Virus record (IMG/VR): IMGVR_UViG_2912649904_000001 | Span: 1-64,000 of that record | DNA length: 64,000 nucleotides | Origin: a virus | Taxonomy: Duplodnaviria > Caudoviricetes | Strand: one strand, 5' to 3' | Shown: piece by piece, positions 1 through 64,000 of the stretch | Layout of the letters: each line of letters opens with the position of its first letter | How positions within the stretch are numbered: position 1 is the first letter of the stretch | Notes under the pieces: generated by a model | Seen by the model: the letters and a program-made list of their open reading frames with translations, nothing else | Database searches by the model: none | What the model was told of the DNA's origin: nothing | Translations under genes and position numbers: made by a program

Positions 1-1110
1 TCACGACACACCGACCACGGGCAGCACACGCGACTGCTTCGGCACGACCGGGCACTGCTCGCTGTCGACGGCGCCGATGCGCTGTCCGGCGGCCACGACG
101 GCCGCAGGGCAGCCCTTGCCGCAGCGGTTTGCGAGCGAGCAGCCGCCGCAGGTGTCGTTGCCGCCCAGGTCCCACCGGTCGCTGAAACGGCCGTACCCGT
201 CCAGCCGTTCGGCGATGTCGTCGTGCTGCCACACGTTCCCGACGAGGAAGTCAGTGTCGGGGTGCTGGCTGACCTTCGTGCGGGCGGCGAACGCCAGGTA
301 CGGGCAGACGGCGACCTCGCCCTTCGTGAAGACGTAGATGATCGTGCCCGCCTCGCATCCGGCGAGCGGCTTGTCCTCATTCGGGAACCGGATGTGCACC
401 ATGTCCACGCCGTCGTCGACGAACGGCAATGTCAAGTCGCGGATGTGTCTCATGTGGTCGTCGGGGCGGCGCAGCTTTCTTGAGGAGTTCGCTCCCCGGC
501 CCATCTCGCCGAGCGGGTTCATCAGCACGTACTTCGCGCCCTGGTCGCGCGCGAAGGCGCACAGCTCGGCGTACTCCTCGTCCTGGGCGAGGTTGTTCGG
601 CGTGCACAGCAGCCCTTGGAGGATGCCCGCTTTCGCGAACCGCTTCACCGTCTCCACGGTTTCGTCGAAGCCCTCGGGTCGGCCTCGGAACTTCCCGTGC
701 GAGTCGGCGGAGAACCCGTCGAGGCTGACGTTCATGTGCGTGTCGAGCGCGGCGAGTTCCCGGATCTGATCATCGTTGACCATCGTCGCGTTGGTGCACA
801 CGCCGACGCCCATCCCGGCCGCGCGGAAATCGGCCGTGATCTGGAGCAGGTCAGGATGCATGAACGGTTCCCCGCCGGTCAGCGTCACCCGGTTCACGCG
901 GGCTGCGGCGAGTTGCGGGATCAGCCGATCCCGCACTTGGTCGAGCGGCATGTACTCGCCGCGCTTCGTAGCCGAGACGAAGCAGTGGGCGCACTTCTCG
1001 TTGCACGGCTCGCACACCTGGATCAGCGCTTTACGGTGCGGATGGTCGACGGTCGTGCGGAAGTAACAGGACGCGGCCTGCTCAGAGTTGATGATCGGAC
1101 GTGCAGTCAT
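1..1110 (-). CDS. Radical SAM protein with SPASM domain
   Basis: CNEKCAHC (CxxxCxxC), LTGGEP, C-terminal CxxCxxxxxCxxGC. GGAGG RBS before ATG 1110; stop at 1-3. Confidence 0.9.
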   Translation of the reverse strand: MTARPIINSEQAASCYFRTTVDHPHRKALIQVCEPCNEKCAHCFVSATKRGEYMPLDQVRDRLIPQLAAARVNRVTLTGGEPFMHPDLLQITADFRAAGMGVGVCTNATMVNDDQIRELAALDTHMNVSLDGFSADSHGKFRGRPEGFDETVETVKRFAKAGILQGLLCTPNNLAQDEEYAELCAFARDQGAKYVLMNPLGEMGRGANSSRKLRRPDDHMRHIRDLTLPFVDDGVDMVHIRFPNEDKPLAGCEAGTIIYVFTKGEVAVCPYLAFAARTKVSQHPDTDFLVGNVWQHDDIAERLDGYGRFSDRWDLGGNDTCGGCSLANRCGKGCPAAVVAAGQRIGAVDSEQCPVVPKQSRVLPVVGVS

Positions 1111-1183
1111 GCCAGCCTCCATCATTCTCGGGTGTGCCCGCCCCCGGGCCGTGCGCCATCACACGACACGGCCGGGGACGGAG

Positions 1184-1378
1184 TCAGCGGGCGGGCGCCT
1201 GGTCCTGCGCCTCGCGGTATCGGCGCGCCTTCAAACGCAGCCGGTTCAAACAGTCCTCGCACGCGTAGATCGGAGCGCTCTGCCCGTCTTCTTGGATTGG
1301 GCCGACCCACAGCACCGAAACTCCGGAGCGCTCGCAGTACAACCAGCACTCGCCGGTCGTCCACTCCCGGGTCGCCAT
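1184..1378 (-). CDS. Small Cys-containing hypothetical protein
   Basis: 64 aa, CWLYC and CEDC pairs, GAGGA RBS, co-oriented with neighbours. Confidence 0.65.
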   Translation of the reverse strand: MATREWTTGECWLYCERSGVSVLWVGPIQEDGQSAPIYACEDCLNRLRLKARRYREAQDQAPAR

Positions 1379-1750
1379 GTCGTCCTCTCTGCTGTGCGGG
1401 CGTGGCCCCGGGCCTGCCTCCGACGGGGGGGGCGGTTACAGACCCGGGGCCGTCTCAACCCTCCTCCGGACCCTCCCGGCCCGTCTGAGGGGAGCTTTCA
1501 CGACCTCGCGATGCCGTAGCCGACCGCCGCCATCAAGGCGAACACCACGAGGACGTAGACCACTTGGCCGCGCAGCGGAGTCAAGAGCTGGCCTCCAGCT
1601 CAGACCGCACGCGCTTTCCCCAGCGCAGGACGTCAACGCCCAGTCCTCGGATTTGATGGCGCCGATGGCCAGCCCACGGCCCACCACATCGTCCGGCCCC
1701 GCGTGACAGAGGAGCGGCAGGCCGCCGGACCATTCGGTGACCGCACACGC

Positions 1751-2035
1751 TCACTGCCAGGCCCCCGGCTGGAACCGGTACGGGCGCTGCACGATATGCC
1801 GGTACGTGAAGTGCTCCGGGTTCGACCGCAGATGCCGGACCGCCCACGCCTTCGCCGCCGCCAGGTCCGTCTTCGCGTCACCCTGGTCCTCGCACACCGC
1901 GCATTGCAGCGCATGTGTGACCGGTTCGGCATCCGGGAGGTCATCGGGGATGAGGGTGAACTCACGGAACCGGTACGAGCGTGACTTGCCGCCGGTGCCG
2001 GTCTCCGAGGGGCGTTGAGGCAGGAACGTTTTCAC
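1751..2035 (-). CDS. Small Zn-binding hypothetical protein typical of Streptomyces mobile elements
   Basis: CAVC ... WAVRH ... H motif; start overlaps the upstream stop. Confidence 0.7.
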   Translation of the reverse strand: MKTFLPQRPSETGTGGKSRSYRFREFTLIPDDLPDAEPVTHALQCAVCEDQGDAKTDLAAAKAWAVRHLRSNPEHFTYRHIVQRPYRFQPGAWQ

Positions 2036-2772
2036 GGGCGGGCTCCCTCGGGGACGACGGCAGCGAGTTCGGGTTGTGTACGGGCAAGGTTGGTGACATC
2101 GGCGGTCGTGATCGGCGTCACCCCGTGGAGAGCCACGACGAGGGCACTGGCGAGAGTCCAGTTGAACTCCGGCGCTGAGAACGGCTGAAACGTCGCGGCA
2201 CCGTCATCAAGCGGCTTGAGTGTCTTCGGGTGGATCAGTGCGCCGGAGACTCCCCAAAGCGGGGTCTCGCGGACGAGTGCGGTGACGTGGCGGGACAGCT
2301 TCGGGCAGGCGCCGATCGCCTCCAGAGCGCACTCCGGATGCGTCGGTGGTGACGTCGAGCGCTCTCCGTCCGTGACGGGGGTGTAGCCGCCGACGACGTA
2401 AAGCCGCGCCTCCTCATCGGGGATGAGGGGTACGTAGTTACCGCACACCTGGCAGAGGTCATTGAGAATCGCCTGCCGTTGACGCATGGGGTGCACGCGC
2501 ACGAAGTCGGGGGCACCTCGGCCTCGGCCAATCCTGCTGCGCACCCACAGGGCTCCCTCACGCCGGTCGGCCTGGTGCTCCTGCGCGTACTCGATACGCT
2601 CTCCGGCCGGGCCTAAACGGGCGGTGAGCCGTCCGGAATCGCCCTGCTCGGATGACCATTGGGTGATGTAGGGCACGTGGATGCCGTGCCAATAGAACTG
2701 CTGCCGCATGATGCTCCGTCGGGTGTAAGGGACGCCTTGCAAGCGGGGCTCGGGCTGGTGACCAAAGGTCAT
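2032..2772 (-). CDS. Hypothetical protein (VPYITxWS / LCQVCG family)
   Basis: 246 aa ORF, ATGA-coupled to 2769-3188. Confidence 0.75.
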   Translation of the reverse strand: MTFGHQPEPRLQGVPYTRRSIMRQQFYWHGIHVPYITQWSSEQGDSGRLTARLGPAGERIEYAQEHQADRREGALWVRSRIGRGRGAPDFVRVHPMRQRQAILNDLCQVCGNYVPLIPDEEARLYVVGGYTPVTDGERSTSPPTHPECALEAIGACPKLSRHVTALVRETPLWGVSGALIHPKTLKPLDDGAATFQPFSAPEFNWTLASALVVALHGVTPITTADVTNLARTQPELAAVVPEGARP

Positions 2773-3188
2773 GCGGTTGCCGCGCGGCCGGTGAGCGCGT
2801 CCCGTAGCCGCCCCGGGTCCACCAGTGCTCCGAGTCCGTCCGGGGGGCGCACCCAGTAGGGGCCGGGCGGGTTGGTGCGCTCGGGGGCCGGGATGAGGAG
2901 CCAGCAGGCGGCGGCAAGCAGCTCGGTGCCGGGAACGTCGACCCAGTCGGCGTCAGGCGGCACGAGGAAGTACACGCACTGGCCTCCGGGGTCATGGATG
3001 ACCGGGCCGGGGACGTCATGCACGGCGGAAAGTCCCTGATGCTGCGCGGCTTTCACCGCCGCCCATTTGCTACCGAGGGGCAAGAGCACGAGCTGAGTGC
3101 CCTGTAGCCAGCGCCGAGCGTGGGCCGGGTCCGGGTCAGCTTCCGCGAGCCATGCCGCAGCGCGGCGGGCGGGGTGGGCGGGCAGCAT
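2769..3188 (-). CDS. Hypothetical protein, degenerate prim-pol-like
   Basis: GPVIHDP..YFLVPP and YWVRPP motifs. Confidence 0.7.
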   Translation of the reverse strand: MLPAHPARRAAAWLAEADPDPAHARRWLQGTQLVLLPLGSKWAAVKAAQHQGLSAVHDVPGPVIHDPGGQCVYFLVPPDADWVDVPGTELLAAACWLLIPAPERTNPPGPYWVRPPDGLGALVDPGRLRDALTGRAATA

Positions 3189-3194
3189 ATGAGA

Positions 3195-3229
3195 GATCCC
3201 CTCACGCGTCTGTTTTGCGTGAGGGGATC
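3195..3229. terminator. Perfect 13-bp inverted repeat (hairpin)
   Basis: GATCCCCTCACGC-N9-GCGTGAGGGGATC between the XRE gene and the next gene. Confidence 0.5.
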
Positions 3230-3301
3230 GTCTCTCTACGTGCTGTGCGGTTTGCTCACAAACTGTGCGGAGTCAATATGGCAGAACCGCTTGACAGGTA
3301 G

Positions 3302-4531
3302 TCAGGCTCCGGTCCATCGGGCGAAGGCGGCCAGTGCCTCATCCTGCGTCCGGTCCAACCGGACTAGCGCGCCGGTGACGTGACGGGTCGTCGGATGGAA
3401 GCGCGTATGCACGGGGCTGATCCCCCGGGCCGTCGCGAGGTCCGCGAAGGCACCGCGGCGGTCGCCTTCGGTGAGCCGGGCCGCCGCGACGTCAATGTGG
3501 TGGTGCGATGCCCGCTCGCGGGCGATGCCGGACGGCAGCTCCCACTCCGTACGGTCCTGCTCAGCACCCCACTCCCGGAGCCGAGCCAGGGCCTGCTCCG
3601 TGTCCCCGGAGTCAATCAACGTCGCAACCTCATGGATGCGCACGTTCGTCGGGCCGAACGACATCTCGTAGTGCATCGAGTCATCGCGGAGCAGTGCGGC
3701 CGTCTCCCGTGCCTCGGCAAGCCGCTCCCACGCCCGTTCCGGATGCCCGTCCCGCACCTCGACCATCGCGAGCTTGAGGAGGAGAGCACCGCTCACGGCC
3801 AGCGCCTGGTCCGTGTACGAGTTCTCTGGCTGAATCCGATCTACCTCGACCATGAGCCCTTCGAGGAGCCGCCTGGCCGAGGAGAAGGACCCCATCCGGA
3901 CCATGGCGCCCGCCTTGAGGTAGGCGGCCGTGACCTGCATCAGCGAATCGCCGGACCGATCGGCGGCCCAGTGCACTCGCTCTACCGCCGTGAGGGAGAG
4001 GTCGTGGTACCCGAGCTTGTGAGCGAGGGAGTTCGTCGCCCGGTAGCCGCGGGCGAGCCACCAGTACGCTTCCCGACGCTCCCGATCATCCCGGGCCGTG
4101 AGCGCGGCATGCGTCAGCTCTGTGAGCACACCGGGGAGTAGCGGGCCCATCGGTACGTACTGGCCGTTCTGCCGCATCTCCGAGATGAGGTCCATCTCCG
4201 CCGCGAGGACCGGTAGAGGGCGGGCCGCCGCCTGAAGGTCATCGGGGTTGTCATAGGTCAGCAGGACACGGCGCAACTCCGGGATCACCGCCTGCACTTG
4301 GTCCTCGGATTCGGCACCGTTCATGTAGGGCTGACCGGTGAGGCGGTCCGGGCCGACGCCGAGAGCCCGTGCAAGGTTGGCGAGGAGGCCAGCGGTCGGC
4401 GTGCGCGACCCGGCCTCGAACTTCTCAAGGAGGCTGACAGAGATCGATACGCGGTCAGCGAGCCCGCGCACCGTGAGCTGTCGGACCTTCCGCAGCTCTC
4501 GGATCTGCTGGCCTACGTGCGGCATGCCCAT
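3302..4531 (-). CDS. XRE-family HTH regulator with long helical C-terminal domain
   Basis: VGQQIRELRKVRQLTVRGLADRVSISVSLLEKFEAG HTH. Confidence 0.9.
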   Translation of the reverse strand: MGMPHVGQQIRELRKVRQLTVRGLADRVSISVSLLEKFEAGSRTPTAGLLANLARALGVGPDRLTGQPYMNGAESEDQVQAVIPELRRVLLTYDNPDDLQAAARPLPVLAAEMDLISEMRQNGQYVPMGPLLPGVLTELTHAALTARDDRERREAYWWLARGYRATNSLAHKLGYHDLSLTAVERVHWAADRSGDSLMQVTAAYLKAGAMVRMGSFSSARRLLEGLMVEVDRIQPENSYTDQALAVSGALLLKLAMVEVRDGHPERAWERLAEARETAALLRDDSMHYEMSFGPTNVRIHEVATLIDSGDTEQALARLREWGAEQDRTEWELPSGIARERASHHHIDVAAARLTEGDRRGAFADLATARGISPVHTRFHPTTRHVTGALVRLDRTQDEALAAFARWTGA

Positions 4532-4756
4532 GCTGGCCCCCTCACTATGTGGTGCGGCCAGCGTACGGGCGCTAGGCCCGTATCTACGCGCCGAGTTCGT
4601 AAACTCCCGGTGTCGCCCGCCCCTCGGGTGTGAACCTTGGATCGCTGCGCGCGCAGGGTGTATCCTCCCGCGCGCTCCGGCTTGGACGAACTTCGCGATC
4701 ACGCAGTGGAGTTCGCCCACTGCTGATTGTCAGGGGTGGCGCTTAGCCTCACCGTC

Positions 4757-5188
4757 ATGGATTTCCCGGCCACGGCGCCCGCCCCTGCGGCATGCCGAGA
4801 CACCCTCAACGACCGCATCCGGGCGTTGATGTCGACGCCCAGCCCTCACGGGCACGCCGCCGAGTACGCCCGGCTCCTTGTCGAGTGGACGGCTGCCGAC
4901 CGTGCGCAAAGACCGAAGGCGCCCCGACCGGATTCCGACGGTGAGACGCCCTCGCGCAGCAAGCCAACAGCAATCTGCGTGGACTTCAAGCAGGATACGG
5001 GCGCAGCGGACAGAACTCGTGTTAGGAAGACGCGGAGCCCGACCGCACGGGATGTGGGACGTACGGCCGGGCTCTCGCACCGCAGGGGTAGTGCGGCGTC
5101 GCCGATCTCGGGGGGCGTCGATCAGCGCTACTCCCAGTCTCCCGCACCAACCAGCACGCGTGCATGCACATCGCTGAAGTCGCCCTGA
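4757..5188 (+). CDS. Hypothetical protein divergent from XRE (probably leaderless)
   Basis: TAGCCT -10-like hexamer 7 nt before ATG; NDRIRALM..EYARLLVEW segment. Confidence 0.5.
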   Translation: MDFPATAPAPAACRDTLNDRIRALMSTPSPHGHAAEYARLLVEWTAADRAQRPKAPRPDSDGETPSRSKPTAICVDFKQDTGAADRTRVRKTRSPTARDVGRTAGLSHRRGSAASPISGGVDQRYSQSPAPTSTRACTSLKSP

Positions 5189-5228
5189 AGGGTGGCCGCT
5201 TCATGACCCGTGGAGCGGGCCACTCGTC

Positions 5229-5585
5229 TCATTCCCCGCTACTGAGCGGCCCCTCAGGGCAGAGCCGTGCGAGCTGCCGGTTCGCGTGGTCGACCGCGTC
5301 TCGCAGGCTGTCGCCCGAGTTCGGGTACAGCTCGTGCTCGACACGGCTCAGCCGCTCCTCGATGAGCGCGACCCGCTCCAGGAGACCCGGCCTGGCAGGA
5401 ACTCCCGGCCGCTCCAGCTCGCCCTGCCAGTCGTCCATGAACTCGTCTACGCGCCGCCAGGTGCGGCCGGCCGCGCGCAGCCCGCCCCACCCCATCGCCG
5501 CCACCCCACCGAGGAGCGTAACTGCCCCGGCCCACACCAACGCGACGTCGAGCCACGTCACTCCGGTTGCCTCCACGCCAGGCAT
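5229..5585 (-). CDS. Membrane protein, holin-like lysis accessory
   Basis: N-terminal TM helix plus coiled coil, directly downstream of the endolysin. Confidence 0.7.
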   Translation of the reverse strand: MPGVEATGVTWLDVALVWAGAVTLLGGVAAMGWGGLRAAGRTWRRVDEFMDDWQGELERPGVPARPGLLERVALIEERLSRVEHELYPNSGDSLRDAVDHANRQLARLCPEGPLSSGE

Positions 5586-5592
5586 CTGCCCC

Positions 5593-6531
5593 TCACCCGG
5601 GCAGGGTGTGCGCCAGCTCCCACGTCACCGGCCCCGGATACCCGTCGGGGTCACCGGACAGCTCGGGCCGCGAGCGCTGGAGGTCGGCGACGTTCCGCCG
5701 CGTGTATTCGGTGAACAGCGACCCCGGGGTGTACCCGTCGCCGTCGTGGTGCCGGTCGAAGCCCAAGCGCACCAGTTGCTTGTCGAGCCACGTCACCGCC
5801 GGGTGCCGCTTTCCGAGCCGAAATGCCTCCCTGCCGGGATAGGGCGGCACCTCCTGCCCAACGGCCTTGTTCGGCACGTGGAGTTCCTGCCCGACGTACA
5901 CGGAGTACGGCGGTCTGAGCCCGTTCACCTTCGCCAGCTCTCGCCAGTCGACATCGAGGCGCCGCGCGATGGCCAGCAGCGTGTCCCCGGGCCGCACCGT
6001 GTAGTTGCCGTCACCGCCGTCCTGGCCGCCGCCGGGCCGCAGAGCGCCGCGCTGCACCCACGCGTACAGACGGGCGCCGGGGCACTCAGTCGGATGGCCG
6101 TCGCGGTGCCCGCCGACCCAGTCCCCGGCGTCCCCGTACTTCCGCAGCCACTCGATCGCGTCCCGCAGCCCATGCAGCATCGCGTCCGACGGCTTCGTGA
6201 GCCCACTGGACCCCAGCAGGGCACACACCGCGTAGTCCTTGCGGTTCAGATTTTGATCTCCGTTCGCGCCAGTCCGCTTGTGCAGGCCACGCCCTTCGTA
6301 CACGTACCCGTGCTCGCACACGAGGGCGTTGTACGCAATGTCGACATAGCCCTCGGCCTCGTTCGCCAGGTGCTCGGCGCGAATCCGGCGTACCTGGTCG
6401 TCGCACAGCGAGTGCACCCGGGACTCGTACGCCATCCCGAGGTAGTGGATTTTCACCCCGCGGGTCGAGGACTGGTGCGCGGCAGGGGAGCCCGCGGGAG
6501 CTCCCCACGCTTCGCGCTGAACGAGCCTCAC
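5593..6531 (-). CDS. Endolysin: amidase_2 + LysM + peptidoglycan-binding domain
   Basis: IHY, DIAYN..YEGRG, GHRD..TECPG; YTVRPGDTL LysM; DGYPGPVTW. Confidence 0.92.
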   Translation of the reverse strand: MRLVQREAWGAPAGSPAAHQSSTRGVKIHYLGMAYESRVHSLCDDQVRRIRAEHLANEAEGYVDIAYNALVCEHGYVYEGRGLHKRTGANGDQNLNRKDYAVCALLGSSGLTKPSDAMLHGLRDAIEWLRKYGDAGDWVGGHRDGHPTECPGARLYAWVQRGALRPGGGQDGGDGNYTVRPGDTLLAIARRLDVDWRELAKVNGLRPPYSVYVGQELHVPNKAVGQEVPPYPGREAFRLGKRHPAVTWLDKQLVRLGFDRHHDGDGYTPGSLFTEYTRRNVADLQRSRPELSGDPDGYPGPVTWELAHTLPG

Positions 6532-6614
6532 GACGCAGGGATTTGCGCAGCAGGGGTGGTCATGAGTGGTCGCCTCCTAGGCGTCATAGATGACGAGTTT
6601 GGCCTCGGCGAGCG

Positions 6615-6941
6615 TCATGACTGGGCCCGTCGAAGTTCTGGGCCGACCGCACGGCGGGCGGCTTCTGTTTCCTCTGCGGTGAGGCCGAGAAGCCGTTCGG
6701 CAGTGGCGAGCGGGATACCGGCGGCGGCCAGCGCGGCGACGTCTTCGGCCTTCGAAGTGCGGACCGCCTCGTGCATTTGCTCAATGTGCGTTTCGTGGGC
6801 GGTAGTCCAGGCGGCGACGAGTGCCTGGTAGGCGATCTCTGTGATCACCGTTGCGCCCACGGGGAGCGTCGGCGGCTCCTCGCCGTCGTAACTCACCGCG
6901 CCGAAGGACTCGTCCGCGTACTGCACGTGCAGCGTGTTCAT
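6615..6941 (-). CDS. Hypothetical tail-associated protein
   Basis: 108 aa ORF between tail fibre and lysin. Confidence 0.7.
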   Translation of the reverse strand: MNTLHVQYADESFGAVSYDGEEPPTLPVGATVITEIAYQALVAAWTTAHETHIEQMHEAVRTSKAEDVAALAAAGIPLATAERLLGLTAEETEAARRAVGPELRRAQS

Positions 6942-6953
6942 CGGGTGCCTGCC

Positions 6954-7952
6954 TTAGAGGGAGATGAGGAGGGCGCGGATGATGATTTGGATCAGCGAGT
7001 ACGTTGCGCCGCCGGAGCCGCGCCCGACCATGACGTCGAACCCGACGGTGACCGTGCCGCCGGGGTCGACCATGCTCGGGGCGTTCGGGAGGGTCTTCGC
7101 GGGCTGGATGTGCACGCCCGTGTTCGCAGAGCTGCCAGAGTTCCGCTGGTACCACATCTCGTCACCGGAGTAGCCCATCGCGGCACTCGACCCGGGCGGC
7201 ATGTCGAACCACACGTCTGCTTCGCGGAACGCGACGACAAATGCGGGTCGACACGGGTCCGGGTTGGTGAACTTGGTCTCGAAGTGGGCGGCTACCTGCT
7301 GAGCCGCCGTTGGTACGGCGACATCAGCGAACCGGCGCTCGTCGAAGAACGACTGCATCCCGACCTGGCCGCGCGGTTCGGAGCGGAGCACGCCGTCTTC
7401 ATCACAGACGACGACGCCGCCACGCGTCGCGACGTCACACGGGTAGGGCCACGTGCCGGTAGAGACGATGAGGGGTGTCGCTGCGGCCCCGTCGCCGGTG
7501 AGCCCACATCCAGTCGTCACGGTGGCAGCACCGGTAGGGACGAAGAGGCCGCCGTCCGTGCCGGTCGTGATGTTGTTCCCGGCGTCGTCGGAGATGTTCG
7601 GGGTGAACACTCCGGTCGCTTGGTCGTAGGCCAGGCCGTCCCCGGCGGAGACGCACGGCCGGACCTGAGCGCAGGTGACCTCGGGGGGTGTCGGCACGAG
7701 GAGACCACCGTCCGCGCCGAACGCGACAGTGTTCCCGGCATCGCTTGACGGGCGGGCGGTGATGACGCCGGTCGTCGGGTTGTACGTGATGCCGTCCCCG
7801 GCGGACAGGCACGACCGTACGGCGGTGCAATTCACCGCCTCGGCGCTGATGACATACGGGTTCGCGGTGCTTCCCGTGCCCGCGACGTCGATACCGTTCC
7901 CGGCGATCATGGAGCAGTTGCACTGACCGCCACCACACCCACACCGAGCCAA
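6954..7952 (-). CDS. Minor tail / fibre protein with tandem ~52-aa repeat
   Basis: TTG start after GAAGGGG; two copies of CxxVRxCxSAGDG..DAGN..GxDGGLxVPT. Confidence 0.75.
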   Translation of the reverse strand: MARCGCGGGQCNCSMIAGNGIDVAGTGSTANPYVISAEAVNCTAVRSCLSAGDGITYNPTTGVITARPSSDAGNTVAFGADGGLLVPTPPEVTCAQVRPCVSAGDGLAYDQATGVFTPNISDDAGNNITTGTDGGLFVPTGAATVTTGCGLTGDGAAATPLIVSTGTWPYPCDVATRGGVVVCDEDGVLRSEPRGQVGMQSFFDERRFADVAVPTAAQQVAAHFETKFTNPDPCRPAFVVAFREADVWFDMPPGSSAAMGYSGDEMWYQRNSGSSANTGVHIQPAKTLPNAPSMVDPGGTVTVGFDVMVGRGSGGATYSLIQIIIRALLISL

Positions 7953-7981
7953 GATGATCAGCCCCTTCGGGGGAAGTCTTG

Positions 7982-8016
7982 GCCCGGCCCACAACCAGCA
8001 GCGGCCACCCAGTCTA
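7982..8016 (-). promoter_or_regulatory. Late-gene leader motif with TAGACT -10
   Basis: GCCCGGCCCACAACCAGC at 7982-7999 (+ strand), agtcta at 8011-8016. Confidence 0.7.
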
Positions 8017-8052
8017 CGGCTGGCCCGCCGCCACCCGGCCGGTGTCCCACAA

Positions 8053-8150
8053 CTGTCCGGGACGGTGTCCGGACACCTCCCGCCGGGCAGTCCGAGGCAG
8101 CGCCCTGACCTGCCCGGACAGCGTCCGGACACCGCTACTGGCAGTGTCCG
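8053..8150. repeat. Cluster of TGTCCGG / CCGGACA repeats
   Basis: Several gtccgg and ccggac units in both orientations in an intergenic gap. Confidence 0.65.
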
Positions 8151-8151
8151 G

Positions 8152-8874
8152 TCAGCCGTAGAGTTCGACGATCACGATGCCGTCCGCTCCGGATGTCCCA
8201 GGGGACGTCTCGCCATCTCGCGCGAACGCTCCTGCCGCGCCGCCGCCGTAGCCGCGCGGGGCGCCGCCGCCGCCGTCCGAGGAGCGCGGAAAACCACCGT
8301 GGCCGAGGTGTGATTCGCCACCGTTGCCGGACTGGCCCTGGAACCCGGTGAGGCGGATAGCGCCGCCGGAGCCGCCTCCGCCGGTAGCCCAGTCCCCTGT
8401 GCCGGCCAGTGGCCCGGCGATACCCGAGAAGCACGCCGAGCCCGTACCGGACGCCATGCCCGTCGTGCCACCGCCGCCACCGTTCGAGGTGACGGTGCCA
8501 CCGAAGGCGCTGTTGCCGCCCGCTCCACCATCACTGTCCGTTCCGCCCGCGTTTCCACCCGCTCCGACGAGGACGGTCTCGATCGCGCCGAGCGCGGACA
8601 CGTCGATCAGAGCCTCCGCGTATCCGCCGCCTGCACCGCCGTTGCGCACCACGAGTTCGCCCTGAGCCGCCCGAGCCCCGGCAGAACCACCGCCAGCCGC
8701 TTGCACGCGCACACGGATCCGAGCCAGCCAGGGGTAGTCAGCAGCCTGGAACTGGAAGGTCCCGGGCTCCTTGAAGTACAGGACTTGCCGCAGACCCATC
8801 GTGCCCGGGTTGAGGCACAGTTCGCCCTCATCGTTGACGTTGAAGTACGTGCTGCACACACAAACACTGGCCAT
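8152..8874 (-). CDS. Glycine-rich minor tail protein
   Basis: GGGGS / GGAGGGY repeats, GADGIVIVE terminus. Confidence 0.85.
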   Translation of the reverse strand: MASVCVCSTYFNVNDEGELCLNPGTMGLRQVLYFKEPGTFQFQAADYPWLARIRVRVQAAGGGSAGARAAQGELVVRNGGAGGGYAEALIDVSALGAIETVLVGAGGNAGGTDSDGGAGGNSAFGGTVTSNGGGGGTTGMASGTGSACFSGIAGPLAGTGDWATGGGGSGGAIRLTGFQGQSGNGGESHLGHGGFPRSSDGGGGAPRGYGGGAAGAFARDGETSPGTSGADGIVIVELYG

Positions 8875-8903
8875 CGGGACTCACCTCGTATGACGGAAGG
8901 TGA

Positions 8904-8940
8904 GCCCGGCCCACAACCAGCGGCTACGGCGCCCAGGGTA
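8904..8940 (-). promoter_or_regulatory. Late-gene leader motif with TACCCT -10
   Basis: Motif 8904-8924, agggta 8935-8940. Confidence 0.7.
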
Positions 8941-8944
8941 GTCG

Positions 8945-9397
8945 TTAGCCGCGGCGGGGCGTCGCAGTCATGTGCACTGCTACGCCCGGCCCGGCCGCGG
9001 TGAGCCCTCCGCCGTCGACGAAGACCAGGACGCGGATGACGGCCCGTGTAGCGCTCGCCTCCTCAACGTGCACGAGATACCCCGACACGACGCCTCCCGG
9101 GGCATCTGGGGGAAGGGTGGGGACCGCGCTGAGGACCGGGACGGCGCCGAGGCCAGCAGCCGGGTAGTCCCACACCGCGCGGCCGTCGTCCCCTGTCTCG
9201 ACGACCGTCGCCAACGGTCCCGGTACGCGCAGTGGAGCCGCGTCCCGCGCTGGCAGCTCCTCCCCCGCCTGCTCCTGGACGCTCCGTGGCGGCCTGCTGC
9301 GCCTGGTCGTGGTCCTCGTCCGCCGGTCCACGTCCCGCAGAAGACTCCCCATGGGGTTGCCGACGAGTTGCCGTGCCGCTCCGCCTCGCAGCGCCAC
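8945..9397 (-). CDS. Hypothetical tail-region protein
   Basis: Co-oriented ORF in the tail operon. Confidence 0.6.
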   Translation of the reverse strand: MALRGGAARQLVGNPMGSLLRDVDRRTRTTTRRSRPPRSVQEQAGEELPARDAAPLRVPGPLATVVETGDDGRAVWDYPAAGLGAVPVLSAVPTLPPDAPGGVVSGYLVHVEEASATRAVIRVLVFVDGGGLTAAGPGVAVHMTATPRRG

Positions 9398-9403
9398 CGT
9401 GCC

Positions 9404-10465
9404 TCACACCCCTGCCATCATCGGCGTCGCGGTATCCGAACCTGTCGCCGCTACCTGCACTTGCACCTGTTCCGAGCCCGGCGTCGACTCGGTGCCGCCG
9501 TCCTCGGCCACCTTCAATCCCACAATTTTGAGGCGCTGAGAGATCGGACGGCACGTGACCTGAGTGGTGATGTCCAAGCACCAGCCGGGGACCAGAAGCG
9601 GCACCTCTACGGCCGCGTCTGGACTGATCGTCACGTCCTGCGTGTCGATGAACACCGGAACCGGCAGCGAGGACCGCAGCCGCGACTTCGCGGCTTCCGT
9701 CGCGGCGGCGTCCGTCGTGATCGTCGTCTGCTCTACGTACCGCTCCAGCAGCCCGTAGTACGGGTCCGCGCCGCCTGCCTCCCCAAGAACGTCGCCCTCG
9801 TCGTCTCCAGCTACGACCCATCGCGTACCCAGCGCGGTACCGTCCTCGGCCACGATCAGGCCCTCCGGCAGGTCTGCGTCGCTGAGACGGCCGACGCTCA
9901 CCGTGTGGTTCTCCGGCATGAGCACGATCCGCGAGCCGACCGCGGTGTAGTCGAGACCGGTCTCCGCGAGGTCCCGCAGATGATCGCCGGTCTGCCCCAC
10001 GTTCCTCAGGTACTTCCTGCCGCCGCGCACACCAGACCGCCCAAGGATCTGGATCTCGTGACCCGGATCGTCCGGGGCGAACCCGTCGGTGATCAGCCAC
10101 TCGGCGATGTCCGTGAGGTCCGAGCCGCCGAAGGTGATGTCCTGGTGCGGCACCCGCCGGTCCAGCCACGCCAACAGGTCCCCGGCCCAAATCTCGATCT
10201 TCCCCAGCGACCATTCCACCTGGAGGACCGGACCAGACCAGACCGGCACCCCGTCGCGCCAGATGTTCAGGTAGGAGCGCCAGGCCCGGACCTCGCCGAG
10301 GCGTTCACAGCAGTCCCCATCGGGCTGCACCACGACACGGGCCGTTGAGGTGTCGTCCAGGTTCCTGGTCCACTCCACCTCGGTGAGCGTGTGGACCGGG
10401 GTCAGCGTCGCCCCGCTCCGGTCAGTGATCAAGGCGGCATGAGTGCCGCACCCTGCGACGGCCAT
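9404..10465 (-). CDS. Minor tail (hub-like) protein
   Basis: Second gene after the tape measure; VEWTRNLDDTS, IWRDGVPVWSGPV. Confidence 0.8.
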   Translation of the reverse strand: MAVAGCGTHAALITDRSGATLTPVHTLTEVEWTRNLDDTSTARVVVQPDGDCCERLGEVRAWRSYLNIWRDGVPVWSGPVLQVEWSLGKIEIWAGDLLAWLDRRVPHQDITFGGSDLTDIAEWLITDGFAPDDPGHEIQILGRSGVRGGRKYLRNVGQTGDHLRDLAETGLDYTAVGSRIVLMPENHTVSVGRLSDADLPEGLIVAEDGTALGTRWVVAGDDEGDVLGEAGGADPYYGLLERYVEQTTITTDAAATEAAKSRLRSSLPVPVFIDTQDVTISPDAAVEVPLLVPGWCLDITTQVTCRPISQRLKIVGLKVAEDGGTESTPGSEQVQVQVAATGSDTATPMMAGV

Positions 10466-10493
10466 AGGGCACCCCCGGCGTGAGGAAAGAGGT

Positions 10494-10526
10494 GCCCGGC
10501 CCACAACCAGCGACCCGCTCAGGGTA
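10494..10526 (-). promoter_or_regulatory. Late-gene leader motif with TACCCT -10
   Basis: Motif 10494-10511, agggta 10521-10526. Confidence 0.7.
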
Positions 10527-10535
10527 CGACGGTGG

Positions 10536-11966
10536 TCAGTACCCCCTGCCGGACACCGACAACGTCAGACGCGCGTCCTCGGCCGGAGGATTCAGCGCAT
10601 CTGTCTCCACGCACACGCAGAAGTTCGCGCACTCGAACGACGTGAACGACGGCGGCGCCCCGTCGTAGCCGTACACGTCCCGCGACGTCTCGCACTGCCC
10701 ACCGCACTCAACGATGGCCCGCCCGATCTGCCCGTCGATGAGGACCGAACCCCCGGCCGGAACGTACGCCACGGTGTACTGGCTGTGCGGCTCACACCGC
10801 TGGAACTCGGCGACTTCGTCGCACGTGAGGTCATCCCCGCCCGGGGGCCGCTCGTAGAACGTGATGGTCACGTTCCGCAGGTCGTCCGCCCCGGCACGCA
10901 GCGAGATCATCGGCACGTCCACCGACCATGCTGGCCTGTCCGTGAGGTCCATCTCGAGGCACTCGGTCTCGACCGCGAGGGCCAAGCAGAAACACGTGTC
11001 CAGGGCGGCGGGCTGCGGCGGCGCGGGTGGAGCGCACGACGGGTCGGCACACCCGATGGTGGGGTCCTCGCACGCCGCCAGGCGGCACACCCCGTCGCAC
11101 TGGTCAGGCGGGTTCTCCGTCGTCGGCCATGCCAGGTCGCAGGCCGCGTCATCGTTGACGACCGGCGCTGCGAGGGAGCCCCTGCACGTCTCGCGGGTTT
11201 CCACACACAGCACTTGTGGCGCCTGCCCGGTCACGCACCACACCACGCACTCGTTGTCGTCGGCGTTGCCCGGCAGAGGCACATCCAGGATCGGCGTGGG
11301 GTCCGTCCACGCCCACGGTGTCGCCGCCGTCAGGACGATCTCGACGGTGAGGACATCGGCGCCCGCGCTGCACTCCCCGGACGTACAGCCGTCGCCGTGC
11401 CGGGCGGTCACCGTTGGCCCCTGTGTCAGCGCGACCCGCCGGTAGGTGCGCAGCCTGTGCGCCCGGAACTCCTCCGGTGTCTCTTCCTCACCCGGACAGC
11501 ACGAGAACAACTGGAGGCAGTCCCCGTCGCAGGTGCCGCCCGTGCAGCCGGTCATGGCCTCCGCGAGCCAGTGCAGCCCGTACTCCACGGCGCAGCACGT
11601 CGCCCCGAGCAGGATGCCGGTGATGGTGATGGTGCGCGGCATCGCCCTGGCTGGCCCGAGCGCGGCACCGCCCGTCACGGCGTTCGTGACGCTGCGCCGC
11701 ATTGGGTAGTCGTCGAGTCCGTCAACGGACAGCACCAGGAAGCCGGTGAACTCGGCGCTCTCGGGGACGTCCGGGTCGTACCAGGGGGCGCCGTCGTCGG
11801 CCGGGTTGGTGTATGGCAGGTCGCCGACCATCTCCGCAGTGAACGTCGGGCACGCGCACGTACCGGCGTCGGCGAGCGGCGACCCGACGGACTGGAGATA
11901 TGCCTCCAGCCGGGCAGAGTTCGCGAGCTCGACACCGCCGAGCGCGAGGTACCCGTCCATCGCCAT
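10536..11966 (-). CDS. Minor tail (distal-tail-like) protein, Cys-rich
   Basis: First gene after the tape measure; GYLALGGVELANSAR, APWYDPD. Confidence 0.8.
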   Translation of the reverse strand: MAMDGYLALGGVELANSARLEAYLQSVGSPLADAGTCACPTFTAEMVGDLPYTNPADDGAPWYDPDVPESAEFTGFLVLSVDGLDDYPMRRSVTNAVTGGAALGPARAMPRTITITGILLGATCCAVEYGLHWLAEAMTGCTGGTCDGDCLQLFSCCPGEEETPEEFRAHRLRTYRRVALTQGPTVTARHGDGCTSGECSAGADVLTVEIVLTAATPWAWTDPTPILDVPLPGNADDNECVVWCVTGQAPQVLCVETRETCRGSLAAPVVNDDAACDLAWPTTENPPDQCDGVCRLAACEDPTIGCADPSCAPPAPPQPAALDTCFCLALAVETECLEMDLTDRPAWSVDVPMISLRAGADDLRNVTITFYERPPGGDDLTCDEVAEFQRCEPHSQYTVAYVPAGGSVLIDGQIGRAIVECGGQCETSRDVYGYDGAPPSFTSFECANFCVCVETDALNPPAEDARLTLSVSGRGY

Positions 11967-11967
11967 A

Positions 11968-14900
11968 TCAGATCACTCCCGCCGCGAGGGCCAGCCTGGA
12001 CGCGACGCGGTGCGCAGTCGCCCGCGCGTCGCCCGCCTCGTAGATGTGGAATACCGCGCCCGGGCCGCCAGGCAGCGGCGGCGGCTTCTCCTTGCTGCGG
12101 CTGCTGTCGCGGCCGTTCATCGCGCCAAGCATGTCCATCAGCCCCGACTTCTCCGCAAGATGCTGCGCGCGGCGGGGCTTCGTCAGCGGGATGATCACCT
12201 CGGGCCCGGCTTCGCCGACGAGCCCGACGACAGGGCTGTTGACGATGCCGCCCTCCGCGAAGGGCAGCACCTTCCGCACCGCGCCCGGCAAGCCGCCCTT
12301 GATCTTCGACACGATCCGGCTCCCGATGTTGCCCAGCGAGGCAACGATCTTTCCAGGCAGCGACGAGAACAGGTCCACGATCGCCGAGATCAGTGAGGAC
12401 ACCGCCGAGCGGGCGGAGCCCGTCGCCGACCGGAACACCCCAGCAATCCGGTCCCCGAGGCCGGACAGCGCAGACACGATCCGGCCCGGCAGGGTGGAGA
12501 AGAACGTGGCGACCGACGAACCAAACGTGTGGGCAGCCGCGAGGCCGGAGGAGCCAGCAGACCGGAACAGAGAACTGACCCGTCCGGGCAGTGCGGCCAG
12601 CGCGGACCCGATCCGGCCGGGGAGCGCCGCGAAGAACGACACCGCCGACGAGACGAACAAGCTGATCGCCGACCGGGCAGCGGACACACCACGGGAGAAG
12701 GCGCCGCCGATCGCCGACCCAAGCGACGCGAGCGCGGCGACGATCTTCCCCGGTAGCACCGTGAACAGGGCGATGATCCCCGCCAGCGCGGTCAGCAGAG
12801 CGATACCCAGCAAGGCGACCGCGTTCACGAACAAGTCGACGAGCAGGCCGGGTAGCGCCACCAGCGCGGCGATGATGCGGCCGGGCAGCGCGGTGAAGAA
12901 GCCCACCACTGCGGTGAAAGCGCTTGTGATGCCCGTGACGATCGTGGTGACCAGCGTCGTGAACGTGGTCGTGATCAGCGACCCCAGCGCCGACAAGCCG
13001 GACACGATCAGTGTCGGCAGTTGCGTGATGAACGTGACGAGGTTCGACAGGCTGGAGATCAAGAACGTCAGGACGTTCACGACCCCGGTGATGATCGGAA
13101 CGACGACGTTGATCGCGGCCCACGACAGGAACGCGGCAGCTACCTGGAGGACGGGGCCGAGGAGCCGCACAACGAGAACAACCAGCGGCGCCAGCGCCTC
13201 GACTAACTGCGCGACGGACGGCAGCAGCGGCACCAGCGCCAGCAGGATCGCGTTGAACGCCTCCACGATCGGTGGGAGCACCGGCAGCAGCGCGTTCGCC
13301 AACGCGGTGTACACCGGCACCAGCGCGCTCGCGATGCGAACCAGGACCCCGGCCAGGGTTTTAAGCACGGGGGCGAGGGACTGGAAGACCTGAGCGACGG
13401 CCTGCCCTGCACCGGCCGCGAGCGGCGCCATGGCCTGCACGAGCATCGAGAACGCCTGACCGATCTGCGGCAGGACCGGCAGCAGCGCCCCGACGAGCGC
13501 CTGAATGATCGGCTGGAACAGGCTGACGAGGTTCTGGAGAACCGGCGCGAGGGCCTGCCCGATGACGGCGACGATCTGCCCGACGAGCGGCAGCAGAGGC
13601 GCGAGCGCGGACACCGCGCCGCCGATCGCGGCGCCGAGCGGCGCAAGGGAGGGGCCGATGATGCCGAGCCCTTGGGCAAGGGCCTGGCCGACGGCCGCCA
13701 GCGACGGCGCGATGGCCGCCAGGGCGGGCCCGAGCGCGTTGATCAGTCCGGTCAGGGCGGGCCCGACTGCGGTGAAGATGGGGGCCAGGGCAGGGGCGAT
13801 GGCGCCGAGCTGCGTCACCAGCGCGCTGAGGATCGGGCCGAGCTGCGCCGCGATCGTGCCGATGGTGCGGAAGATGTTCCCGATGGCCTCTTGGCCCTGG
13901 GCGGAGTTGACGAACTCTCGGAAGCTCGCGGTGATCGTCTGAATGTTGTTCAGCAGTCCGCCGCCCGCGCCGTCGGCGGCTCGGAACACCCCCGCGAGGA
14001 TGCTGCCGACGTTCGAGGCGATGGCGCCGAGCTGCTGGAAGACGGCGACCGCGCCGCGCACCCAGGCTACGGCCTGCCCACCCTCGGCGATGCGGGTCAG
14101 GAACTCGCCGAACCGTACCGCGAGCCCGCCGACCGCCTGTCCGAGCTGCGTGCCGAATGCCTGCGAGACGGCGGCGGCGACGTCCAAGAAGCCCTGGGCG
14201 AGCGGCCGTGTTCCCTGGGCGAGGGCGTCGACGGCGGACTTCGTGCCCGCGATCACGGTCTGGATCTGGGAGAACGCGGCCTGCGTCGACAGGAACCGCA
14301 GGCCCGCCGCTGCGGCACGGCCGAATCCGGCGGCGACATCCTCCAGGCCCTTGCTGAGGGGCAGCAGGTTCTTGATCGCTCCGCTGACCTGCGACGCGAA
14401 CTCCTCGAAGAACGCCTGCTGGACAGCCTGTTGAACCTCTTTGAGCTGCGGCGCCAGCTCCTTGACCGCCCCGACGGCTGTCCTCGCGGCCGGGGCCAGG
14501 CCCTCGATCGCCTCCGCGTACTTCGCGGCGTCCCCGGAGAACGCCGCCACCAGCGCGTCGCCGACACCAACGACCGCCAGGCGCAGGGCGCCGAGCGCGA
14601 TCTGCGCCCCGGCGATAGCCGCAGGGAACGCAGCGACGATCCCAGCCGCGGGGGCGAGCGCGGCGACCAGCGCCCCGATGGAGGAAGCCGCCCCGGCGGC
14701 GGCGATACCGACGGCTCCGAAGGCGAGGAGGCCGCTCAGCGCGCCGCCGACCCGGCCGGCGATACCGCCGAGCCTGCCCAGCGACCGGGACAACCGGTCG
14801 GTGTCGACGTTCGCGTTGACCGTGACGTCGGGCGGCCGGTGCTCCCGGATACGGGCGTCGAAGCCGTCCAGGTTCGGCACGACCCGTACGGGGATCGGGA

Positions 14901-15222
14901 CGCCGGCCAGGACGGCGCGGACCCGCGCGACGAACCCCGTCAGGTCGGGGACGACGGGGACGTTGATGCTGCCCAGGCTGCGGAGCCCGGTCAGCAGCGC
15001 CGAGTCGAACCGGCGCAGGTCCGGCTCTACTTGGACCGTGACGGCAGCGGCGTTCAGGCCGCGCTGGATGTTCCGCCGGATCTGGGCACCGATGTTGCGT
15101 GTGCCCCGGTCCAGGCTGTTCTGGATGCGGTTGGCGACCTGTCGCGAATCCGACGTCGTGTCGCCGTCGTCGAGGACGATTGTGATCCGTGCTGACCCGT
15201 AGTCGACGTCCTCGCCAGCCAC
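11968..15222 (-). CDS. Tape measure protein
   Basis: ~1084 aa Ala/Leu/Gly-rich helical repeats; C-terminal FAEGGIV..VGEAGPEVIIPL; GTG start after GGAGG. Confidence 0.92.
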   Translation of the reverse strand: MAGEDVDYGSARITIVLDDGDTTSDSRQVANRIQNSLDRGTRNIGAQIRRNIQRGLNAAAVTVQVEPDLRRFDSALLTGLRSLGSINVPVVPDLTGFVARVRAVLAGVPIPVRVVPNLDGFDARIREHRPPDVTVNANVDTDRLSRSLGRLGGIAGRVGGALSGLLAFGAVGIAAAGAASSIGALVAALAPAAGIVAAFPAAIAGAQIALGALRLAVVGVGDALVAAFSGDAAKYAEAIEGLAPAARTAVGAVKELAPQLKEVQQAVQQAFFEEFASQVSGAIKNLLPLSKGLEDVAAGFGRAAAAGLRFLSTQAAFSQIQTVIAGTKSAVDALAQGTRPLAQGFLDVAAAVSQAFGTQLGQAVGGLAVRFGEFLTRIAEGGQAVAWVRGAVAVFQQLGAIASNVGSILAGVFRAADGAGGGLLNNIQTITASFREFVNSAQGQEAIGNIFRTIGTIAAQLGPILSALVTQLGAIAPALAPIFTAVGPALTGLINALGPALAAIAPSLAAVGQALAQGLGIIGPSLAPLGAAIGGAVSALAPLLPLVGQIVAVIGQALAPVLQNLVSLFQPIIQALVGALLPVLPQIGQAFSMLVQAMAPLAAGAGQAVAQVFQSLAPVLKTLAGVLVRIASALVPVYTALANALLPVLPPIVEAFNAILLALVPLLPSVAQLVEALAPLVVLVVRLLGPVLQVAAAFLSWAAINVVVPIITGVVNVLTFLISSLSNLVTFITQLPTLIVSGLSALGSLITTTFTTLVTTIVTGITSAFTAVVGFFTALPGRIIAALVALPGLLVDLFVNAVALLGIALLTALAGIIALFTVLPGKIVAALASLGSAIGGAFSRGVSAARSAISLFVSSAVSFFAALPGRIGSALAALPGRVSSLFRSAGSSGLAAAHTFGSSVATFFSTLPGRIVSALSGLGDRIAGVFRSATGSARSAVSSLISAIVDLFSSLPGKIVASLGNIGSRIVSKIKGGLPGAVRKVLPFAEGGIVNSPVVGLVGEAGPEVIIPLTKPRRAQHLAEKSGLMDMLGAMNGRDSSRSKEKPPPLPGGPGAVFHIYEAGDARATAHRVASRLALAAGVI

Positions 15223-15250
15223 CGGGCAACCTCCGCAATTGCGTGTGGTT

Positions 15251-15320
15251 GCCCGGCCCAAAACCAGCGGCGACGCCTCCGGTCCCCGTGCCCAGGGTCC
15301 GGAGGCGTGACCCCAGGTTA
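15251..15320 (-). promoter_or_regulatory. Late-gene leader motif with inserted hairpin and TAACCT -10
   Basis: GCCCGGCCCAAAACCAGC 15251-15268; stem 15273-15308; aggtta 15315-15320. Confidence 0.65.
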
Positions 15321-15324
15321 GCCG

Positions 15325-15650
15325 CTACCTGCTACCGGTCATCCGAGCGTCCTCGGCCGCGAGTTGGGCGGCGAGAGCCTGCGCCCCAGCCCGGTCCAGC
15401 GCCGTGCCTGGCGGGCGCCCCCGGCGACGGCCTCGGCCGCGTTCGGACGCGGGCGGGGCGTAGAGCTTCGCCCGGTTTCGCTGCCGCTCGGCGTCGTCTT
15501 CCGCTGAGGCGTCCATCGCGGCCTCTGCGGCGTTGAGCATCGTCCTCAGCGTCCACGTGTGCGGGTCGACCCCTTGGAGGACGAGACCGCCCTCCCACGA
15601 GTCCCAGGAGGCGGCGACGCTGCCGCAGAGCCTCCAGACAGCCCAGTAGG
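15325..15650 (-). CDS. Tail assembly chaperone extension (probable -1 frameshift product)
   Basis: Overlaps the 3' end of 15546-16091 in the -1 frame, immediately before the tape measure. Confidence 0.6.
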
Positions 15651-16091
15651 GCGCTGGCCGCCCCCATACAGCTCGACAGCCCACTCCAGCAGCTCGACCA
15701 ACACCCGGTCCGGGAGTCGCATCCCCGAGTCGCGCACCGTGGAACCCTTGCTTTCGGCGGCGTGCGCGTCGGCCTCTTCGCGGGTGCCGAACGACTCGAC
15801 CGCCTTGCCGCCCTTGACGACCTCCCAGCGAGCGAACACCTGCGCCGACTCCGGGAGCATCAGCTTCGCGAGGAACACACGGAGGGACTGCACGATCGCC
15901 CGCAGCTTATCCGGGGCGATTCCGGACAAGTTGTTGATGTCGACGCCGAGCTGCTTCTGCGTCTGCTGCAAGTCCTCGTACGCGTCGAGGAACTGGTCGC
16001 CCATCACCTCGGGCTGGAACAGCAGCTCCACGTCGCCGATCTCGGCGACGTGCGGCTCGGTGTTGATCGTGAACTGGCGGCGCTGGCTCAT
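15546..16091 (-). CDS. Tail assembly chaperone
   Basis: Position; ends ..ELYGGGQRPT followed by a Ser/Gly-rich tail. Confidence 0.75.
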   Translation of the reverse strand: MSQRRQFTINTEPHVAEIGDVELLFQPEVMGDQFLDAYEDLQQTQKQLGVDINNLSGIAPDKLRAIVQSLRVFLAKLMLPESAQVFARWEVVKGGKAVESFGTREEADAHAAESKGSTVRDSGMRLPDRVLVELLEWAVELYGGGQRPTGLSGGSAAASPPPGTRGRAVSSSKGSTRTRGR

Positions 16092-16122
16092 CGGGTCGCT
16101 CCCGCAGTGTGCTCGTGACGGC

Positions 16123-16158
16123 GCCCGGCCCACAACCAGCGGCGCGGACCGAAGGGTA
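16123..16158 (-). promoter_or_regulatory. Late-gene leader motif with TACCCT -10
   Basis: Motif 16123-16143, agggta 16153-16158. Confidence 0.7.
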
Positions 16159-16228
16159 CGCGGTCGGCAAGAACCTGCCTGGGCGTCAGCTACACGCCCT
16201 ACCGTGAACGAGCAGGGGAGGAACCGGT

Positions 16229-16951
16229 ATGGGGAAAGCTCAGCAGGCATGGGGCGGGCTGAATGCTCGTCAGCGCATCTACATGGAGGTCATGTACGGC
16301 GAGGACCAAGGACTGGAGGAGGAGCAGCGGCAGCTCGGCACTCAAGGGCGGTTCACCAAGGCCCCCGCGCAGGTGTGGCGGCGGATCTTCCTCTCCGGGC
16401 GGGATGCGCCCACCCCGAGAGCGTTGCGGGCGCGCGGGTTGTGGGAGTCGGGCGCCGGGTCAACCCTGGCCGCGCTCGCCGACCGGGGGCTGATCGAGCT
16501 GGGCACCACCGACACCGGCGCCCCGTACGCGCTTCTCACCCGGGCCGGCCGCGCCGCCACGCGTGCCGGGCTGGGTATCGCTCCGATGCCCAGCAAAGCT
16601 CCGTGGGAGCTGTCCGAGTGGCTCTGGCGCGAGATGGCCAAGGTCGCCAGGGCCGGGGAGGACGGCCTGCCGCCCGAGGAGCTGTTCGGGTCCGCGCACC
16701 TGTACCTCGTCACCGGATACGACAGACACCGGGGGAACCGGCCCTACTTGGACGTCCACGAGGAGAGCGTCACATACACGCCCCGGGACTTTAGCGGCAA
16801 CCTTCGCGCCGGCCACCAGGCGAGCCGCACCGTGCGCCGCTACCGGTTTACCGAAGCGGGGCGGGCGCACTACGTCGACCACGTCGAGGACTACCGCAAG
16901 TTCTACCCCGAGATCGAGGCACCCGACCTGGCCGTGGTCCCCCGCAGCTAG
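16229..16951 (+). CDS. Hypothetical protein, possibly two winged-helix segments
   Basis: GGGAGG RBS; LADRGLI..YALLTRAGR and YRFTEAGR motifs. Confidence 0.75.
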   Translation: MGKAQQAWGGLNARQRIYMEVMYGEDQGLEEEQRQLGTQGRFTKAPAQVWRRIFLSGRDAPTPRALRARGLWESGAGSTLAALADRGLIELGTTDTGAPYALLTRAGRAATRAGLGIAPMPSKAPWELSEWLWREMAKVARAGEDGLPPEELFGSAHLYLVTGYDRHRGNRPYLDVHEESVTYTPRDFSGNLRAGHQASRTVRRYRFTEAGRAHYVDHVEDYRKFYPEIEAPDLAVVPRS

Positions 16952-17045
16952 CGGCCGTGGTGAGTTTCGCGAATCGGCCACGGCGACCGCGCTCCGCAAG
17001 GAAACTTCCCTGGTCAAGAACTTGTCGGTAGATCAGGAGATTGCG

Positions 17046-17891
17046 GTGCATTCAGTCCTGCGAGTCGTCACGTTCAACACGCTCTTCGGTGGTCATTCCG
17101 ACTCTGGTCTTGGGCTAGCCGAACGGTGGGACGGTCAAGTCGAGTTCCTGCGGTCACTGCGGGCGGACGTGCTGGCTCTCCAGGAGTGCAACTTCTGGGA
17201 CCTGCTGGGCCGAAGGCGCCTGCATCGGATGGTGACCGCGCTGGGCATGGCTCAGGGCTTCCTCGCAGAGGCCAACGTGACGACGGCCGGACATCGCTTT
17301 CACTCCGCGATCCTGCTCAGCGAACGGGTTGCGGTAGACGCCGAGGACGCGGACCGTACGCGTTACCACCACGTCATGGGTTGGGCGAACCTCACGGTGC
17401 CCGGCATGGAGGGCCTGGTCGAGCTACGTAATCTCCACCTGGACCCCTTCGACCCACGCAACCGAGCGCGCGAGGTAGCCCCGTTGGGGATCTTGGCCGC
17501 TCCTGGGCGACGGTCCTTGGTCGTCGGCGACTTCAACACCGTCGGGCTCGGTTTCGCGGAGCCTGACTGGTCAACGCTCCCGCCGCATCTCCGCAACGGG
17601 CACCTGCACTTGCCTGGTCAGGCAGAGAGCTCCGATCGCGATGCGCTTGAGCTGTTGGCCCGCGCCGGCTTCGTGGACACTTCGAGCCGCTTCGGGCAGG
17701 AAACGGCGGCGACGGCCGCGTTCGGCGATGGTGACGTGCCTCGGCGCCAGGACCTCATCCTGGCGAGCCCCGCTATGGCCGCGGGTCTCGTGCGCTACCA
17801 GGTGCACATGGAACCGGTAGATATGGGGCTGTCGGACCACGCTGCCGTGAGCGCGGACTTCGACCTCGGTGTGCTGGCGCAGGGGGCGTGA
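17046..17891 (+). CDS. Endonuclease/exonuclease/phosphatase (EEP) family protein
   Basis: RVVTFN, DVLALQE, NLHL, VVGDFN, RQDLIL, SDHAAV; GTG after AGGAG. Confidence 0.9.
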   Translation: MHSVLRVVTFNTLFGGHSDSGLGLAERWDGQVEFLRSLRADVLALQECNFWDLLGRRRLHRMVTALGMAQGFLAEANVTTAGHRFHSAILLSERVAVDAEDADRTRYHHVMGWANLTVPGMEGLVELRNLHLDPFDPRNRAREVAPLGILAAPGRRSLVVGDFNTVGLGFAEPDWSTLPPHLRNGHLHLPGQAESSDRDALELLARAGFVDTSSRFGQETAATAAFGDGDVPRRQDLILASPAMAAGLVRYQVHMEPVDMGLSDHAAVSADFDLGVLAQGA

Positions 17892-17900
17892 CGGGTCTGG

Positions 17901-18425
17901 TCAAGTGCGGCTGTTGGCGCTGATGTGGTGGTGGGCGAGCGAGTGTGCCGCCCACCGCGCCGACTCCTCCATCATCGTGCCGCCAGGCCAGTTGTCGGCG
18001 GAACTCAGTTCCACGCCGGTCGCGGTGTAGGCGAGAGGCGGGTGGCGGGTGGTGAGTTGGCGGAAGAGGGCGCTGAGGGGGGAGTCGTCCTCGAGGTCGT
18101 GTCCGTGCTGGGTCAAGCCGTCGCGGACGGTGTGCTCAAGCGAGGCGTCGGTCGCGTCACCGGGGCTTGGGGTGAGCGCGACGACAAGCTCGTCGACCGA
18201 TACCTCCTCGGGATCCTGGTCGAGGGGGCGTGCGTACAGCAGGAGTGCCACGGTCGGCAGGGCGTGGGTGAAGGGGCCGGCGCTGTAGTGCTTGGGCCAC
18301 GTCGGCTCAAGGAGGGTGGCCGAGGCGCGAAGGGCATGGTGCCACCGCACAGTTGCCTGTTCGCCTGTCGACAATGCGAAGGCCATCCGGCCCGCCGCCC
18401 ACCACAGATTCCGCATGTCCGCCAT
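17901..18425 (-). CDS. Hypothetical protein
   Basis: Protein-like ORF from MADMRNLWW; start uncertain. Confidence 0.6.
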   Translation of the reverse strand: MADMRNLWWAAGRMAFALSTGEQATVRWHHALRASATLLEPTWPKHYSAGPFTHALPTVALLLYARPLDQDPEEVSVDELVVALTPSPGDATDASLEHTVRDGLTQHGHDLEDDSPLSALFRQLTTRHPPLAYTATGVELSSADNWPGGTMMEESARWAAHSLAHHHISANSRT

Positions 18426-18604
18426 GGCCGTCAACCTATGGTCTCGAAGGCTCCTTTGTCTCCCCGCATCCCCCTGTGGCCCGGGTAGTTGGGGTAGGGC
18501 GCCAAGGCGCCCTACCTGAGGGCCCCGGCTCTGGCATCTTGCCTCTCGGCGTGGATCGGGCATGACAAGCTCGTACGAAGCGACACCGATGATGAGGGGG
18601 ACAT

Positions 18605-19087
18605 GTGAGCACCGTTGTCGATCGGCTCCGTACGTGGCAGGCGGCTGGCGGACCGGATCTGTGGCAGCGCTCCTGGGACCGAGCAATCAGCGTGGTGGAG
18701 GGTCCACTCGCCGGGTACGAGATCCGGCTCGACGGAGTTGTCATCGCTGAAGGAGCTGCCGGTCTCGCTACCGCGCTGTACATTCTGTCGGCAGAGCACG
18801 GCATCGACCCGGATCAAGTCGTCGACGAGCAGGTCCGCGAGCTGTACGACGGCGAGATGGCCGGAGAGGAGCGCCAGGCTCTTTGGGAGCGGCGTCTTGC
18901 TGCGCTCGGCCATGACCTGACGGACACGTGCGACCCCGTGGTTCAGGTATGGACGATCATCACCCACACCTACACCACCCCGGGCGCCGCGTGGGATGAC
19001 GCGTTCGATGCGTCCATGACGCGCTGGGGCCGCGGCTACACCGACGGAATGACGCGACTGCGTACGCGCTTCGGCATCAGCCTCTGA
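18605..19087 (+). CDS. Hypothetical protein
   Basis: GAGGGGG RBS, 160 aa, followed closely by the 2H gene. Confidence 0.7.
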   Translation: MSTVVDRLRTWQAAGGPDLWQRSWDRAISVVEGPLAGYEIRLDGVVIAEGAAGLATALYILSAEHGIDPDQVVDEQVRELYDGEMAGEERQALWERRLAALGHDLTDTCDPVVQVWTIITHTYTTPGAAWDDAFDASMTRWGRGYTDGMTRLRTRFGISL

Positions 19088-19103
19088 CTCGGGGGAGCTT
19101 GAG

Positions 19104-19742
19104 GTGCAGCCGTTCAAGTTCCAGCATGGGACGGACGCTTGGAAGGCCGACAGCGTCCTGCATGTCTACGGGATCGTCGATCTCGTCGACCCTCGCCACG
19201 AGCCTTTGATCACCCTCTTGACCAAGGCGACCGAGGTCCTGCTCGACGCGGGTTTCCCGGTATGCCCGGTGGAGCCGCAGTGGCTCCACATCACGCTCGA
19301 TCAACTGTCAGGCCGCCCCGCATCGGCCGTGCCCCAAGAGGAACGAGAGGCCTTGGTCGAAGCCCTGAACCGGCGCCTGTCCGACGTCGCGCCGCTCGAC
19401 GTCGTCGTGGGGTCCATGCTGGCGTACCACTCCGGCGTGATCGGGGACTTGCATCCCGATGAGGAGATCGCTGCTCTGCACACCGCAGTGCGCAGCACTA
19501 TCCGGAGCGTCTGCGGGGAAGCCGCCACCCGATACCTCTGGGGAGTGCAACACCTGACGGCGGCCTACGCCTACGACCACGCCGACTCCGACGCGGCTCA
19601 GCGTCTGCTGCGACGCGTCCGGCCGAGCCACGCTCACCTGCACATCTCCGCTGTCCACCTGGTGGACGTCACCGCGACGACCACCGAGCAGTCGAAAACC
19701 ATTACCTGGGAACACCTAGCTGAGATCCCGCTCGGTGGATAA
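19104..19742 (+). CDS. 2H phosphoesterase (2'-5' RNA ligase-like)
   Basis: Two HxT motifs: WLHITL and QHLTAAY. Confidence 0.85.
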   Translation: MQPFKFQHGTDAWKADSVLHVYGIVDLVDPRHEPLITLLTKATEVLLDAGFPVCPVEPQWLHITLDQLSGRPASAVPQEEREALVEALNRRLSDVAPLDVVVGSMLAYHSGVIGDLHPDEEIAALHTAVRSTIRSVCGEAATRYLWGVQHLTAAYAYDHADSDAAQRLLRRVRPSHAHLHISAVHLVDVTATTTEQSKTITWEHLAEIPLGG

Positions 19743-19754
19743 AGCCCAGCACAC

Positions 19755-20132
19755 CTAGCGGCCTGCGCGTAGCGCCCGTCCCAGGAAGTCGTTCGGGCGG
19801 GTGCCGGGGTGGTGCACGACGGCAGCGAAGACCGTGCGCCCGCCTGCGTCGAACCGCAGCGCCTTCGCACGCCGAGGCCGGATGATGTGCGGCCGGGTGC
19901 CGTACAGCACGAACAGCGTCGCGGGGTGGTCGCAGACGATGACGCCTTCCAGGCCCCGGGCGCCGGGCTGCACCTTCCAGTCGATGTAGGAACCCATCCG
20001 GCCGGGGGCCTCGCGGCGGGCGATGTCGGCGACACGGCGGGTCCGGCGCGCGAGGATGCGTTCGGCGATGCCTCCCCGGGCGTTCAGGGCTCGGGCGAGG
20101 CGGCCCTGCTCGATGCGCATCTCGACGGTCAC
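19755..20132 (-). CDS. Head-tail / neck protein (HK97 gp10-like)
   Basis: VLYGTRPHII..VHHPGTRPNDFL. Confidence 0.75.
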   Translation of the reverse strand: MTVEMRIEQGRLARALNARGGIAERILARRTRRVADIARREAPGRMGSYIDWKVQPGARGLEGVIVCDHPATLFVLYGTRPHIIRPRRAKALRFDAGGRTVFAAVVHHPGTRPNDFLGRALRAGR

Positions 20133-20719
20133 ACCGACTCCTCACCGGGGCAGGGCGCGCAGCCGGGCAGCGCGACCAGGACGCGCTGCTCGATGCCGAC
20201 GCATCCGCCCTGCGGGCCGATCGTCTTCTGCTGGCTCATGACGAATTTCCGGCCCCGGCGCCGGCCGGGCTGGGTGCCGCGCAGGCAGCAGTACAGCCCG
20301 TTGTAGACGGTGACCGCGTCGACGTGCAGGACCCGCGCCGCCTGGTCCAGCTCGTCGCACGAGGGCGGGCATCCCTGCTCGTCCGGGGTCGGGGCGCAGC
20401 GCAGCAGCGTCACCGCCAGCTCGGCCGCGGTGGTCGTCGGCAGCGGGCAGTTCCGCATGCCCATCACGGTGCGGTCCTCGTTCGGGAACGGGTTCGTGGG
20501 GAACAGGCGGATCAGGTTCACAGAGAGCTGGCCGCCGTCGCCCTTGCCGTCGCACGGGTCGTCGCACGAGTCCCACGCCACGAGCCCGGGGACGACGCAC
20601 GCGCGGCACGGGCATCCGGGCTGCCCGTCGACCTGCTGCGCGGTGTCTTGCAGCGCGGCGCAGATGCAGCCGAGGATCGTCTCGGTCAGGTCGTGCACGT
20701 CCAGCGGGTTCAGCGGCAT
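20129..20719 (-). CDS. Tail terminator / neck protein
   Basis: Position; GPQGGCVG motif. Confidence 0.65.
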   Translation of the reverse strand: MPLNPLDVHDLTETILGCICAALQDTAQQVDGQPGCPCRACVVPGLVAWDSCDDPCDGKGDGGQLSVNLIRLFPTNPFPNEDRTVMGMRNCPLPTTTAAELAVTLLRCAPTPDEQGCPPSCDELDQAARVLHVDAVTVYNGLYCCLRGTQPGRRRGRKFVMSQQKTIGPQGGCVGIEQRVLVALPGCAPCPGEESV

Positions 20720-20735
20720 CAGCGGGGCCTCCTCG

Positions 20736-21563
20736 TCACGGCCAGGTCGTCACGCGAGGGCGCCGAAAGTCCGGCGAGTACACGCGACTTGCGGAGGCGA
20801 GCCGGCCGGGGTTCACGGCTGCGAGCCACGCGTCGGCCATGGGCAGCCCGGTGCGGCCCTCGCTGTAGATGACCGTCGGGTCGGCGAACTCCATCTCGAA
20901 GCCCTGCCGGTTCAGGCGGGAGACGTTCTTGTTGCCCTTGCAGCCACAGGAGCCGCCGCCGCAGCCCTTGATGTAGTGGCACGTCAGCTCGGAGACGGCG
21001 GCGATGGCGGCCTCGTCGAGCGGCAGCCCGGTCCGGTACGTCACCGTGAACGTCCCCGGGGTGCTGGGCGGCGCGGCCATGTCCTGGCAAGAGGGCCAGC
21101 ACTCGCCGTCGGTGCGTACGAGCATCCCCGGCGCGTCCACTCGGTAGCCGCCGATCACGTCGTTGTCGGGGTCGGGCCGGGCCAGTACCTCGCCGTCGAT
21201 GTCGACGCTGACGATGTCGTAGACGGGGCCGGGCAGGTACACCTCGCACAGTTCCCCGCACGAGCAGCCCGACGAGCAGCCGCACACGGACGCGTTGCGC
21301 CATTGCCCGTCGACGCCTTTGTACGGCACCCACGGCCCGTACGAGTTCCAGCGAATGCCGAAGGCGTAGTCGTCCAGGCATGACCGGCGGCACGGTCGCA
21401 CCGAGACGGGGCAGGAAGGTCCCCAGCGCATGCCGGACAGGCGCCACAGCATGATGGTGGCGACTTTCGTCCACCGTTCGATCACTTCTGTCTGGGTGTC
21501 GTCGGGCAGGTCGCAGCACGACAGGTCGACCGGCCAGGGGTCACACGGCGCAGTGGAGAGCAT
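20736..21563 (-). CDS. Head-to-tail adaptor
   Basis: LWRLSG..C..VRPC; RTGLPMADAWLAAVNP. Confidence 0.7.
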   Translation of the reverse strand: MLSTAPCDPWPVDLSCCDLPDDTQTEVIERWTKVATIMLWRLSGMRWGPSCPVSVRPCRRSCLDDYAFGIRWNSYGPWVPYKGVDGQWRNASVCGCSSGCSCGELCEVYLPGPVYDIVSVDIDGEVLARPDPDNDVIGGYRVDAPGMLVRTDGECWPSCQDMAAPPSTPGTFTVTYRTGLPLDEAAIAAVSELTCHYIKGCGGGSCGCKGNKNVSRLNRQGFEMEFADPTVIYSEGRTGLPMADAWLAAVNPGRLASASRVYSPDFRRPRVTTWP

Positions 21564-22276
21564 CAGCGGCCTCCGGCTTCGTACCGGCAGGCCCGGGGGA
21601 ACGAGCGGCGGATGTGGGCGCCGACGTAGCCGTGCGCAAAGGTGTCGGGCATGGTCGACAGGAACGCCGACTCTTGGTCGAAGCGGGGGCTGCGGTTGAG
21701 CATCTTCACGTCGCGGATCTCGTCCCCGCCGAGCCCGGCGAGGTTGCCGTACAGGGTCCGCTTGTGCACGACGGTCAAGTGCCGACCGACGTCGAGGGCC
21801 TTGAGCATCTGGTCCTTCGCGACCGGCAGCGGCACATGCAGCTCGTACGACATCGGGTTCTCGTGCCCCAGGGAGACCAGCAGGTCGCGGGTCTCCCGTA
21901 GTCCGGCCAAGTACCGGCCCGATGCGCGGCTCGCGTAGTACGCCTCCACGCGGGATACCGGCCCTCGGTGCAGCACTGGCATCCCGTCAGGCTGCGGCGT
22001 CATGACGAAGAAGTCGTCGTTGCACAGTAGGAACACATCGGAGACGTCACCCGACGAGCAGGCGGCGCGCACCGCCGCCGTGGTGTTCTGGTACTTCGTG
22101 CCGTTCTGCCGGGTCGGGATGTGCTTCACCCCGCGAACCCACGTCGGCTTGTGGCCGACGATCCACACGTGCCGATGCGGGAGATTTGCCGCCCAGGATC
22201 GCAGCGCGAACCGCAACTGCTCGTTGGTGGCGCCGACCCGCACCGGCACGACGATGTCGACCTCGGGTGTGGTCAT
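21563..22276 (-). CDS. Stealth-like sugar-phosphate transferase
   Basis: DIVVP, EQLRFALRS..HVWIVGHKPTW, FLLCNDDFF resemble Stealth conserved regions. Confidence 0.7.
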   Translation of the reverse strand: MTTPEVDIVVPVRVGATNEQLRFALRSWAANLPHRHVWIVGHKPTWVRGVKHIPTRQNGTKYQNTTAAVRAACSSGDVSDVFLLCNDDFFVMTPQPDGMPVLHRGPVSRVEAYYASRASGRYLAGLRETRDLLVSLGHENPMSYELHVPLPVAKDQMLKALDVGRHLTVVHKRTLYGNLAGLGGDEIRDVKMLNRSPRFDQESAFLSTMPDTFAHGYVGAHIRRSFPRACRYEAGGR

Positions 22277-22283
22277 GGCCGGC

Positions 22284-22985
22284 TCAGGACGGAGAGGCGT
22301 CGCACAGGACCGGCGTGTACTCGCACACCGGCTCAGGCGGGGCCACGGTCGTTACGAATGTCCGCCGGTGGCACGCCCCTCCGAGTGGCGTGAGCAGCGG
22401 CCCGGGCGTGCCGGCCGCGTCGATCGGCATGATGTCGTACGGGCCAGTTCCCCAGCCGCCCCCGGCCCGCGTGGCACCGTTCAGGACGAGGGACACGGCC
22501 TCGTTGCCAACCTCCAGGTCTCCGAGCTGACCGTTGGTTACCCACGGCATCAGGAAGTAGATCCAGGCGCCGTCACCGGCCGCGTCCGGATCGCACACAT
22601 CCTCGCCGAGGACTTCGGCCCACAGCTCCAGCGCGAAGCCCGAGTTGCACTGGACCGAGCAGTCGTCGTAGCCGATCGGCTTCCCGTCGTAGCCGTACAC
22701 CACGGGGTTGCCCGTCGTGATCTCCACGAACTCGGGGCTGACGGAGAAGAAGTTCAGCTCGATGTCGTAGCCGTTGAACGTGGGGCAGCCGCGCTTGAAT
22801 CCGCACTGGCGGCCGTTCGCCGCGGTGTACGCGACGTCTTCGCCTTCCTCGACGTTCGCGTTCATCGAGAGGGTGGCGAAGCAGTCGAAGGTGAAGCCGT
22901 TGTCTTCGCCGCAGACGGGTCGACCGCATCGGTCCACGCGGGTCACACGGATCACGTCCGCGTTAGCGATCAAGGGGCAGGGCAT
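22284..22985 (-). CDS. Major tail (tube) protein
   Basis: IRVTRVDRCGRP, GFALELW, YFLMPWV; GGAGG RBS. Confidence 0.75.
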   Translation of the reverse strand: MPCPLIANADVIRVTRVDRCGRPVCGEDNGFTFDCFATLSMNANVEEGEDVAYTAANGRQCGFKRGCPTFNGYDIELNFFSVSPEFVEITTGNPVVYGYDGKPIGYDDCSVQCNSGFALELWAEVLGEDVCDPDAAGDGAWIYFLMPWVTNGQLGDLEVGNEAVSLVLNGATRAGGGWGTGPYDIMPIDAAGTPGPLLTPLGGACHRRTFVTTVAPPEPVCEYTPVLCDASPS

Positions 22986-23009
22986 CCCGGGCCTCCAACA
23001 CACGTGTCG

Positions 23010-23045
23010 GCCCGGCCCACAACCAGCGGCTACACCAGAAGTGTA
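23010..23045 (-). promoter_or_regulatory. Late-gene leader motif with TACACT -10
   Basis: Motif 23010-23030, agtgta 23040-23045. Confidence 0.7.
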
Positions 23046-23133
23046 TCCGCGCGCACTCCGCATCGGACGACGCCGGAAGGACGGGGTTACCGACCGGTTC
23101 GCCTCGGACCGGGCAGCGTTGTGGTCGAGGACG

Positions 23134-25143
23134 TCAACGGGCGCAGGTGGTGCTCAAAATGTCGCGCACGGCGTCCATCCAGACAGCCATTTCTGTACGG
23201 GACTCCGCGGCAAGGGCCCTGCTCCGGGCGCGCGCTGCGGCGCTAGCCTGCGCGCGCTGGCTGCCGTCCGGATATAGCTCGCGGATTGCGTCCGCCCACA
23301 GGGCCGTGTCGGCACGGTCGATGAACCGCGCCGCGTCCCCGAGGGCTTCACGGAGCCCGGGGGTGGGGTGGGCGATGACGGGGATTCCGGACGCAAGGGC
23401 CTCCACTGCGGCCATGCCGAAACTCTCGTAGATGCTCGGCACGAGCAGGACGCGGGTGCGGGCCCAGACGTCGCGCCGCATGTCGGACGTCTGCGGGATG
23501 ATCCGCGTGTTTCTCCGTACGGGGCGGAGGACTTGCGGACCGTGGGCGCCGGTCACTCCCAGAAACGGCAGATGAGGCAGCGCCCGGGCGGCGGCACGCC
23601 AGGTGTCCACGCCCTTGTCCCTGTTCAGGTTGACGAGCGCCACATGATCACCGGCCCGGTGCGTGCGGTGCTCTGCGGGCACAACAGGGGGGTGTACGAC
23701 GAGAGAGCGCACGCGGTCGATCTGCGGGTACCGGGCAGTGAGGGACGCCTGCACCCAATGCGTGTTGTAGACGCACAAGTCAGGGCCAGCCAGCAGGGGT
23801 TCAGCGACCAGGTCGAAGTCGCTGTGGGCGAGGAGCACTGACCGGGAGCCGATGTCGCGGGCCAGGTGGACCGCGCGGGTCGCGTAGTCGTGGTGGGAGA
23901 CGACCAGGTGCGGGCGAGCCGAGCGGATGAACGCTTCAGCGGTCTGCGCACCGACGCTGGCGTACGGCACCCCATCCGTGTGCCACGAGGGGGGCGCCTC
24001 GGGCATCGCCGAGCACAGCACCCGTACGGGCACACCGGCGTCGTGGAGTGTCCGCATCATCGTGTGCAGCATCGTCTCCGATCCGGCCCGCCGGTACGGC
24101 ACGCCGAAGTGCACCCACGCCACAACGTCCGGCTGTCTGGGCGTCGTACTCGCGGGTGCCGGACGTGCGGGTGCCGCCGTGGAGTGCCGGACCGCTGTTG
24201 TGGACCGCTTCGCGGGCTGCTGGAGGAGACGGCGGCAGGCCCGTTCGAACGCGGCCAGGCGGGCGGCTGGGTCGAGGTCGTTGGTGTGTTCGCGGGCGCG
24301 CGCTGCGGCGGCGGTGTAGGCGTCGGGCGCGTCGAGACGCTGGATCTCCTCCGCCCAGCGGCTGGTGTCGTCGCGGTCGACGTAGGTGGCCGCGGTGCCG
24401 AGCGCTTCGCGGATACCGGGGAGGGGCGCAGCGATGACCGGGATGCCCGACAGCATTGCTTCGACGCCGACTCGGCCCCATGACTCTGTCTGCGACGGCA
24501 TCAGCAGCAGCCGCGTTCGGGCGTAGAGCGAGCGGGGGTCCGTACGGTCGATGACGTTGACGTTGTCCGGGAGCAGTACTCCCTCGTGCCAGGGGGTGCG
24601 CACGGCGAGGAACTGCCGGTCGGGCATCCGCTCGGCGACCGCAGCGACGACGTCGGCACCCTTCGCCGCGGTTGTGCCGTTGACCGTGATGAGGCGGCCG
24701 GGCTGGGTGCGGTACCGGGCCGGAGTGATCGGAGGCGGCAGTACGAGCGGCCGGACACCGATGTCGGGGTAGTGGTCGCGGCAGGCTTGTGAGGGGAACC
24801 AGGCCGTCGACGGCCTGCCGAGGTCGCGGTCGTCCGACAGGCCGTGCACCATCAGCAGGTGCGGTACGCCCGGCGTTTGGGCGACGATCCGTGCGCCCCT
24901 TCGGTCCCCGTGGTGGGAGATAAGCACCTGCGGGGCTGATACTCGTGCGGCATGCCGCCACCGCCGCAGAGGCCATACCCGTACTCCGGCCTCGGTGTAA
25001 GGCTCCCAGTTGTCCTTCGACGTGGTCACCACGTCCACGATGTGACCGGCGGCGGCGAGTCCGAGTGCGTACTCGCGGGTGGTGATGAACGCGCCTGCGG
25101 CCGGTAGCGGGCTCCAGGAGGGCAGGAGTACCAGCACCCGCAT
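23134..25143 (-). CDS. Tandem two-domain GT4 glycosyltransferase
   Basis: Two EX7E motifs: ESWGRVGVEAMLSGIPVI and ESFGMAAVEALASGIPVI. Confidence 0.9.
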   Translation of the reverse strand: MRVLVLLPSWSPLPAAGAFITTREYALGLAAAGHIVDVVTTSKDNWEPYTEAGVRVWPLRRWRHAARVSAPQVLISHHGDRRGARIVAQTPGVPHLLMVHGLSDDRDLGRPSTAWFPSQACRDHYPDIGVRPLVLPPPITPARYRTQPGRLITVNGTTAAKGADVVAAVAERMPDRQFLAVRTPWHEGVLLPDNVNVIDRTDPRSLYARTRLLLMPSQTESWGRVGVEAMLSGIPVIAAPLPGIREALGTAATYVDRDDTSRWAEEIQRLDAPDAYTAAAARAREHTNDLDPAARLAAFERACRRLLQQPAKRSTTAVRHSTAAPARPAPASTTPRQPDVVAWVHFGVPYRRAGSETMLHTMMRTLHDAGVPVRVLCSAMPEAPPSWHTDGVPYASVGAQTAEAFIRSARPHLVVSHHDYATRAVHLARDIGSRSVLLAHSDFDLVAEPLLAGPDLCVYNTHWVQASLTARYPQIDRVRSLVVHPPVVPAEHRTHRAGDHVALVNLNRDKGVDTWRAAARALPHLPFLGVTGAHGPQVLRPVRRNTRIIPQTSDMRRDVWARTRVLLVPSIYESFGMAAVEALASGIPVIAHPTPGLREALGDAARFIDRADTALWADAIRELYPDGSQRAQASAAARARSRALAAESRTEMAVWMDAVRDILSTTCAR

Positions 25144-25343
25144 GCGGTGGGTTCGGCGCCGCAGAGTCTGACGGTCGTTCATCACCTGTCCATTGGGGGG
25201 TGTACGGGGCCGTCTGCGGCCCGGCCCTCGGAAACCAGGCCGCAGACGGGGACAAGGGGCCGCTACGTCGTCGTGCTGTGGGTTGACGTCTGGGGCGGCG
25301 TACAGGATGCCGATCGCGCGACCGGAGCTACACGGGGTGGTGG

Positions 25344-25847
25344 TCAGCCCTCCGAGTGCTTCTGTCGATGGTGGGTGTTACGGCCCCGCTTGGTGGCGAA
25401 CCGGCGGCTGCATCGGTCGCAGGGAAAGCCGCTGCCCTGGGTGGGTAGAGGTGCCGGCCTTGGGCTGGGCAGAGCGGCGATAACGTCGGACGGCGGCTCG
25501 GTGGGCAGCGGCGCCGGGGCAGCGCATCCGGCGGGTGCAGCGATGACGTGGGGTGGCTCCGGTTCGGCCGTGTGCTGTTCGGCTGCGTGCTCGGCCAGGC
25601 CCTCGGCGGTGGCCACGCCGAGCAGGTCGGAGGGCGGTGGAGCACCGGCGGCGTCGTCCTCGCTCACTGGCCTGTATCGGTAGCCGTCGACCTCGGCGCC
25701 GATGAGTACGGATTCGGGCATGTCGGGGAACAGGCGGGCGGGGACCGCGAAGGTGTTGGGCCCGGCCGTGCGGACCTTCGGGCTCTGGGCGACCGCCCAC
25801 GCCGCGAGCGGCTGCCGCTGCTCGGGCGCAGGGCGCACGTGAATCAT
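25344..25847 (-). CDS. Head-region protein with C-terminal C2H2 zinc finger
   Basis: FPCDRCSRRFATKRGRNTHHRQKH. Confidence 0.7.
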   Translation of the reverse strand: MIHVRPAPEQRQPLAAWAVAQSPKVRTAGPNTFAVPARLFPDMPESVLIGAEVDGYRYRPVSEDDAAGAPPPSDLLGVATAEGLAEHAAEQHTAEPEPPHVIAAPAGCAAPAPLPTEPPSDVIAALPSPRPAPLPTQGSGFPCDRCSRRFATKRGRNTHHRQKHSEG

Positions 25848-25862
25848 CTCGGCAAGCTCTCC

Positions 25863-26726
25863 TCAGCGGATCTGGACGTTGACCGCGCACACGGTGCACG
25901 TCGTACCGACGACGAAGGTGCGCTCGATCAGCACGCGGCGGTCGTTCGTGCGGATGTTCACGGACGGGCCGGGCCGGTCGGGGGTAGTCACGGACGGGCC
26001 GCGGCGGATGACGAGCGGGCCGGTGATGTAGAGCCAAGCCGTACCTGGGTCGGCGGGGGTTCCGCCGGGCCCGGTGTTCTCCGCCGAGTAACCGGCGCCG
26101 ATCACCACGCAGTTGCCAGCCAGCGTGCTCAGTGCGCCCGTCGCCGGGTTCTCAAGCGCGAGGTCGCAACAGCCGAGCAAGGCGGCGGCCGAGGCCGGGA
26201 TGTGGATGACGCCGACACCGCCGTACGACTCCGCGAGGCAGCCCTCCAGCGCGGCGACGCCCTGAGAGACGGTCAGCGGCCCGCCGTCGGGTGTGAGGTC
26301 GATGGCGTAGCGGGTCAGCTTCCTCCGCCAGAACGCGGCCTCAAGCGCCTTCTGTTCACCGAGGGCAAGAGTCGCTTCGGCGTGTTCGCGGGCCTCTTCG
26401 TACGACCAGCCGATCGTCGAGCACTCGGCACCCGCGTACAGCGTGATCGGCTCGGCGTACTCGGTCTCGGGGCGGCAGAACTGCTTGGAGCCCGGAGACT
26501 CGTCCCCCGGCGATTCATCGCCTGGTGACTCGTCTCCTGGCGACTCGTCCAGGCACGGGTCCGTCCAGGACCGGACGGGGCAGCAGCCGAGCGCCAGCCA
26601 CTCGACCCCGAGCAGCTCGTGCTCGTCAGCGACGTCACGCACGTCCGTACACGGGGTGGTGAGGATGCCGTGTGGCAAGGGCGTCCCGTCGATCGCTTCG
26701 ACCTGCTTCCGCAGTCCTGCGGCCAC
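25863..26726 (-). CDS. Second capsid protein (pentamer-type), with (DESPG)4 insert
   Basis: Follows the major capsid; LEGCLAESYGGVGVIH, TND..VLIERT; AAGGAG RBS. Confidence 0.7.
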   Translation of the reverse strand: MAAGLRKQVEAIDGTPLPHGILTTPCTDVRDVADEHELLGVEWLALGCCPVRSWTDPCLDESPGDESPGDESPGDESPGSKQFCRPETEYAEPITLYAGAECSTIGWSYEEAREHAEATLALGEQKALEAAFWRRKLTRYAIDLTPDGGPLTVSQGVAALEGCLAESYGGVGVIHIPASAAALLGCCDLALENPATGALSTLAGNCVVIGAGYSAENTGPGGTPADPGTAWLYITGPLVIRRGPSVTTPDRPGPSVNIRTNDRRVLIERTFVVGTTCTVCAVNVQIR

Positions 26727-26749
26727 GTGCTCAGCTCCTTCGGTATGGG

Positions 26750-26787
26750 GCGGTGGGCCGGCGCCACCCGAAGCACCGGCCCACCGC
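26750..26787 (-). terminator. Strong hairpin between the two capsid genes
   Basis: GCGGTGGGCCGG..CCGGCCCACCGC inverted repeat. Confidence 0.6.
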
Positions 26788-26804
26788 GGTCTGGGTGCTG
26801 GACG

Positions 26805-28439
26805 TCAGGAGGCGTCGCAGACCATGAGCGACTGTGCTCCGGTCTCACCGGTCGGGCAGACGGGCACGGTGACGGCGCGGGTGTCCACTGAGCGATCCAC
26901 GAGGGCGACGCATTCCTCTGCGAAAAGTGCGGTGTAGTCGTTCGTGGAGAACTTCGTGCTGTCGTGGACGACGCCGAGGTTGACCTCTTCGCCACGGCCG
27001 ATCTGGAGCTGACCGGAGGGGTACATGAGGAACGTGACCTCGTCCGGCCATTCCACAGCGGCGGCCGGCCCGCCGATGTCGGCGGGGACGGCCGGGGTGA
27101 GGCCGCGGGCCCACTGCACCATCACGCCGAGCGGCGTGAACATGTCCTGCACCATCTGCGGATCGACCTGATCGGTCGTCACGCCGTTGCGGCGTGCGAG
27201 GTCGGCCAGGAAGAGGTTCCGGGACCACCACGGGAACACGACCTCGATGGCCGTGCTCTCGCACAGGCTGTGACGCTCGATCATGTCGGCGGCCTGGAGG
27301 GCGACCGCTGCGTACACGGCGGACAGGGCGCCCATCGTCGGCGGGAGGGCGACGGGCGTTGCGCCGGCGAGCGCCTGCTGGAACAGGGCCTGCCTGATCC
27401 TGATCTCGTGCGCGACCATGGTGTTCCTGAGGTACCAGGCGACCAGCTCCGGGAAGTGGCGCTGCGTCAGGATGCCCGCCTCAAGGCACACGCCGACGGC
27501 GTCACATCGGACCTCGACCGGGTCCGGGCAAGGGATCTTGAAGCAGGGCTTCGTCGCGCCGGAGATGTCGTCGGCTTCAGTGTGGATCCACGTCATCGAG
27601 GCGACGTCGAGGCTCGGGGTCTTGTAGTAGCGCAGTCCACCACGGGCGAGCTGGATCTCGGGGGCGTCCCACAGCATGTCAGGGCACGCCACATCGAGCA
27701 GGTCGTAAACCGTCTCGGAGGGCGCGCACCAGCCGCCGGACGCGATGAGGTCCTGCTGCGGCAGTCGCCGCTGGTTCGCCGCCTGGATGGCCACGGTGGT
27801 GCCCTCCGGCGCGCTGCTGGAGTCCGTGACGATCAAGTCGTGGGTGTACGGGTGCCGGTAGGAGATGACCTGCCCGACGCCTCCACCGGCGGTCTTGAGC
27901 GCGTTGGCGCGAGAGATGATCCCGGCGGTGATGTCGCCGAAGTCGAGCGCGGCGCCCGGAGTGTAGCCGGGCACGTCGACCGCCGCGGTGATGCTGGTGG
28001 TCGGCGCGGGGGGTTCGGGCAGTACGCGCGGCTGGCGGCGCCGCACACCGGACAGGTTCAGGGCCGGCCGCTGCGCGATGGCGGCGCTGACCGTCTTCAC
28101 CTGCTCCGGCTCGGGCTCCGGCTCGGCCGCCGCGGTGGCGGTGTCGTCGGCGGGCTCCTCGTCGGCGGGCTCCTCGGGCTGAGCATCGCCGCCCCTCACC
28201 TGCGCGGCGAGCGAGTCGATCTCCGCAGCGGCCTTCTCGGCCGCCTTTCGGCGTGCGGCCTGCTCGGTGCGGATACCGTCGACCGTCGTGGCGAGGGACC
28301 GAAGGGACTCAAGGTCCTTGGTCGTGACGCTGGTGGACTGCGACTTGGCGTCGAACGCTGCCACGGCGCCCTCAAGCGCTTCGTTCAGCTCGTCGTCCGA
28401 CAGTGCGGTGACGTCTTCGGGGATCTCGAACTCAGCCAT
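26805..28439 (-). CDS. Major capsid protein (hexamer-type, N-terminal scaffold-like region)
   Basis: ASGGWCAPSETVYD motif, acidic coiled-coil N-terminus, TNDYTALFAEE. Confidence 0.88.
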   Translation of the reverse strand: MAEFEIPEDVTALSDDELNEALEGAVAAFDAKSQSTSVTTKDLESLRSLATTVDGIRTEQAARRKAAEKAAAEIDSLAAQVRGGDAQPEEPADEEPADDTATAAAEPEPEPEQVKTVSAAIAQRPALNLSGVRRRQPRVLPEPPAPTTSITAAVDVPGYTPGAALDFGDITAGIISRANALKTAGGGVGQVISYRHPYTHDLIVTDSSSAPEGTTVAIQAANQRRLPQQDLIASGGWCAPSETVYDLLDVACPDMLWDAPEIQLARGGLRYYKTPSLDVASMTWIHTEADDISGATKPCFKIPCPDPVEVRCDAVGVCLEAGILTQRHFPELVAWYLRNTMVAHEIRIRQALFQQALAGATPVALPPTMGALSAVYAAVALQAADMIERHSLCESTAIEVVFPWWSRNLFLADLARRNGVTTDQVDPQMVQDMFTPLGVMVQWARGLTPAVPADIGGPAAAVEWPDEVTFLMYPSGQLQIGRGEEVNLGVVHDSTKFSTNDYTALFAEECVALVDRSVDTRAVTVPVCPTGETGAQSLMVCDAS

Positions 28440-28472
28440 GAAAGCCGGGCCTCCGGTGTCGCTTCGTGGAGT

Positions 28473-28542
28473 GCCCGGCCCAGAACCAGCGGCTTTGCGG
28501 GGCGGCCCGGCAATGGCCGGACGGCCGCCCCGCATCAGTTTA
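28473..28542 (-). promoter_or_regulatory. Late-gene leader motif with inserted hairpin and TAAACT -10
   Basis: GCCCGGCCCAGAACCAGC 28473-28490; stem 28496-28534; agttta 28537-28542. Confidence 0.65.
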
Positions 28543-28586
28543 GCCCGAACCGTTCACGCTGCTCGGGCATGTGTCAAGCCGCGCTG

Positions 28587-28814
28587 TCAGGCGCGGTTGA
28601 CGGTCTTCGTCGTCGTGCTCGTCGTCCTGGCGGTGGTGTTCGCCGAGGCGCTGGTGGTGCTGTCGCCCGGCTTGGCCTTCGGCCTCACGGACGAGCCTTT
28701 GTAGCGCTTCGATACTGCGTTCGCGGTCGGCTGTGACCCGGAAGTGAACACGACCTTCCCGGCCTCGGTGACAACCTCGAACTGTTCGCGCTTCCCCTTG
28801 CAGGCACAGGGCAT
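28587..28814 (-). CDS. Small basic head-region protein (MPCACK..)
   Basis: Start overlaps the upstream stop; AAGGAG RBS. Confidence 0.7.
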   Translation of the reverse strand: MPCACKGKREQFEVVTEAGKVVFTSGSQPTANAVSKRYKGSSVRPKAKPGDSTTSASANTTARTTSTTTKTVNRA

Positions 28815-31800
28815 CAGACGGCTCCTTCCTTCTCGACGTGCCCGGCGGCGATCTCCTCGCGGGCCGGGGCGATAACAGATGCGGCGAGCCGGGCCGCCTC
28901 GTCGCGGGCGGCTTCCTCGCGCTGCTCCTGGCGGCGGTCCATCGCGGTCAGGAGCGCGTCGACGAACGGGACGCTGGACAGCAGTGACCTGGCGACCTGG
29001 TCAACGTCGCCGCTCGCCGCCGGGCGGTGCCCGGACATGTCCGGGCCGGTGTCCGGACGCTGCCCGGCGATGCCAGGAGTCGTGCGTGCGGACATGTCCG
29101 GAACGGTGTCCGAGGTGTCCAGGACAGCGGCGGCGGCCGACGCCGCGAGGGCAAGGTTCGAGCGCTCGGCGACCGCGGTTGCGAGCAGTGGCGAGGAGTG
29201 GCCGGGGACGGGCACGGACAGCACGGCACGGAGCTGCCACCGGCCGCCGCGCTGCTTCATGTGGTAGCTCGGCTGGCACGCCGCAAACACGTTCCGATCC
29301 CACTCGGACAGCCAGGGGGCGGCGGCGCCGCTGAACCACATGCCCCTGCTGTTCATGCCGACCGTGATGATCGCGGCGACGGTTCGGGTGTCGTCGAACT
29401 GGCAGGCAGCCGACTCGCATTCGGCCCCGTCCCTGTGATGCGGAGCGTTCATGGTGAACGCCCCGGCCTTGACCATCCTGCCGTTGTCGAGCTTGAACCT
29501 GGCCCGCAGGAAATGCGTCGTGTCGATGCGTCCCAGAGACTCGATCGTCAGGTTCTTCCCGGGGTACCCGGCGTGCGGCTCACCGGCCTGCGCGACCCAG
29601 CCGTAGACCCGCCCGTTCGCGTAGTGCACCCCACCCGAACCAGGGGGCAGTTCCTCGGCGGTGGGCTCACGGAACCAGGCGGCGGGCATCGGATCGGCCT
29701 CACGCATCGCGGACCAGGCCGACGCCTCCAGCTCGCTAATCGACGCCATCGCCTCGTCGCCGTTGTCGCCGTTGCCGTCGCCGTCGTCACCGATCCACGG
29801 CGGCACGATCGACGGGTCGTCGTACGCCTTCGCGATCCGCTCGTACAGCGTCTCGACTCGGCCGCGTACGGCCTCGCGGTCGTCCTCAGGCAGGTCAACA
29901 CCGCCCCGGCCGCCCTGGAGCACAGCAGCGATCGCGTACACCCCTGCCGGGATGACCTCCAGGTGGTCGTCGACGACATCGGCGAACGGCAGCTTGTACG
30001 CGGCTGCCGTCGCCGGGTCGGCGTCGTCGTCGCGGTACAGGAACCCCGAGGCGAGCTTGTCGGCGTCGACCTCGTCTCCGTCGGTCGCCCACGCCAGGAT
30101 CGCCTTCTGCGCGGCGGGGCCGTCCCACTTCCGGTCAGGGTCGGCGTGCACCGGCAGTTCGAGGTCACCGGACACCGACGCGGCCAGCTCGGCGCCCTCG
30201 TTGGCGGGGCCGATATACAGGCCGCGCGCCAGACGCACGAGCCGCCCCGCCTTCACCGCCCGCGCGAGGTGCCCGCGCGCGGTCTCCATGCGGATACCGA
30301 GTGCCTTAGCGACCTCGCGCGCACCGACCGGCACAGGGGCTGCCTTCACGTAGTTCACGATCCGCAGGTGCGCCGCAGACGGCCCGGACCCGGCGGCCAG
30401 CGCGTACTCGCCGTCGTCGGCCGGTGCTTCGGCCGGTAGGTCGTCGAGGACGATGCGAGCCTGGGCGTACGCGGGCATCGCGACGAGGGTCGCGCCACGC
30501 AGCCGCGCCCGGGTCACCCGCAGCAGCAGATCTCCGCTGTGCTCGGAGTGCAGGACAACCCCGTCCGGGCTGTCCGGGTCACCAGCCCCGGCGGTGAGGA
30601 TGCCTGCCGGGCCGAGCGCAGCCCGTACTGCGGCCGCCGGTACCCGACCGTTGCGGCCAGTGATCAGCTGCGTGCCAGTCGCAGTGCGGGAGAGCGCGGC
30701 ACCGGAGGCGGTCCACTGGGCGGTCGCCGTCGCGGTGATCGACCACGACCCGTCGTCGAGGCGGAGGAACGACGCGGACGGCAGCGACGCGGCGAACAGC
30801 ACGACCTCGTCGTCTGGCTCGTCGACTCGTTCACTGCTGTTGTCGACGAACTCCACCGAGACATCGTCGAGGTCGACCGAGACGCCCAGTGGTGCCTTCT
30901 CTTCGAGCAACATCAGGGCGTCGGCACCGGCCGGTCGCCCCGGGTAGATGACGCCGGTTCCGGTGATGCGGTCGCCGTCTCGGCCGATGGTCTGGATGGA
31001 CCCGGCCAGCTCGGCGCCTTCGTGGCCCATCAGCATCTCGTCGGCGTGCTGGAGCGGCCACGGCCCCGCGCCGTCCCAGTACAGGCTGTTGGGACGGAAC
31101 ACGCGGCCGTCGCCGGTCTGCTGGTTTTCGAAGGCGAGGGCGGTGTCATCGGGTGTGGACCAGGGGCGCGCCGCGGGGCCCTGCCCGGTCTCTTGGTCGT
31201 CCATGGGGTCCTCCTTGTCCTGGTCGAGTGGGATGTCGGTGTGCTCTCCAGCGAAGGCGACGCGCAAGCGGTCGAAGCGGACCGGGCCGAGGCGTTCGTT
31301 CATCGCCGACAGCAGGGCGGGGCTGCGCGAGTAGGCAGCGCACACGTGGGGCTGCCACGGCGAGTGCTGGGCGGGCAGCTCGGGCTGCCGGTGCATGCCC
31401 TCCAGGGCGTACGACGCGGCCTGCCGGGCGGCGTCGAGGCCAGGGCCGTCCACTTCCCGGTCGTCGCCGACGGACCACACCCAACAGGGGTCGTCGCCAT
31501 CCGCGTTCCACTGGTTCGCGCCGAATGCCCGCCCTGCGAAGGCTTCCAGGTCGGCGCTGATGGAGCGGAGCCGGTCGACGAGGTCGGAGCGGTGCTCCTC
31601 GTCCCAGTCGGCGGCCTCGCCCAGATAGACCAGCGTCAGGTGCAGCTCGCGGGCGGGTTCGGCGCCGGGTGCGGCGAGCGCGAGACGTTCGGCGTCCTCT
31701 TCGGTCGGTACCAGGGCGATCATGGCGCCCGTCTGCGCCCCGGCGGCGGCGGTCACGTCTGGCATCACGCGGTTCTCCCTTGGGATTGAAACTCCGGCCG

Positions 31801-32602
31801 GTGAGGCGCCTTGAGATTCCAAGGCGGCTGTCTGCTGCTCGGGGGCGATACCGAGGCGGCATCGGCAGTTCACGACAAGGGAAGCCGGGGCAGTCGGGTC
31901 GCCGGGGGCCTGCATCTGTACGCCGCCGACGGTGAACGTCTCATCGAGGAGGCGGAGTTGCCCGTCCACCTGATCGTGGGAGTCGCGTACGCGGACGTTG
32001 TTCCGGGTGATCCACTGCTTGACCAGTGCCCGGCCCGGGCCGGTGGTGGCGCGGGCGGCTTCCAGCGTCGCGGTGTTCCAGGCGCGGGTCGCTTCGGTCG
32101 CAGCGACGCGGTGTTCTCGGCCGGGACCGAGCTGCGCACGGTCGCGGGCGAAGGCGTCGCGGAGGCGGGCGCGGAGCTGGTCGATGGTCTCCCCGGCGTC
32201 GAGCCCTGCGGCGAGTTCGCGGCGGGTGGCGTCGGCCAGGCGGTCGCCGACGGCGCGCAGCAGGTGCTCGGTCGTCTCGGCGTACTGGCCAAGCCCGTCG
32301 GGCAGGGTGCCGTTGTCGTACCGGCCGGGCAGATCGTCCCAGCCGTCGGGGAGTTCGGCGTCGGCATCTTCGGCTGCCGCGGTGGCAGCGGTTTCGGCGA
32401 GCCTCAGCAGGCGCCGCACGAGGCCGGTCACGTGGCTGTGCCACATGCGGGCGATGCGGCCGACGGAGAACCGTGCGGCGACAAGTTCGGTGGCGTCAGC
32501 GAGGGCGTCGGCGAACTCGTCGGCGGTCGCAGTGAGTGCGGCGGCCACCGCCTTGGCGAAGTCGCGCTCTGCGGCGTCGAGTTGCGCGTTGCGGTCAGGC
32601 AC
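28814..32602 (-). CDS. MuF-like minor head / 2H phosphoesterase / maturation protease-like / wHTH fusion
   Basis: KQW..RVRDSH..VNCRC (MuF); LHLTL..PHVC (2H); GATLVAMPAY; GAREVAKALGI..RLARGLY (wHTH). Confidence 0.85.
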   Translation of the reverse strand: MPDRNAQLDAAERDFAKAVAAALTATADEFADALADATELVAARFSVGRIARMWHSHVTGLVRRLLRLAETAATAAAEDADAELPDGWDDLPGRYDNGTLPDGLGQYAETTEHLLRAVGDRLADATRRELAAGLDAGETIDQLRARLRDAFARDRAQLGPGREHRVAATEATRAWNTATLEAARATTGPGRALVKQWITRNNVRVRDSHDQVDGQLRLLDETFTVGGVQMQAPGDPTAPASLVVNCRCRLGIAPEQQTAALESQGASPAGVSIPRENRVMPDVTAAAGAQTGAMIALVPTEEDAERLALAAPGAEPARELHLTLVYLGEAADWDEEHRSDLVDRLRSISADLEAFAGRAFGANQWNADGDDPCWVWSVGDDREVDGPGLDAARQAASYALEGMHRQPELPAQHSPWQPHVCAAYSRSPALLSAMNERLGPVRFDRLRVAFAGEHTDIPLDQDKEDPMDDQETGQGPAARPWSTPDDTALAFENQQTGDGRVFRPNSLYWDGAGPWPLQHADEMLMGHEGAELAGSIQTIGRDGDRITGTGVIYPGRPAGADALMLLEEKAPLGVSVDLDDVSVEFVDNSSERVDEPDDEVVLFAASLPSASFLRLDDGSWSITATATAQWTASGAALSRTATGTQLITGRNGRVPAAAVRAALGPAGILTAGAGDPDSPDGVVLHSEHSGDLLLRVTRARLRGATLVAMPAYAQARIVLDDLPAEAPADDGEYALAAGSGPSAAHLRIVNYVKAAPVPVGAREVAKALGIRMETARGHLARAVKAGRLVRLARGLYIGPANEGAELAASVSGDLELPVHADPDRKWDGPAAQKAILAWATDGDEVDADKLASGFLYRDDDADPATAAAYKLPFADVVDDHLEVIPAGVYAIAAVLQGGRGGVDLPEDDREAVRGRVETLYERIAKAYDDPSIVPPWIGDDGDGNGDNGDEAMASISELEASAWSAMREADPMPAAWFREPTAEELPPGSGGVHYANGRVYGWVAQAGEPHAGYPGKNLTIESLGRIDTTHFLRARFKLDNGRMVKAGAFTMNAPHHRDGAECESAACQFDDTRTVAAIITVGMNSRGMWFSGAAAPWLSEWDRNVFAACQPSYHMKQRGGRWQLRAVLSVPVPGHSSPLLATAVAERSNLALAASAAAAVLDTSDTVPDMSARTTPGIAGQRPDTGPDMSGHRPAASGDVDQVARSLLSSVPFVDALLTAMDRRQEQREEAARDEAARLAASVIAPAREEIAAGHVEKEGAV

Positions 32603-32834
32603 GGTTGATCCTCCTCACCGGTAGCGGGCTGTCGGGGTCGTCGCAGATTTCGCACCACGTCCAGATGCCGACGGTGGCGACACCGCCGGGGCTGAGCAGC
32701 AGCAGCGGTGTGGTGATCTGCGTCCACGCCTTGCAGTCCGCGCACCAGCCCGTCACCAAAGTTCCGGCGTGCAGGGACAAGTCCCCGCCGGTTGGGGCCT
32801 GTAGCGGCAGCTGAGGGCCGCGGGGCCCGGTCAC
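32595..32834 (-). CDS. Small Zn-ribbon protein
   Basis: WCADC..WCEIC; GTGA overlap with the portal stop. Confidence 0.6.
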   Translation of the reverse strand: MTGPRGPQLPLQAPTGGDLSLHAGTLVTGWCADCKAWTQITTPLLLLSPGGVATVGIWTWCEICDDPDSPLPVRRINRA

Positions 32835-34567
32835 TGGGCGCCGCCGACACACGAGGTGAGGACGGTCGACACCAGCCGGTATTCGTGCTCGATGCCGGCC
32901 GCGATCAGCTCCCGGGCGTAGTTGTCGAGCGACGCGGTCAGGCACTCGACGTCGAGGCCGTAGCGGATGGCGATCTCGGGGGCGCGGGACCAGGCGCCAT
33001 CGAGGAGCCGCCACTGTTCGACCTGCGTGGGCTCGACCGGGAGCAGCGTGTGCAGGCGGGCTGAGTCGACGTCGCGGGCCTTCGCGCGCTCACTGCGGGG
33101 GCAGGCGGGCGTCTTCCGCAGCTTCTCCCCGGCGGCGGTCAGCGCGCACCAGATCAGACCGTCCGCGGCGGCGAGGAGCCCGTCACTGGCGCCAACCGTG
33201 GCCGAGGCGGGCAGGGTGTCCGGCTCTGCCTCCGTCTCGTCGACGGGCAAGTCGGGCCCGCCGGGCGCCTCCTCGGTGTCGTCGGCGTTCTCGTCCTGGT
33301 CGTCGTTGTTGGTCTGCTGCTCGGCTTCGGTGGGGGCGTCGCTGTCGTCGAAGCCGGTCTCGCGGCGGAGGGCGTCGGCGGAGATAGCGCGTCGGTCGAA
33401 GACCTGCAACGCGGTCTCCGACCTGTTCGTACGGACGCGGAGTGGGCTGGTGTCGTACCAGACGAGCCAGCGGTGCCAATCCGGATCGCCTTCGGATTCG
33501 AGAATGGGGCGGAGCCACTGCTGCGTGAGGGCGTAGGAGACCGTCCGCAGCTTCGGTTCGATGCCCAGGCGGATCGCCTCGGAGGTGAGTGCCCAGGCGC
33601 CCCAGTGGTTCACGTCGCCGAGTCCGAGCAGGATCTCGGCGGGGATCTCAAGGCCGGTCGCGAAGCGTCGCACGGCCTCTTCCCGCAGCTTGAGCGCGAG
33701 TTCGTCAAACTGCGACTCGAAGGTGATGTGCTTGAACTCGGCGATGGTGTCCGGCGGCAGCTCCAGCACGATCGGCACCGTCGCGGCGGCGCTCTCGGGG
33801 TCGCGGATCGCGGTTTCGGCGATCGTCATGAAAATCTCGATCAGGTCGTCCTCGCCTGATCCCTGCTGCTGTGACGACGGGAACCGTGTGCCCTTGGGGA
33901 CGAGGAGCAGTCCCCGGCCGGTGATCCTGCTGCGGGCGATGGCCTTCACAGCGGCGTTGAGGAGGAGCAGTTCCTCCAGAAGCTCCAGCGACGACCTGAC
34001 CGGGCTGTCGGCGTCGATGGACCGCTCGGGGTCCGGCTCCCACACGCGGAGCGCCACCGGCCCGTCGGGGTCCATCGTGTCGGGGTCGCCCTCGGGGATC
34101 GGGACGTCTTCGCCGTCGATCTCCGCTGTGAGCTTGCCTTGCTGCTGGCGGACCTCGCGTACGGACAGGACACGCCAGTCGTGGCCGTCTTCCGGCGCGT
34201 ACGGCGAGAGGACTTCGGCGTTGGGGCGAATGACGATCCAGCCCTCGCCGGGCACGGTCAGGTGTTTCCCGAACTGACCGAGCATCTTGGCCTGTCCGTC
34301 GGCGCCTCCGGCGATCTGGTCGACGATCTCGGCTGCGCGGTGGCCGGCCGGGGCCGGGTCGATCGAGCCGTCATCGTCCCGCCTGCCCGCGTAGAGGCGG
34401 GCGCCGGACATGGCGTTGCCGATCCACGAGGCGGCGAACCGCACTTCGGGGACCTGGTGGTACATGTCGTAGGCGCGGTGCTGCCATGACTGGTCGCCGG
34501 AGCCTTTCCCTCGGATCTTCCTGGAGGTGTAGCGGGATGCGGCGGCGACGATCTCCTTACGCGGCAT
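32831..34567 (-). CDS. Portal protein
   Basis: WQHRAYDMY..PEVRF, LREEAVRRFATGLEIPAEIL, NHWGAW. Confidence 0.88.
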   Translation of the reverse strand: MPRKEIVAAASRYTSRKIRGKGSGDQSWQHRAYDMYHQVPEVRFAASWIGNAMSGARLYAGRRDDDGSIDPAPAGHRAAEIVDQIAGGADGQAKMLGQFGKHLTVPGEGWIVIRPNAEVLSPYAPEDGHDWRVLSVREVRQQQGKLTAEIDGEDVPIPEGDPDTMDPDGPVALRVWEPDPERSIDADSPVRSSLELLEELLLLNAAVKAIARSRITGRGLLLVPKGTRFPSSQQQGSGEDDLIEIFMTIAETAIRDPESAAATVPIVLELPPDTIAEFKHITFESQFDELALKLREEAVRRFATGLEIPAEILLGLGDVNHWGAWALTSEAIRLGIEPKLRTVSYALTQQWLRPILESEGDPDWHRWLVWYDTSPLRVRTNRSETALQVFDRRAISADALRRETGFDDSDAPTEAEQQTNNDDQDENADDTEEAPGGPDLPVDETEAEPDTLPASATVGASDGLLAAADGLIWCALTAAGEKLRKTPACPRSERAKARDVDSARLHTLLPVEPTQVEQWRLLDGAWSRAPEIAIRYGLDVECLTASLDNYARELIAAGIEHEYRLVSTVLTSCVGGAQ

Positions 34568-34905
34568 CAGCCGTCAGCCTTCCGCTCGTCGTCCCAGCGG
34601 TTGAGGAGGACGGCGGCTCCGGCGACGGCCAGCCACTCGACGCCGTGCACGAGGACCGGGGCGTCCGGCCAGGCGTCGTTCACCAGCAGCCAGGTCGCGA
34701 GGAGCGCGCCAGAGATCCACCAACCCATGCAGTAGACGCAGGAGATCAGCGTCACGACGAACGCGCGCACCTTGGCTTCGGGCTGGGCCTCGTGCCAGGC
34801 GAAGATCCGGTCACGAAGCGGATCGAGGATCGTGTCATGGACCGCGAGCTGCGTGCCGCGGTACCCGGCCAGGGCCAGGAGGGCGAGTTCGGGGAGTTGG
34901 AGCAC
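34567..34905 (-). CDS. DUF1360-like membrane protein
   Basis: YRGTQL..DTILDPLR, LISCVYCMGWW. Confidence 0.8.
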   Translation of the reverse strand: MLQLPELALLALAGYRGTQLAVHDTILDPLRDRIFAWHEAQPEAKVRAFVVTLISCVYCMGWWISGALLATWLLVNDAWPDAPVLVHGVEWLAVAGAAVLLNRWDDERKADG

Positions 34906-35070
34906 TGCCGCCCCCTATGCGGAGATCATCCGGGCAACGTCAGCGGGTGATGATAGACCACCTCGCAGACCCTCCCCCGGCGTAATTTCCGCAGGCCAGA
35001 CCGCATTTTTAGATCACGCTGGAGGTGTATCGGCCCCCGGCGGGCGGAAGGCGGGGCAGCGGGGGCAAGG

Positions 35071-35334
35071 TCAGAACAGGGCCCACGCATCCTCAGCCTG
35101 ACCGCGCTGCGGTGTCTCGTCATCGGAGACATCGTCAAGTTCGAGCTGATGAGCGGGCGGCGGCAGCTCGACGACGTTTAGGGAGCCGGGACACGACACC
35201 AGTGGCCCGTCCGGGGAGCGCAAAGCCCCGGGGTCGTCGTGCCGCCACAAGCGGCCCATGGAGAGACGACCGGCGACCGGTCCTGCCGCGGTGGGTCGGC
35301 CGCAGCTCGGGCACAGGACACGGGGCAGCTTCAT
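35071..35334 (-). CDS. Small Zn-binding hypothetical protein
   Basis: CPSC..WRHD..SCPGS. Confidence 0.6.
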   Translation of the reverse strand: MKLPRVLCPSCGRPTAAGPVAGRLSMGRLWRHDDPGALRSPDGPLVSCPGSLNVVELPPPAHQLELDDVSDDETPQRGQAEDAWALF

Positions 35335-35568
35335 GGTGCCCAGTGTGGCGCGCCCAGACAGCGGACGTACGCACTTCCCGGCCACAGCGGTCAGCCTGGA
35401 TTGGCAGCCAACCTGCTACTGCTGGAGGTTGCAGGCTCGCGTGCTCGTCTCGTCGAGTACCGAGGCAGTCGGCGGCCACCAGGCTGCCCCTGACCACGGT
35501 TCGCGCCCCTTCGTCCATACTCGTTGGCCGCCGCAGCGAGGACGGCAGGCGGCTCGTATGCTCCAGGG

Positions 35569-35859
35569 GTGTATGAGTTCCCGCAAGACCTGGTCGAAGC
35601 GTCCCGCACCTGCCGGAAGCTGACCGCCCGCATTGACGAGCTCCCATACCGGGCAGTCACACTCGCCGACGGGACGCCGGTGGAGCGGCGCCGCCCAGCA
35701 ATCGACTACGACCAGGCGCTTGAGGACGAGTTGGCCGAGCTGCGCCGCGAACGGCTCGCCGCAGCGGTGGACGTGGTCACGCACACGTTCTGGGTGTCGG
35801 TGGACGCCGGGGACCGGACTACCGCGCGAACCGCGCTCCACGAGGCTGTTCGAAGCTGA
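35569..35859 (+). CDS. Hypothetical protein (probably leaderless)
   Basis: TATGCT 6 nt before GTG; YEFPQDL..HTFW. Confidence 0.65.
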   Translation: MYEFPQDLVEASRTCRKLTARIDELPYRAVTLADGTPVERRRPAIDYDQALEDELAELRRERLAAAVDVVTHTFWVSVDAGDRTTARTALHEAVRS

Positions 35860-36029
35860 GCCGAAATTCCCCTCCCTGTCTGCGGACCTTCTGTGACGAT
35901 CGATCGCAAGTCGTCAGGCTCAGGGGGTAGTTCGTTGATCACGCTCGGCGTAGTGGGCGGTGATCGCCCCCTCGATGCGTGAGCATATGGCTTTCGCGCG
36001 TTCGTCGGCGGCTCGCTACGGTCGTCGCC

Positions 36030-36842
36030 ATGGGCGAAGGGCGATGGCAAAAGCGAGGCGGGAAAGTCCTCTACGAAGGCGGGCCACAAAACCGGATCCG
36101 GCTCACTGTCGACACCGCAGTCCGGCCGGACGGGGCCACGGTGGATTATCCGTACGTCGCGGCGCCGGACTCGGTGCGTGTGCTGGCGGTGCATCAGGGG
36201 CAGGTTGCGGCGGTGACCCAGCACCACTACCTCCACGACGCGCAGATCACTGACCTGCCCGGAGGTTACGTCGACGAGGGGGAAGATCCGGCCGCTGCCG
36301 CCCTCCGGGAGCTGGAGGAGGAGACCGGTCTCCGGGCTGCCTGGCTGCACCCGCTTGGCGCGGTGGCTACTGCTCGTGCGACCAGCGCCGAGAAAGCTCA
36401 CCTCTTCCTCGCGTACGGCTGTACCGAGGGGCCCGTCTCGCTGGATGCGGGCGAGTCAGTGCGTTGCTCGTGGCTGACGTGGCCAGACTTGACCGAGATT
36501 GATCTCGCAATACCGGTCGCGCTACCTCAACCCTTGGCTGACGCGGCATCGTTGGCCGCGATCGAGAGGGCACGGGCGCTGCTGCGGGCTGTGGGCGGAG
36601 ACCTTCCAGCCGCCCGAGACGACCTCCCTAGCGCTGCTTCGGCGGCGTCTACGGTGGCTGCGCTCCGCTGCCCGTTCGCGGACGACCGCCTCAGCCTGGT
36701 CTGGATGGACCTGGCGGTGGGCCGGACTGCGGAGGGTGCCGCGATCCTGGCTGAGCTAAAAGGGGCGTATGACGGGCCGCGGGCGGACGGTGCGTGGCAG
36801 CACGCGGCCGACCGGTTCTCGGATCTGGCGCGGCGTTCGTAA
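36030..36842 (+). CDS. Nudix hydrolase with C-terminal extension
   Basis: LPGGYVDEGEDPAAAALRELEEETG Nudix box. Confidence 0.9.
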   Translation: MGEGRWQKRGGKVLYEGGPQNRIRLTVDTAVRPDGATVDYPYVAAPDSVRVLAVHQGQVAAVTQHHYLHDAQITDLPGGYVDEGEDPAAAALRELEEETGLRAAWLHPLGAVATARATSAEKAHLFLAYGCTEGPVSLDAGESVRCSWLTWPDLTEIDLAIPVALPQPLADAASLAAIERARALLRAVGGDLPAARDDLPSAASAASTVAALRCPFADDRLSLVWMDLAVGRTAEGAAILAELKGAYDGPRADGAWQHAADRFSDLARRS

Positions 36843-36940
36843 GCCTGCCGCTGATCACACCGAGGAGTATCGCCGCCCACCATCTCGGCCAGCGTCTTGC
36901 GCAGTCACGTCGATACGTCATCGCGGCAGTGTCGCATCGG

Positions 36941-38524
36941 TCACTTGCTGATGCGGCGGCCGTACAGCCCGGCGGAGGACGGTGTTTGCCGCCCGGCGGT
37001 GGGCTGCGGGGCGGTTGGGAGCGGGGCGTGGACGATCGCGCCGCGGTTCGCCTCGGGGATCAGGCCGTACACGAGGATGCACGAGGCGTCGATCCGGCCC
37101 GGTGAGTCCGGGTCGGTCGGCTGCCAGGTCGCCCACTCGTTCTCCAGATCGGCGAACGCGCCGCGAAGGCGCACCCGGTCCTGGACCATCTGTTGCGCCA
37201 CGGGCTCGGCCCTGAGCAGCTTGCCTTGCTTGGCGCGCACGGGGTCGATCAGCGGCATCAGGTGGCTCTCGGGAATGGCGCCTTCGCGTTGGAGCGTTTC
37301 CCACGACGTCTCCAGGGCGAGGACGGCCATGTCTCTGCCGAAGTTCCACTCGACGTAGATGATCGCCGCGTTCGTCTCATAGGCGAGCAGGCAGGCTGTC
37401 TTGGACCACTCGGCCGACGACATGGGCGCCGATCGGTCGTGGGTGATCCAGACGCGCTTGTCGTCGCCGAGGAAGCCACTGACGACGCCGGCGGTGTCCC
37501 GGCCGCCGCCCGAGGGATCGATCGCGACGGCGATCTTCTGCGGCTCGACCTTCGTGGACCCGTCCCGGATGAGCCGCAGCAGGTCGCGTGATACCAGCGC
37601 GCCTTCGGACGGCTGCGGGTCGCCCTGCGCCATGGCGTGCCAGTCCCGGACGCTGGACGTCTTCTTGACGTCCGCCCACCACGCCAGGAGCTGCTTCCGC
37701 TGCCTTGTGGGGATCTTCGGGTGCGGCAGCGGCTCCCCGTCCTGGCGGCCGAGCGGGTCGGGGCCGAACTTGCTGGGGTTGGCGATGGCGGGCAGGTGGA
37801 CGACCGCCCACCGGCCGCCGTCCTCCAGGCGGCCTTCATCCTCCAGGCGCCGGCCGGAGAAGTCGTCGGGGTGCCAGCGGGTCTGGATCGCCACCACGGC
37901 GTTCCGGTCCGGCTGCAACCGCTTGAGTGCGGCCGAGCTCCACCAGTCGTGGACTTGCTCCCGCAGCCGGGCCGACTCGGCTTCGCTGCGGTCCTTGTGC
38001 GGGTCGTCGACGACGAGGAGGTTCACCGGGAAGCCGGTGAGGCCCGAGCCAATTGACACGCTGCGGACGCCGCCGCCCTTCGTGGTGTCGTAGTCCTGCG
38101 CGGCCGACGAGCCTGCGAGGAGCGCCAGGTCGTACTCGCCGCCGTGCTCGGCGATGTACCGGCGAATCGCCTTGCCTCGCCGCATCGCCAGGTCGTCGCT
38201 GTAGGACGTGACGGCGACACGGTCCTCGGGGTGGAGGCACAGCCACCAGAACGGAAACCATTCGGCGACCGTCGTGCTCTTGCCGACCTGGCTCGGCGTG
38301 AACACCATCAACCGGTCGTAGTCGCCGCGCTCCAGGCCCACCAGGGCCTCGCTGATGACCCGCAGGTGCGGGCGCATCCGGAACGAACCATCGAGGCCCC
38401 GGGCAAGGGTGACCGGGTCACGCAGGAGGTCCTGCCCGATCGCTCGCTCGGCGGCCTGGAGCCGCTGATACACCTCGGCGTCCTCCAGATGCTCAAGGCC
38501 GGTGGCGTTTATCACCGCGGTCAT
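36941..38524 (-). CDS. terL: Terminase large subunit
   Basis: Walker A PSQVGKST, Walker B LLVVDDPHKD, nuclease AIDPS..DSPGRIDA. Confidence 0.95.
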   Translation of the reverse strand: MTAVINATGLEHLEDAEVYQRLQAAERAIGQDLLRDPVTLARGLDGSFRMRPHLRVISEALVGLERGDYDRLMVFTPSQVGKSTTVAEWFPFWWLCLHPEDRVAVTSYSDDLAMRRGKAIRRYIAEHGGEYDLALLAGSSAAQDYDTTKGGGVRSVSIGSGLTGFPVNLLVVDDPHKDRSEAESARLREQVHDWWSSAALKRLQPDRNAVVAIQTRWHPDDFSGRRLEDEGRLEDGGRWAVVHLPAIANPSKFGPDPLGRQDGEPLPHPKIPTRQRKQLLAWWADVKKTSSVRDWHAMAQGDPQPSEGALVSRDLLRLIRDGSTKVEPQKIAVAIDPSGGGRDTAGVVSGFLGDDKRVWITHDRSAPMSSAEWSKTACLLAYETNAAIIYVEWNFGRDMAVLALETSWETLQREGAIPESHLMPLIDPVRAKQGKLLRAEPVAQQMVQDRVRLRGAFADLENEWATWQPTDPDSPGRIDASCILVYGLIPEANRGAIVHAPLPTAPQPTAGRQTPSSAGLYGRRISK

Positions 38525-39147
38525 GGGGTCTCGCTCTCGTCATCGTCGTCGGCGGGGCCGTCTTCCTCATCGTCGCCGTCGACCGCGCGGACGCGGCGGG
38601 ACACCGACGCCGCGAGGCCAGCCAGGCGTACCCGCCGCTGCTCCGGCGGCATCTGCGCGAACTCGGCGAGCTGCACCGCGAGCGGGTTCCCGCCGGTGCC
38701 GGTGACCGCGATCGTCGCCGCCGGGTCACCGAAGAGGACGCGCCGGTGCCGCATGGCCACGTCCAGGAGCCGGATGAAATCGCCGACGGACATCGACCCG
38801 GCGTCGAGGGTGCCGAGGCGTTGCGCCAACTTGCCCACCGCCGCGCCCAAGATCCGTGCGTCGGTCTCGGCCGCCTTGCGCCGCTCCTCGACCCAGCCGG
38901 CCTCGTACAGCCGGTCCAGGTGTCGGTCCCACGAGTCGGCGCGCTCGCGCCACCGGTAGGTCGCCGCCGCCTTCCGGACCGTCACCGGGTGAAGCTGTAG
39001 CCCCTCCGCAGCCTTCTGTAGGGTCCGCGTGCGCCCGAGATCGCGGTAGGTGACGAACTGGCCGTGCTTGCGGGCAGTCTCGTCGGGTTGCTGCTCCCAG
39101 GGGTCCAGGGTTGGACTGAGGCTGATGGGGGGCTTGTTGGCGCTCAC
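38521..39147 (-). CDS. terS: Terminase small subunit
   Basis: PWEQQPDET..F..YRDLG..W.ERADSWD; ATGA overlap with terL. Confidence 0.8.
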   Translation of the reverse strand: MSANKPPISLSPTLDPWEQQPDETARKHGQFVTYRDLGRTRTLQKAAEGLQLHPVTVRKAAATYRWRERADSWDRHLDRLYEAGWVEERRKAAETDARILGAAVGKLAQRLGTLDAGSMSVGDFIRLLDVAMRHRRVLFGDPAATIAVTGTGGNPLAVQLAEFAQMPPEQRRVRLAGLAASVSRRVRAVDGDDEEDGPADDDDESETP

Positions 39148-39153
39148 GGTGGC

Positions 39154-40050
39154 CTACGCAGGGGTGTCGAGGTACTGGTTGGCCCACAGCTCCAGTGCCT
39201 TGTACCGGTGCTCTGCGGGGACATCGCCACGGGCTACAGCCTGCTGGAGGGCTTTCTCGACGATCGCGGCGGACTTCGTGGGCATCGCGTCGGTGTGGAA
39301 CAGGGTGAGGAGCGGGGCCATGCCGTGATGCTTGGGCTCCCCCGTGTCCCGGTCGAACCAGGCGTCGACGAGTTCGGCGGCGTGGTCCTTGAAGCTCTCC
39401 AGGATGAGGCCGAAGGCGGTGGCGACGTTGGTGACGTCGCTGCTCTTGGAGGCGAGGTCGAGGGCAGCCATGGTCTGGTCGTACTGGCGGAGAGCGGCGA
39501 CCCAGACGGCGTCGGATGAGGAGGCGAGGCCGAGGGCGTCGCGGATGACGTCCTGGGCGTCCTTGAGGTCGTCGGGGAGGAACACGATCGCGAGGGTCTG
39601 GAAGCTCAGGTTGGCCTCGCCGAGGCTGGGGCTGTCGAGGTCGGCGAGGAGTTCCAGGGTGGCGTCGTCGAGTCCAGCGTACTGGCGGAGGTCGAGGTCT
39701 TCGATCTTCTCGTAGAGGGTCTTGAGGATCGCCAGATCGTCTTCCCCGGCGATCGAGTTGTGCGAGAGCTGGATGGCGAGGCGCTGCGACTCGGTGAGCA
39801 GGTCGGAGGTCTCTAGCCAGGTGATCTCTTCGATTCCGGCCTCGATGGCGGCCTTCGTGCGGTGGTTACCGGAGAGGACGATCCGCTCGCCGGACCCGAT
39901 GTCGTGCCAGACGAACGGGGTGGAGGTCAGGGCTTCGTCGCGGCGGACGTTCGCGACGAGCTGCTGATACTGCTCGTGCCGCATGTAGCGCGCGTTCAGG
40001 TCGAGGAGCTTCAGCGAGCGGGGGTCGCCGGTGCGGATCTCGGTCTTCAC
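39154..40050 (-). CDS. ParB/Srx N-terminal-domain protein of a DNA-modification locus
   Basis: NARYM..LVANV..IVLSGNHRTKAA; GTGA-coupled to the upstream methylase-like gene. Confidence 0.85.
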   Translation of the reverse strand: MKTEIRTGDPRSLKLLDLNARYMRHEQYQQLVANVRRDEALTSTPFVWHDIGSGERIVLSGNHRTKAAIEAGIEEITWLETSDLLTESQRLAIQLSHNSIAGEDDLAILKTLYEKIEDLDLRQYAGLDDATLELLADLDSPSLGEANLSFQTLAIVFLPDDLKDAQDVIRDALGLASSSDAVWVAALRQYDQTMAALDLASKSSDVTNVATAFGLILESFKDHAAELVDAWFDRDTGEPKHHGMAPLLTLFHTDAMPTKSAAIVEKALQQAVARGDVPAEHRYKALELWANQYLDTPA

Positions 40051-41459
40051 TTCTTCACGTCCTTGCCGTATCGCTTCTTCCACTCGCGCAGGACCTCGGC
40101 GAGCGGCTTGCCAGAGAATGCGGCTCCGTACTGGAGCTGGTACTGCTGGGCGTAGTACGAGTCGGTCGGGTCGATGCCCTTCGCCCAGTCCTCCTTGAGG
40201 ACGTCTTTCTGATCACGCTTCAGGAGGCGGAGCACGCCGCGGTACTTCATCGACACCGGGCGCTTCGTGAAAGCGGTGGTGGCGAGCGACTGGTAGCGGC
40301 GATGTCCGTGCCGCCAGGTGAGGAGCTGCGCTTCGCGGCTGATCGCGGCCATGACGATCAGCTTCGACAGCTTGGCGTAGCGGCTGGTGGAGACCGGGAA
40401 GTCGGACAGCATGTAGACGGTGGGCTGCTGAGGCAGGTGCGCGCCCCAGTTCCCGAGGGTCGGTGCCCACGAGTACGCGAACACGCCGACCAACTTCCCG
40501 TCGACGAGGACTGCGACGCCGAGCGATTCGGAGCCGGGGCGGATGTTGGCGTTCATGTACGCCGAGCGGAGCGCTGCGAACTGGCCTCCGCTGAGGACGG
40601 CGAGGCTGATCCTGTCGCCGATCTCCTCGTCGCCGAGGTGAGGGCCGGGCCACGCCTCGGTCTTCTGACGGGGCTCGACCAGGCGCATCGGCCCTGAGTT
40701 CGCGTAGACGTAGATCGGGATGCCGCGGTTCGTCGTCCTGGTCCGGCCGCGCAGGAACGGCGCCATCTCGGGGACCTCCTCGTTGGTGCCGAGGAGCCAG
40801 TGGTCCCGGTCGGTGATCCGTTGGATCAGGTACTCAAGCTCGGGGTCCTCCATGATCGTGAACTCGGGCGGCGTCCACTCGAACATCTCCTCCAGCTTGG
40901 CGAAGTCGCGGACGAACGCCGCGCCGGCGCCGTGGAACGGCGGGTAGGACACGACGCCAGCGCCAGGCGGGATCTTGTCGACCCAGGTCAGGGCGTCCTC
41001 GGCGCTGTAGGAGGCAAGCTTGAGGACTTCGGCCGCTGCGGTGACCTTCGCGACGGTCTTGGCGTGCAGGTCGGGCCACTGCTGCTCGTATGCCTTGCGC
41101 ATCTTCGACCAGTAGACGTGCGATTCGTTCTTGCCCATGAGCGGGGCGAGGCGCGTGCACAGCAGCATCGTGGCGAGCTGTTCGGCCGGGGTGTCGTGGC
41201 GCTCCAGCGCCCACGGGAACTCGGCCTCGGCGGTTGGGGTGAAGACGAGCGGCATCGGGTCGTCGGCGAGGTACCGGCCGATTGCGGTCGAGTACATGAG
41301 CACGTCGCAGGAGTGGAGGTCTTTCCCCAGCGACGCGAGGGTCTTCTCGACGGTGAAGTTCCCGCAGCACACGTTGTAGACGTCGGTCACGTCGGTCCAC
41401 AGGGAGACGTGCTCTCGGACGATTCGGCACATGTCGCTGGGGATCGAGCCGTGGAACAT
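40047..41459 (-). CDS. DAM-like adenine methyltransferase fold fused to a GNAT-like C-terminal domain
   Basis: VYNVCCGNFTVE (motif I-like), SYPPF (motif IV variant); C-terminal VLVDGKLVGVFAY..LSKLIV..SMKYRG. GNAT call is from recall of similar phage proteins. Confidence 0.7.
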   Translation of the reverse strand: MFHGSIPSDMCRIVREHVSLWTDVTDVYNVCCGNFTVEKTLASLGKDLHSCDVLMYSTAIGRYLADDPMPLVFTPTAEAEFPWALERHDTPAEQLATMLLCTRLAPLMGKNESHVYWSKMRKAYEQQWPDLHAKTVAKVTAAAEVLKLASYSAEDALTWVDKIPPGAGVVSYPPFHGAGAAFVRDFAKLEEMFEWTPPEFTIMEDPELEYLIQRITDRDHWLLGTNEEVPEMAPFLRGRTRTTNRGIPIYVYANSGPMRLVEPRQKTEAWPGPHLGDEEIGDRISLAVLSGGQFAALRSAYMNANIRPGSESLGVAVLVDGKLVGVFAYSWAPTLGNWGAHLPQQPTVYMLSDFPVSTSRYAKLSKLIVMAAISREAQLLTWRHGHRRYQSLATTAFTKRPVSMKYRGVLRLLKRDQKDVLKEDWAKGIDPTDSYYAQQYQLQYGAAFSGKPLAEVLREWKKRYGKDVKK

Positions 41460-41576
41460 GGCTGGCTCCCTGGTGGTTCTGGCGGGGCCGGGCGGTGCAT
41501 CCGGCCGGGCGGGGATGGTAGCCGACCAGTGACGGACCGTGTCCGCGTCGCCGCAGGCCAAGGAGGGCCTAACAAC

Positions 41577-41606
41577 GGGGAAGCCCCCCGGCTGCGGAGG
41601 GCTTCC
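41577..41606 (-). terminator. Hairpin directly after the tRNA CCA end
   Basis: GGAAGCCCTCCG-CAGC-CGGGGGGCTTCC followed by CCGTTGTT on the minus strand. Confidence 0.7.
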
Positions 41607-41611
41607 TCTTC

Positions 41612-41686
41612 TGGAGCGCCGGCCAGGATTCGCACCTGGACCTCCCGCCCGGAAGGCGGATGTGCTGCTGTTGCTACCACCGGCGC
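41612..41686 (-). tRNA. Atypical tRNA-Gly(TCC)
   Basis: GCGCCGG TG GTAGCAACAGCAGCAC A TCCGC CTTCCGG GCGGG AGGT CCAGG TGCGAAT CCTGG CCGGCGC T CCA: 7-bp acceptor stem, TCC anticodon, U73, encoded CCA. Confidence 0.88.
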
Positions 41687-41808
41687 ACTACGGTCGGCCG
41701 CGCCGCTGCTCAGGACGGCCGATCGCAGAGAGGGATGATACACACACTCTCAGCAATCACATCTGCGCGCGGTGGAGGGCTGCAATCGCGGGCTGCACCT
41801 AGGCCCGG

Positions 41809-42395
41809 CTACGCCCGTCGGGCGGCGCCACCGCGTTCCCTCTTTCCGCCAGCACGGAATCCGTGCATCGACTGCCCTTCGCGGCGGGCCGCCCGGGATG
41901 CTGACTCCCGACTCAACGCCTCGCCGCGCGAGTTCAGCAGGAGTGGACCTGCGTCGCGTCCAGCCATGGCGGCGCGGACCAGATCGTCCGCCTTGCCGGA
42001 GAGCGGGACCGCGCGCTGCCCCGGCCGCGAATATCCTCCGCAGTGGCGGTCTTCCCCTCGGGGTCGATGTCGCGGACGTCGAGGGAGAGGGCTTCGGCCA
42101 GCCGGAGTTCGCTCTCCCACATCAACGCCCACAGTGCCCGGTGCGCGGCAGGGATCGACTCGTCGGCGATGAGGCGCCGGTACTCTTCGGGGCTCACCTC
42201 AAGTTGCGGAAGGTCGGTGCGGTGCCCCTTGCCGGGCATGCACTGGCGGGCGGCCTCGGCGGCAGCCCTGTCGTACCTCATGGCTCCGGTGTCGGGGTCG
42301 CGGTCGATCGCATCGACGGGGGCGAGGACACGGCGCGCGGCGGCGGCGCTCAGGCCCCAGCGCTGGGCGCATTCTCGGACAGTGGTCAACTCCAT
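41809..42395 (-). pseudogene. Frameshifted, truncated tyrosine-recombinase-like gene with N-terminal HTH
   Basis: RALWALMWESELRLAEALSLDVRDID in one frame, RAVPLS..GPLL..MHGFR in the next; break near 42030; no C-terminal Tyr. Confidence 0.7.
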
Positions 42396-42572
42396 GAATC
42401 CGCGACCTAGACACAGGGTGTGCAGAGGTCAAGCGTTATCCACGGGGGTGGGGTGGCCTCGAAGAACGCGGCACAAGCGGCGCAGAGGGGGCTTCTGGGC
42501 GGGGCTGTAGCCGCTCGATCGAGCAGCGTGGAGGAGGGAAGGCTGCCCGATCAGTAGCCCCGGAGACGCGCA

Positions 42573-42611
42573 GAAGGGGCCCTGACGGGCGTGTGCCGTC
42601 AGGGCCCCTTC
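42573..42611. terminator. Perfect 16-bp inverted repeat
   Basis: GAAGGGGCCCTGACGG-N7-CCGTCAGGGCCCCTTC. Confidence 0.65.
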
Positions 42612-42827
42612 GGGGCTATCGCAGTTCAGGCCACGAACAGCGTTCCCTGTTCGGCGACTTGCCGTACGGCACGAATGGGTGCCCTGTGGTGGTCGAGGTA
42701 CGGGGTGAAGTCGGGGCTGTAGCCCATCGTGGGCTCCGATCTGGACGTTCGGGTGAAGAGAAGGAAAGCGTCGGGGCCGTAGGGGCTGTGTGTGCGCCCT
42801 GTACGGCCCCGGACCGGCGGCGGCTGG

Positions 42828-43754
42828 TCAGGCGCCGACGGGTTCGATGGCGTCGGCGGCGCAGTCCGGGCACTGCTGCCGGTAGGTACACGGCCTGTGC
42901 GCGCCGCGGCGACCGTTGCAGTGCACGCAGTTGCCGGGGTGGTGGGCGTGGCCTGCCAATAGGTTCAGCGCCTCGCTGAGGGTCGAGGCACCGAGGACAC
43001 GGATACCGTCGACCTCGCGGGCCTCGGGCACGTTCGCGTCCGGGACTAGGACGACCGGGGCTCCGGCGTCGGCAGCGGCCCGCACCAGGTCGCGAATGTC
43101 GCGGACCGACCGCAGCTTGCCATCCAGGCCGAGTTCCCCGATCAGCACGAGCCCGGCCAGCGCCGAAGCGGCGAGTTGCCCGGTCGCGGCGAGCACCGCG
43201 CACGCGAAAGCCAGGTCAAGGCTGCTGCCACCGGGCTCGTCGCCGAGCGCGACGACGCCCACCGTGACATTCGACTGGTTCCAGGTCAGGCCGCTGTTCA
43301 CCATCCCTGCGCGCACTCGGTCGCGAGTCTCGATGCGGTTCCGCTCGCGCACCCCGAACACGTTGAAGTTCGGCACGCCCGGGGTGCTGGTGCCCTCCAG
43401 CCGGTACACGGTGGCCCCGGCGACGGCGAGCGCTTCGGCGCTGCCGTACGGCTCGATGGCCGGGGCGGCGTCGCCGAGGGGGCCGTACGCCTCCATGTTG
43501 CTGTCCGGGCTCAGCCCGTAGTTGTCGACGCCGCTGCGCTCGCGCAGGTGGGCAACGTGCTGGTCGACGGCCGCGCGGGCGCTGGCGGCCCACATGGTGG
43601 TGACCTCGCCGAAGGCGTCCATGGCCTCGACGCCGATCTCTTCGAGTGCGATGGCGCACTTCGTGGCGTCGGTCGGCGCGGGGGCGACGTCCCACAGGGT
43701 GTAGCTGCTGCCTTGGTCCTGGCCGACGATGATGTACTCGCGGGTCTCGCTCAT
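42828..43754 (-). CDS. Fusion protein containing a ComM/YifB N-terminal (Lon-C-like) domain
   Basis: ETRDRVRAGMVNSG, GSSLDLA, IGELGLDGKLRSV, VLVPDANVPEA; no ATPase domain. Confidence 0.8.
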   Translation of the reverse strand: MSETREYIIVGQDQGSSYTLWDVAPAPTDATKCAIALEEIGVEAMDAFGEVTTMWAASARAAVDQHVAHLRERSGVDNYGLSPDSNMEAYGPLGDAAPAIEPYGSAEALAVAGATVYRLEGTSTPGVPNFNVFGVRERNRIETRDRVRAGMVNSGLTWNQSNVTVGVVALGDEPGGSSLDLAFACAVLAATGQLAASALAGLVLIGELGLDGKLRSVRDIRDLVRAAADAGAPVVLVPDANVPEAREVDGIRVLGASTLSEALNLLAGHAHHPGNCVHCNGRRGAHRPCTYRQQCPDCAADAIEPVGA

Positions 43755-43774
43755 GGCGTTGCCCTTCCGGCTGG

Positions 43775-44281
43775 TCACTGGGCGTCGGTGAGGTCGAAGT
43801 GCGCGCCGAGCGCTTCGATCTGCTCGGTCTGGGTGCGGCTGAGGGCGTCGCCGGGGTCGCCGCAGGTGCGGTACAGGTCGACGGCGGAGCGCAGGACACC
43901 GAGGACGCCAAGGACGTCGAGGGGTTCGAGCACGGACACGGGACCGGCCAGCGTCGTCTCGGGCGTAACCAACTCGCGCTGGACGTCGACTAGGTCGCGG
44001 CAGCGGAAGATGCGGAGGCCGTAGGCCAACTCGCCGATGCTCGACTCTTCCTCCCGGACGTAACGGACGATTGTCCAATCCGGAGAGCGCCCAGCGGCCA
44101 TGCGGAAGATGGCCTGGGCCGTGGGGTGGTCCTCGCCGAACATGGCGGCGGGGTCGTCCTCGTCGTTCCAGACGTCGAGAACTTCCCGCCATTCGCCGTC
44201 GATCAGGGCGGTGTCGGTGTCTTCAAGGTCGGCCGCGCGGACCGAGTCGGCGGTCCAGGTGGATCGGGTCGGGGTGCTCAC
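43775..44281 (-). CDS. Hypothetical protein
   Basis: GGAGG RBS before GTG; acidic protein-like ORF. Confidence 0.7.
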   Translation of the reverse strand: MSTPTRSTWTADSVRAADLEDTDTALIDGEWREVLDVWNDEDDPAAMFGEDHPTAQAIFRMAAGRSPDWTIVRYVREEESSIGELAYGLRIFRCRDLVDVQRELVTPETTLAGPVSVLEPLDVLGVLGVLRSAVDLYRTCGDPGDALSRTQTEQIEALGAHFDLTDAQ

Positions 44282-44432
44282 GCGTTCCTCCAGTGATCTG
44301 AATGGGCGGTACGGTGGGCTCCACGTGCCGAATCGGGTTGTGAAGCCCCGCGGTTGGCGCGGCGGCCGACGGATTCCCAAGGCATTTATGCCCCGTCGGC
44401 CGCTTTGCTGTTGTTGAAGGTGGTACACACCC

Positions 44433-44470
44433 ATTCTTCCCCAAGTTTACTTTGGAAAACCAGGTTGGGG
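44433..44470 (-). promoter_or_regulatory. Early promoter/operator (CCAAG-N5-TTTGG family)
   Basis: CCAAGTTTACTTTGGAAA at 44441. Confidence 0.7.
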
Positions 44471-44484
44471 AAGAAAGTTGCAGG

Positions 44485-46233
44485 TCAGGCGGTCAGGGCC
44501 AGGGAGAGCGGGCCACGCCCCTCGGCGAACCGGGACAGCTCCTCGCCGGTGATCGCCTCGACCAATGCGCAGTACAGGTTCTCGGCGACGCCCGGGGTGA
44601 CCGCGTTGCCGAGCTGGCGCACCTGATGCCGCTTCGAGCCCATGATCTTGTAGCCCGGCCGGAAGGCCATCGCCCGTGCGATCTCGTGGGGCTGCAACAT
44701 CCTGAACAGGACGTCGTCGATGTTGAACTCGCCCTTCACCAGGGCGTATCGGTCGCGGGTCGGCAGAGCGCCGATCGGCTCGCTGAGTTCCCGGGCCCGG
44801 CCGTTGCCGTAGTACGGGACCAGCAGATGGTCAGGCGCGGCCACCAGACCGTGATGGTTACCGCCAGCCGACACTGTGTGGAGCGGGGCGCTGACGTGCC
44901 GGGCTTTCTCCTTGTCGCCGCCGCCGCGCATGGGGATCACGAAGGGCGGCAGATGAGCGAGGGCGGTCTCCAGGCGGGCCGTCTGGGTGCGCAGCGGGTC
45001 GCCCAAACTCATGGGCTTCTTGCCGTCGCGTCCCTCACAGGGGACCAGGAAGGGCGGGACCACGACGCCGTCGGTCTCGACTGTTGTGCGGGTCGACATC
45101 GGCCGGTCGAGGGTGACAGCCTTGTCCCGCCAGGTACCGCCGGTCGGAACGAGGAGCGGGCCGGGGGCGGCCTGCGGGGCGTCATCCACGTCTCCGAACA
45201 GCGTTTCCTGTCCGTCGTTCGCCTGCGCTCCCCAGCCCCAGAACTGGGCGAACCCGGCACGGGTCCGCGCGATCGTGGCCGGGGCCAACCCCTCGGGGCA
45301 CTCTTCCGTCTTCGGGCGGTCGCCGATCGGCGTCCCGGGTAGCGACCAGTCGATCGCGGCAGCCGCAGGGAGCACCATGGGCTCAACGACTGCGCGGCAG
45401 GCCTTGCGGGGGCACCTGTAGTCGTAGCTCTGGCGATACCTGCCCATGTCCTTGCCCGGCTTGCGGAAGACCTGGACGGCCTCAACCTTCTCGTCGCAGT
45501 CGAAGCAGAAAGCCGCCGGGCGCAGGATCCACTTGTCCCACTGGGGCGTGCGGCCGATGCTCCTGTGGATGTAGGCGACGTACAGCCGGTCTCGGCTCTG
45601 CGGGATGTGGTCGAGGCTGCGCGGGTCGACGTGCATTGAGTTGATCGCGAAGACCCACGTGGCGTAGTTCATCTTGTCGAACTCGGCCATCCAGCGGTCC
45701 CAGTCGTCCCAGTCGCGGCAGTCGATGACGTTCTCGACAACACCCGCCTTGACCAGGCCGCCTCGGGCGATCACACCGCGCAGGTACATGGGGACTTCTT
45801 CCATGAGGGCGCGCGAGCGCTCCTCTGCCGCCCGCCGCTCCTTGTCGCTCTTGAACTCGGGCTCGTCGAAGTCAATCTGACCCTGGAGCGTCTTGTCGAA
45901 GTCGCGCTTCACGCCCCGCGCCGCCGACCACTTGGGGCACTCCGGGCTGGCCCAGAAGATGTCGCACACCGGCCAGCGTTCGACGGGGGCCCGGCGAATG
46001 TCACCCTTCCAGACCTCGCAACGCGGGTTGTTCCACGCGTGCGTCGCGAGGGCCACGTCCCAGTGGTTCGCGGCCCTGGTGACCTGGACGTTGGGGACGG
46101 CGTCCGCGCCCTGCGTGTCGCCGCCAGCTCCGCAGAACCAACTCATGACGGTGAGTTCGCTGCCGTCGTGCTTGTAGGCGCGGGCCGGTCTGCCTGCGGC
46201 CCATGCCTGGGTGGTGGAGTCGATATAGGGCAC
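44485..46233 (-). CDS. DNA (cytosine-5) methyltransferase
   Basis: FCGAGG, ASPEC, VENV, PQSRDR, QLGNAV. Confidence 0.95.
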   Translation of the reverse strand: MPYIDSTTQAWAAGRPARAYKHDGSELTVMSWFCGAGGDTQGADAVPNVQVTRAANHWDVALATHAWNNPRCEVWKGDIRRAPVERWPVCDIFWASPECPKWSAARGVKRDFDKTLQGQIDFDEPEFKSDKERRAAEERSRALMEEVPMYLRGVIARGGLVKAGVVENVIDCRDWDDWDRWMAEFDKMNYATWVFAINSMHVDPRSLDHIPQSRDRLYVAYIHRSIGRTPQWDKWILRPAAFCFDCDEKVEAVQVFRKPGKDMGRYRQSYDYRCPRKACRAVVEPMVLPAAAAIDWSLPGTPIGDRPKTEECPEGLAPATIARTRAGFAQFWGWGAQANDGQETLFGDVDDAPQAAPGPLLVPTGGTWRDKAVTLDRPMSTRTTVETDGVVVPPFLVPCEGRDGKKPMSLGDPLRTQTARLETALAHLPPFVIPMRGGGDKEKARHVSAPLHTVSAGGNHHGLVAAPDHLLVPYYGNGRARELSEPIGALPTRDRYALVKGEFNIDDVLFRMLQPHEIARAMAFRPGYKIMGSKRHQVRQLGNAVTPGVAENLYCALVEAITGEELSRFAEGRGPLSLALTA

Positions 46234-46332
46234 GGTGAAGCTCCTCGTGAAGCTAGGCGGTTGGCGGCCGGGCGAGCGGGGATTCCCGCCCCCTGCTCAC
46301 ACGGCCGGAGTGGTGAAGGTGGAACCAGTCCC

Positions 46333-46382
46333 ATTCTCCCCCAAGTCAACTTTGGGTATTCGAGTTTCCAAAGTAAAGTTGG
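46333..46382 (-). promoter_or_regulatory. Early promoter/operator, two inverted copies
   Basis: CCAAGTCAACTTTGG at 46341; TTTCCAAAGTAAAGTTGG 46365-46382. Confidence 0.7.
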
Positions 46383-46416
46383 CAAAAGAATGGAAGATAA
46401 TCCCAGGTCAGCGTGA

Positions 46417-46878
46417 TCACGGCAGGGAGAGCGCTGCGGCCTTGCCTAGGTCCAGCCGCCATACCCGAGTACCGTCACGGTCGGGTAGGCGCTCACTGAT
46501 CGGCTCCCACACCTCGCGGTTGGTGTCGTCGAGGTACGACGTCCACTCGTTCATGTCGAGGACCGCATTCATTCCTTCGGTCTGGCCGAGGTCGTCGACG
46601 AACGTGCGGCGCTCGCCGGCCGCCATCCAGTACGCGCCGGTCGCGAACAGTGACCCGCTCCAGGTCTCGGTGAACTCGGCCCATGCGGCATCGAACGGGG
46701 CGTCGTGGTCGCAGCCGGTCAGGATGTCGCGGACCGTCGCGGCGGCTACGACAGTCATGGCGCGACCGGCTCGCTGCTGCGCTGCGTACAGCTCGCGGAT
46801 CGCCTTGTCTACGGCCCGGGACAGCTCGCGGCCGTCAGGCAGCGGGTAGGCGCGGTTCTGGGAGCCGTGGGTGGCCAC
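46417..46878 (-). CDS. Hypothetical protein
   Basis: GAGGA RBS, 153 aa. Confidence 0.7.
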   Translation of the reverse strand: MATHGSQNRAYPLPDGRELSRAVDKAIRELYAAQQRAGRAMTVVAAATVRDILTGCDHDAPFDAAWAEFTETWSGSLFATGAYWMAAGERRTFVDDLGQTEGMNAVLDMNEWTSYLDDTNREVWEPISERLPDRDGTRVWRLDLGKAAALSLP

Positions 46879-46966
46879 GTGGCGTCCTCGTTTCGTCCGG
46901 GTGGATGAAGGGGGTGCGGCCCCGGGGCGGGCACGTGGCCCGCCCCGGGGGCCAGGTATGCGGTGG

Positions 46967-48040
46967 CTACTCGGCCGGGAAGACCAGGACGTACGCGCCG
47001 TCCACGTGCGGCGGTGTGTCGTCGCTCCAGCCGCACGCGGTCAGGTCGTCGCCGGTCGGATTGAAGGCGAGCAGCCCGGCCAGCCGGTCGTGGACCTTCT
47101 GTGCGACGTCGCTGGGCACCGGAGTGCTCGCCTGGCCCTTGGTGTCGTCGACAAGGAACATCACGAACGGCTCGTCGGCGTGAGGGTCGATGACGATGCC
47201 AACCGCGTCGGGGCAGGCCGCGCGGACGTCGTCGACGAGGTACGGCACGGTCTCGGTGAGCAGCTTCCGCCGCGCGGTGATGAACCGTTCGCGGGCCTTC
47301 TCCAGTGGGCCGTCTCCGCACTCCTCGGCGCCGACGGGCGGGAACACGATGCGGTGCAGTTCGGGCAAGCCGATGTCGCGAGCCGGGCACCATCCGCCGA
47401 TCTCCAGGTCGGTGTGGCCGTCACGGTGGTCGAGGGCCTTGCGCAGCACCTCGTCCGCCTCGCCCAGTGTCTCGGTGTCGAACGGGCCGTACCCGTCTTC
47501 GCCGTCGCTGTCGTCTCCGGCGGGCCAGCCGGGATGGCCGGTGGCCTCAATGTGGGCGATGTGGCCGAGACCGTCCAGGCACAGGAGCGCCGACGTCGCC
47601 TCCGGCATCTGGGTGCGGACGATCTCCCCGGCCCGGCGGGCGGACTCGGCGAGTACCTGCTTCCACGCCTCGAACGTCGCCTTCTTCGTGTAGAACAGCG
47701 GGCCGTCTGCGACCTCGTACCAGCACCATTCCCAGCCGCCGATCCAGTAGCGGCCGTTCTCGTCGGGCTTGACGACGTTCGCGGCGCTGCCGGGCTCATC
47801 GTGGAGGCACGACCAGCGGATATGCAGCACGACCGGCACAGGGCCGTCGATGACCTTGATCTCGTCAGTGCCGTCGTGCCCGGACCTCTCGGCCAATTCC
47901 TTGGTGTGGGCGGCGAGCTGGCGTACGGCGTCCAGCGTGAGGCCGGGCGACAGCCAGCCGTTCCAGCGGTTCGCCAGGTCGACCAGCGCGGGGTAAATGT
48001 GCTCGTCGTCCACGCAGACGAACGTCTCGGTGTAGCCCAT
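46967..48040 (-). CDS. Hypothetical protein
   Basis: AAGGGAG RBS; N-terminal domain paralogous to 48130-48582. Confidence 0.75.
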   Translation of the reverse strand: MGYTETFVCVDDEHIYPALVDLANRWNGWLSPGLTLDAVRQLAAHTKELAERSGHDGTDEIKVIDGPVPVVLHIRWSCLHDEPGSAANVVKPDENGRYWIGGWEWCWYEVADGPLFYTKKATFEAWKQVLAESARRAGEIVRTQMPEATSALLCLDGLGHIAHIEATGHPGWPAGDDSDGEDGYGPFDTETLGEADEVLRKALDHRDGHTDLEIGGWCPARDIGLPELHRIVFPPVGAEECGDGPLEKARERFITARRKLLTETVPYLVDDVRAACPDAVGIVIDPHADEPFVMFLVDDTKGQASTPVPSDVAQKVHDRLAGLLAFNPTGDDLTACGWSDDTPPHVDGAYVLVFPAE

Positions 48041-48129
48041 GACAGGGCTCCCTTCAAGTGTGAAGTGTTCGCGGTTGTCTGCCGGGCGAGCGGGGATTCC
48101 CGCCCCACGCCCGTCCGGCTGCGCCCCGG

Positions 48130-48582
48130 CTACCGCTCAGGGCGGAAGGGGATCTGCGGGTGGATGCCGTCGGGACCGATCGCGTACCAGCACCACGGGA
48201 ACCCGCCGATCGCGTACAGCGGTTCGCCCTGGTACTCCGGGTCGTAGTCCCCGCCGTCCTCGCGGTGGTAGCGGGGCGTGACGATCGTGGTGGCGCCGTC
48301 GACGCCCTTGACGGCGATGTCCATCCAGGAGATGACAACGACGAGGCTCCACGGGTCCTCGTCGACCTCGCCGTCGATGAAGTCGATGGCGTCGATGACG
48401 TGGACGGTGTCGATCGCGTCGTGCCCGAATTCGGCTGCGGCGGCCTGGGTGTTGGCGGCCAGTTCGCGGACGGTGTCCAGGTCGAAGTACGGGCGGACCC
48501 AGCCCTCGTCGTGGCGCTCGTCGGCGTCGACGCAGGCCGGGTACTTGTCGGTGTAGTTGTTGCTGACCATCACGCGGTGCAC
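48130..48582 (-). CDS. Hypothetical protein
   Basis: GAAGGGAG RBS; YAIGGFPWCWY. Confidence 0.75.
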   Translation of the reverse strand: MHRVMVSNNYTDKYPACVDADERHDEGWVRPYFDLDTVRELAANTQAAAAEFGHDAIDTVHVIDAIDFIDGEVDEDPWSLVVVISWMDIAVKGVDGATTIVTPRYHREDGGDYDPEYQGEPLYAIGGFPWCWYAIGPDGIHPQIPFRPER

Positions 48583-48657
48583 GGTGGTCTCCCTTCGGTC
48601 ATGGGTCGGGCCGGGCGCGCACTGGTCGTGTGCGTCCGGCCCGGGGTGGGTGATTGG

Positions 48658-49095
48658 TCAGAACTCGAACAGCGCGGGCGGCGCCTGCGGCGGCTGGACT
48701 GCTGCGGCGCCCAGTTCGGGCACCTCCTGGCCGGTCTGCTCCGTCCACCACTTCGCGAAGTGCGTGCGGTGGCACCAGTTGCCGGGCTTGCTGAGCTTGT
48801 CGAAGCACAGCAGCACGACCGGCACCTCCAGGTCGTTCGCGCCCGCGATGGCCGTCAGCTCCTCGCGGATGGCGTCGATGCCCCGCTCGTTCAGCAGCCG
48901 CCGGTAGATGAACTCGTACGCGTCCTCGGACTCGATCTTGAGCAGGGACCGTGTGGGCGTCACAGAGCGCGCGATTCCGCCGAGTTGGTAGGAGAGGGGG
49001 AAGCGGGGGTGACCGACCGTGGTACGCACCGGTGTGCCCATGTGCGGGGCGAATTCCTGGTACGTGCAGGTGGCCAGCTTGATCTGTTCGGTCAC
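48658..49095 (-). CDS. DUF488-like protein
   Basis: VVLLCFD..WCHRTHFAKW motif. Confidence 0.7.
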   Translation of the reverse strand: MTEQIKLATCTYQEFAPHMGTPVRTTVGHPRFPLSYQLGGIARSVTPTRSLLKIESEDAYEFIYRRLLNERGIDAIREELTAIAGANDLEVPVVLLCFDKLSKPGNWCHRTHFAKWWTEQTGQEVPELGAAAVQPPQAPPALFEF

Positions 49096-49153
49096 GTTGA
49101 TCTCTTTCTGTTGTGCCATCCCGGCCGGGCCAGGCTGGCCCGGCCGGGGGACG

Positions 49154-49378
49154 TTAGCCGCGGCAGACGCAGGTCTCCTTGGATTCGGAGGGCGTGCCGT
49201 AGAGCCGGTTGGAGAGCCGAAGGATGCGGCTCGTGAGTTGACACAGGTCGGAGTTCTCGTCCTTCTTCTCCTGGCCGGTGAGGGTTTCGCGGAGCCAGGG
49301 GAGGAGAAGCCGCATTTCCTCGCCGGTGAGGACGAAGAGGTCACCTTCTTGAACTGCCCTGGTGGTCTCGCTGTCCAT
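49154..49378 (-). CDS. Small hypothetical protein
   Basis: AAGGGA RBS downstream of the operator at 49423. Confidence 0.55.
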   Translation of the reverse strand: MDSETTRAVQEGDLFVLTGEEMRLLLPWLRETLTGQEKKDENSDLCQLTSRILRLSNRLYGTPSESKETCVCRG

Positions 49379-49406
49379 GGGACTTCCCTTGGGTGAGGTA
49401 GTGGGT

Positions 49407-49438
49407 GCAAGATCAACTCTATTGGGTACCCACTATCT
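49407..49438 (-). promoter_or_regulatory. Operator/promoter with TGGGTACCCA palindrome
   Basis: 32-bp exact match to 52012-52043; TAGAGT -10 on the minus strand. Confidence 0.8.
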
Positions 49439-49472
49439 CGATCAGGGGAACGGCCCTGAAAAGCCGGGAAGT

Positions 49473-50300
49473 TTAGGCCGCCGCGAACAGGTCGAGCTGG
49501 CGCGGCTGCCGCATGTGCCACTCATGGGTCCTCAGCGGGCCGCCCGGGTAACCGGGCAGGAACAGCAGGCACGTGCGGATGCTCGTCCCGCATACCGCGA
49601 ACGAGTCGTCGGGCAACTTCTGGATGTCGCCGCCGACTTCGTCGACCATCTCGCGGAACTCCACGGTGGCCTTGTCGCTCCACCACATCAGCCCTTGGCT
49701 CATGATCGAGACGAGGATCGAGTTCTCGCCCATGAACCCGATCGCGTGCTTGATGTGGTCGAGCCCGTTGGCGAAGGGCGGGTTCATCACGAGCCGCTCG
49801 AACGGCTCCTCGTAGTCCAGCGGGTCGGCGGCCAGGAAGTCGCCGTGCACCACGCGCCGCGCGTCGCCCTGCTCGCGCAGGATCTCCACTCGCCGGGAGT
49901 CGATCTCGAAGGCGTCGACGATGCCGCCGCGCCGGGCGATCTCGCCAGCCATCGCACCGGAGCCAGCCGACGGCTCTAGGACCGTCATCCCGGCGTAGAT
50001 CCCGGCCAGGTCGCAGACCTGCATCACCAGGGCCGGCGGAGTCGGGAACCATCCCTGCTCATACTTCGACGGGTAGTCGTTCGCTGCGAGGCACTGCCGC
50101 ATGAACTCCTCGATGCGGTACGGGTAGACGTGCGCGCGGACCGCCTTGCGGCCGTCCCAGGCGCCGCCCATCTCCTTGAGCACCTTGTTCAACTGCTCGT
50201 ACACCGGCCGGTCGATCTCGAAGGGCACGCTGACCTGGTCGTCACGGATCACTGTGCGCGGGTCCGTCAGGACTCGGAGCACTTCGGTTGGGAACTGCAT
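49473..50300 (-). CDS. SAM-dependent (N6-adenine-type) DNA methyltransferase
   Basis: WFPTP, VLEPSAGSG, MNPPF; C-terminal QLDLF. Confidence 0.88.
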   Translation of the reverse strand: MQFPTEVLRVLTDPRTVIRDDQVSVPFEIDRPVYEQLNKVLKEMGGAWDGRKAVRAHVYPYRIEEFMRQCLAANDYPSKYEQGWFPTPPALVMQVCDLAGIYAGMTVLEPSAGSGAMAGEIARRGGIVDAFEIDSRRVEILREQGDARRVVHGDFLAADPLDYEEPFERLVMNPPFANGLDHIKHAIGFMGENSILVSIMSQGLMWWSDKATVEFREMVDEVGGDIQKLPDDSFAVCGTSIRTCLLFLPGYPGGPLRTHEWHMRQPRQLDLFAAA

Positions 50301-50371
50301 GGGGAACCTCCGCTTAGGGGGCAGCGGCCGGGGCGCGTACGCGAAGCGCCCGGCCCGAAAATGGGGGTGGG

Positions 50372-51577
50372 TCAGGCGGCGTCGGCCGCGGCCTGCGGGT
50401 TGATCTCGATGCCGCCCGCGCGGACGGCGGCGACCGCCTGGGCGTCGCGCAGGTTCTTGATGGCCTTGGTCGTCAGGTCCCGCAGGTGCTCGATGCGCGT
50501 TCGGTAGCCGACGACGCCGCCGCCGACTCCGGCCAGCAGCAGAGCCAGTTCCTCGGGGTCGGCCGCGACCAGCTCGGACAGGATCTCGCCGGCCGTGGAG
50601 AGCTTGTCGATGCGCTTGGTCAGCCGGATGCGGTCGGCGGTGATCCGCTCGCGCTCCTCGTCGGTGACGTCGTGCGCACCGGGCAACAACTGCTGCTCGC
50701 CGCCCGGCGTCGCGGCGGCCGTCGCCTCGTCGGACAGGACGAAGAACGAGCCCTGCGAGGTTCGCCGGTCCTCCTCGCTGCGGACGGCCTGAGCGAACGC
50801 CTCCGCGTCGCGCTTGGTGGAGAAGTCGCCCCGGGTCCACTTGGCGAGGAACCGCATCTGGTTCTCGTGGCTGATGTTGGCCACGTACCAGGACACCCCG
50901 ATGGGCAGGTGGCCTTTGTTGACCGCGTCCTGCAAGGGCTCGGCGAGCTTGAGCAGGTCGATGCGCCAGCCGATGTACGCGGCGGACTTGCCGGTGCCCT
51001 CGGCGACCTCATCGATGGTGTACCCGTCGTCGATGAGCTGCTGGAAGGCACCGGCCTCCTCCATCGCGGTCATGTCCGCGCGGCCGACGTTCTCCGCGAC
51101 GGCCCTCATGCGGATCGTGCGGTCGCCTTGCTTGATGCCGTGCTGAACGACGGCGTCCAGCTCGGTCAGACCCGCGATCTTCGCGGCCCGCCAGCGCCGT
51201 TCGCCCATGATGAGCGTGTAGCGCTTGGTGCCCGGGTTGTATCGGACGCTCACCGGCTGCTGCTGGCCGATCAGTTTCATGGAGCCAGCCAGCTCGCTCA
51301 GCTTCGCCGGGTCGAAGTGCTTGCGGGGCTGGTCGGGGTCGGCGTCGATCCGGTCGACCGGAATCGTCTTGAGAGACGTGCGCACGTGGGCTGCGGTCGC
51401 CTCCGTCTGCTCGGCGATCGTCTCGCGGCGCTTGGCGACCTTGGTCGGCGTGACGACCTTCTTCGCCGGGGCCTTCCGTGCGGGCGCTTTGGTCGCCGCG
51501 TTCTTCGGCGCTGCCTTCTTGGGCTCGGCCTTCTTCGCCGGGGTGGCGGTGCTGGCCTCGGTGGTGGTGGCGGTCAT
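50372..51577 (-). CDS. parB: ParB/RepB/Spo0J partition protein
   Basis: DQPRKHF, LIMGERRWRA, ENVGRADM, HTH. Confidence 0.9.
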   Translation of the reverse strand: MTATTTEASTATPAKKAEPKKAAPKNAATKAPARKAPAKKVVTPTKVAKRRETIAEQTEATAAHVRTSLKTIPVDRIDADPDQPRKHFDPAKLSELAGSMKLIGQQQPVSVRYNPGTKRYTLIMGERRWRAAKIAGLTELDAVVQHGIKQGDRTIRMRAVAENVGRADMTAMEEAGAFQQLIDDGYTIDEVAEGTGKSAAYIGWRIDLLKLAEPLQDAVNKGHLPIGVSWYVANISHENQMRFLAKWTRGDFSTKRDAEAFAQAVRSEEDRRTSQGSFFVLSDEATAAATPGGEQQLLPGAHDVTDEERERITADRIRLTKRIDKLSTAGEILSELVAADPEELALLLAGVGGGVVGYRTRIEHLRDLTTKAIKNLRDAQAVAAVRAGGIEINPQAAADAA

Positions 51578-51634
51578 CGCCTGTCCTCTCGGGTATGAGG
51601 GGTTGGTCGGGTGGTGTGTGGTCTGCGCGGGCGG

Positions 51635-51976
51635 TCAGGCCCAGAGGTCCCGCAGGTACTCCCAGGCGGAGGGACGGGGGCGGCCGAGGCCGCGCGCCGT
51701 GGCCTCCTCGTCGACCGCCGACCAGGCCCAGAAGAAGCCGGGCGTCTCGTCGTCGCTGGCCTCGCGCTCGCGGGCGACAGCCAGCAGCTCCTCGAATTGG
51801 GCGCCGGGCAGGTTCTTGACCAGGTCGCGCACGCGGCGCGCGGCGGCCTCGCCGCGCTTGTCGCAGGACTCGGTGCACGGGGTACCGGGCTCGACCTCGC
51901 AGATCAGGCACCGCTTGTTGAGGTCGGTGGCCTGTGTGTCGCGGCCGATGCTCACGAGTTCATCGAAGGTGATCAC
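51635..51976 (-). CDS. Hypothetical protein (paralogue of 52094-52396)
   Basis: ITFDELV..CLIC..C...C..TPGFFWAWSAV. Confidence 0.75.
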   Translation of the reverse strand: MITFDELVSIGRDTQATDLNKRCLICEVEPGTPCTESCDKRGEAAARRVRDLVKNLPGAQFEELLAVAREREASDDETPGFFWAWSAVDEEATARGLGRPRPSAWEYLRDLWA

Positions 51977-52011
51977 TGGGCCTTCCCTTTCTGCCGATGA
52001 TGGAGGGGTGG

Positions 52012-52043
52012 GCAAGATCAACTCTATTGGGTACCCACTATCT
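52012..52043 (-). promoter_or_regulatory. Operator/promoter with TGGGTACCCA palindrome
   Basis: Identical to 49407-49438. Confidence 0.8.
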
Positions 52044-52093
52044 AGTACAGATGGTGAGCCGCGAAGATCCATGAATTTTCGCAGGTCAGAGCC

Positions 52094-52396
52094 CTATAGG
52101 ACGAGAGGGACACCCCGGGCGGCGGCCTCGTCGCCGACCGCCGACCAGGCCCAGGAGAACCCGGGCGTACTGTCGCCCTCGGCCGCCCGCTTCTGCGCGA
52201 CGCGCAGCAGCTCCTCGAACTCGACGGCGGTCAGACCGGCGACCTTCAGGCGCACGGCCTGTTTCGCCTCGCCGCCGCGGTGCTCGCAGTCGACCTCGCA
52301 GGGCTCGCCGGTCTCCGCGCCGCAGTCGAGGCAGTCGTCGTCCTCGTGGTATGCCGGTGTGTCCCGCCCGACCTTCACCAGCTCGTCGAAGGTCAC
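52094..52396 (-). CDS. Hypothetical protein (paralogue of 51635-51976)
   Basis: VTFDELV..CLDC..TPGFSWAWSAV; GTGA overlap. Confidence 0.75.
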   Translation of the reverse strand: MTFDELVKVGRDTPAYHEDDDCLDCGAETGEPCEVDCEHRGGEAKQAVRLKVAGLTAVEFEELLRVAQKRAAEGDSTPGFSWAWSAVGDEAAARGVPLVL

Positions 52397-53799
52397 GACA
52401 TTTCCTCTTGCTTCGGCTCGCCCTTGGCCGGGGCGGGCACGATCGCGGCGACCTCCCCCCGACCTCGGCGGTGCTTCCACTTTCCGGTGCGCTCGTATCC
52501 GCGATCGGCCAGCAGCTCGTCCACCTGCTTCATCAGGTTCCGCGACCAGGTCGCCCGGTGGTACTTCTCTCCCTCCGGGGCGGTGATCGTCTCCGGCTTG
52601 TGGCCGGGGTGCGGCTGGCTGTTCCCGTTCAGCCACGTCAGCGTGGCCTCGCTGGCGCTCAACTCGCACTCGATCTGCACGCGCTTCGGAATCTTCGGAT
52701 CGCTGCGCTTCTTCGGCGTCTTCGGCCTGGCCTTCTTCGCCTCGACCTGCGCCCGGCGGATGTCCTCGGCCGGGGCCTGCGCCGACGCCTCGCCGGCCGA
52801 CTTGGTGCCGGGCACCTTGCCGTCGGCGAGGAACGCGGCCATCGCCTTCTCCGGGCAGCGGGCGCGCACGTTCGTGTAGTCGACGGTGAAGGTGCCGACC
52901 CGGCCACCGTCGAACGTCGCGTCCTCCAGGGACATCACCTGCTTCGGTGCGAGCCGCAGGTTCCACGCGATCGACAGGCTCTTGGGGTTGACCCGCGCCA
53001 CCTGGTACCACGAGCTGGTGGTGCGCACGAAGTCGCCAGGAGCGAAGTCGTCCGGCCTCCAGATCTTCACGCCGTTCGCCTCGGCCTTGGCGACGACCTC
53101 CTCCCAGTGGGTGATCTCCTCCCGCAGGTCGCGCATGATCCGACCGTCCCGGTCGGTGGGCTGCTCGTCGTCGGCGGCACCGCCGTTGCGGCGCTCGATG
53201 ACGCGCAGCCCGGCCCGCAGATTCTCCAGTCTGCGCAGCGTCCGGTACGGGTCGTTGCGGTGCTGTTCGTAGGCGGCTGCGGCGTCCGCCCGGTGCTGCC
53301 AGTGGCTGGCACGGTCCGCATCCTCGAAGCTCTTGCGCATGTTGGTGTCGATGCGGGCGGCGTCGCGGCGGGCCTTCCCCTCGGAGTGGTGGCCGACGAG
53401 GATCGGCTGCCCGAACTCGAACCGGCGGGAGATGTCGTCCGCTCTCGCGCGGCGCGCGTTCGAGGAGCTGGCCGCGTTGTCGGCGTAGCCCTCGTACCGC
53501 TCGGTGCGGCCCTCGGCGCGCTCGACGCGGTCCGCTTCCGCCTCCGCGAAGGTCCGCCGCGTCCCCTCGTCGATCTCGACGTTCACAGTGTGCCCGGCCG
53601 CCTCCAGCGCCCTCGTCGCGTTCTTGATCCGCCAGGTGTCGGCCTCGTTGTCGCGGGAGCGCGGGATGCCGAGCGCGCCGATCGACGGGAACGGGCGGAA
53701 CCCGTGGTTCTTGACCACCTCCCAGACGCCGTCCCCTCTCACGGAGTCGGTGATCAGGGTGCCTTCCAACCTGCTGTGCGTGATCGTGATGGTCGCCAT
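52393..53799 (-). CDS. DUF3560-domain protein
   Basis: FGQPILVGHHSEGKARRD motif. Confidence 0.85.
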   Translation of the reverse strand: MATITITHSRLEGTLITDSVRGDGVWEVVKNHGFRPFPSIGALGIPRSRDNEADTWRIKNATRALEAAGHTVNVEIDEGTRRTFAEAEADRVERAEGRTERYEGYADNAASSSNARRARADDISRRFEFGQPILVGHHSEGKARRDAARIDTNMRKSFEDADRASHWQHRADAAAAYEQHRNDPYRTLRRLENLRAGLRVIERRNGGAADDEQPTDRDGRIMRDLREEITHWEEVVAKAEANGVKIWRPDDFAPGDFVRTTSSWYQVARVNPKSLSIAWNLRLAPKQVMSLEDATFDGGRVGTFTVDYTNVRARCPEKAMAAFLADGKVPGTKSAGEASAQAPAEDIRRAQVEAKKARPKTPKKRSDPKIPKRVQIECELSASEATLTWLNGNSQPHPGHKPETITAPEGEKYHRATWSRNLMKQVDELLADRGYERTGKWKHRRGRGEVAAIVPAPAKGEPKQEEMS

Positions 53800-53833
53800 G
53801 CGGCGACCTCCTCTCTGTTCGATGGGCCGCCGG

Positions 53834-54283
53834 TCAGACGGCCCGGTTGCGGGTCACCGGCGGCCCCCACACCGCCGGCGACGTCTCGGAGTGCCAGGTG
53901 TCGGCGTGGCCGCGGCGGGCCTCGTCGTTGTCGTGGACCGAGGTCCCGCAGACGCACACGACGACCGGCTCGGTGGACGCGTCGTCCGCGCGCTGCGCGT
54001 CGAGCCGGGCGCGGGCCTCCCGCCGCGAGTCCGCCCATTCACGGATCAGGGCGGTGCCCGCCTCACCGGCCGCGTCGCCCGGGCTCAGGCCACGCTCGAT
54101 CCCGGCGAGGTAGGCGCTGGCGATCATCACCAACGCGCTGTCCCGCGTGAACTGCTCGACCAGGTCCTCCACTTCCAGGTGCGGCCAGGTGCTGTTGAGG
54201 GCCTTCGCCGCGAGCGCGGCGATCCTGCCGGTGGCCTCGCCGAGCCGTTCGACCTCGTTGGGGGAGAGCTGCTGTCCGGGCAT
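53834..54283 (-). CDS. Hypothetical protein
   Basis: GAGAGG RBS; C-terminal CVC..H...H. Confidence 0.7.
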   Translation of the reverse strand: MPGQQLSPNEVERLGEATGRIAALAAKALNSTWPHLEVEDLVEQFTRDSALVMIASAYLAGIERGLSPGDAAGEAGTALIREWADSRREARARLDAQRADDASTEPVVVCVCGTSVHDNDEARRGHADTWHSETSPAVWGPPVTRNRAV

Positions 54284-54347
54284 GCGCGACCTCTCTTTGG
54301 GGCGTGGTGAGGGCGGGGCCGATCGGCCCCGCCCGGTGGTCGGCTGG

Positions 54348-54977
54348 TCAGCCCGCGAGGTTCTCTTCGCCGAGGCTGGTGAGCGTCACGGCCTGGCCGC
54401 CGCGCAGATCGCCGGACGTGTCCACCACGGCCCAGCCCATATCGATGGCGTACTGGACCATGGACCGTCGGGGGCAGGACCCGACCTCGACCTTCACTCC
54501 GTCTTCCTGGAGCGTGACGCCGTTGCGCCGGATGGCCTCCAGCACCACCCGCTCCTGAGAAGGCGTCGCCTTCCCGGCCTCGGTGCGCTCGTCTGCGGCC
54601 GGGACGTCGTCCTCGTCGACATCCAAGGTGTCGACGGCGTTGAGGAAGCGGCGCAGGCCCTCCTGCTCGGCCAGACGTGCGGCGTTGGCGACCAGGCTGG
54701 TGCTCATGCTCATCCCGTAGGAGAGCAGGGACTCCAGCGCCTCGGCCTTCTGCTTGGCCAGGCCCTCGCGGACGCCGTGACGCTCGATGCGCTGCATGAG
54801 CTGGCGCCAGGGCTTCGCGTTCGCGGAGGAGACCAGGGCGGCGTCGATGGCCATGGAGAGGTCGATCACGGCGCCCCTGCCGAGTTCGTCGGCCAACCGG
54901 GTGCGGGCCTCCTCGTCGGCCTTGAAGGCGCGCTCGGCGCGGTGGGTGAGGCAGCGAAGGGCAGTCGTGGCGTCCAT
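54348..54977 (-). CDS. Hypothetical protein
   Basis: GAAAGGA RBS; wHTH-like C-terminus. Confidence 0.7.
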   Translation of the reverse strand: MDATTALRCLTHRAERAFKADEEARTRLADELGRGAVIDLSMAIDAALVSSANAKPWRQLMQRIERHGVREGLAKQKAEALESLLSYGMSMSTSLVANAARLAEQEGLRRFLNAVDTLDVDEDDVPAADERTEAGKATPSQERVVLEAIRRNGVTLQEDGVKVEVGSCPRRSMVQYAIDMGWAVVDTSGDLRGGQAVTLTSLGEENLAG

Positions 54978-55033
54978 GGCGGGTCCTTTCGGTGGGAGGG
55001 GGCGGGGCCGGTTGGCCCCGCCGGGGAGGTAGG

Positions 55034-55300
55034 TCAGCGGACGCACTTGGACGCCATGAAGGCGTCGACGATGGCGATCGTCTGGCCCCAGGTGGCTTCC
55101 GCGTCCATGTGTTCGGTGCCGCCGTAACCGAGCCGGCCGGTGACCCGCGCCTTGGCGGGGACCTCGTCCTCCCCGGGGGGCAGGTTGACCGTCCACGAGT
55201 AGCCGCCGTGGCTGACCTCGGTGAGTGCGCCGAGGTTGGTCTGCGTCCAGTTGGTTGCGATCCCGGCCTTGGTGAGCACTTCTGCGATCACGGCGTCCAT
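55034..55300 (-). CDS. Hypothetical protein
   Basis: GAAAGGA RBS. Confidence 0.7.
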   Translation of the reverse strand: MDAVIAEVLTKAGIATNWTQTNLGALTEVSHGGYSWTVNLPPGEDEVPAKARVTGRLGYGGTEHMDAEATWGQTIAIVDAFMASKCVR

Positions 55301-55335
55301 CTCGTGTCCTTTCGGGGTGGTTTGTTGATCTACAT

Positions 55336-55374
55336 ACATCCTTCCACAAGTTCACTTTGGAAAACTCATTTGGG
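55336..55374 (-). promoter_or_regulatory. Early promoter/operator (CCAAG-N5-TTTGG family)
   Basis: ACAAGTTCACTTTGGAAAACTCATTTGGG. Confidence 0.7.
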
Positions 55375-55446
55375 GGCTGAGTATTCACGGAATATCAGCG
55401 AGTTGACCTGCGGAAATACCCTTCACGCAGCCTTGATCATTCTAGA

Positions 55447-55466
55447 TATTGGGTACCCACTATCCT
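55447..55466 (+). promoter_or_regulatory. TGGGTACCCA operator over the promoter of the HTH gene
   Basis: TATTGGGTACCCACTATC; TATCCT 6 nt before ATG 55473. Confidence 0.75.
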
Positions 55467-55472
55467 TCGGTT

Positions 55473-55760
55473 ATGGATCAAAGCCAGCTACCGGAGCCAT
55501 ACGCCTCCCTCGCCCGCCTCGCTGACGGGGAACCCACTCTCGACCAGGCCGCGGCCCTCACCCGCGCGCTTGAGAACGTCCCCGCCCTGCAACGCTGGCT
55601 CAAGGCGCAACGCGGCCGGGTCGTCTCCGACCTCCGTCAGAACCACAGCCGCAAGGAAATCGCGTCGCGCATCAACTGCACGCCGCAGCGCGTCAGCGAC
55701 ATCCTTCAAGGGCACAGCCGAGGGGCTGGCCCCCGCCGCACAGTCAGGCCCGAAGACTGA
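55473..55760 (+). CDS. Small HTH repressor
   Basis: SRKEIASRINCTPQRVSDIL HTH; divergent, probably leaderless. Confidence 0.8.
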   Translation: MDQSQLPEPYASLARLADGEPTLDQAAALTRALENVPALQRWLKAQRGRVVSDLRQNHSRKEIASRINCTPQRVSDILQGHSRGAGPRRTVRPED

Positions 55761-55777
55761 CCGGCCAGTCCGCACAC

Positions 55778-55815
55778 GAAGGCGCCCCGCACACTTCCCT
55801 GTGCGGGGCGCCTTC
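55778..55815. terminator. Bidirectional terminator between convergent genes
   Basis: GAAGGCGCCCCGCACA..TGTGCGGGGCGCCTTC. Confidence 0.75.
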
Positions 55816-55830
55816 TCGTGCCGGACGCGG

Positions 55831-56277
55831 TCAGCTCCCGACGATCCGTCGAAGGTCAGCGAGGACCGGGCCAATGTCCTCGTATCCGAACTCGATGTGG
55901 CTGATCGCCTTTTCCCCCTGGTACTCGCCGTACTGATGCGAGTTCGGCGCGGTCACCAGGAGGCGACCGTCGCGCAGCTCCGCTCCCGCCCCGTCCGCAT
56001 GACTGCCACTCCTCCACCACTTCTGGTAGGAGCCGTGCTCGACGATCTGCTCCAGCGCGGCGACCAGCGCGAGCGGTTCCCCGGGCGCGGCCACCGTCCT
56101 CTTGTCGACAAGTTGCCAGGCAGCGTCCCGCTCGGCGCCGGTCATCTTGCCCTGGTGGAAGTGCTTTCGCAGGTAACCGTCCATGTACTTTGCGGCGGTC
56201 ACGTACGCCGATTCGCGGCGCACCTCCACCACGTACCACGGGCTCATCTGCTCGGTGGGTTCCAGTACGGCCGCCAT
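55831..56277 (-). CDS. Hypothetical protein
   Basis: AAGGAGG RBS. Confidence 0.75.
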   Translation of the reverse strand: MAAVLEPTEQMSPWYVVEVRRESAYVTAAKYMDGYLRKHFHQGKMTGAERDAAWQLVDKRTVAAPGEPLALVAALEQIVEHGSYQKWWRSGSHADGAGAELRDGRLLVTAPNSHQYGEYQGEKAISHIEFGYEDIGPVLADLRRIVGS

Positions 56278-56343
56278 GAGGGGCCTCCTTCGGTGTCAGG
56301 TGGGTTGGTGTCTGCGGTGCCTGCGTCGACGGTGAGAGGGGGG

Positions 56344-57399
56344 TCAGGTGGCGCCGAACAGCTCAAGTTGTTCGGCGTCGTCGGGTACGGCTGGGAGAGG
56401 CGGGAGTTCCTGAGCGCGCATCGTCGTGGGCCAGGGAATCTGCGGCTTTGGCGTCGGATGCTCGGCCTCGGCTCGCAGTTCGGCGACGAGACCGGGGTCG
56501 ATGCGGTGCTCGGCGATCTCCTCAGCCGTAGGGACCCAGCCCGTGGGGATCGACCGCCCGAGCCGGTGAGTGATGCCCTGCACTGTGGCCCACACGCTGT
56601 ACAGCCGGTCGTCGCGTTCCTCCCATGCGTGCTTCGCGTCCATGGCTTCGCGTAGCGCGTTTGCTTCGGCTCTCCGATTCCGGTCGTTCTCGGCGCTTGC
56701 GCGGTTCCGGCGGGCAACTTCCTCGCCATCGAGGAGAGGACGGAGCGGGCCGCGGTCCTCTTTGCGGTCCTTCACGGCTGGGGCGGGCTGCCAGCGCCGC
56801 CACAGGGTCAGCGCTTCCCGGCCGTCGGCGGTCACTGCGATCCGTCGCCCTGGACGGGTGAGGAACCCGGCCTTCAGAAGGGGCGCGAGGCGGGACTCAT
56901 CGAGGGCGCGTCCAGGGCCGCCGGGCGCCAGGTAGTAGCGCAGCGCTCCGTCCGGGGCGTAGTGGAGCTGACTGGCTGCGGCGGCGGCCATCAAGTCGGC
57001 TTGGCCAGTGGACCAGTTGAGGTGTTGAGCGCGCTTCTGCTGCCGGGCGCGTTCACGGCGTTCGGCAAGGACCGTGGCGGGGACCGGGGGCGGGGGCTGC
57101 TCGCGGACCCGGTCCCCGAAGTTGGCGATGGACGTCAGCGGCCGGTCGCTCGGGTATTGCACCGAGACCCGGAAAGGGAATGGTCCGGCCGCTGCCTGCC
57201 GCTCGATGTCGTCGGCGTGGGCAGCGATCGTCTCCTCCGCGTGCCTGGTGAGGACCAGCACGTAGGTGCCGATCCTCTCCCCGTCACGGTCGGCGCCCTC
57301 AACGCGGAAGTCCTTCCCGCGCCCCTGGGCGAGGCCAAGGCCGCGCAGGATGCGCGCGATGGCCACGGTCGGGGAGTTGGGTTGGCTGGTCTTCGTCAT
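56344..57399 (-). CDS. Hypothetical protein with C-terminal QLELF
   Basis: AAGGAG RBS. Confidence 0.75.
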   Translation of the reverse strand: MTKTSQPNSPTVAIARILRGLGLAQGRGKDFRVEGADRDGERIGTYVLVLTRHAEETIAAHADDIERQAAAGPFPFRVSVQYPSDRPLTSIANFGDRVREQPPPPVPATVLAERRERARQQKRAQHLNWSTGQADLMAAAAASQLHYAPDGALRYYLAPGGPGRALDESRLAPLLKAGFLTRPGRRIAVTADGREALTLWRRWQPAPAVKDRKEDRGPLRPLLDGEEVARRNRASAENDRNRRAEANALREAMDAKHAWEERDDRLYSVWATVQGITHRLGRSIPTGWVPTAEEIAEHRIDPGLVAELRAEAEHPTPKPQIPWPTTMRAQELPPLPAVPDDAEQLELFGAT

Positions 57400-57431
57400 G
57401 GGCTGAGATCTCCTTGGACAGGCCGGGCCGG

Positions 57432-58439
57432 TCAGCGTCCGTCGTTGGCGGCCAGTTCGATCACCAGCGGCCACCCGGCGTGCTGCGCCTCGTCAAGGGC
57501 GTTGTCGTGGGCCTCCTGGTGGTCGGGGACCACGTCGCCGTCGCGAACCATGCCGCTGGTGGCTGCGTGGAATCCGTCGACGACTTCGGCGGCCTGGTCG
57601 GCAAGGTCGTCAAGGGCGGCCTGCCGGGCGAACTCCGGTCGGAGGTCGGTCCAGAAGTAGCCGCACCCGGGCTCAGGCTTGCCCTCGAAGGAGCGAGCGG
57701 CGACCACATACACATCCACCGTTTCCTGCTCGACCATGAACCAGGCAAGGACCTTCGCCCACGCCTTCTCGGTGGTGTACTCCTCCACCAGGTACGTGAA
57801 CGGGCCCTCGCCGTCGAGCCGTCCGGGACCGGCGACGGACACCGTGAAGTCGCGCGCTGTCTGCTTGTAGTCGTACGGCAGGTCGTAGAGCGGGCCCCGC
57901 TCGGCGACCTCGTCGACCCGATGGGCGGCGGGCATCTCCGGCTTCTCGGACCGCGCGGCCTTCTGGCTGGCGGCCTTGCGGGTCAGCCAGTCCAATTCGG
58001 CCGCGCCGCGCAGTTCGTTGAGGAGCTGGAGCTGCTTGCCGATGCCGAGTCCGGCCAGCGGCGCCTTAGCGTCCGGCCACACCTGGCGTGCGGCCTGGAC
58101 GTAGGCGGCTCCGGCGAGGATGGTCACCTCGCGGGCGCGGTCCACGCCGAGCTTGCGGGCCTGCGCCTGGAGCAGCAGGTCCGATACCGCATCGCGGTCG
58201 CCGATGTGGGTGTCGTAAGGCTCCAGCTCGGTGTCGAGGGTGACGAGGCCATGGCGGGCGCTGAGCACGAGGACCAGGGCGTCATGCTGCTCGGCGAGCG
58301 AGGCGGCTGCTCCCCAGCAGGCGCGGAAGTACGAGCCTGTGTACAGCTCGCGTGCGGGGGCCGTGTGATCGAGCTTCTTCACGGAGCAGGCGATCACGTA
58401 GACGCGGTCGGTGCGGGACGTGGGCGGCACAGTGGCCAT
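57432..58439 (-). CDS. DUF6884-like domain fusion protein
   Basis: VIACSVKK..ARELYTGSYF..LSARHGLV..EPYD. Confidence 0.75.
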   Translation of the reverse strand: MATVPPTSRTDRVYVIACSVKKLDHTAPARELYTGSYFRACWGAAASLAEQHDALVLVLSARHGLVTLDTELEPYDTHIGDRDAVSDLLLQAQARKLGVDRAREVTILAGAAYVQAARQVWPDAKAPLAGLGIGKQLQLLNELRGAAELDWLTRKAASQKAARSEKPEMPAAHRVDEVAERGPLYDLPYDYKQTARDFTVSVAGPGRLDGEGPFTYLVEEYTTEKAWAKVLAWFMVEQETVDVYVVAARSFEGKPEPGCGYFWTDLRPEFARQAALDDLADQAAEVVDGFHAATSGMVRDGDVVPDHQEAHDNALDEAQHAGWPLVIELAANDGR

Positions 58440-58467
58440 CTGGGGTCCTTTCGTCGGTGGCCGGGTG

Positions 58468-58570
58468 GTGTCCGGACGCTGTCCGGGCAGGTGACGCGAG
58501 GTGCGCACCGACTGTCCGGACAGCGCCCGGACACGCGTCCGGGACGTGTCCGGGGCGTGTCCGGGCGACA
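58468..58570. repeat. Cluster of TGTCCGG / CCGGACA repeats
   Basis: About 7 gtccgg-type units in an intergenic gap. Confidence 0.7.
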
Positions 58571-58571
58571 G

Positions 58572-59222
58572 TCAGGCCGGGGTGAGGGCGTTGACGAGGG
58601 CGCGGGCGAATTCGCCGGACACCTCGTGGCGGTGGCCGGTGATGTGGCGTCGGGCCTCGTCGCGGTCGCTGGTGTGGCGGGCGAAGCCGCACTCGCAGAT
58701 CGCGACGCTCGCCGACGAGTTCCGCCGCGCGCCGCCGCCCGGCGGGTAGCGGTACCCGTCCGGCTCGGTGGTGCGGGTGCGGTGGTCGCGGGCGAACAGG
58801 CCGATCTGCGCCGTGAGGGACTGCCGAACCTGGTTGCGGTCGTCGACTACGACCAGGCCACGTGCCCGGAGGCGGGCGGTCGCTGCCGGGGGGATGAGCC
58901 AGATGCCGCCAGTCATGACCCGCTTGATGGGGTCGTACTGGGCGTCGCGGACGGAGTCGATGAGCAGCAGGTCGGAGCAGGTCGCGTCGGTCAGGGCCTT
59001 CGCGACGGGCAGGTGCGGCCGGAGCCGGATCGAGCGGGGGTGGCTGGTGACGTGCTCGCCGACCTGCCGGTGCGCGGTCCAGGAGATGAGCATCCCGCCG
59101 TCGGTGGTCACGTCGATGTCGAAGTTGCGGCGCACGGCCCGGCCGAGGAGCCACAGGGCCTGTCCCTCAGTGGCGTTGCCCTCGGTGGTGCCGCCGATGT
59201 GGGTGACGGTCTCGTAGAACAT
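58572..59222 (-). CDS. Hypothetical protein
   Basis: GAAGGG RBS; C-terminal CECG..H..H. Confidence 0.7.
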   Translation of the reverse strand: MFYETVTHIGGTTEGNATEGQALWLLGRAVRRNFDIDVTTDGGMLISWTAHRQVGEHVTSHPRSIRLRPHLPVAKALTDATCSDLLLIDSVRDAQYDPIKRVMTGGIWLIPPAATARLRARGLVVVDDRNQVRQSLTAQIGLFARDHRTRTTEPDGYRYPPGGGARRNSSASVAICECGFARHTSDRDEARRHITGHRHEVSGEFARALVNALTPA

Positions 59223-59239
59223 GCTGGGCCCTTCGCTGG

Positions 59240-59713
59240 TCAGGCGGCGTCGGAGTAGAGGGCGTGGACCAGGTCGGCCCATCCCCGGTGAACGTCGATC
59301 AGCGCGTCGAGGGCAGCCATCGCCATCTCGTCGTTGCAGTCGTTGATGCGGTCCAGAGCGCCCAGGCGCCAGGCGCGCAGCGAGTTGGCGTGCGCGCGGG
59401 TGGTGGAGTGCGGCAGGTCCAGCGCGGGCAGTGTGGGCAATTCGCCGGTGACGGGCGCGGTGACGTAGGGGAGGAGGATCGTCGGGACGTCGGTGGCCGC
59501 CAGGCAACGGCGGGCGGCCTTCAGCGCGGCCTTGGTGGCGTCGTCGAGTTGCCCGGTGAGGTCGTCGGTCGAGTCGAGGAGCGCGGCCGAGGCGTCGTGG
59601 AGGTGGCGTGCGGCGGCCTCGTAGGCGCGGCGCTGGGGGTGGATCATGGCGCGCCCGCGTACCAGGTTGCCGAGCAGCCGGGCGCGGGTCGCTGCCTTCG
59701 CGTGTGCGTTCAC
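59240..59713 (-). CDS. Hypothetical helical protein
   Basis: GAAGGA RBS. Confidence 0.7.
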   Translation of the reverse strand: MNAHAKAATRARLLGNLVRGRAMIHPQRRAYEAAARHLHDASAALLDSTDDLTGQLDDATKAALKAARRCLAATDVPTILLPYVTAPVTGELPTLPALDLPHSTTRAHANSLRAWRLGALDRINDCNDEMAMAALDALIDVHRGWADLVHALYSDAA

Positions 59714-59738
59714 GATGCTGTCCTTCGGGTTCGAGTGG

Positions 59739-60086
59739 TCAGGCGGCGGCCATCGCGGCGGCGGCCGAGTGGTAGCAGGCGATGGAGCGCAGGCCGGCCG
59801 GGCAGTTGCAGTTGCCGGTGATGGCGGTGCGGTAGACCTCGCTGCCGTCGTCGGAGACGACGAGGAAGATCCGGTTCGCGCGGAGGGGGATCACGGCGCC
59901 CAGCTCCAGGAGCTCGACAGCCTTGGTGACTTGCCAGCCGTGGTGTCCGCCCTGGTTGGTGCGGGCGGCGCGGTGGATCTTGCGGCGGCACTTCGGGCCG
60001 TAGCCGTCGGGGCTGGGGCGGCGCAGGATGCGGCGGCACTTGAGGCACCGGGCCGGGTGGTTCGTGGTGGTGGCTTGAGTGCTCAT
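59739..60086 (-). CDS. Zn-finger protein (DUF6011-like plus SWIM)
   Basis: CLKCRR..GYGPKC; CNCPAG...CYH. Confidence 0.75.
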   Translation of the reverse strand: MSTQATTTNHPARCLKCRRILRRPSPDGYGPKCRRKIHRAARTNQGGHHGWQVTKAVELLELGAVIPLRANRIFLVVSDDGSEVYRTAITGNCNCPAGLRSIACYHSAAAAMAAA

Positions 60087-60132
60087 GTCGCGCCCCTTTC
60101 GCCTTACTTGGTGGTGTGGTGTGACATTCACC

Positions 60133-60185
60133 ATCTTACCCAAGTCAACTTTGGAAAATCCATTTGGGAAACCTGGATTGGCAAA
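60133..60185 (-). promoter_or_regulatory. Early promoter/operator (CCAAG-N5-TTTGG family)
   Basis: CCAAGTCAACTTTGGAAAATCCATTTGGG; TAAGAT -10. Confidence 0.75.
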
Positions 60186-60305
60186 AGGACAGCAAAGATC
60201 GGCGTGTCCGGACGCCCCCCCGGACAACCCCGGACAACCGGTCCGGACAGCACGACGCCCCGCCCTCCCACCAGGGAGAACGGGGCGTCCGGATGTGTCC
60301 GGCGG

Positions 60306-60809
60306 CTACTGCGCGGGCTCGGCCGCCGGCCGCTTGCACTGGTCGTGGCGGTCGCAGTTACACCGCTTGCAGTCCACGCACATCTGGCCGGCCACCAGGC
60401 CGCAGGCGCCGCACCCGCCGGTCGCGTCCAGTTCGGCATCGTCGAGCGCGATACACAGGTCCACCAGCGCCTTGTGGTTGAAGCGACGCCGGGGCCTGCA
60501 CTTCCCGTCGCAGAACTCCGGCCCACCCAGCAGCACCGAGTCGTCGTCAGGGTGCCCTTCGCACTGGAACGCGCACGGGTCGCCGGGCTCGACCGTGATC
60601 GTCACCGCGTGCGCCTTCAGCACGCCCTCGCCGCCGTTGTCCGCCTGCGACCGCGCCGCATCCACCGCCGCGATGGTCTGCGGGTAGTCGTTGATCTCCT
60701 GGTTCTGTGCACGGTGCACGCCGAAGACGAGCGTCCGCAGCTCGACGTCGTCCTTGCAGTCGAACTGCTGCTCCTCGATGGCGGGGTGCTCGATGGTGAC
60801 CTGATACAT
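60306..60809 (-). CDS. Cys-rich hypothetical protein
   Basis: AAGGAG RBS; several CxxC pairs. Confidence 0.7.
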   Translation of the reverse strand: MYQVTIEHPAIEEQQFDCKDDVELRTLVFGVHRAQNQEINDYPQTIAAVDAARSQADNGGEGVLKAHAVTITVEPGDPCAFQCEGHPDDDSVLLGGPEFCDGKCRPRRRFNHKALVDLCIALDDAELDATGGCGACGLVAGQMCVDCKRCNCDRHDQCKRPAAEPAQ

Positions 60810-60846
60810 GCCGTGCTCCTTCATCGTGTTGGCTGGGGGGGGCGGG

Positions 60847-62088
60847 TCAGCAGGGGAGGGCGGGCGCGATGCGCTCGACGGCGACGATGTCCCAGGCCGC
60901 GCTCTCCACGGACATGCCGAGCGTCCAGGGCGCCCGGTAGGTGGCGTGACGGTCACCCTTGTCGACGCCGTACACCCGGGCCCAGAACTGCGGGGCGGGG
61001 GCGGCCGAGATGCCGGTGTCCAGGACGGTCAGGCGCGCGCCGTGCGCGTGGAGGATGTCGCCGGGCACCACGGACAGTCGGGGGACCTCCAGGGCGATCC
61101 GCTGGTTCCCTTCCGCGTGCAGCTCGGCCAGCGCTGCCGGGTCGGCCTGCGCGAGGTAGCGCAGGGCATCGCCGAGGTCGCGCACGGCCATGGCGTGCTC
61201 CTCGCCTGTCGGCGCCTGGGGGCCACGCAGGACGGCGGCCGAGGTGCGCGCCGCGCACTTCGCCTCGTCGACGCGGGAGGTGTCAACGAGTTCGCAGCGG
61301 TCCGCTCGCCAGGCCGAGCCTTCTTCGGTCTCGACCCAGGTGTGCGGGCCGCTGCGCATCAGGCTCGCGACGGTGCGGGTGCCGCCGTCCGTACACACGA
61401 TCCGCTCGCCCTTCTTGAACGGCTGCGGCTGGTGCAGGGGGTCCAGGTCGACGCCGCACGCGGCGGCCTGTGCCATCGCCTTCTCGACGCTCGCGGCGTA
61501 CCGGCCGTCTTCGATCTCGTGCGCGGGGCCGGTGAGCTTGTGCAGCTCGCCGTTTCGGGTGGTCAGGGCGACGGGCCAGGCGTCCGTCAGGATGGCGACG
61601 ATGCCTTCGCCGGGGATCACGAGCAGGTCGCCGTCGTGGATGCCGTCGCCCTGTGAGGCGTCGTACGCCTCGGCGGTGCAGTCGAAGCGGTGCACGGCCG
61701 GGTTGGTAATGGGCGGGCGGGCGGGTTCGGGCGGGTTGGCGCCGTCCTTCTCGGCTGCCGCGAGGGCGGCCTCGCGGGAGGTGGCGCGGTCGCGTGCGTG
61801 GTCGACACAGGAGGGGCAGAAGTCGGCGACGCGGGCGGCGCGGGTCTCGTCCAGGTCGCGGGCCTTGCGCCGGTCGCACAGCGTCATCGGGGCGAACGGG
61901 TCGGCGAGGTGGGGGGCGTCGAAGTCGTCTTCGCCGTCGGTGCGGACGGCGGTGACGTCGGCGCGGGCGCGGAGGTCGGCCATGTTGGCGCGGGCCTGGT
62001 CGGCGTCGGTGACGGTGGCGCCGAGAGCGAAGGCGGCGGACGCGAGGGGGGAGGCGGAGGCCAGGCGCTCCGCGTAGGACTCGGTCAC
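60847..62088 (-). CDS. Multidomain hypothetical protein
   Basis: GAAAGG RBS before GTG; long protein-like ORF. Confidence 0.7.
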   Translation of the reverse strand: MTESYAERLASASPLASAAFALGATVTDADQARANMADLRARADVTAVRTDGEDDFDAPHLADPFAPMTLCDRRKARDLDETRAARVADFCPSCVDHARDRATSREAALAAAEKDGANPPEPARPPITNPAVHRFDCTAEAYDASQGDGIHDGDLLVIPGEGIVAILTDAWPVALTTRNGELHKLTGPAHEIEDGRYAASVEKAMAQAAACGVDLDPLHQPQPFKKGERIVCTDGGTRTVASLMRSGPHTWVETEEGSAWRADRCELVDTSRVDEAKCAARTSAAVLRGPQAPTGEEHAMAVRDLGDALRYLAQADPAALAELHAEGNQRIALEVPRLSVVPGDILHAHGARLTVLDTGISAAPAPQFWARVYGVDKGDRHATYRAPWTLGMSVESAAWDIVAVERIAPALPC

Positions 62089-62128
62089 TATTCGGGCCTT
62101 TCGTGTGATGGTGGGTGGTTCACCATCA

Positions 62129-62164
62129 ATTATACCCAAGTTAACTTTGGAAAAACCATTTGGG
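62129..62164 (-). promoter_or_regulatory. Early promoter/operator with consensus TATAAT
   Basis: attata 62129-62134 next to CCAAGTTAACTTTGG. Confidence 0.8.
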
Positions 62165-62264
62165 TTTGACGTTTTTGCAGGTCAGCGCCCTGCGAGCGGC
62201 AGCGCCTCGACCGTCACCGCAGGGCGGGGCGAGGCGGGGCGAGGCGCCGACCTGCCCGGAGTCG

Positions 62265-62447
62265 TCAGGTGTCGCCAAGCGCGTCGGGGTGGACCGGGCA
62301 GGGCCCGAACCCGCTGCCTTGGCTGGCGAGATGGGCGTGACGGCGCCCGCTGAAGCTGCACGCCGCCTTCGGGTCCTCGTCGCAGAACTCGACGCACGTG
62401 CAGTCCTGCACCTCGTCGACGGACGCGCCTTCCTGGTGGGCGGCCAC
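62265..62447 (-). CDS. Small Cys/His-rich protein
   Basis: CTCVEFC..C..HAH..CPVHP; start uncertain. Confidence 0.45.
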   Translation of the reverse strand: MAAHQEGASVDEVQDCTCVEFCDEDPKAACSFSGRRHAHLASQGSGFGPCPVHPDALGDT

Positions 62448-62456
62448 GGCGTGGCC

Positions 62457-63479
62457 TCAGTGGTTCGCAGCCTTGGGCACCTTGACGTCGGGCCTGTGCG
62501 CGAAGACGCACCGCGAGGAACGCAGCATCCTCTCCGTCGCCCAGCCGCGCTCCTTCATGCGCTCCGCGAGGATGTCGAGGCATGGACCGTGCCAGGGGTC
62601 GTCGCGGCGGACGGCCCGGCCGCCTTCCAGCCAGTAGAGGGCGACGCGCCCGTGGGTACGCGGGTCGATGACGTACCCGCGAACATTCCGCTGCTCGTCG
62701 ACGGGTTCGCTGATGTCGTGATGGTCAGTCAGCGTGGCGTAGGCGAGGCCACTCAGGACCTCGCGAGCGGCTGCGACATCGGGGTCCGTCACGTGCTTGG
62801 GGGTGCAGCCCTGGGCGGTGCCTTCGTGCTGGACTACTACCCCTTCAATGGGTTGTCCGGACACATCCGGGGCGGTGCCGGTCGCGTCCGGCTCGGCATC
62901 CTCGTCGTTGTCCGTGAAGATCCGCACGGTCAGGTCGAGTTCCCCGTCGGGGGCCATCGCCAGGCGGTGGGACAGCTCAGGGAAGGCACCTTCCTTGCCG
63001 TCGGTCAGCGCGTTCACGGCGGCGCGGACGCGGTCGGCATGGTCGCGCTGGAAGGTCATCGCGCGGCGCTCGGTGTCGCCGTTGGCGAGGGCGTCGGCGT
63101 ACACCGGGTCGTGCGCGCGCAGGTAGTCCAGGGCGGCACCCAAGCGGGCAAGGGCTTCCCGCCAGTCCTGGCTGGCGGGGTCGGGGTCGGTGCGCACGCG
63201 GGCGGCAGCCTCGTTCGCCTCCTGGCGGTGGGCGGCGATGGCTTCGCGGGTGGCCGCTTCGGCGTACCGCTCACGCTCGTCGGCCATGCGGCGTGCGACG
63301 GTCACGCATACGCCGCAGAAGCGGTCGGTGGCCTCGATCTCCTCGACGGTGAGGCGCCGGATGGTGGGCCTGCCGCACAGGCCCATGCCGGTGTCGTGGG
63401 CGTAGTGGGCAAGTAGGCCCTTGCCCAGCCTGGCGGGGTGGACGTTCGCGCGCTCGTGGAGCGGACGGTTGCCGGTCAT
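62457..63479 (-). CDS. Hypothetical protein
   Basis: AAAGGA RBS; H..LCG..CGVC N-terminus. Confidence 0.75.
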   Translation of the reverse strand: MTGNRPLHERANVHPARLGKGLLAHYAHDTGMGLCGRPTIRRLTVEEIEATDRFCGVCVTVARRMADERERYAEAATREAIAAHRQEANEAAARVRTDPDPASQDWREALARLGAALDYLRAHDPVYADALANGDTERRAMTFQRDHADRVRAAVNALTDGKEGAFPELSHRLAMAPDGELDLTVRIFTDNDEDAEPDATGTAPDVSGQPIEGVVVQHEGTAQGCTPKHVTDPDVAAAREVLSGLAYATLTDHHDISEPVDEQRNVRGYVIDPRTHGRVALYWLEGGRAVRRDDPWHGPCLDILAERMKERGWATERMLRSSRCVFAHRPDVKVPKAANH

Positions 63480-63514
63480 TTGGGATCCTTTGGTCGGGTG
63501 GTGTGTACAGCACC

Positions 63515-63606
63515 ATCATACCCAAATGGATTTTGGAAATATCATTTGGGTGCGAGTTTTTGCAGGCCCCCGGGACACCAGCGCGTTTGCCAAAGTCGCC
63601 TTGTGG
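63515..63606. promoter_or_regulatory. Divergent promoter region with operator copies
   Basis: CCAAATGGATTTTGGAAATATCATTTGGG (TATGAT -10 on minus) and inverted CCAAAGTCGCCTTG before the HTH gene. Confidence 0.7.
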
Positions 63607-63619
63607 AATGCTGGGGGGC

Positions 63620-63889
63620 ATGACCGATCGCCCGAAGGCCAAGCCCTCCCACGAGCCGAGCCAGGACCTCACTGATGCTCAGGCCGCGATGGACGAGGCG
63701 TGGAAGGTGTACGAGGAGAAGCGTCACGCCTATCGCAAGGCCATCGCCGACGAACTCCGCGCCTCTGGGATCTCGCACGCGAAGATGGCCGCGCTCACCT
63801 CGTACACCGAGGAGACCGTCCGGCACATCGCTCGGGAGTACAAGGTCCCGCCGAAGCGCAAGCCGACCGTCCGCCCCCTCAAGGACTGA
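63620..63889 (+). CDS. Small HTH repressor
   Basis: ISHAKMAALTSYTEETVRHIA HTH; divergent. Confidence 0.8.
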   Translation: MTDRPKAKPSHEPSQDLTDAQAAMDEAWKVYEEKRHAYRKAIADELRASGISHAKMAALTSYTEETVRHIAREYKVPPKRKPTVRPLKD

Positions 63890-64000
63890 CGTCACGCCCC
63901 GCGCTTTGCCCGGTCCACCCCGCCGCCTCTCGCGCGAATGCGGGCGATCTCGACCTTGGCGCGCGCGACGACCGCAACCACGGCGACGACGCAGCCGCTC

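Follow-up and report, generated by a model that had tools for sequence, protein, structure and literature searches.

A repeat present in seven copies lies ahead of the virion genes of a Streptomyces prophage, and very probably acts as a functional RNA hairpin in the leaders of these late genes. From its sequence in many relatives, the repeat is best read as the conserved core of an RNA hairpin with bulges, 21 nt in length (5'-NNN G C U GGUU NWG GGCC G NNN-3'). Late-gene control in actinobacteriophages is poorly understood, and the leader hairpin is a concrete, testable handle on it. A single small hairpin precedes the genes for the capsid, tail tube, tape measure and tail-fibre-like protein and the gene at the chaperone position. 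The control element is apparently undescribed so far: keyword and motif-string searches of a limited literature collection returned unrelated papers only. A paper on the Samy prophage deals with a PhiC31-like phage and is not relevant to the leader hairpin (PMC11302927).

Copies of the repeat in the prophage

The window, that is, the whole analysed stretch of 64,000 nucleotides, was searched with the pattern GCTGGTTNTGGGCCGGGC, allowing up to two mismatches. Seven matches were found, each of them without a mismatch and on the minus strand, at 7982, 8904, 10494, 15251, 16123, 23010 and 28473, the same seven copies and coordinates as in an earlier sequence-only reading. In 100 shuffles, the mean number of matches was 0.06 and the maximum was 2, and 7 were reached in 0/100. 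The motif's variable base is G in five copies, T in one and C in one. The prophage's own genome (7,894,562 bases, ~7.9 Mb) contained 16 matches at up to two mismatches; the exact ones were the seven in the window, with no others. The remaining nine had two mismatches each and are at chance level, as a reversed control pattern yielded 27. When the own genome was searched with model R1, the best match beyond the leader copies scored 18.3 bits. The motif core was absent from the reverse strand in the window and in the 26 other sources searched.

The gene labels given earlier (capsid, tail tube, chaperone, tape measure and tail genes) fit the family matches or gene positions (Table 1), and the distance to the structural-gene start, put at ~30 nt, is 24-33 nt between the motif end and the start codon. 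The 181-aa protein belongs to a family with no named function, and the gene at the matching position in phage TurkishDelight is annotated as a chaperone. The 332-aa protein after hairpin 7 had no family match in the domain and PHROG scans.

Table 1. Leader hairpins and associated features of the window (bits, model R1).
Feature	Position	Strand	Context	Basis
Hairpin 1	28473..28493	-	before major capsid gene, ORF 26805-28439	R1 36.5 bits; phrog_777 major head protein
Extra GC-rich hairpin	28497..28533	-	between -10-like box and hairpin 1	sequence and fold
-10-like box TAAACT of capsid unit	28537..28542	-	GGC before it	predicted
Hairpin 2	23010..23030	-	before major tail protein gene, 22284-22985	R1 38.5 bits; phrog_792
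-10-like box TACACT	23040-23045	-	hairpin 2 unit	predicted
Hairpin 3	16123..16143	-	before 181-aa gene at chaperone position, 15546-16091	R1 37.7 bits; phrog_12617
-10-like box TACCCT	16153-16158	-	hairpin 3 unit	predicted
Hairpin 4	15251..15271	-	before tape measure gene, 11968-15222, GTG start	R1 38.5 bits; tape-measure PHROGs
Extra hairpin	15273..15308	-	between -10-like TAACCT (15315-15320) and hairpin 4	sequence and fold
Hairpin 5	10494..10514	-	before minor tail protein gene, 9404-10465	R1 33.7 bits; phrog_837
-10-like box TACCCT	10521-10526	-	hairpin 5 unit	predicted
Hairpin 6	8904..8924	-	before Gly-rich tail-fibre-like gene, 8152-8874	R1 36.8 bits; phrog_863, PF21722
-10-like box TACCCT	8935-8940	-	hairpin 6 unit	predicted
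Hairpin 7	7982..8002	-	before 332-aa gene, 6954-7952, TTG start	R1 37.2 bits; gene without family match
-10-like box TAGACT	8011-8016	-	hairpin 7 unit	predicted
Variable leader part, capsid example	28437..28472	-	GGAG 28451-28454, ATG 28437-28439	predicted

RNA fold and covariation

In the predicted fold, the motif's last three bases pair with the three that precede it, G1 and U3 are bulged, and the further pairs are C2 with G15 and GGUU with GGCC; the loop is NWG, or one of 5-7 nt with G-U pairs closing it. RNAalifold, run on 22 capsid leaders, recovered the bulged hairpin and showed compensatory changes in 4/8 pairs. In the main set of 74 copies (66 distinct) from 26 related phages and prophages, 98.9% of the cells pair, compared with 92.0 +/- 0.5 in shuffles (0/500 as high), and 32 double-change cells were counted, compared with 4.7 in shuffles (0/500). 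When the partners were slid out of register in this set, pairing fell to 20-61%. The C2:G15 pair is C-G in 60 copies and A-U in 6 of this set. A cross-genus set of 34 copies (29 distinct) from Streptomyces, cluster BG and Gordonia gave a similar picture, with 97.0% of the cells pairing, compared with 90.2 in shuffles (0/500); here, C2:G15 is C-G in 25, A-U in 3 and G-C in 1, and the two U-G pairs are replaced by C-G in 13 and 5 copies. The covariance analysis across relatives that had been proposed with the sequence-only reading thus yielded a hairpin fold with double changes above the shuffles. The fold originally drawn, CUGGUU-NUG-GGCCGG, holds for its inner four pairs and fails for its two outer pairs: the outer register showed no covariation and its pairs are broken in 13 and 6 of the 66 distinct copies.

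In the Streptomyces phages, the bulged G, the bulged U, the loop G and the two G-U pairs are fixed, and the flanking pairs covary. The fixed, unpaired G1, U3 and loop G10, together with the conserved G-U pairs, suggest that a partner recognises the hairpin. The G-U pairs are functional only as sense-strand RNA, since the other strand would carry A-C mismatches. These data bear on whether the repeat is a DNA site, either an operator or a stoperator-like repressor roadblock, or a late-activator site just downstream of the late promoters. It is an asymmetric, one-orientation repeat beside promoter-like boxes, as stoperators are, and the late promoters of a prophage must stay silent. A DNA site is nonetheless highly improbable, as the compensatory changes preserve an RNA fold with bulges and G-U pairs, the flanks covary instead of being conserved, and the copies are confined to late leaders and tied to the start codon. 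The original proposal of an RNA-level 5'-leader element, rather than a fixed-spacing DNA site, is supported by the covariation including the G-U pairs, by strict orientation, and by a distance that is tight to the start codon and loose to the promoter box.

An Rfam search, also proposed earlier, produced no family matching the leader hairpin. With Rfam 15 at gathering scores, only a tRNA was reported in the whole window. Eight weak matches were listed in 7800-28700 at E values up to 10, all far below the gathering scores, and the eight include no family of leader hairpins of this kind. By chance, two of them overlap the extra hairpin of the capsid leader or hairpin 1.

Spread among related phages

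The gene strand holds all 74 copies and the opposite strand 0, and copies were present in 26/27 sources, with seven to nine per phage. TurkishDelight has nine forward and no reverse copies, all at 12.9-30.6 kb in a genome of 93.6 kb. For TurkishDelight gene 33, the start is annotated at 30557, within one of the hairpin copies (30551-30567), and the real start probably lies further downstream; the hairpin can thus correct start-site annotation. Among Streptomyces and Gordonia phages, temperate as well as lytic ones carry the hairpin. The Gordonia and cluster BG phages retain the fold, the cluster BG form being a variant. Seven isolated hits were fetched from other genomes and the core pattern was present in six and absent in the seventh (L062). 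Of the six, four lie ahead of the same leaders and genes in related or remnant form, one is upstream of an amidase-like gene and one is at a contig end. Neither Kwadwo nor Zemanar, both cluster B mycobacteriophages, had a convincing hairpin; a loose likeness was present in the capsid leader only.

Spacing and promoter-like boxes

A promoter-like box precedes the hairpin in 70/72 distinct upstream regions. Each late unit appears, from these sequences, to start at a promoter with only a -10 box, (CGGC)TAnn(C/A)T. We infer the promoter and its transcription start from a match to this consensus, and on the best reading each late unit would have the hairpin at its 5' end or a few bases from it. Such a promoter-plus-leader unit could serve as a compact Streptomyces expression cassette. 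Simple scans found 0 sigma-70-type -35/-10 promoters, and 5 T-tailed terminators, compared with 5.3 expected. TTGACA was present only before capsid units, in 11/72 distinct upstream regions. In eight capsid upstream regions it lies 22-29 nt from the -10-like box (counted by eye), a spacing beyond that of a standard promoter, and it was rejected as a -35 box.

Five copies (7982, 8904, 10494, 16123 and 23010) have a TAnnCT hexamer 9-13 nt ahead of the motif, and in the capsid and tape-measure copies a GC-rich hairpin of 36-37 nt separates the two; the hexamer spacing and the insertion of a long hairpin had been noted from the sequence at the outset. At the place of the extra capsid hairpin, the relatives L031-L034 and L048 have a hairpin of different sequence. 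In the window, the gap between box and hairpin is 6-10 nt, or 43 nt with the extra hairpin inserted. Across the relatives, the -10 box is 6-13 nt from the hairpin in 53/70 leaders and 17-59 nt in 17/70, the latter including the second copies of tandem pairs. The motif end lies 21-33 nt from the start codon in 67/69 leaders.

These distances could be read as those of a 5'-terminal stabiliser or processing element, in which the hairpin blocks 5'-end-dependent RNases or marks a processing site, its sequence is conserved to suit promoter escape and local folding, and no dedicated factor is needed. With its base 6-13 nt after the -10-like box in those 53 leaders, the hairpin would have its first base between about +1 and +6; an additional strong hairpin is present at the same end of the capsid and tape-measure leaders, and the genes downstream require high output. 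A stabiliser needs only a stem, however, whereas the bulges, the loop G and the two G-U pairs are fixed in the Streptomyces phages; in 17/70 leaders the hairpin is 17-59 nt from the box, and it is the start-codon distance that is kept. We therefore regard this explanation as rather doubtful.

The boxes ahead of the hairpins also fit a promoter-proximal antitermination RNA that modifies the polymerase to read through hairpin terminators of the late units. A terminator-like strong hairpin follows the capsid gene (26727-26804), and the host polymerase as the partner would account for conservation across host genera. Antitermination is unlikely all the same: the distance to the start codon is kept and that to the promoter is not, Rfam gave no match, no N-like family was found among 70 ORFs of the window, and the hairpin is a single 21-nt stem, compared with a two-stem put RNA of about 70 nt.

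Competing helix at the ribosome-binding region

Constrained folds of 67 leaders, with shuffles, were used to examine the remainder of the leader. In these folds, the variable leader part and the 3' half of the hairpin can pair with the Shine-Dalgarno region and the pre-start bases. This competing helix is predicted to be more stable than the hairpin state in 61/67 leaders, by a mean of 6.7 kcal/mol. By prediction, opening the ribosome-binding site costs 16.5 kcal/mol with the helix and 8.1 kcal/mol with the hairpin, and the cost is higher with the helix in 62/67 leaders. The leaders were more structured than the shuffles (mean z -1.47, Wilcoxon p 7e-9). The 12 variable nucleotides after the motif pair with their own pre-start sequence at -9.0 kcal/mol, compared with -7.0 kcal/mol when swapped (0/5000 permutations). 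The downstream partner follows the last three bases of the hairpin (GGC with GCC, GGU with ACC and GAC with GUC), and such partial covariation with the pre-start sequence is something that antitermination does not require.

The pre-start regions of 90 other genes, used as a control, also complement GGGCCGGGC well, at -9.9 kcal/mol, compared with -11.2 kcal/mol (p 0.006). In the 23 leaders with a last triplet other than GGC, the own triplet was better than GGC in 10, with 3 ties. The Shine-Dalgarno core is predicted to be paired in both states (0.73 versus 0.76). Among 20 leader sites of Gordonia, cluster BG and Microbacterium, 19 folded heterogeneously without a consistent helix, and one was without a fold. 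The modelled helix between the 3' half of the hairpin and the ribosome-binding region is thus weakly supported, and may be specific to this lineage, given the inconsistent folds in the other three groups.

The hairpin could also be the operator of a translational repressor, a virion or late protein that binds it and shuts down its own regulon once its product suffices. Whatever speaks for a bound factor also speaks for this explanation, and only structural genes are controlled. We consider it quite improbable, as the hairpin does not contain the start codon, its end being 21-33 nt ahead of that codon and at or outside the edge of a ribosome footprint, and a stabilised hairpin is predicted to loosen, not close, the ribosome-binding site.

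Proposed mechanism and candidate factor

Our tentative proposal, which we rate as a serious possibility and somewhat short of probable, is that a factor-bound leader hairpin controls the translation and stability of the late messages. The hairpin would be the docking site for a putative trans-acting factor, a phage or host protein, that coordinates virion-gene expression post-transcriptionally. Free leader RNA would relax into a closed form, with the 3' half of the hairpin on the Shine-Dalgarno and pre-start sequence, and this longer helix would roughly double the predicted cost of opening the ribosome-binding site. The bound, stabilised hairpin would leave the site accessible and shield the 5' end. 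That the factor exists, that the helix is a working state of the leader and in which direction control runs are what we infer. If a factor does bind the hairpin, it would be a master switch of virion production.

No candidate RNA-binding protein, and no Com-, CsrA- or N-like family, was identified among the 70 window ORFs scanned with Pfam and PHROG. A conserved small Cys-x-Cys protein is encoded just upstream of the capsid leader and is a positional candidate only. Its AlphaFold model has a mean pLDDT of 69, and Foldseek gave no match in the PDB at E <= 0.001; the model and the structure search are no evidence for any role. A bolder version of the proposal, which we think unlikely, is that the hairpin is the operator of a late RNA regulon, in which a protein of the capsid-tail module reads the bulged G and U and activates all virion messages. 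The small Cys-x-Cys protein would be one candidate for that protein. If this were true, late control in this large actinophage lineage would be largely post-transcriptional, a many-target counterpart of Mu Com.

Comparison with known systems

Com of phage Mu is a zinc-finger protein that binds a hairpin upstream in the mom leader, where a competing helix hides the ribosome-binding site, and activates translation. The leader described here is similar in having a small hairpin upstream of a ribosome-binding site that a predicted competing helix could lock; here too, a partner bound to the hairpin would shift the RNA towards its open form. It differs in the number of target genes (one in Mu, seven in this prophage), in the lack of a Com-like family among the 70 window ORFs, and in that the helix is moderately supported here.

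The lambda nut site combines a boxB hairpin with a GNRA-like pentaloop, boxA and an arginine-rich protein of the N type, and the HK022 put RNA, with two stems in about 70 nt, acts on RNA polymerase without a protein factor. As in both, a short conserved hairpin would be transcribed soon after the promoter and act in cis on downstream genes. Unlike nut, the leader hairpin has a loop of NWG or 5-7 nt, no boxA- or boxB-like Rfam match, no conserved boxA-like flank in A2, and no N-like Pfam or PHROG hit in the 70 ORFs. Its conserved part is a single bulged stem, present in seven to nine copies per phage and spaced from the start codon rather than from the promoter.

The RNase III sites of T7 are long irregular duplexes within one polycistronic RNA. 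They resemble the present element in being about ten conserved intergenic hairpins before genes, some of which affect the stability and translation of the flanking messages, whereas the leader hairpin is 21 nt long and follows its own promoter-like box. The coat protein of RNA phages and RegA and gp32 of T4 are translational repressors, and the operator of the MS2/PP7 type is a bulged hairpin containing the start codon of the repressed gene; the leader hairpin ends 21-33 nt before it.

Stoperators are double-stranded DNA sites for a phage repressor, found across the genome including early and late regions. Like the present repeat, they are many-copy asymmetric sites in short intergenic gaps, oriented with transcription. 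The leader hairpin differs in its RNA-type covariation with G-U pairs and in its restriction to virion-gene leaders.

Cluster K mycobacteriophages, described in a paper that also mentions the stoperators of cluster A mycobacteriophages, carry the SAS, a 13-bp sequence (GGGATAGGAGCCC) located 3-7 bp before the start of non-structural genes only (PMC3203893). The SAS covers the ribosome-binding site, and the authors of that paper suspected a role in translation through a factor; for the associated ESAS repeats, they found no support for RNA pairing (PMC3203893). On that description, SAS and ESAS share with the leader hairpin a repeated, asymmetric, one-orientation motif before many actinophage genes, whereas the leader hairpin has another sequence, lies 21-33 nt upstream, precedes virion genes and shows RNA covariation (PMC3203893).

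Motif copies and gene context in the prophage

A search of the window with GCTGGTTNTGGGCCGGGC, allowing up to two mismatches, returned seven matches, all exact and all on the minus strand, against a mean of 0.06 and a maximum of 2 in 100 dinucleotide shuffles. The window corresponds to positions 2726193-2790192 of a single 7,894,562-base contig comprising the whole genome, and the exact copies found across these 7,894,562 bases were only the seven of the window. Nine other genome matches, each with two mismatches, were attributed to chance, as a reversed control pattern yielded 27. The sequence-only reading had located the seven copies correctly, and its observation was confirmed in all details. 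The copies lie about 30 nt before structural-gene starts, as it had described (24-33 nt from motif end to start codon in all seven); a TAnnCT hexamer is present 9-13 nt 5' of the motif in five; and the inserted hairpin of the capsid and tape-measure copies is a GC-rich stretch of 36-37 nt between hexamer and motif.

Our own gene calls, with PHROG and Pfam scans, showed the window to be a prophage with its virion genes on the minus strand. The lysis genes come after the 332-aa gene in this order.

Features of the window, in virion gene order, followed by other features
Feature	Position	Strand	Basis
Small terminase	38521-39147	-	gene calls, PHROG/Pfam
Large terminase	36941-38524	-	gene calls, PHROG/Pfam
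Portal	32831-34567	-	gene calls, PHROG/Pfam
MuF-protease fusion	28814-32602	-	gene calls, PHROG/Pfam
Major capsid, motif copy in front	26805-28439	-	gene calls, PHROG/Pfam
Glycosyltransferase	23134-25185	-	gene calls, PHROG/Pfam
Major tail protein, motif copy in front	22284-22985	-	gene calls, PHROG/Pfam
181-aa gene in chaperone position, motif copy in front	15546-16091	-	gene calls, PHROG/Pfam
Tape measure, motif copy in front	11968-15222	-	gene calls, PHROG/Pfam
Minor tail genes (between tape measure and Gly-rich gene), motif copy before one		-	gene calls, PHROG/Pfam
Gly-rich fibre-like gene, motif copy in front	8152-8874	-	gene calls, PHROG/Pfam
332-aa gene, motif copy in front	6954-7952	-	gene calls
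Cys-x-Cys small protein	28590-28814	-
TTGACA region	28550-28586	-
Motif look-alike	25218-25244	-
Opposite-strand gene block	16229-19742	+
PF13563-like domain inside MuF-protease fusion	residues about 304-438 of 28814-32602	-
PF13563-like separate gene	19104-19742	+
tRNA-Gly(TCC)	41612-41686	-
Integrase-like ORF (weak, partial), adjoining the tRNA	41934-42395	-

The motif look-alike (CTGGTT, five other bases, GGGCCGGGC) is degenerate and forms part of a long, perfect hairpin that precedes the glycosyltransferase gene; it scored 11.9 bits in the covariance model of the leader hairpin and was left out of the copy count. The opposite-strand block splits the tail genes and looks like an inserted accessory cassette, encoding a 240-aa protein without known function, an endonuclease/exonuclease/phosphatase-family protein, a 131-aa ORF and a 2H-like protein. 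Two 2'-5' RNA ligase/2H phosphoesterase-like (PF13563) domains were present within the virion-gene region; in the Gordonia phages, a stand-alone gene directly before the capsid leader encodes the corresponding 'RNA ligase'. Phage/plasmid-type genes (ParB, methyltransferases, DUF3560, DUF6884) run on the minus strand up to the window end.

Related phages and host genomes

The sole similar phage by megablast was Streptomyces phage TurkishDelight (10% of the region covered, 77% identity). It carries nine motif copies, all forward and all within 12.9-30.6 kb of its 93.6 kb, in the matching syntenic gaps. The major tail and tape measure genes are each preceded by a tandem pair, and the capsid gene, the chaperone gene and three tail genes by one copy each. 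The annotated start of the TurkishDelight gene 33 (tailspike), at 30557, falls within the hairpin copy at 30551-30567, and the actual start codon probably lies some 30 nt further along. The capsid protein search matched 877 actinophage records, as well as 25 prophage loci in Streptomyces, Embleya, Micromonospora and Nonomuraea genomes. A search for the motif core, TGGTTNWGGGCC, covering these 25 loci together with the window and TurkishDelight found 74 copies in 26 of the 27 sources, every one on the gene strand. Streptomyces sp. NBC_01590 has a capsid locus with identical leader copies on both its chromosome and a 102-kb plasmid, and a relative of the prophage may therefore exist in plasmid-borne form.

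In the cluster BG Streptomyces phages TP1604, Xkcd426, phiSAJS1 and Mischief19, the copies preceding the capsid and major tail genes read GCTGGCGTTAGGCCGGGT and the one preceding the tape measure gene reads GCTGCGCGCTAGGCCGGGT, each lying 10-12 nt downstream of a TATCAT or TAGACT box. At many of the remaining late genes of the BG phages (loci L027-L030), a TAGACTGG or TAAGCTGG box is followed by a short leader that has no hairpin; the word GTGTCAA(G/C) is repeated upstream of several such boxes, at distances that vary. The form found in the Gordonia phages Clown and Bakery is GCTGGCC(TCG/GAG)GGCCGGGC, located in front of the capsid, major tail and tape measure genes, with an extra copy before lysin A in Clown, and Gordonia phage Clawz has GCTGGCTACGGGCCGGGT before its capsid gene. 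In Microbacterium phage Rasputia the base of the hairpin is kept around a large apical insertion. No convincing copy was found in the two cluster B mycobacteriophages examined.

A covariance model across relatives, a check suggested in the sequence-only reading, was built from 72 of the 74 copies, leaving out two plasmid copies from NBC_01590 identical to those of its chromosome. The seven window copies scored 33.7-38.5 bits, and the next best matches 13.5 bits in the window and 18.3 bits in its own genome. Among 150 other genomes sampled from the genus, 10 had matches at E <= 0.001. Three of these held clusters of seven, four and eight copies, on one strand and within 7-30 kb, and in each genome a capsid homologue of 81-86% identity immediately follows one match; no capsid homologue was found in the two single-copy genomes tested. 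Seven isolated matches were retrieved, and six contained the core pattern (locus L062 did not). Four of these six precede relatives or remnants of the major tail, chaperone-position or Gly-rich genes or of the tape-measure leader; of the other two, one lies before an amidase-like gene and one at a contig end. A broader model gave no matches in 150 class-wide genomes under strict filters, five of them from the prophage's genus. The covariance models revealed no use by host genes in the prophage's own genome or the sampled genomes. From this distribution, the element moves with one virion-gene module.

Hairpin fold and covariation

RNAalifold analysis of 22 capsid leaders returned a hairpin unlike that of the sequence-only reading. 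Motif bases 16-18 pair with the three bases 5' of the motif, G1 and U3 are bulged on either side of a C2:G15 pair, and G4, G5, U6 and U7 pair with C14, C13, G12 and G11 around a loop of N8, W9 and G10. When the structure was counted over the 74 copies (66 distinct rows), 98.9% of cells held standard pairs, compared to 92.0 +/- 0.5% in shuffles, and 32 cells had changed on both sides, compared to 4.7; none of the 500 shuffles reached either value. With the 3' partners slid by one to three columns, pairing was only 20-61%. The inner four pairs are uninformative in this count because the search pattern fixed them, and the outer four were free to vary. Compensatory changes were present in four of the eight pairs (outermost: G-C 47, A-U 11, U-A 4, G-U 2; second: C-G 59, U-A 4, U-G 2; third: C-G 47, U-G 9, U-A 6, A-U 1; C2:G15: C-G 60, A-U 6). 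The inner pairs of the original proposal were kept; its outer register (C2-G16, U3-G15) is without covariation and is broken in 13 and 6 of the 66 rows, respectively.

A cross-genus alignment of the Streptomyces, BG and Gordonia groups (34 copies, 29 distinct) gave 97.0% pairing cells compared to 90.2% in shuffles, a value reached by none of 500, and 15 double changes compared to 4.2. The C2:G15 pair was C-G in 25, A-U in three and G-C in one; the two U-G pairs were replaced by C-G in 13 and 5 rows, and six BG rows lacked pairing at the innermost position. The bulged G, the bulged U and two G-C pairs were kept in every group.

The survival of G-U pairs and bulges while the flanks covary would be expected of a functional RNA read from the sense strand, but not of a double-stranded DNA site bound by protein. 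A DNA site is accordingly a very improbable explanation, and the repeat very probably forms an RNA hairpin that is functional in late-message leaders. Judging from the covariation, the sequence-only reading of an RNA-level 5' leader element holds in its core, with the hairpin register corrected.

Promoter side

A TANNNT hexamer was found within 75 nt in 70 of 72 distinct upstream regions, with the consensus C(48) G(46) G(56) C(56) T A n n C(52)/A(16) T (counts of 70). No conserved -35 region was found in these 70 aligned regions, and a simple sigma-70 promoter scan gave no matches. The hexamer lies 6-13 nt from the hairpin base in 53 of the 70 (mode 9), and the remaining 17 have a longer gap of 17-59 nt. 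If transcription begins at the usual 6-8 nt after such a box, the hairpin is predicted to begin at about +1 to +6 of the transcript. Such a position would suit a factor-independent 5' stabiliser or processing signal, which we regard as unlikely, and also promoter-proximal antitermination of the nut or put kind, which seems less likely again.

TTGACA was present upstream of capsid units only, in 11 of the 72 regions (the window and relatives L031-L054). In eight regions counted by eye it lies 22-29 nt from the -10-like box, and the intervening stretch holds an inverted repeat whose sequence differs among relatives. This arrangement could serve to terminate the preceding unit, or it could be a promoter of unusual architecture.

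Start-codon side and a predicted competing helix

The distance from motif end to start codon was 21-33 nt (median 29) in 67 of 69 distinct leaders, the two exceptions being the first members of the TurkishDelight tandem pairs. As the box gap is loose and the start-codon gap tight, insertions are tolerated between promoter and hairpin and not between hairpin and ribosome-binding site, a pattern that suggests a hairpin function linked to the initiation of translation.

In most predicted folds, the 3' half of the hairpin and the bases following it pair with the Shine-Dalgarno and pre-start region. Two states were compared in 67 leaders by constrained folding, with the hairpin either forced or its 5' strand kept single-stranded. 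The competing-helix state was more stable in 61 (mean 6.7 kcal/mol), and the cost of opening the ribosome-binding site was 16.5 kcal/mol in this state compared to 8.1 kcal/mol in the hairpin state (higher in 62 of 67). Compared to sequences in which the variable part was shuffled, the leaders showed an excess of structure (mean z -1.47, Wilcoxon p 7e-9), and their Shine-Dalgarno core had a pairing probability of 0.76, against 0.62 in the shuffles. For the 12 variable bases after the motif, pairing with the pre-start region of the same leader was stronger than with pre-start regions taken from other leaders (-9.0 vs -7.0 kcal/mol; 0 of 5000 permutations), and the partner tracks bases 16-18 (GGC with GCC in 27 leaders, GGU with ACC, GAC with GUC).

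Other results count against the helix. Among 23 leaders with non-GGC triplets, the own triplet was better than GGC in only 10, with three ties; the Shine-Dalgarno core was paired in both predicted states (0.73 vs 0.76); and the Gordonia, BG and Microbacterium leaders gave heterogeneous folds at 19 of 20 sites, one giving no fold. The pre-start regions of 90 other genes complemented GGGCCGGGC nearly equally (-9.9 vs -11.2 kcal/mol, p 0.006). The competing helix is therefore treated as plausible in the Streptomyces group and not as established.

Possible mechanism and candidate factor

As to function, we tentatively favour a factor-bound leader hairpin. With the factor bound, the hairpin would leave the ribosome-binding site accessible and protect the 5' end, and the free RNA would relax into the closed helix. 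An alternative in which the hairpin is the operator of a repressor we consider improbable. No Com-, CsrA- or N-like family was found in Pfam and PHROG scans of 70 ORFs, and no candidate factor emerged from them. Directly upstream of the capsid leader lies a gene for a 75-aa protein beginning M-x-C-x-C, which is a candidate for the factor by position only. Its homologues occupy the same place in 18 of the aligned related loci, and also in TurkishDelight, cluster BG, Gordonia and Microbacterium phages and one cluster B mycobacteriophage. The protein had no Pfam or PHROG match, and its AlphaFold core, beta-beta-alpha-beta, returned no fold match.

Comparison with known systems

The existence of a cis-acting RNA element belonging to one actinophage virion-gene module is strongly supported. 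The Rfam search that had also been suggested matched no family; within the part of the literature searched, no paper containing the motif strings was found, and keywords returned nothing on such an element, which is apparently undescribed. The nearest described actinophage repeats are SAS and ESAS of Cluster K (PMC3203893) and the Cluster A stoperators. All three differ from the leader hairpin in sequence, position and gene class, and ESAS and the stoperators, unlike the hairpin, are without RNA covariation. Feature tests against known systems established membership of the element in none. The closest by working principle are Mu Com/mom, lambda nut and HK022 put.

Follow-up and report, generated by a model that had tools for sequence, protein, structure and literature searches.

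The DNA analysed here, hereafter the window, is a 64,000-nt prophage stretch whose minus strand carries a module in the order tRNA-Gly, fusion enzyme, ParB-like gene, terS, terL. ARAGORN finds a single tRNA in the 64-kb window: a tRNA-Gly(tcc) at 41612–41686 (−), with an encoded CCA, to which the Rfam tRNA model gives 43.5 bits (gathering score 29). As the original prediction had read the locus, this 75-nt gene lies upstream of, and co-oriented with, a 470-aa gene (ATG at 41459, stop at 40047, both genes on the minus strand); 152 nt separate the 3' end of the tRNA from the ATG. The GTGA coupling that had been claimed is also present—the enzyme stop TGA (40049–40047) overlaps the GTG (40050–40048) of the next gene, a ParB/Srx-like partner at 39154–40050 (−)—and the two genes said to follow are indeed terminase genes: terS, the small subunit, at 38521–39147 (−; phrog_6299, 6.4e-19), and terL, the large subunit, at 36941–38524 (−; phrog_38, 9.8e-77; its Pfam Terminase_6N score lies under the cut-off).

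Several candidate regulatory elements surround the tRNA. A -10-like hexamer, TATCAT (41735–41740, −), was read by eye as a candidate promoter of the tRNA unit; TAnnnT-like boxes occupy the equivalent spot in related loci, and the assignment is tentative because a sigma-70 consensus scan called nothing there. Immediately before the tRNA, folding predicts a 5' leader hairpin (41687–41728, −; -25.1 kcal/mol, z -2.7; one of 200 shuffles folds equally well), and Streptomyces-type loci show a similar leader, GGTCGTCCTGAGC...CGACC. On the 3' side of the tRNA, folding predicts a trailer hairpin with a 12-bp stem (41579–41606, −; -24.4 kcal/mol, z -2.1), a possible terminator or processing site. The terminator scan made no call for this hairpin because a T run is absent; in related loci, G+C-rich hairpins come after the tRNA. 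A -10-like TACCAT (41515–41520, −) lies within a GGCTACCATC box that is kept upstream of the enzyme gene in Streptomyces/Actinomadura-type loci, and is a candidate promoter of the enzyme-ParB-terminase operon. The consensus promoter scan made no call at this site, as was the case for the promoter and terminator scans around the tRNA in general.

The partner gene, which starts with GTG, had been predicted to encode a ParB-N protein. Its PHROG matches are ParB-like (phrog_7405 at 9e-61, phrog_620 at 7e-11; ParB-like PHROGs from 7e-11 to 5e-4), and Pfam, including ParB_N, gives no match at E 0.01. Proteins of the ParB/Srx (ParB-CTPase) fold have a ParB-type domain at the N terminus that bears a GxxR motif. 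The motifs SGNHR..AA and QLSHN..G.DD are invariant in the partner's protein family, and in all 84 homologous loci collected (33–96% protein identity, GC 0.31–0.72) a homologue comes immediately after the enzyme gene. The large terminase gene follows in 9/9 diverse loci tested, drawn from three terminase PHROG families (phrog_979, phrog_3717/2 and phrog_38); in Mycobacterium phage Megabear and Gordonia phage Sting, the trio is located apart from any annotated terminase gene. The idea that ParB genes accompany phage base-modification genes finds backing in print: ParB-like proteins are published activators of DNA-modifying enzymes, ParB being reported to activate phage 5mYOX thymidine dioxygenases (PNAS 2026, PMC13229309).

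The first half of the fusion enzyme (residues about 1–265; 40665–41459, −) belongs to Pfam family PF22555, DAM-like-phage1 (residues 36–309 of the long ORF, E 1.2e-99, 333.5 bits, cut-off 27), and its AlphaFold model has a pLDDT of 86.5. VIA-align superposes this domain on EcoDam (2ore_D; Z 13.9, 190 aligned, rmsd 4.5) and T4 Dam (1q0s; Z 13.5, 186 aligned); DpnM (2dpm) gives Z 12.1. Both the Dam-type Rossmann fold and the DNA-recognition part are present, with 186–195 residues aligned to EcoDam/T4 Dam. Elucidation of the motifs revealed two points. Firstly, the CCGNF and SYPPF motifs noticed earlier are there to be read (as NVCCGNFT and VSYPPFHG), and the family has a motif I-like loop, GCSGNFT, together with invariant D52 and D155. 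EcoDam has a similar order and spacing of motif I-like loop, acidic residue near 52 and PPF near 173. Secondly, motif IV is [YF]PPF in 27/27 aligned members (19 Y, 8 F), with P173, P174 and F175 invariant. The catalytic motif IV of Dam/D12-class methyltransferases is (D/N/S)PP(Y/F/W), for example DPPY. Since the D/N/S of motif IV is missing, the Dam-like half is probably not a plain methylase; methyl transfer by it is doubtful, and it probably flips a base instead of methylating it. Some SAM use or methyl transfer may persist, because the glycine-rich loop, D52 and D155 are kept and, in locus L036, a SAM synthetase gene (metK) lies directly upstream of the enzyme gene. Pfam MethyltransfD12 does not match the window protein at E 0.01. 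The description of the protein as a methylase-GNAT fusion therefore holds for the fusion of a Dam-like with a GNAT domain (PF22555 plus PF22559), while a plain methylase is improbable given the [YF]PPF motif IV. One family member, P0240, additionally carries a C-terminal restriction-endonuclease-fold domain.

The separate C-terminal domain that had been proposed proves to be PF22559, GNAT-phage-like, following PF22555 (residues about 281–470; 40050–40619, −; residues 316–498 of the long ORF, E 1.5e-55, 187.9 bits, cut-off 27; domain model pLDDT 89.8). The window protein spans both families over their full length, and the two are both present in 119/120 homologues among the matches listed. Homologues are named 'putative antirestriction adenine methyltransferase' at NCBI and UniRef; such entries go no further than naming the domains, and the literature search returned no paper using the PF22555/PF22559 names or accessions, describing the linked tRNA or proposing a donor. 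A GNAT/Mom fold had been suggested for this domain, and in a fold search of 48,161 PDB representatives Mu Mom (8bv8_B) ranks first (Z 10.7, rmsd 3.6, 150 aligned), tied within 1 Z with other GNATs (SbzI and IAA acetyltransferase, both 10.1); CoA-using GNATs are among those that tie with Mom in the fold searches. A profile search of PDB sequences with the GNAT domain gave no match at E 10, Mom (PF25680) was unmatched at E 0.01 in the Pfam scan of the window protein, and hhalign comparison of the family with Mom returned probabilities of 0.4–2% (1.7–2.1% with a Mom profile of 22 sequences), indicating no relation. By sequence profile, the GNAT domain lies outside the Mom family. The acyl-CoA loop of GNATs is Q/RxxGxG/A; because the stretch after GNAT strand 4 (consensus DFPVAP..YKRLAKL) has no glycine, this loop is absent from the domain.

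The window tRNA has a D-loop, AACAGCA, without GG, and a T-loop, UGCGAAU, that reads U54-G55-C56; elsewhere in the genome the host encodes its own tRNA-Gly(TCC), in which both of these loops are normal. The GlyRS identity set, in which G3-C70 is included, is complete in the window tRNA (G1-C72, C2-G71, G3-C70, U73, C35 and C36). Published determinants of bacterial GlyRS are G1-C72, C2-G71, U73, C35 and C36 (PMC7826273), and U73 is reported to protect Gly-tRNAGly from DTD (PMC6097841). Staphylococcal non-proteinogenic tRNAGly is described as being without G18, G19, U55 and C56 (PMC4574755), and the window tRNA shows an elbow loss of this kind, in the missing D-loop GG and the altered T-loop.

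These features recur among 56 distinct tRNAs from homologous loci, in which the cloverleaf is well maintained (97.8% of cells are paired, and the alignment has 250 double-sided changes) and an encoded CCA is usual. G1-C72, C2-G71, G3-C70 and U73 are kept in 56/56, and C35-C36 in 55. Position 34 varies freely, with T in 30, A in 14, C in 11 and G in one; U33 is lost in 14, a pyrimidine occupies position 37 in 17, and the anticodon loop has six bases in three tRNAs and eight in one. At the elbow, the D-loop GG is absent in 36/56 and T54-C56 is other than TTC in 20/56, leaving a normal TTC T-loop in 36. The Megabear tRNA is among those seemingly able to decode. Judged by sequence, the small RNA gene retains only what bacterial GlyRS needs. 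Because decoding and elbow features are widely lost in the family, we infer that the phage tRNA acts outside translation, as a non-decoding glycyl carrier that would bind EF-Tu weakly and be excluded from ribosomes.

The tRNA is linked to the enzyme far beyond the window. The enzyme family comprises 739 cluster representatives at E <= 0.001, and the scan of homologous loci that the original prediction had called for revealed a tRNA-Gly-like gene in the flanks of 59/79 assessable loci: in 52 it is immediately upstream and co-oriented with the enzyme gene, in 3 it is upstream but on the opposite strand, and in 4 it lies elsewhere in the flanks. The other 20 assessable loci have no tRNA in their flanks, and five of the 84 were not assessable. 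Across 80 IMG/VR loci (527,799 bases), ARAGORN made 50 calls in 48 loci, consisting of 47 Gly and 3 unassigned tRNAs with six-base anticodon loops; none was for another amino acid. A covariance model built from the family tRNAs recovered extra copies that ARAGORN had missed, including those of Gordonia phage Sting and loci L003 and L004. When proteins are clustered at 60% identity, the tRNA is adjacent in 19 of 32 clusters, nearby in 6 and absent in 7, and the adjacent state occurs across both halves of the enzyme tree. Ten tRNA-less records were searched whole: a tRNA-Gly was found elsewhere in just one, and one record, rated 100% complete, has only a tRNA-Arg. Since tRNA-less loci exist and whole-record searches mostly yield no tRNA-Gly, the tRNA is dispensable in some lineages. 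The tRNA-enzyme-ParB linkage is not due to chance, its order being repeated in dozens of distant phage contigs. As a control on true Mom, 3 of the 80 closest Mom loci in IMG/VR were found to have a tRNA-Gly(tcc) 120–205 nt upstream on the same strand.

One explanation for these observations is that the parts are ordinary: an anti-restriction N6-adenine methyltransferase, a GNAT with an unrelated acetyl-CoA function, and a tRNA-Gly that supplements GGA/GGN codons in late genes. The database name of the homologues, the Dam fold with its conserved glycine-rich loop and acidic residues, the SAM synthetase gene adjoining the enzyme gene in L036, and the TTC T-loop kept in 36/56 tRNAs are all consistent with this. 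However, motif IV is [YF]PPF in every aligned member and not (D/N/S)PP(Y/F), and the GNAT stretch without glycine leaves no acyl-CoA loop. A decoder is also a poor fit: the linked tRNAs are Gly only, save for the three unassigned calls; a free position 34 (A34 in 14/56), losses of U33 and of purine 37, and six- or eight-base anticodon loops are unfit for decoding; and a normal tRNA-Gly(UCC) is already available from the host. We regard this explanation as highly improbable.

The tRNA-like RNA could alternatively be the substrate of the enzyme (its glycyl group N-acylated or an adenine methylated), or a decoy for host defence toxins that target tRNA-Gly, such as TacT-type GNATs and toxSAS. GNAT toxins are reported to acetylate Gly-tRNAGly, and the toxSAS FaRel2 to pick tRNAGly via the acceptor stem (PMC9177977, PMC9241777, PMC11559606); the acceptor stem together with C35C36 is precisely what stays invariant among the phage tRNAs. 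A decoy, however, leaves unexplained (i) the strictly kept gene order with the enzyme and ParB-like genes, (ii) the Dam-type DNA-binding fold (190–195 residues align with EcoDam and T4 Dam), and (iii) the restriction-endonuclease fusion in P0240 and the fixed place before terminase genes. Moreover, true Mom genes, for which the tRNA is the known donor, share an upstream tRNA-Gly in the 3/80 loci above. Substrate and decoy readings are, in our view, unlikely.

What is rather probable is that the module carries out a Mom-like, Gly-tRNA-dependent acylation of bases in phage DNA, using a phage-supplied non-decoding glycyl carrier. Both computational checks named in the original prediction, on the C-terminal fold and on linked tRNA-Gly genes, gave the outcome it foresaw. 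Its statement that Mom uses Gly-tRNA was correct: Mom is reported to move glycine from Gly-tRNAGly onto N6 of dA in dsDNA (Silva et al., Nat Commun 2026, PMC13219725). Because the tRNA-enzyme-ParB kit is common to many phages, the tRNA probably gives glycine to phage DNA and not to ribosomes. DNA is suggested as the target by the ParB-like gene in 84/84 loci, the large terminase gene in 9/9, the restriction-endonuclease fold in P0240 and the analogy with ParB-activated 5mYOX. Under the proposed mechanism, host GlyRS would charge the phage tRNA, providing a dedicated glycyl donor kept from translation. The Dam-derived domain—the obvious candidate DNA binder of the fusion enzyme—would bind dsDNA and flip a base, with adenine the likeliest, so that it enters the [YF]PPF pocket. 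The GNAT domain would then take glycine off the 3' end of the tRNA and attach it to the exocyclic amine, as in Mu Mom. The adduct may rearrange to N6-carbamoylmethyl-dA, or stay another glycine-based adduct. By analogy with the ParB-dependent thymidine dioxygenases, the ParB-like protein would load or activate the enzyme on DNA. Expression from the head of the terS-terL operon would place modification just before packaging, so that virion DNA would be shielded from host restriction; glycine on DNA, the choice of base and the anti-restriction effect are all conditional on this scheme. Taken jointly, the reading is that widespread phages encode a tRNA-derived RNA, gone from translation, that is charged by GlyRS and serves a single DNA-modifying enzyme as its private cofactor. 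This enzyme would be a catalytically retooled Dam base-flipping module plus an aminoacyl-transferring GNAT, with a ParB-like NTPase as its gate and its action timed to packaging, and with a product that may differ from Mom's N6-carbamoylmethyl-dA. We hold this full combination to be evenly balanced between right and wrong.

The same chemistry might instead serve packaging itself, with the mark or a ParB-like/enzyme complex readying the concatemer for terminase (pac/cos recognition, or self versus host). The module stands directly before terS-terL in the window, where the genes overlap, and the large terminase gene follows the module in all nine diverse loci, though in different PHROG families. 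A place at the head of a late operon, however, equally suits Mom-like late anti-restriction, Mom expression being described as late (PMC13219725), and the Megabear and Sting trios lie away from annotated terminase genes. A packaging purpose is distinctly improbable.

To our knowledge, no enzyme was known to modify DNA with a charged tRNA before the work on Mom (preprint 2023, paper 2026). If Gly-tRNA-dependent acylation by this module is true, the strategy is widespread (739 cluster representatives; contig GC 0.31 to 0.72), would have arisen independently in a GNAT family with no profile link to Mom, and would include the first tRNA cofactor devoted to modifying DNA. A non-decoding glycyl carrier of the phage's own would spare host translation and perhaps evade tRNA-targeting defences, and would account for the lone tRNA-Gly that Cluster W mycobacteriophages such as Taptic and Megabear carry. 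With the easily tested signature of a tRNA-like gene that has aminoacylation determinants only, one could search for tRNA-dependent enzymes and for tRNA-like genes overlooked by standard finders. The module may also provide a new DNA adduct, which could be of use for restriction-resistant DNA and for sequencing-based modification detection.

The module invites comparison with four known systems. With Mu Mom (PF25680; PDB 8bv8) it shares the GNAT fold, the late expression that is likewise ascribed to it here, and, near some true Mom genes, the upstream tRNA-Gly; it differs in belonging to PF22559, with no detectable sequence-profile relation. Mom is a single protein that uses host tRNA and binds DNA via its own HTH-like insertion (residues about 175–209), reported as needed for activity and proposed as the DNA binder (PMC13219725), whereas the enzyme described here has a fused Dam-like domain, a constant ParB-like partner and, in most members, its own tRNA. 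Dam-family (D12) methyltransferases share the fold of the N-terminal half, DNA-recognition part included, but here [YF]PPF replaces DPPY and a GNAT is fused. In the 5mYOX-ParB loci, an orphan ParB-fold protein adjoins, and is described as required to activate, a post-replicative phage DNA-modifying enzyme, with terminase genes as frequent neighbours, as here (PMC13229309); the enzyme class and chemistry are different. Finally, the staphylococcal non-proteinogenic tRNAGly that serves FmhB/FemA/FemB resembles the phage tRNA in its proposed GlyRS charging and diversion from translation, and in its elbow: G18, G19 and U55 are reported lost there, and the window tRNA has U54-G55-C56 and no D-loop GG. 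That tRNA is described as belonging to a cellular lineage limited to staphylococci, with peptidoglycan as the acceptor (PMC7826273, PMC4574755), whereas the tRNA described here is phage-encoded and far more degenerate (position 34, U33, loop sizes), and its proposed acceptor is DNA.

The window comes from an actinobacterial genome of high G+C content (7.9 Mb in a single contig), and its prophage region reads on the minus strand. This region carries a module of three genes: a tRNA-Gly(tcc) gene called by both ARAGORN and Rfam (41612-41686(-)), a gene encoding a 470-aa fusion enzyme with the Pfam domains PF22555 and PF22559 (40047-41459(-)), and an adjoining ParB-like gene (39154-40050(-)), whose GTG start overlaps the enzyme stop codon in a GTGA. 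The small and large terminase subunit genes, terS (38521-39147(-)) and terL (36941-38524(-)), follow. The original prediction, which had described the tRNA, the enzyme, the GTGA coupling, the ParB gene and the terminase pair, was right in every detail of what it had observed at this locus. The nearest related loci are from Streptomyces species, and NCBIfam models cover neither the enzyme nor the ParB-like protein nor terS. Among the sequencing runs listed as matching the window, one is of DNA, with a small fraction of the sequence words, and none is of RNA.

Upstream of the tRNA lies a gene (42828-44192(-)) whose product matches the ChlI/YifB(ComM) Lon-like domain PF13541 over its C-terminal part (1.3e-18); the protein scores far under full-length YifB models, and is a ChlI/ComM-like, stand-alone Lon domain. 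Beyond it are a C5 cytosine DNA methylase gene (44485-46233(-); PF00145, phrog_116) and a second, canonical ParB gene with ParB_N and HTH_ParB domains (50372-51577(-)). The prophage thus carries several DNA-modification or DNA-binding functions. On the other side of the module, a NUDIX-domain gene on the opposite strand (35979-36842(+)) sits between terL and the portal gene (32831-34567(-)), and looks like an inserted accessory gene.

The fusion enzyme spans both Pfam families over their full length (PF22555 'DAM-like-phage1', E 1.2e-99; PF22559 'GNAT-phage-like', E 1.5e-55), and its AlphaFold model consists of two domains (pLDDT 86.5). Residues 1-256 match EcoDam with a Z of 13.9 over 190 residues, the DNA-recognition part included, and also match T4 Dam (Z 13.5) and DpnM (Z 12.1). 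Catalytic motif IV of amino-methyltransferases begins with D, N or S; the family instead has an aromatic residue at this position, the motif reading [YF]PPF in all 27 aligned members. The glycine-rich loop GCSGNFT, D52 and D155 are retained, so a nucleotide pocket may remain.

Some family members are considerably longer, at 600-770 aa (homologues P0149, P0179, P0188, P0195, P0265 and P0255). In several of these, an insertion of ~250-270 aa interrupts the Dam-like domain at profile position ~177, exactly at [YF]PPF; one insertion gives a weak Intein_splicing match, and in P0255 the insertion bears an HNH motif and sits at profile position ~110. These insertions resemble inteins that have homed to the best-conserved site, and the placement of intein-sized insertions exactly at [YF]PPF argues that the motif is functionally critical. 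A further homologue, P0240 (609 aa), carries an extra C-terminal domain of restriction-endonuclease fold (weak matches to REase_MTES_1575 and DUF559), an arrangement that recalls the Mom-REase fusions of jumbo phages (PMC7824862).

The original prediction had also proposed a GNAT or Mom fold for the C-terminal domain, and the GNAT fold was borne out: the domain belongs to PF22559 and, folded alone, adopts a GNAT fold (pLDDT 89.8). In a Foldseek-independent search of 48,161 PDB representatives, phage Mu Mom ranked first (Z 10.7, rmsd 3.6, 150 aligned residues), tied within 1 Z with SbzI and an IAA acetyltransferase. The top 50 structural matches include no aminoacyl-tRNA transferase of the Fem, L/F-transferase or MprF type, although these may still be related to it. 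An hhalign comparison of the enzyme-family and Mom-family profiles gave no significant match (probability <=2%), and a profile search of PDB chain sequences with the enzyme family returned nothing at E 10. Judged by sequence, then, the GNAT domain is not a Mom, and in the predicted structure the resemblance is at the level of the fold only, tied with CoA-dependent GNATs, which counts against the donor reading set out below. In GNATs, the acyl-CoA pyrophosphate loop has the motif Q/RxxGxG/A; the family consensus after strand 4 (DFPVAP..YKRLAKL) contains no glycine, and hence no such loop.

The tRNA-Gly(tcc) is the sole ARAGORN tRNA in the 64 kb window, and scores 43.5 bits against the Rfam tRNA model (gathering score 29). 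It retains G1-C72, C2-G71, G3-C70, U73, C35, C36 and an encoded CCA; G1-C72, C2-G71, U73, C35 and C36 are determinants of glycylation (PMC7826273). Its D-loop (AACAGCA) is without GG, and its T-loop has U54-G55-C56, not T-psi-C. The staphylococcal tRNAGly species that serve cell-wall synthesis and not translation are without G18, G19, U55 and C56 (PMC4574755). Elsewhere in the same genome there is a normal tRNA-Gly(TCC) with a GG D-loop and a GTTCGA T-loop; the host has no need of the phage copy. As a rough control, TTCRA was found in the T-loop region of 65 of the 80 other ARAGORN calls in the genome, and the remaining 15 are long and look like false positives in G+C-rich DNA. Folding places one hairpin in the 5' leader of the tRNA gene (-25.1 kcal/mol, z -2.7) and another, with a 12-bp stem, in its trailer (-24.4 kcal/mol, z -2.1). 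TAnnnT-like boxes that are kept in related loci precede both the tRNA and the enzyme gene. The boxes and hairpins were identified by eye, conservation and folding; consensus promoter and terminator scans around the tRNA made no call for either.

We considered whether the tRNA might be a phage attachment site, and rejected this reading. The gene is whole, with its own leader and trailer; it lies inside the phage, adjoins the terminase genes, and is kept in phage genomes from soil isolates. An integrase is absent beside it, apart from a short ORF that immediately precedes the tRNA unit (41934-42395(-)) and has a weak, sub-threshold Phage_integrase match (E 8e-4; 19.7 bits, cut-off 27.1); it may be a remnant.

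The enzyme family comprises 739 representatives of 50%-identity clusters (E <= 0.001), and both Pfam domains are present in 119 of the 120 homologues listed. Among GenBank phages, tblastn with the enzyme gave 15 matches, all below 60% identity, in ten Mycobacterium phages (including Megabear, Jeon and Taptic) and five Gordonia phages. In Megabear, the enzyme homologue is immediately preceded by an annotated tRNA-Gly(tcc). For Gordonia phage Sting, no tRNA is annotated or called by ARAGORN; in the corresponding 170-nt gap there is nevertheless a cloverleaf that shares the acceptor stem and CCA, its anticodon being CCC with C33 and its T-loop eight bases long (50 bits with the covariance model described below). 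Since the family is sporadic in genomes (of 401 surveyed from the class, two carry PF22559, one of them G000), the viral contig collection was the useful source. A profile-guided scan of IMG/VR yielded 541 candidate stretches confirmed as relatives, the best 80 of which were taken as loci.

Across these 80 loci (527,799 bases, GC 0.31-0.72), ARAGORN made 50 calls in 48 loci: 47 tRNA-Gly, none for any other amino acid, and three unassigned because the anticodon loop has six bases. A covariance model trained on 43 of these tRNAs was then run over 84 loci (the 80 from IMG/VR, Megabear, Sting and two genome contigs), giving 62 matches; that these are an artefact of the model is rejected by the ARAGORN calls, made by a program untrained on the family. 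Of the 84 loci, 52 have a tRNA-Gly-like gene co-oriented with the enzyme gene and no more than 520 nt upstream of it, three have one within this upstream distance on the opposite strand, and four have one elsewhere in the flanking DNA (up to 3-5 kb on either side); five have too little upstream DNA to assess. The linkage is conserved far past chance. The remaining 20 loci have no tRNA-Gly-like gene in these flanks, and this absence from a quarter of loci counts against the tRNA being a Gly-tRNA donor.

Clustering at 60% protein identity gave 32 clusters, of which 19 have an adjacent tRNA, six a nearby tRNA and seven none. In a quick maximum-likelihood tree (IQ-TREE), loci with an adjacent tRNA are found in both halves; of the 20 tRNA-less loci, 12 group tightly in a single clade of high-G+C proviruses (partial proteins L081, L087 and L088 were left out of both analyses). 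When ten tRNA-less records were searched whole, one had a tRNA-Gly(tcc) 4.3 kb upstream, one rated 100% complete had only a tRNA-Arg, one rated 93% complete had no tRNA, a provirus had tRNA genes of host type close to one end (tRNA-Met and two tRNA-Asn), and the other six (9-53% complete) had none. Taken together, these tallies indicate that a private tRNA is common and not obligatory; it is probably ancestral. The invariant GNAT residues are kept in tRNA-less members, whose donor, by analogy with Mom, would have to be a host tRNA.

Two further arrangements were observed. Firstly, three IMG/VR loci (L032, L044 and L048) have two tandem tRNA-Gly-like genes before the enzyme gene, those of L032 with different anticodons (ccc and acc). 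Secondly, in the Streptomyces locus L006 the tRNA-Gly (2321-2394) lies 1.6 kb upstream of the enzyme gene, while a fragment resembling a tRNA 3' end (...GCTCCA; ~3830-3860) adjoins it, suggesting an insertion of DNA within the tRNA gene or next to it.

Features were counted in 56 distinct full-length tRNA sequences. The first three acceptor pairs (GCG/CGC) and U73 are present in all 56, and C35-C36 in 55. Covariation is free in acceptor pairs 4-7 and in every other stem, with 97.8% of cells paired and 250 double-sided changes; none of 500 shuffles reached this covariation, a count that is partly circular because ARAGORN selects cloverleaves. Elements outside these are variable: position 33 is other than U in 14 tRNAs, position 37 is a pyrimidine in 17, the anticodon loop is other than seven bases in four, T54-C56 is other than TTC in 20, and the D-loop is without GG in 36. 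Position 34 is T in 30, A in 14, C in 11 and G in one; a tRNA-Gly with A34 is not known as a normal bacterial decoder. U73 is itself near-universal in bacterial tRNAGly (231,855 of 232,109), where it guards Gly-tRNAGly against the deacylase DTD, and it matters most for species unshielded by EF-Tu (PMC6097841). The overall pattern points to what would be expected of an RNA selected only for glycylation and presentation of its 3' end; against this, many of these tRNAs still look decoding-competent. We think it unlikely that such an RNA has a different role, as substrate of the enzyme or as a decoy.

In all 84 loci, the gene immediately after that of the enzyme encodes a ParB-like homologue (38-50% identical where the locus is distant), with the invariant motifs SGNHR..AA and QLSHN..G.DD. 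The large ORF in second place after it encodes the terminase large subunit in all nine diverse loci tested, with terL genes of at least three different PHROG families, and the small ORF between is terS in the one locus where this was tested. This company of terminase genes could reflect a role in packaging instead of anti-restriction, which we regard as quite improbable. Orphan ParB-fold proteins activate phage post-replicative thymidine dioxygenases, and such systems frequently neighbour terminase genes (PMC13229309). A small gene with the motif ...LLCFEDL.KPG.WCHRR.F..WW... often precedes the module (2285-2863 in locus L062, 1514-1981 in L061; by eye also in L049, L052 and L004), and matches DUF488-type Pfam models weakly, under cut-offs.

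In a single locus, L036, the gene immediately before that of the enzyme encodes a SAM synthetase (2-406; MetK C-terminal domain, E 2.5e-48) and stands where the near-identical relative of this locus, L037, has the tRNA. Together with the conserved, possible SAM-pocket residues, this makes methyl transfer or a methylated adduct possible. The same two observations, and the apparent decoding competence of many linked tRNAs, favour an alternative, namely a plain methylase beside an ordinary phage tRNA. Weighed with the aromatic residue in motif IV and the tRNA conservation pattern, this alternative seems to us very unlikely indeed.

The reading we prefer is that the tRNA is a glycyl donor for DNA modification. 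The domain folds, the synteny and the tRNA conservation pattern are observed; we infer charging, exclusion from the ribosome, the base that accepts the glycine, the product formed and any biological benefit. In the proposed mechanism, (i) the Dam-derived domain would bind DNA and flip the base, (ii) the GNAT domain would carry out acyl transfer, (iii) loading or activation of the enzyme would fall to the ParB-like protein, and (iv) the private tRNA would act as donor without a drain on translation. Mom moves glycine from Gly-tRNAGly to N6 of adenine in double-stranded DNA, and rearrangement on the base yields N6-carbamoylmethyl-dA; an HTH-like insertion of Mom itself is required, probably to bind DNA and flip the base, and Mom's use of host charged tRNA may be costly (Silva et al., PMC13219725). 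As a positive control for reading function from linkage, we examined true Mom genes, taking their 80 closest IMG/VR loci. In three of these (L147, L150 and L151) a co-oriented tRNA-Gly(tcc) precedes mom by 120-205 nt, and L143 gives a partial tRNA match of 36 bits. Hence, a family demonstrated to use Gly-tRNAGly sometimes bears the same genomic signature.

In the main text of the literature searched, we found no description of a Dam-like/GNAT/ParB architecture or of a phage-encoded donor tRNA: the main text of the Mom paper (PMC13219725) is without the terms 'methyltransferase', 'fusion' and 'encoded tRNA', and the ParB-fold survey is without 'tRNA', 'GNAT' and 'terminase'. That DNA modification can depend on a tRNA is already known from Mom; what appears to be new is the enzyme family, its fused Dam-like module, the obligatory ParB-like partner, and a private, putatively non-decoding tRNA.

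What the first reader, a model, noticed from the sequence alone, without database searches (positions are those of the whole stretch)
41612..41686. tRNA-Gly keeps charging determinants but has hallmarks of non-proteinogenic tRNAs
Seen: the GlyRS identity set is intact (G1-C72, C2-G71, G3-C70, U73, C35C36, encoded CCA) and the acceptor, anticodon and T stems pair fully. The D-loop lacks G18G19, the T-loop reads GUGC instead of GUUC, and pair 51-63 is A-U. Known: staphylococcal cell-wall tRNA-Gly species show loss of the D-loop GG, GUGC in the T-loop and weak EF-Tu determinants such as A51-U63. Inference: this is selected escape from EF-Tu and the ribosome rather than random decay. It has its own 3' hairpin and a TATCAT hexamer upstream (41736-41741).
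Basis: partly seen in the sequence, partly recalled or inferred. Interest (0 to 1): 0.85.

Follow-up and report, generated by a model that had tools for sequence, protein, structure and literature searches.

The report
Phage's private glycine tRNA gene
An odd glycine tRNA gene inside a prophage sits directly in front of a two-part enzyme gene, a pairing repeated in many phages, so it probably carries glycine for modifying the phage's DNA and not for making protein, though no experiment has tested this.

Summary
It lies inside a prophage, 152 nt upstream of a Dam-like (PF22555) + GNAT-like (PF22559) fusion gene. A ParB-like gene and the terminase genes follow. The host keeps a full canonical tRNA-Gly set, so this one is an extra.

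- **Linkage:** of 148 evaluable related loci, 74 carry a tRNA-Gly-like gene on the same strand just upstream. Among 80 phage Mu Mom-family control loci, none does.
- **Selection, not decay:** across 72 distinct family tRNAs the cloverleaf covaries (98.4% of cells paired). G1-C72, C2-G71, G3-C70, U73 and C36 are invariant, and C35 is kept in 71.
- **Translation features erode:** U33 is kept in only 43 of 72, position 34 varies freely, and UUC in the T loop is kept in 49.
- **EF-Tu:** a published T-stem model predicts weak binding.

Best reading: a dedicated glycyl donor for tRNA-dependent DNA modification, analogous to Mom. This rests on inference only. The enzyme shares Mom's fold but is not in its family.

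I found nothing in print. The scan has flagged the same system in at least 14 other genomes.

The parts
41612..41686 (-). Atypical tRNA-Gly(UCC) with encoded CCA. It carries the full glycine identity set, G55 in the T loop, no GG in the D loop, a bulged D stem, possible C32-G38 pairing, and T-stem pairs C49-G65, C50-G64, A51-U63.
   Evidence: ARAGORN. Rfam tRNA model 43.5 bits. Family model R1 76.5 bits. Sequence read.
41579..41606 (-). GC-rich hairpin (12-bp stem, 4-nt loop) starting 6 nt after the CCA. It could be a terminator, an attenuator or a processing signal between the tRNA and the enzyme gene.
   Evidence: Fold of 41540-41700. Not called by the consensus terminator scan because it has no T-run.
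41735..41740 (-). TATCAT hexamer 48 nt upstream of the tRNA 5' end. It resembles a -10 element but is unsupported.
   Evidence: Sequence. No sigma-70-type promoter called.
40047..41459 (-). 470-aa fusion protein: an N-terminal Dam-like fold whose motif IV reads (Y/F)PPF, joined to a C-terminal GNAT fold. It is the presumed partner of the tRNA.
   Evidence: Pfam PF22555 (E 1.2e-99) and PF22559 (E 1.5e-55). phrog_7858. AlphaFold models with pLDDT 84.5 and 89.4. Fold searches. Motif columns.
39154..40083 (-). ParB-like (ParB-N/nuclease-type) gene that always follows the fusion gene.
   Evidence: phrog_7405, E 9e-61, plus ParB-like families. Found downstream in 148 of 148 related loci by tblastn.
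36941..39147 (-). Small (38521-39147) and large (36941-38524) terminase subunit genes directly downstream. They place the module at the head of the packaging genes of a prophage.
   Evidence: phrog_6299, phrog_38. Portal gene at 32831-34567, phrog_776.

Best explanation
This is a prophage-encoded accessory tRNA-Gly that belongs to a conserved phage module: tRNA-Gly, then a Dam-like/GNAT fusion enzyme, then a ParB-like protein, ahead of the terminase genes.

Proposed mechanism, with every step inferred:
1. The tRNA is transcribed with or just before the enzyme gene and processed. Its CCA is encoded.
2. The host glycyl-tRNA synthetase charges it, because the glycine identity set is intact.
3. 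Its weak T-stem triplet, altered elbow (G55, no G18G19) and unusual anticodon loop keep most of it away from EF-Tu and the ribosome.
4. The GNAT half of the fusion enzyme takes the glycyl group from it. The Dam-like half lacks the usual catalytic residue of motif IV. It holds a flipped adenine in double-stranded DNA, so glycine is put on N6, as Mom of phage Mu does with host Gly-tRNA-Gly.
5. The modified phage DNA would then resist host restriction.

The shown parts are the gene, its features, the synteny and the pattern of conservation. Charging, exclusion from translation, glycyl transfer and the DNA target are inferred.
For: **Context**
- The fusion gene starts 152 nt downstream on the same strand in a prophage packaging region.
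- The host has canonical tRNA-Gly GCC x3, UCC x1 and CCC x1 elsewhere. The window tRNA is only 37/72 identical to the host UCC gene.

**Linkage**
- Of 153 distinct related loci, 148 had enough upstream DNA to evaluate. 74 have a tRNA-Gly-like gene on the same strand within 500 nt upstream (median gap 113 nt), 3 have one on the opposite strand, and 2 have one elsewhere in the locus.
- Every tRNA that ARAGORN found in the 167 fetched loci was Gly or NCC-like.
- The loci include isolated phages. Megabear has an annotated tRNA-Gly abutting the gene. Soos has a copy seen only by my model.
- On a 149-protein tree the tRNA occurs in both major halves. 52 of the 74 tRNA-less rows fall in one Streptomycetaceae clade.
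- Control: 0 of 80 Mom-family loci have any tRNA.
- It is the only tRNA found in 4 of 5 whole records checked.

**Selection pattern in 72 distinct sequences**
- Invariant: pairs 1-72, 2-71, 3-70, plus U73 and C36. C35 is kept in 71.
- Position 34 is U in 35, C in 22, A in 14 and G in 1.
- U33 is kept in only 43. A purine at 37 is kept in 50. C32+G38 occurs in 63.
- The D-loop GG is kept in 34 and the T-loop UUC in 49.
- By contrast, among the 80 other ARAGORN predictions in the host genome, 77 have U33 and 78 have GG.

**EF-Tu model**
- Window -9.2 kcal/mol, host tRNA-Gly -11.2, family median -9.6.
- 0 of 63 computable family members reach the published bacterial Gly-UCC mean of -10.8. The staphylococcal non-proteogenic tRNA is at -9.5.

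**Precedent and fold**
- Mom transfers glycine from Gly-tRNA-Gly to N6 of adenine in dsDNA (PMC13219725: abstract and sections 13, 14).
- Mom (8bv8) is the top VIA-align match of the GNAT-domain model among 48,161 chains: Z 11.2, rmsd 3.5, 150 residues aligned.
- Motif IV of the Dam-like half is (Y/F)PPF in 26 of 26 sequences.
Against: - There are no expression, charging, EF-Tu or DNA-modification data. No RNA run was available.
- The window's copy keeps U33, UCC, G37 and a 7-nt loop, so it could still decode.
- Its bulged D stem is absent from its closest relatives and might be damage in a resident prophage.
- 69 of 148 evaluable loci have no tRNA nearby, so the enzyme does not need a private tRNA.
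- The enzyme is not a Mom-family member. Mom hits PF25680 and this protein hits PF22559, with no cross hit. hhalign probabilities are 0.4% and 3.4%.
- Mom's structural lead over generic GNATs is under 1 Z unit, and it ranks 35th by Foldseek E-value. The donor could therefore be an acyl-CoA, and the acceptor need not be DNA.
- The invariant acceptor end may reflect recognition by the synthetase, by the transferase, or by both.
- The EF-Tu figures come from an additive model built on Thermus and E. coli data, which I refitted from one table.
Confidence: 0.6

Rival explanations
1. It is an ordinary phage-encoded tRNA used in translation. It would supply GGA/GGG decoding or replace host tRNA-Gly attacked by a tRNA-targeting defence. 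Its position beside the enzyme gene would be historical.
For: The window's copy has a normal-length anticodon loop with U33, UCC and a purine at 37, and a complete cloverleaf. GGA+GGG make up 32.8% of glycine codons in the window's frames against 27.4% in the rest of the genome. From my own knowledge, not checked here: phage tRNAs with altered anticodon loops are known.
Against: - GGA alone is 10.2% against 9.4%. The packaging-side genes at 25000-41700 show no excess: 26.7% against 27.4% for GGA+GGG.
- It is the only tRNA found in 4 of 5 whole records checked, and where present it is always Gly and always beside this gene.
- Near-identical family tRNAs differ at position 34, including A34.
- 29 of 72 lack U33, and 5 have 6- or 8-nt loops.
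- Predicted EF-Tu affinity is about 2 kcal/mol weaker than for the host's tRNA-Gly.
Confidence: 0.17
2. The tRNA is functionally tied to the enzyme but is not a glycyl donor for DNA. It could be the enzyme's substrate, as with GNAT toxins such as TacT that acetylate Gly-tRNA-Gly. It could be a decoy or regulator. It could also be a cis-acting processing signal that sets the 5' end of the enzyme's mRNA.
For: GNAT enzymes that act on charged tRNA exist, and TacT reads U73 and G71 (passage in PMC9976931). The fold search cannot separate Mom from CoA-using GNATs. A hairpin and 152 nt separate the tRNA from the gene.
Against: C35, C36 and U73 are kept in 71-72 of 72 sequences, which points to aminoacylation and not mere processing. 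The fused Dam-like DNA-adenine fold and the constant ParB-like partner point to DNA as the target. The closest solved fold is Mom.
Confidence: 0.15
3. It is a decaying pseudogene, an attachment-site remnant, or a replacement for a host tRNA destroyed by integration (tRNA-dependent lysogeny).
For: This copy has an irregular D stem. A small ORF with a weak integrase-like hit (E 0.0008, below the Pfam cut-off) lies just upstream at 41934-42395. tRNA-dependent lysogeny exists in actinophages (PMC10865867, table passage).
Against: - The stems covary across the family.
- The gene lies inside the prophage, between replication/regulation genes and the packaging genes.
- It is internal in the complete genomes of Megabear and Soos.
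- The host keeps intact canonical tRNA-Gly genes of all three anticodons.
Confidence: 0.04

Closest known systems
Mom of bacteriophage Mu (Pfam PF25680; PDB 8bv8; Silva et al., Nat Commun 2026, PMC13219725)
   Same: Both are phage enzymes with a GNAT fold. Mom takes glycine from Gly-tRNA-Gly and puts it on N6 of adenine in dsDNA, which then rearranges to 6-NcmdA (abstract and sections 13, 14 read). Mom is the best VIA-align match of the GNAT-domain model. Both genes sit with late or packaging functions.
   Different: - The Pfam families differ (PF22559 here), with no detectable sequence homology.
- Here the GNAT domain is fused to a Dam-like domain. I did not test whether it carries Mom's HTH-like insertion.
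- Mom uses all host isoacceptors, and the paper's main text names no phage-encoded tRNA.
- 0 of 80 Mom-family loci carry a tRNA.
- The chemistry here is untested.
Non-proteogenic tRNA-Gly (NP1-NP3) of Staphylococcus aureus and S. epidermidis, glycine donors for FmhB/FemA/FemB
   Same: Both are extra tRNA-Gly(UCC) genes beside a canonical set. Both have UGC in place of UUC in the T loop, A51-U63 and a weak predicted T-stem triplet, and both serve (here presumably) a GNAT-fold aminoacyl transferase outside translation (PMC7826273 passages; PMC3239215).
   Different: - This one is viral, not chromosomal.
- The partner is a Dam-like/GNAT fusion, not a Fem transferase.
- The other two T-stem pairs differ: C-G and C-G here, A-U and U-A there.
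- The staphylococcal tRNAs form a lineage reported as confined to staphylococci.
- Their weak EF-Tu and ribosome binding was measured. Here it is only predicted.
Ordinary phage-encoded tRNAs, and tRNA-dependent lysogeny (PMC10865867)
   Same: Both are tRNA genes carried by actinobacteriophages and prophages.
   Different: Here the gene is a single tRNA, always glycine, with a fixed position beside one enzyme gene and eroded decoding features. The host tRNA set is intact.

Membership tests
tRNA (Rfam RF00005) of glycine identity | Cloverleaf that scores above the family's gathering score | tested here: met
   43.5 bits against 29. The host's canonical tRNA-Gly genes score 71.0-71.8.
tRNA (Rfam RF00005) of glycine identity | Bacterial GlyRS identity set: G1-C72, C2-G71, (G3-C70), U73, C35, C36 (as listed in PMC9976931) | tested here: met
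   All are present in the window tRNA. They are invariant in 72 family sequences, except C35 at 71 of 72.
Staphylococcal non-proteogenic tRNA-Gly | UGC or UGU in place of UUC in the T loop | tested here: met
   The T loop begins UGC. Feature as described in PMC7826273. In the family, only 10 of 72 have UGC and 49 keep UUC.
Staphylococcal non-proteogenic tRNA-Gly | Weak EF-Tu T-stem triplet A49-U65, U50-A64, A51-U63 | tested here: inconclusive
   Only A51-U63 is shared. The triplet here is C-G, C-G, A-U. It is predicted to be even weaker (-9.2 against -9.5 kcal/mol) by an additive model refitted from Table 3 of PMC3239215. Nothing was measured.
Staphylococcal non-proteogenic tRNA-Gly | Partner is a Fem-family peptidoglycan transferase, and the lineage is confined to staphylococci | tested here: not met
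   The neighbour is PF22555+PF22559 in a prophage of a high-GC actinobacterium. I did not compare the sequence with the staphylococcal tRNAs.
Staphylococcal non-proteogenic tRNA-Gly | Measured poor binding to EF-Tu and to ribosomes | not testable with these tools
   Needs bench assays.
Mom family (PF25680) | Match to the Mom family profile | tested here: not met
   Mu Mom hits PF25680 (E 2.4e-75). The window's C-terminal domain hits only PF22559. Neither cross-hits at E <= 1. hhalign probabilities are 0.4% and 3.4%.
Mom family (PF25680) | GNAT fold | tested here: met
   Foldseek returns many GNATs with probability 1.00. In VIA-align, Mom 8bv8_B ranks 1 with Z 11.2, tied within 1 Z unit with other GNATs.
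Mom family (PF25680) | Essential residues R111, S124, D149, R151, and the HTH-like insertion at about residues 175-209 | tested here: inconclusive
   No reliable residue-level alignment could be made. The insertion was not examined. A fused Dam-like domain is present here.
Mom family (PF25680) | Uses Gly-tRNA-Gly to modify N6 of adenine in dsDNA | not testable with these tools
   Needs biochemistry. Only synteny with a tRNA-Gly supports it.
N6-adenine DNA methyltransferase (Dam-like) | Dam-like fold or profile | tested here: met
   PF22555, E 1.2e-99, covering profile positions 1-274 of 274.
N6-adenine DNA methyltransferase (Dam-like) | Motif IV (D/N/S)PP(Y/F/W). The motif definition is recalled, not from a call. 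| tested here: not met
   The column before PPF is Y in 20 and F in 6 of 26 sequences, and never D, N or S.
Replacement tRNA of tRNA-dependent lysogeny | Integration destroys a host tRNA of the same identity | tested here: not met
   The host keeps canonical tRNA-Gly UCC, CCC and three GCC genes, each scoring 71 bits or more.

The most novel reading that the evidence does not exclude
Many phages of Actinomycetota and Bacillota encode a translation-excluded glycine tRNA. It is a private carrier that host GlyRS charges and that a Dam-fold/GNAT fusion enzyme unloads onto adenines of the phage's own DNA. This would be the first virus-encoded non-proteinogenic tRNA, and the first case of a DNA-modifying enzyme that brings its own donor tRNA. 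Position 34 and the anticodon loop would be free to drift because only the synthetase and the transferase read the molecule.
Probability: 0.45. Interest if true: 0.9.

Novelty: new variant of a known kind. Interest (0 to 1): 0.8.

Why it matters
Dedicated non-translational tRNAs were said in 2021 to be known only from staphylococci (PMC7826273, discussion passage). tRNA-dependent DNA modification was shown only in 2023-2026, for Mom, which scavenges host tRNA.

A phage module that pairs a DNA-modifying acyltransferase with its own donor tRNA would join these two lines.
- It would explain a recurrent 'orphan' tRNA-Gly in actinophage genomes that annotators call translational or miss altogether.
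- It offers a natural experiment on which tRNA features matter to a synthetase but not to EF-Tu and the ribosome.
- It can be tested directly, because isolated phages with the module exist (Megabear and Soos, on Mycobacterium smegmatis and Gordonia).

Tried and rejected
**Sequence homology to Mom**
- The PDB profile search with the fusion alignment gave one chance-level hit (E 0.74) and no Mom.
- hhalign against Mu Mom gave probability 0.4%, and against an 18-member Mom alignment 3.4%.
- NCBIfam gave nothing for the fusion or the ParB-like protein.

**Signals and expression**
- The promoter and terminator consensus scans of 41300-42100 found 0 sites.
- Expression: no RNA holder listed.

**Codon-supply idea.** It has little support.

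**Minihelix idea**
- The tRNA-less Streptomycetaceae clade has a conserved GC hairpin where the tRNA would be.
- Its first three pairs vary and the stem runs on past the would-be discriminator, so I dropped the idea that it is a reduced glycine acceptor.

**Leads from earlier scan notes**
- A similar RNA beside true Mom genes: not seen in 80 loci 69-99% identical to Mu Mom. More distant Mom relatives were not examined.
- Kits with Lys or Arg tRNAs: not seen in the 167 loci or the 29. Every tRNA found there was Gly-like.

**Reaching more distant relatives**
- The representative search listed only its best 150 of 807.
- P0374 found nothing in viral contigs.
- P0370 gave 29 loci, 25 of them new. 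Five of the new ones (L258, L259, L270, L275, L276) have a tRNA-Gly-like gene upstream.
- P0279's extra length matched parts of terminase and portal genes of other phages, which looks like an inserted element. It told me nothing about the tRNA.

**Other limits**
- Complex prediction was not used because it takes no RNA.
- Supplements of PMC13219725 were not opened. Its similarity network and homologue tables could hold neighbourhood data that bear on novelty.

**Searches behind 'not in print'**
-.
- Word searches inside PMC13219725 and inside the 2023 preprint.

Full report
**The observation**

ARAGORN finds a single tRNA in the window, tRNA-Gly(tcc) at 41612-41686 on the minus strand. Rfam's tRNA model matches it at 43.5 bits against a gathering score of 29.

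- G1-C72, C2-G71, G3-C70, U73 and an encoded CCA.
- Anticodon loop CUUCCGG.
- Fully paired acceptor, anticodon (one U-G pair) and T stems.
- No GG in the D loop.
- T loop UGCGAAU, so G55 stands where the universal U is.
- T-stem pairs C49-G65, C50-G64, A51-U63.

The 3' hairpin exists, with a 12-bp stem at 41579-41606. TATCAT lies at 41735-41740, one base off the stated place. Neither is called by the consensus scans.

**It is an extra gene, and an atypical one**

The genome is one 7.89-Mb contig. It has canonical tRNA-Gly genes with anticodons GCC (three copies), UCC and CCC. All five score 71.0-71.8 bits with the Rfam model. Three further ARAGORN 'Gly' calls have broken stems, and I take them for false positives. 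The window tRNA is identical to the host UCC gene at 37 of 72 aligned positions.

**Context**

The tRNA lies in a prophage. On the same strand, 152 nt downstream, starts a 470-aa gene with Pfam domains PF22555 (Dam-like, E 1.2e-99) and PF22559 (phage GNAT-like, E 1.5e-55). It is followed by a ParB-like gene, the small and large terminase subunits and the portal gene. Further phage genes lie on both sides.

The literature search turned up Silva et al. (PMC13219725). I read its abstract, discussion and structure section. Mom of phage Mu is a GNAT-fold enzyme that moves glycine from Gly-tRNA-Gly onto N6 of adenine in dsDNA. Mom uses any host isoacceptor. The main text names no phage-encoded tRNA, no fusion and no methyltransferase.

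**Is the pairing conserved?**

The fusion protein has relatives in 15 isolated phage records: 10 Mycobacterium and 5 Gordonia.
- Megabear has an annotated tRNA-Gly(tcc) abutting the gene.
- Soos has none annotated and none by ARAGORN. Its intergenic spacer nevertheless holds a tRNA-like stretch with the same acceptor end, a CCC anticodon with C33, and an 8-nt T loop. My covariance model finds it at 55.2 bits.

With an alignment of 26 proteins I fetched the best 80 of 541 viral stretches and the best 80 of 292 genome stretches. Every tRNA that ARAGORN found in the 167 loci was Gly or had an NCC-like odd anticodon. A model built from 66 of them was run over all loci.

After removing duplicates there are 153 distinct loci:

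| Class | Loci |
|---|---|
| tRNA-Gly-like gene on the same strand within 500 nt upstream (median gap 113 nt) | 74 |
| One on the opposite strand | 3 |
| One elsewhere in the locus | 2 |
| None | 69 |
| Too little upstream DNA to evaluate | 5 |

Further observations on the linkage:
- On a FastTree of 149 proteins, the tRNA occurs in both halves of the tree, among phages of Bacillota and of Actinomycetota. At least 13 gains or losses are needed. 52 of the 74 tRNA-less rows fall in one Streptomycetaceae clade, whose sister has the tRNA.
- Among 25 further, more distant loci, 5 have it.
- The ParB-like gene follows in 148 of 148 loci.
- As a control, 80 Mom-family loci (224 kb) hold no tRNA by ARAGORN or by my model.
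- Five whole records were checked. The family tRNA is the only tRNA found in four of them. The Rfam screen finds it and nothing else in two. It finds nothing in Megabear and Soos, whose family tRNA was seen only by ARAGORN or by my model. The fifth record holds one other tRNA.
- In the host's genus the GNAT-like domain is found in 8 of 151 genomes, as expected of a mobile element.

**What is conserved in the RNA?**

On 66 sequences, 98.4% of cells pair. 17 of 21 pairs show changes on both sides, and slid controls pair at about 40%.

In 72 distinct same-strand sequences, the window's included:
- Pairs 1-72, 2-71 and 3-70, plus U73, C36 and G53-C61, never vary. C35 is kept in 71.
- Position 34 is U in 35, C in 22, A in 14 and G in 1.
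- U33 is kept in 43, and a purine at 37 in 50.
- C32 with G38 occurs in 63.
- The D-loop GG is kept in 34 and the T-loop UUC in 49 (UGC in 10, UCC in 4).
- Five have anticodon loops of 6 or 8 nt.

CCA follows U73 in 47 of 71. For comparison, among the 80 other ARAGORN predictions of the host genome, false positives included, 77 have U33, 76 a purine at 37 and 78 a GG. Of 13 family loci tested with Rfam's tRNA model, 9 gave no match at E <= 0.01.

So selection keeps the cloverleaf and exactly the set that bacterial GlyRS reads (PMC9976931 passage). It lets go of features needed by the ribosome and the elbow.

**EF-Tu**

PMC7826273 and PMC3239215 (passages and one section read) make three points:
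- The first three T-stem pairs set EF-Tu affinity.
- Proteogenic tRNA-Gly carries G49-U65, C50-G64 (or U-A) and G51-C63.
- The staphylococcal non-proteogenic tRNAs carry A-U, U-A, A-U and bind weakly.

An additive fit to the 30 rows of Table 3 of PMC3239215 reproduces them exactly. It gives -11.2 kcal/mol for the host's tRNA-Gly triplet, -9.2 for the window tRNA and -9.5 for the staphylococcal one. The family median is -9.6. None of the 63 computable members reaches the published Gly-UCC mean of -10.8. This is a prediction from a model, not a measurement.

**The enzyme**

AlphaFold models are confident: pLDDT 84.5 for the whole protein and 89.4 for the GNAT domain. Foldseek returns many GNATs, with Mom at rank 6 for the whole protein and rank 35 for the domain. 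VIA-align over 48,161 chains puts Mom 8bv8_B first (Z 11.2, rmsd 3.5, 150 residues aligned), but within one Z unit of other GNATs.

By sequence it is not a Mom. The Pfam families differ with no cross hit, and hhalign is not significant. The Dam-like half has (Y/F)PPF where adenine methyltransferases have (D/N/S)PP(Y/F/W), in 26 of 26 sequences (the motif definition is recalled). This fits a domain that holds a flipped adenine and does not methylate it.

**Reading and rivals**

I take the tRNA to be a private glycyl donor for this enzyme, with confidence 0.6.
- The translational-tRNA rival (0.17) is weakened by the fixed synteny, the free position 34, the loss of U33 in relatives, the weak T stem and flat codon usage. 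It is not excluded for this particular copy.
- A role as substrate, decoy or processing signal (0.15) cannot be ruled out without biochemistry.
- Decay, an attachment-site remnant or tRNA-dependent lysogeny (0.04; PMC10865867) is contradicted by the covariation, the internal position and the intact host set.
- Half the loci lack the tRNA, so it is an accessory. Those phages presumably use host tRNA-Gly, as Mu does.

**Novelty**

My searches, and word searches inside the two Mom papers, found no report of this module or of a phage-encoded non-proteinogenic tRNA. Supplements were not read.

Earlier notes of this scan describe the same module in this genome and in at least 14 other genomes. They agree with my reading. 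I count them as leads, not as evidence. Two of their claims, a similar RNA beside true Mom genes and kits with Lys or Arg tRNAs, were not reproduced in the loci I examined.

Noticed in passing
window 39154-40083 (-), and all related loci: A ParB-like (ParB-N/nuclease-type) gene follows the fusion gene in 148 of 148 loci. The constant unit is therefore enzyme plus ParB-like protein. Its role in the presumed modification is unknown.
   Followed up: partly
L119:1400-1500 and about 50 related Streptomycetaceae loci (for example L124, L131, L164): The tRNA-less clade has, in place of the tRNA, a conserved promoter-like stretch and a long GC hairpin in the 5' leader of the fusion gene. Its first pairs vary, so it is not a glycine minihelix. 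It may be a regulatory hairpin.
   Followed up: partly
L026:1271-1419, L092:1272-1420, L042:1282-1427, L038:1261-1421, L258:1162-1317, L259:1155-1317: Some phages carry two tandem family tRNAs upstream of the enzyme gene, in some cases with different anticodons (CCC then ACC).
   Followed up: no
L032:1364-1434, L063:151-222, L086:1231-1301 (minus strand): In three loci a canonical-looking tRNA-Gly (GG in the D loop, UUCGA T loop, U33, A37) lies divergently next to the fusion gene instead of the atypical same-strand one. It could be a host attachment-site tRNA or a different arrangement.
   Followed up: no
L276:1201-1272: A distant relative's upstream tRNA has an ACC anticodon, an A3-U70 pair and discriminator A instead of U. 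This departs from the otherwise invariant acceptor end.
   Followed up: no
window 28814-32614 (-): A 1266-aa protein with a Mu F-like head domain, plus weak hits below the Pfam cut-offs to a 2'-5' RNA ligase/2H family and an AbiEi-type HTH. It may be a virion protein carrying extra effector-like domains.
   Followed up: no
window 42828-44192 (-) and 44485-46233 (-): Upstream of the tRNA lie a protein with a ChlI/ComM-type domain and no phage-family match, and a C5-cytosine DNA methyltransferase. The prophage therefore carries more than one DNA-modification function.
   Followed up: no
protein P0279 (712 aa) and similar long homologues (P0290, P0294): Some homologues are about 250 residues longer. 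The extra segment (residues 173-444) matches parts of terminase and portal genes of unrelated phages, which suggests an inserted intein-like element.
   Followed up: no
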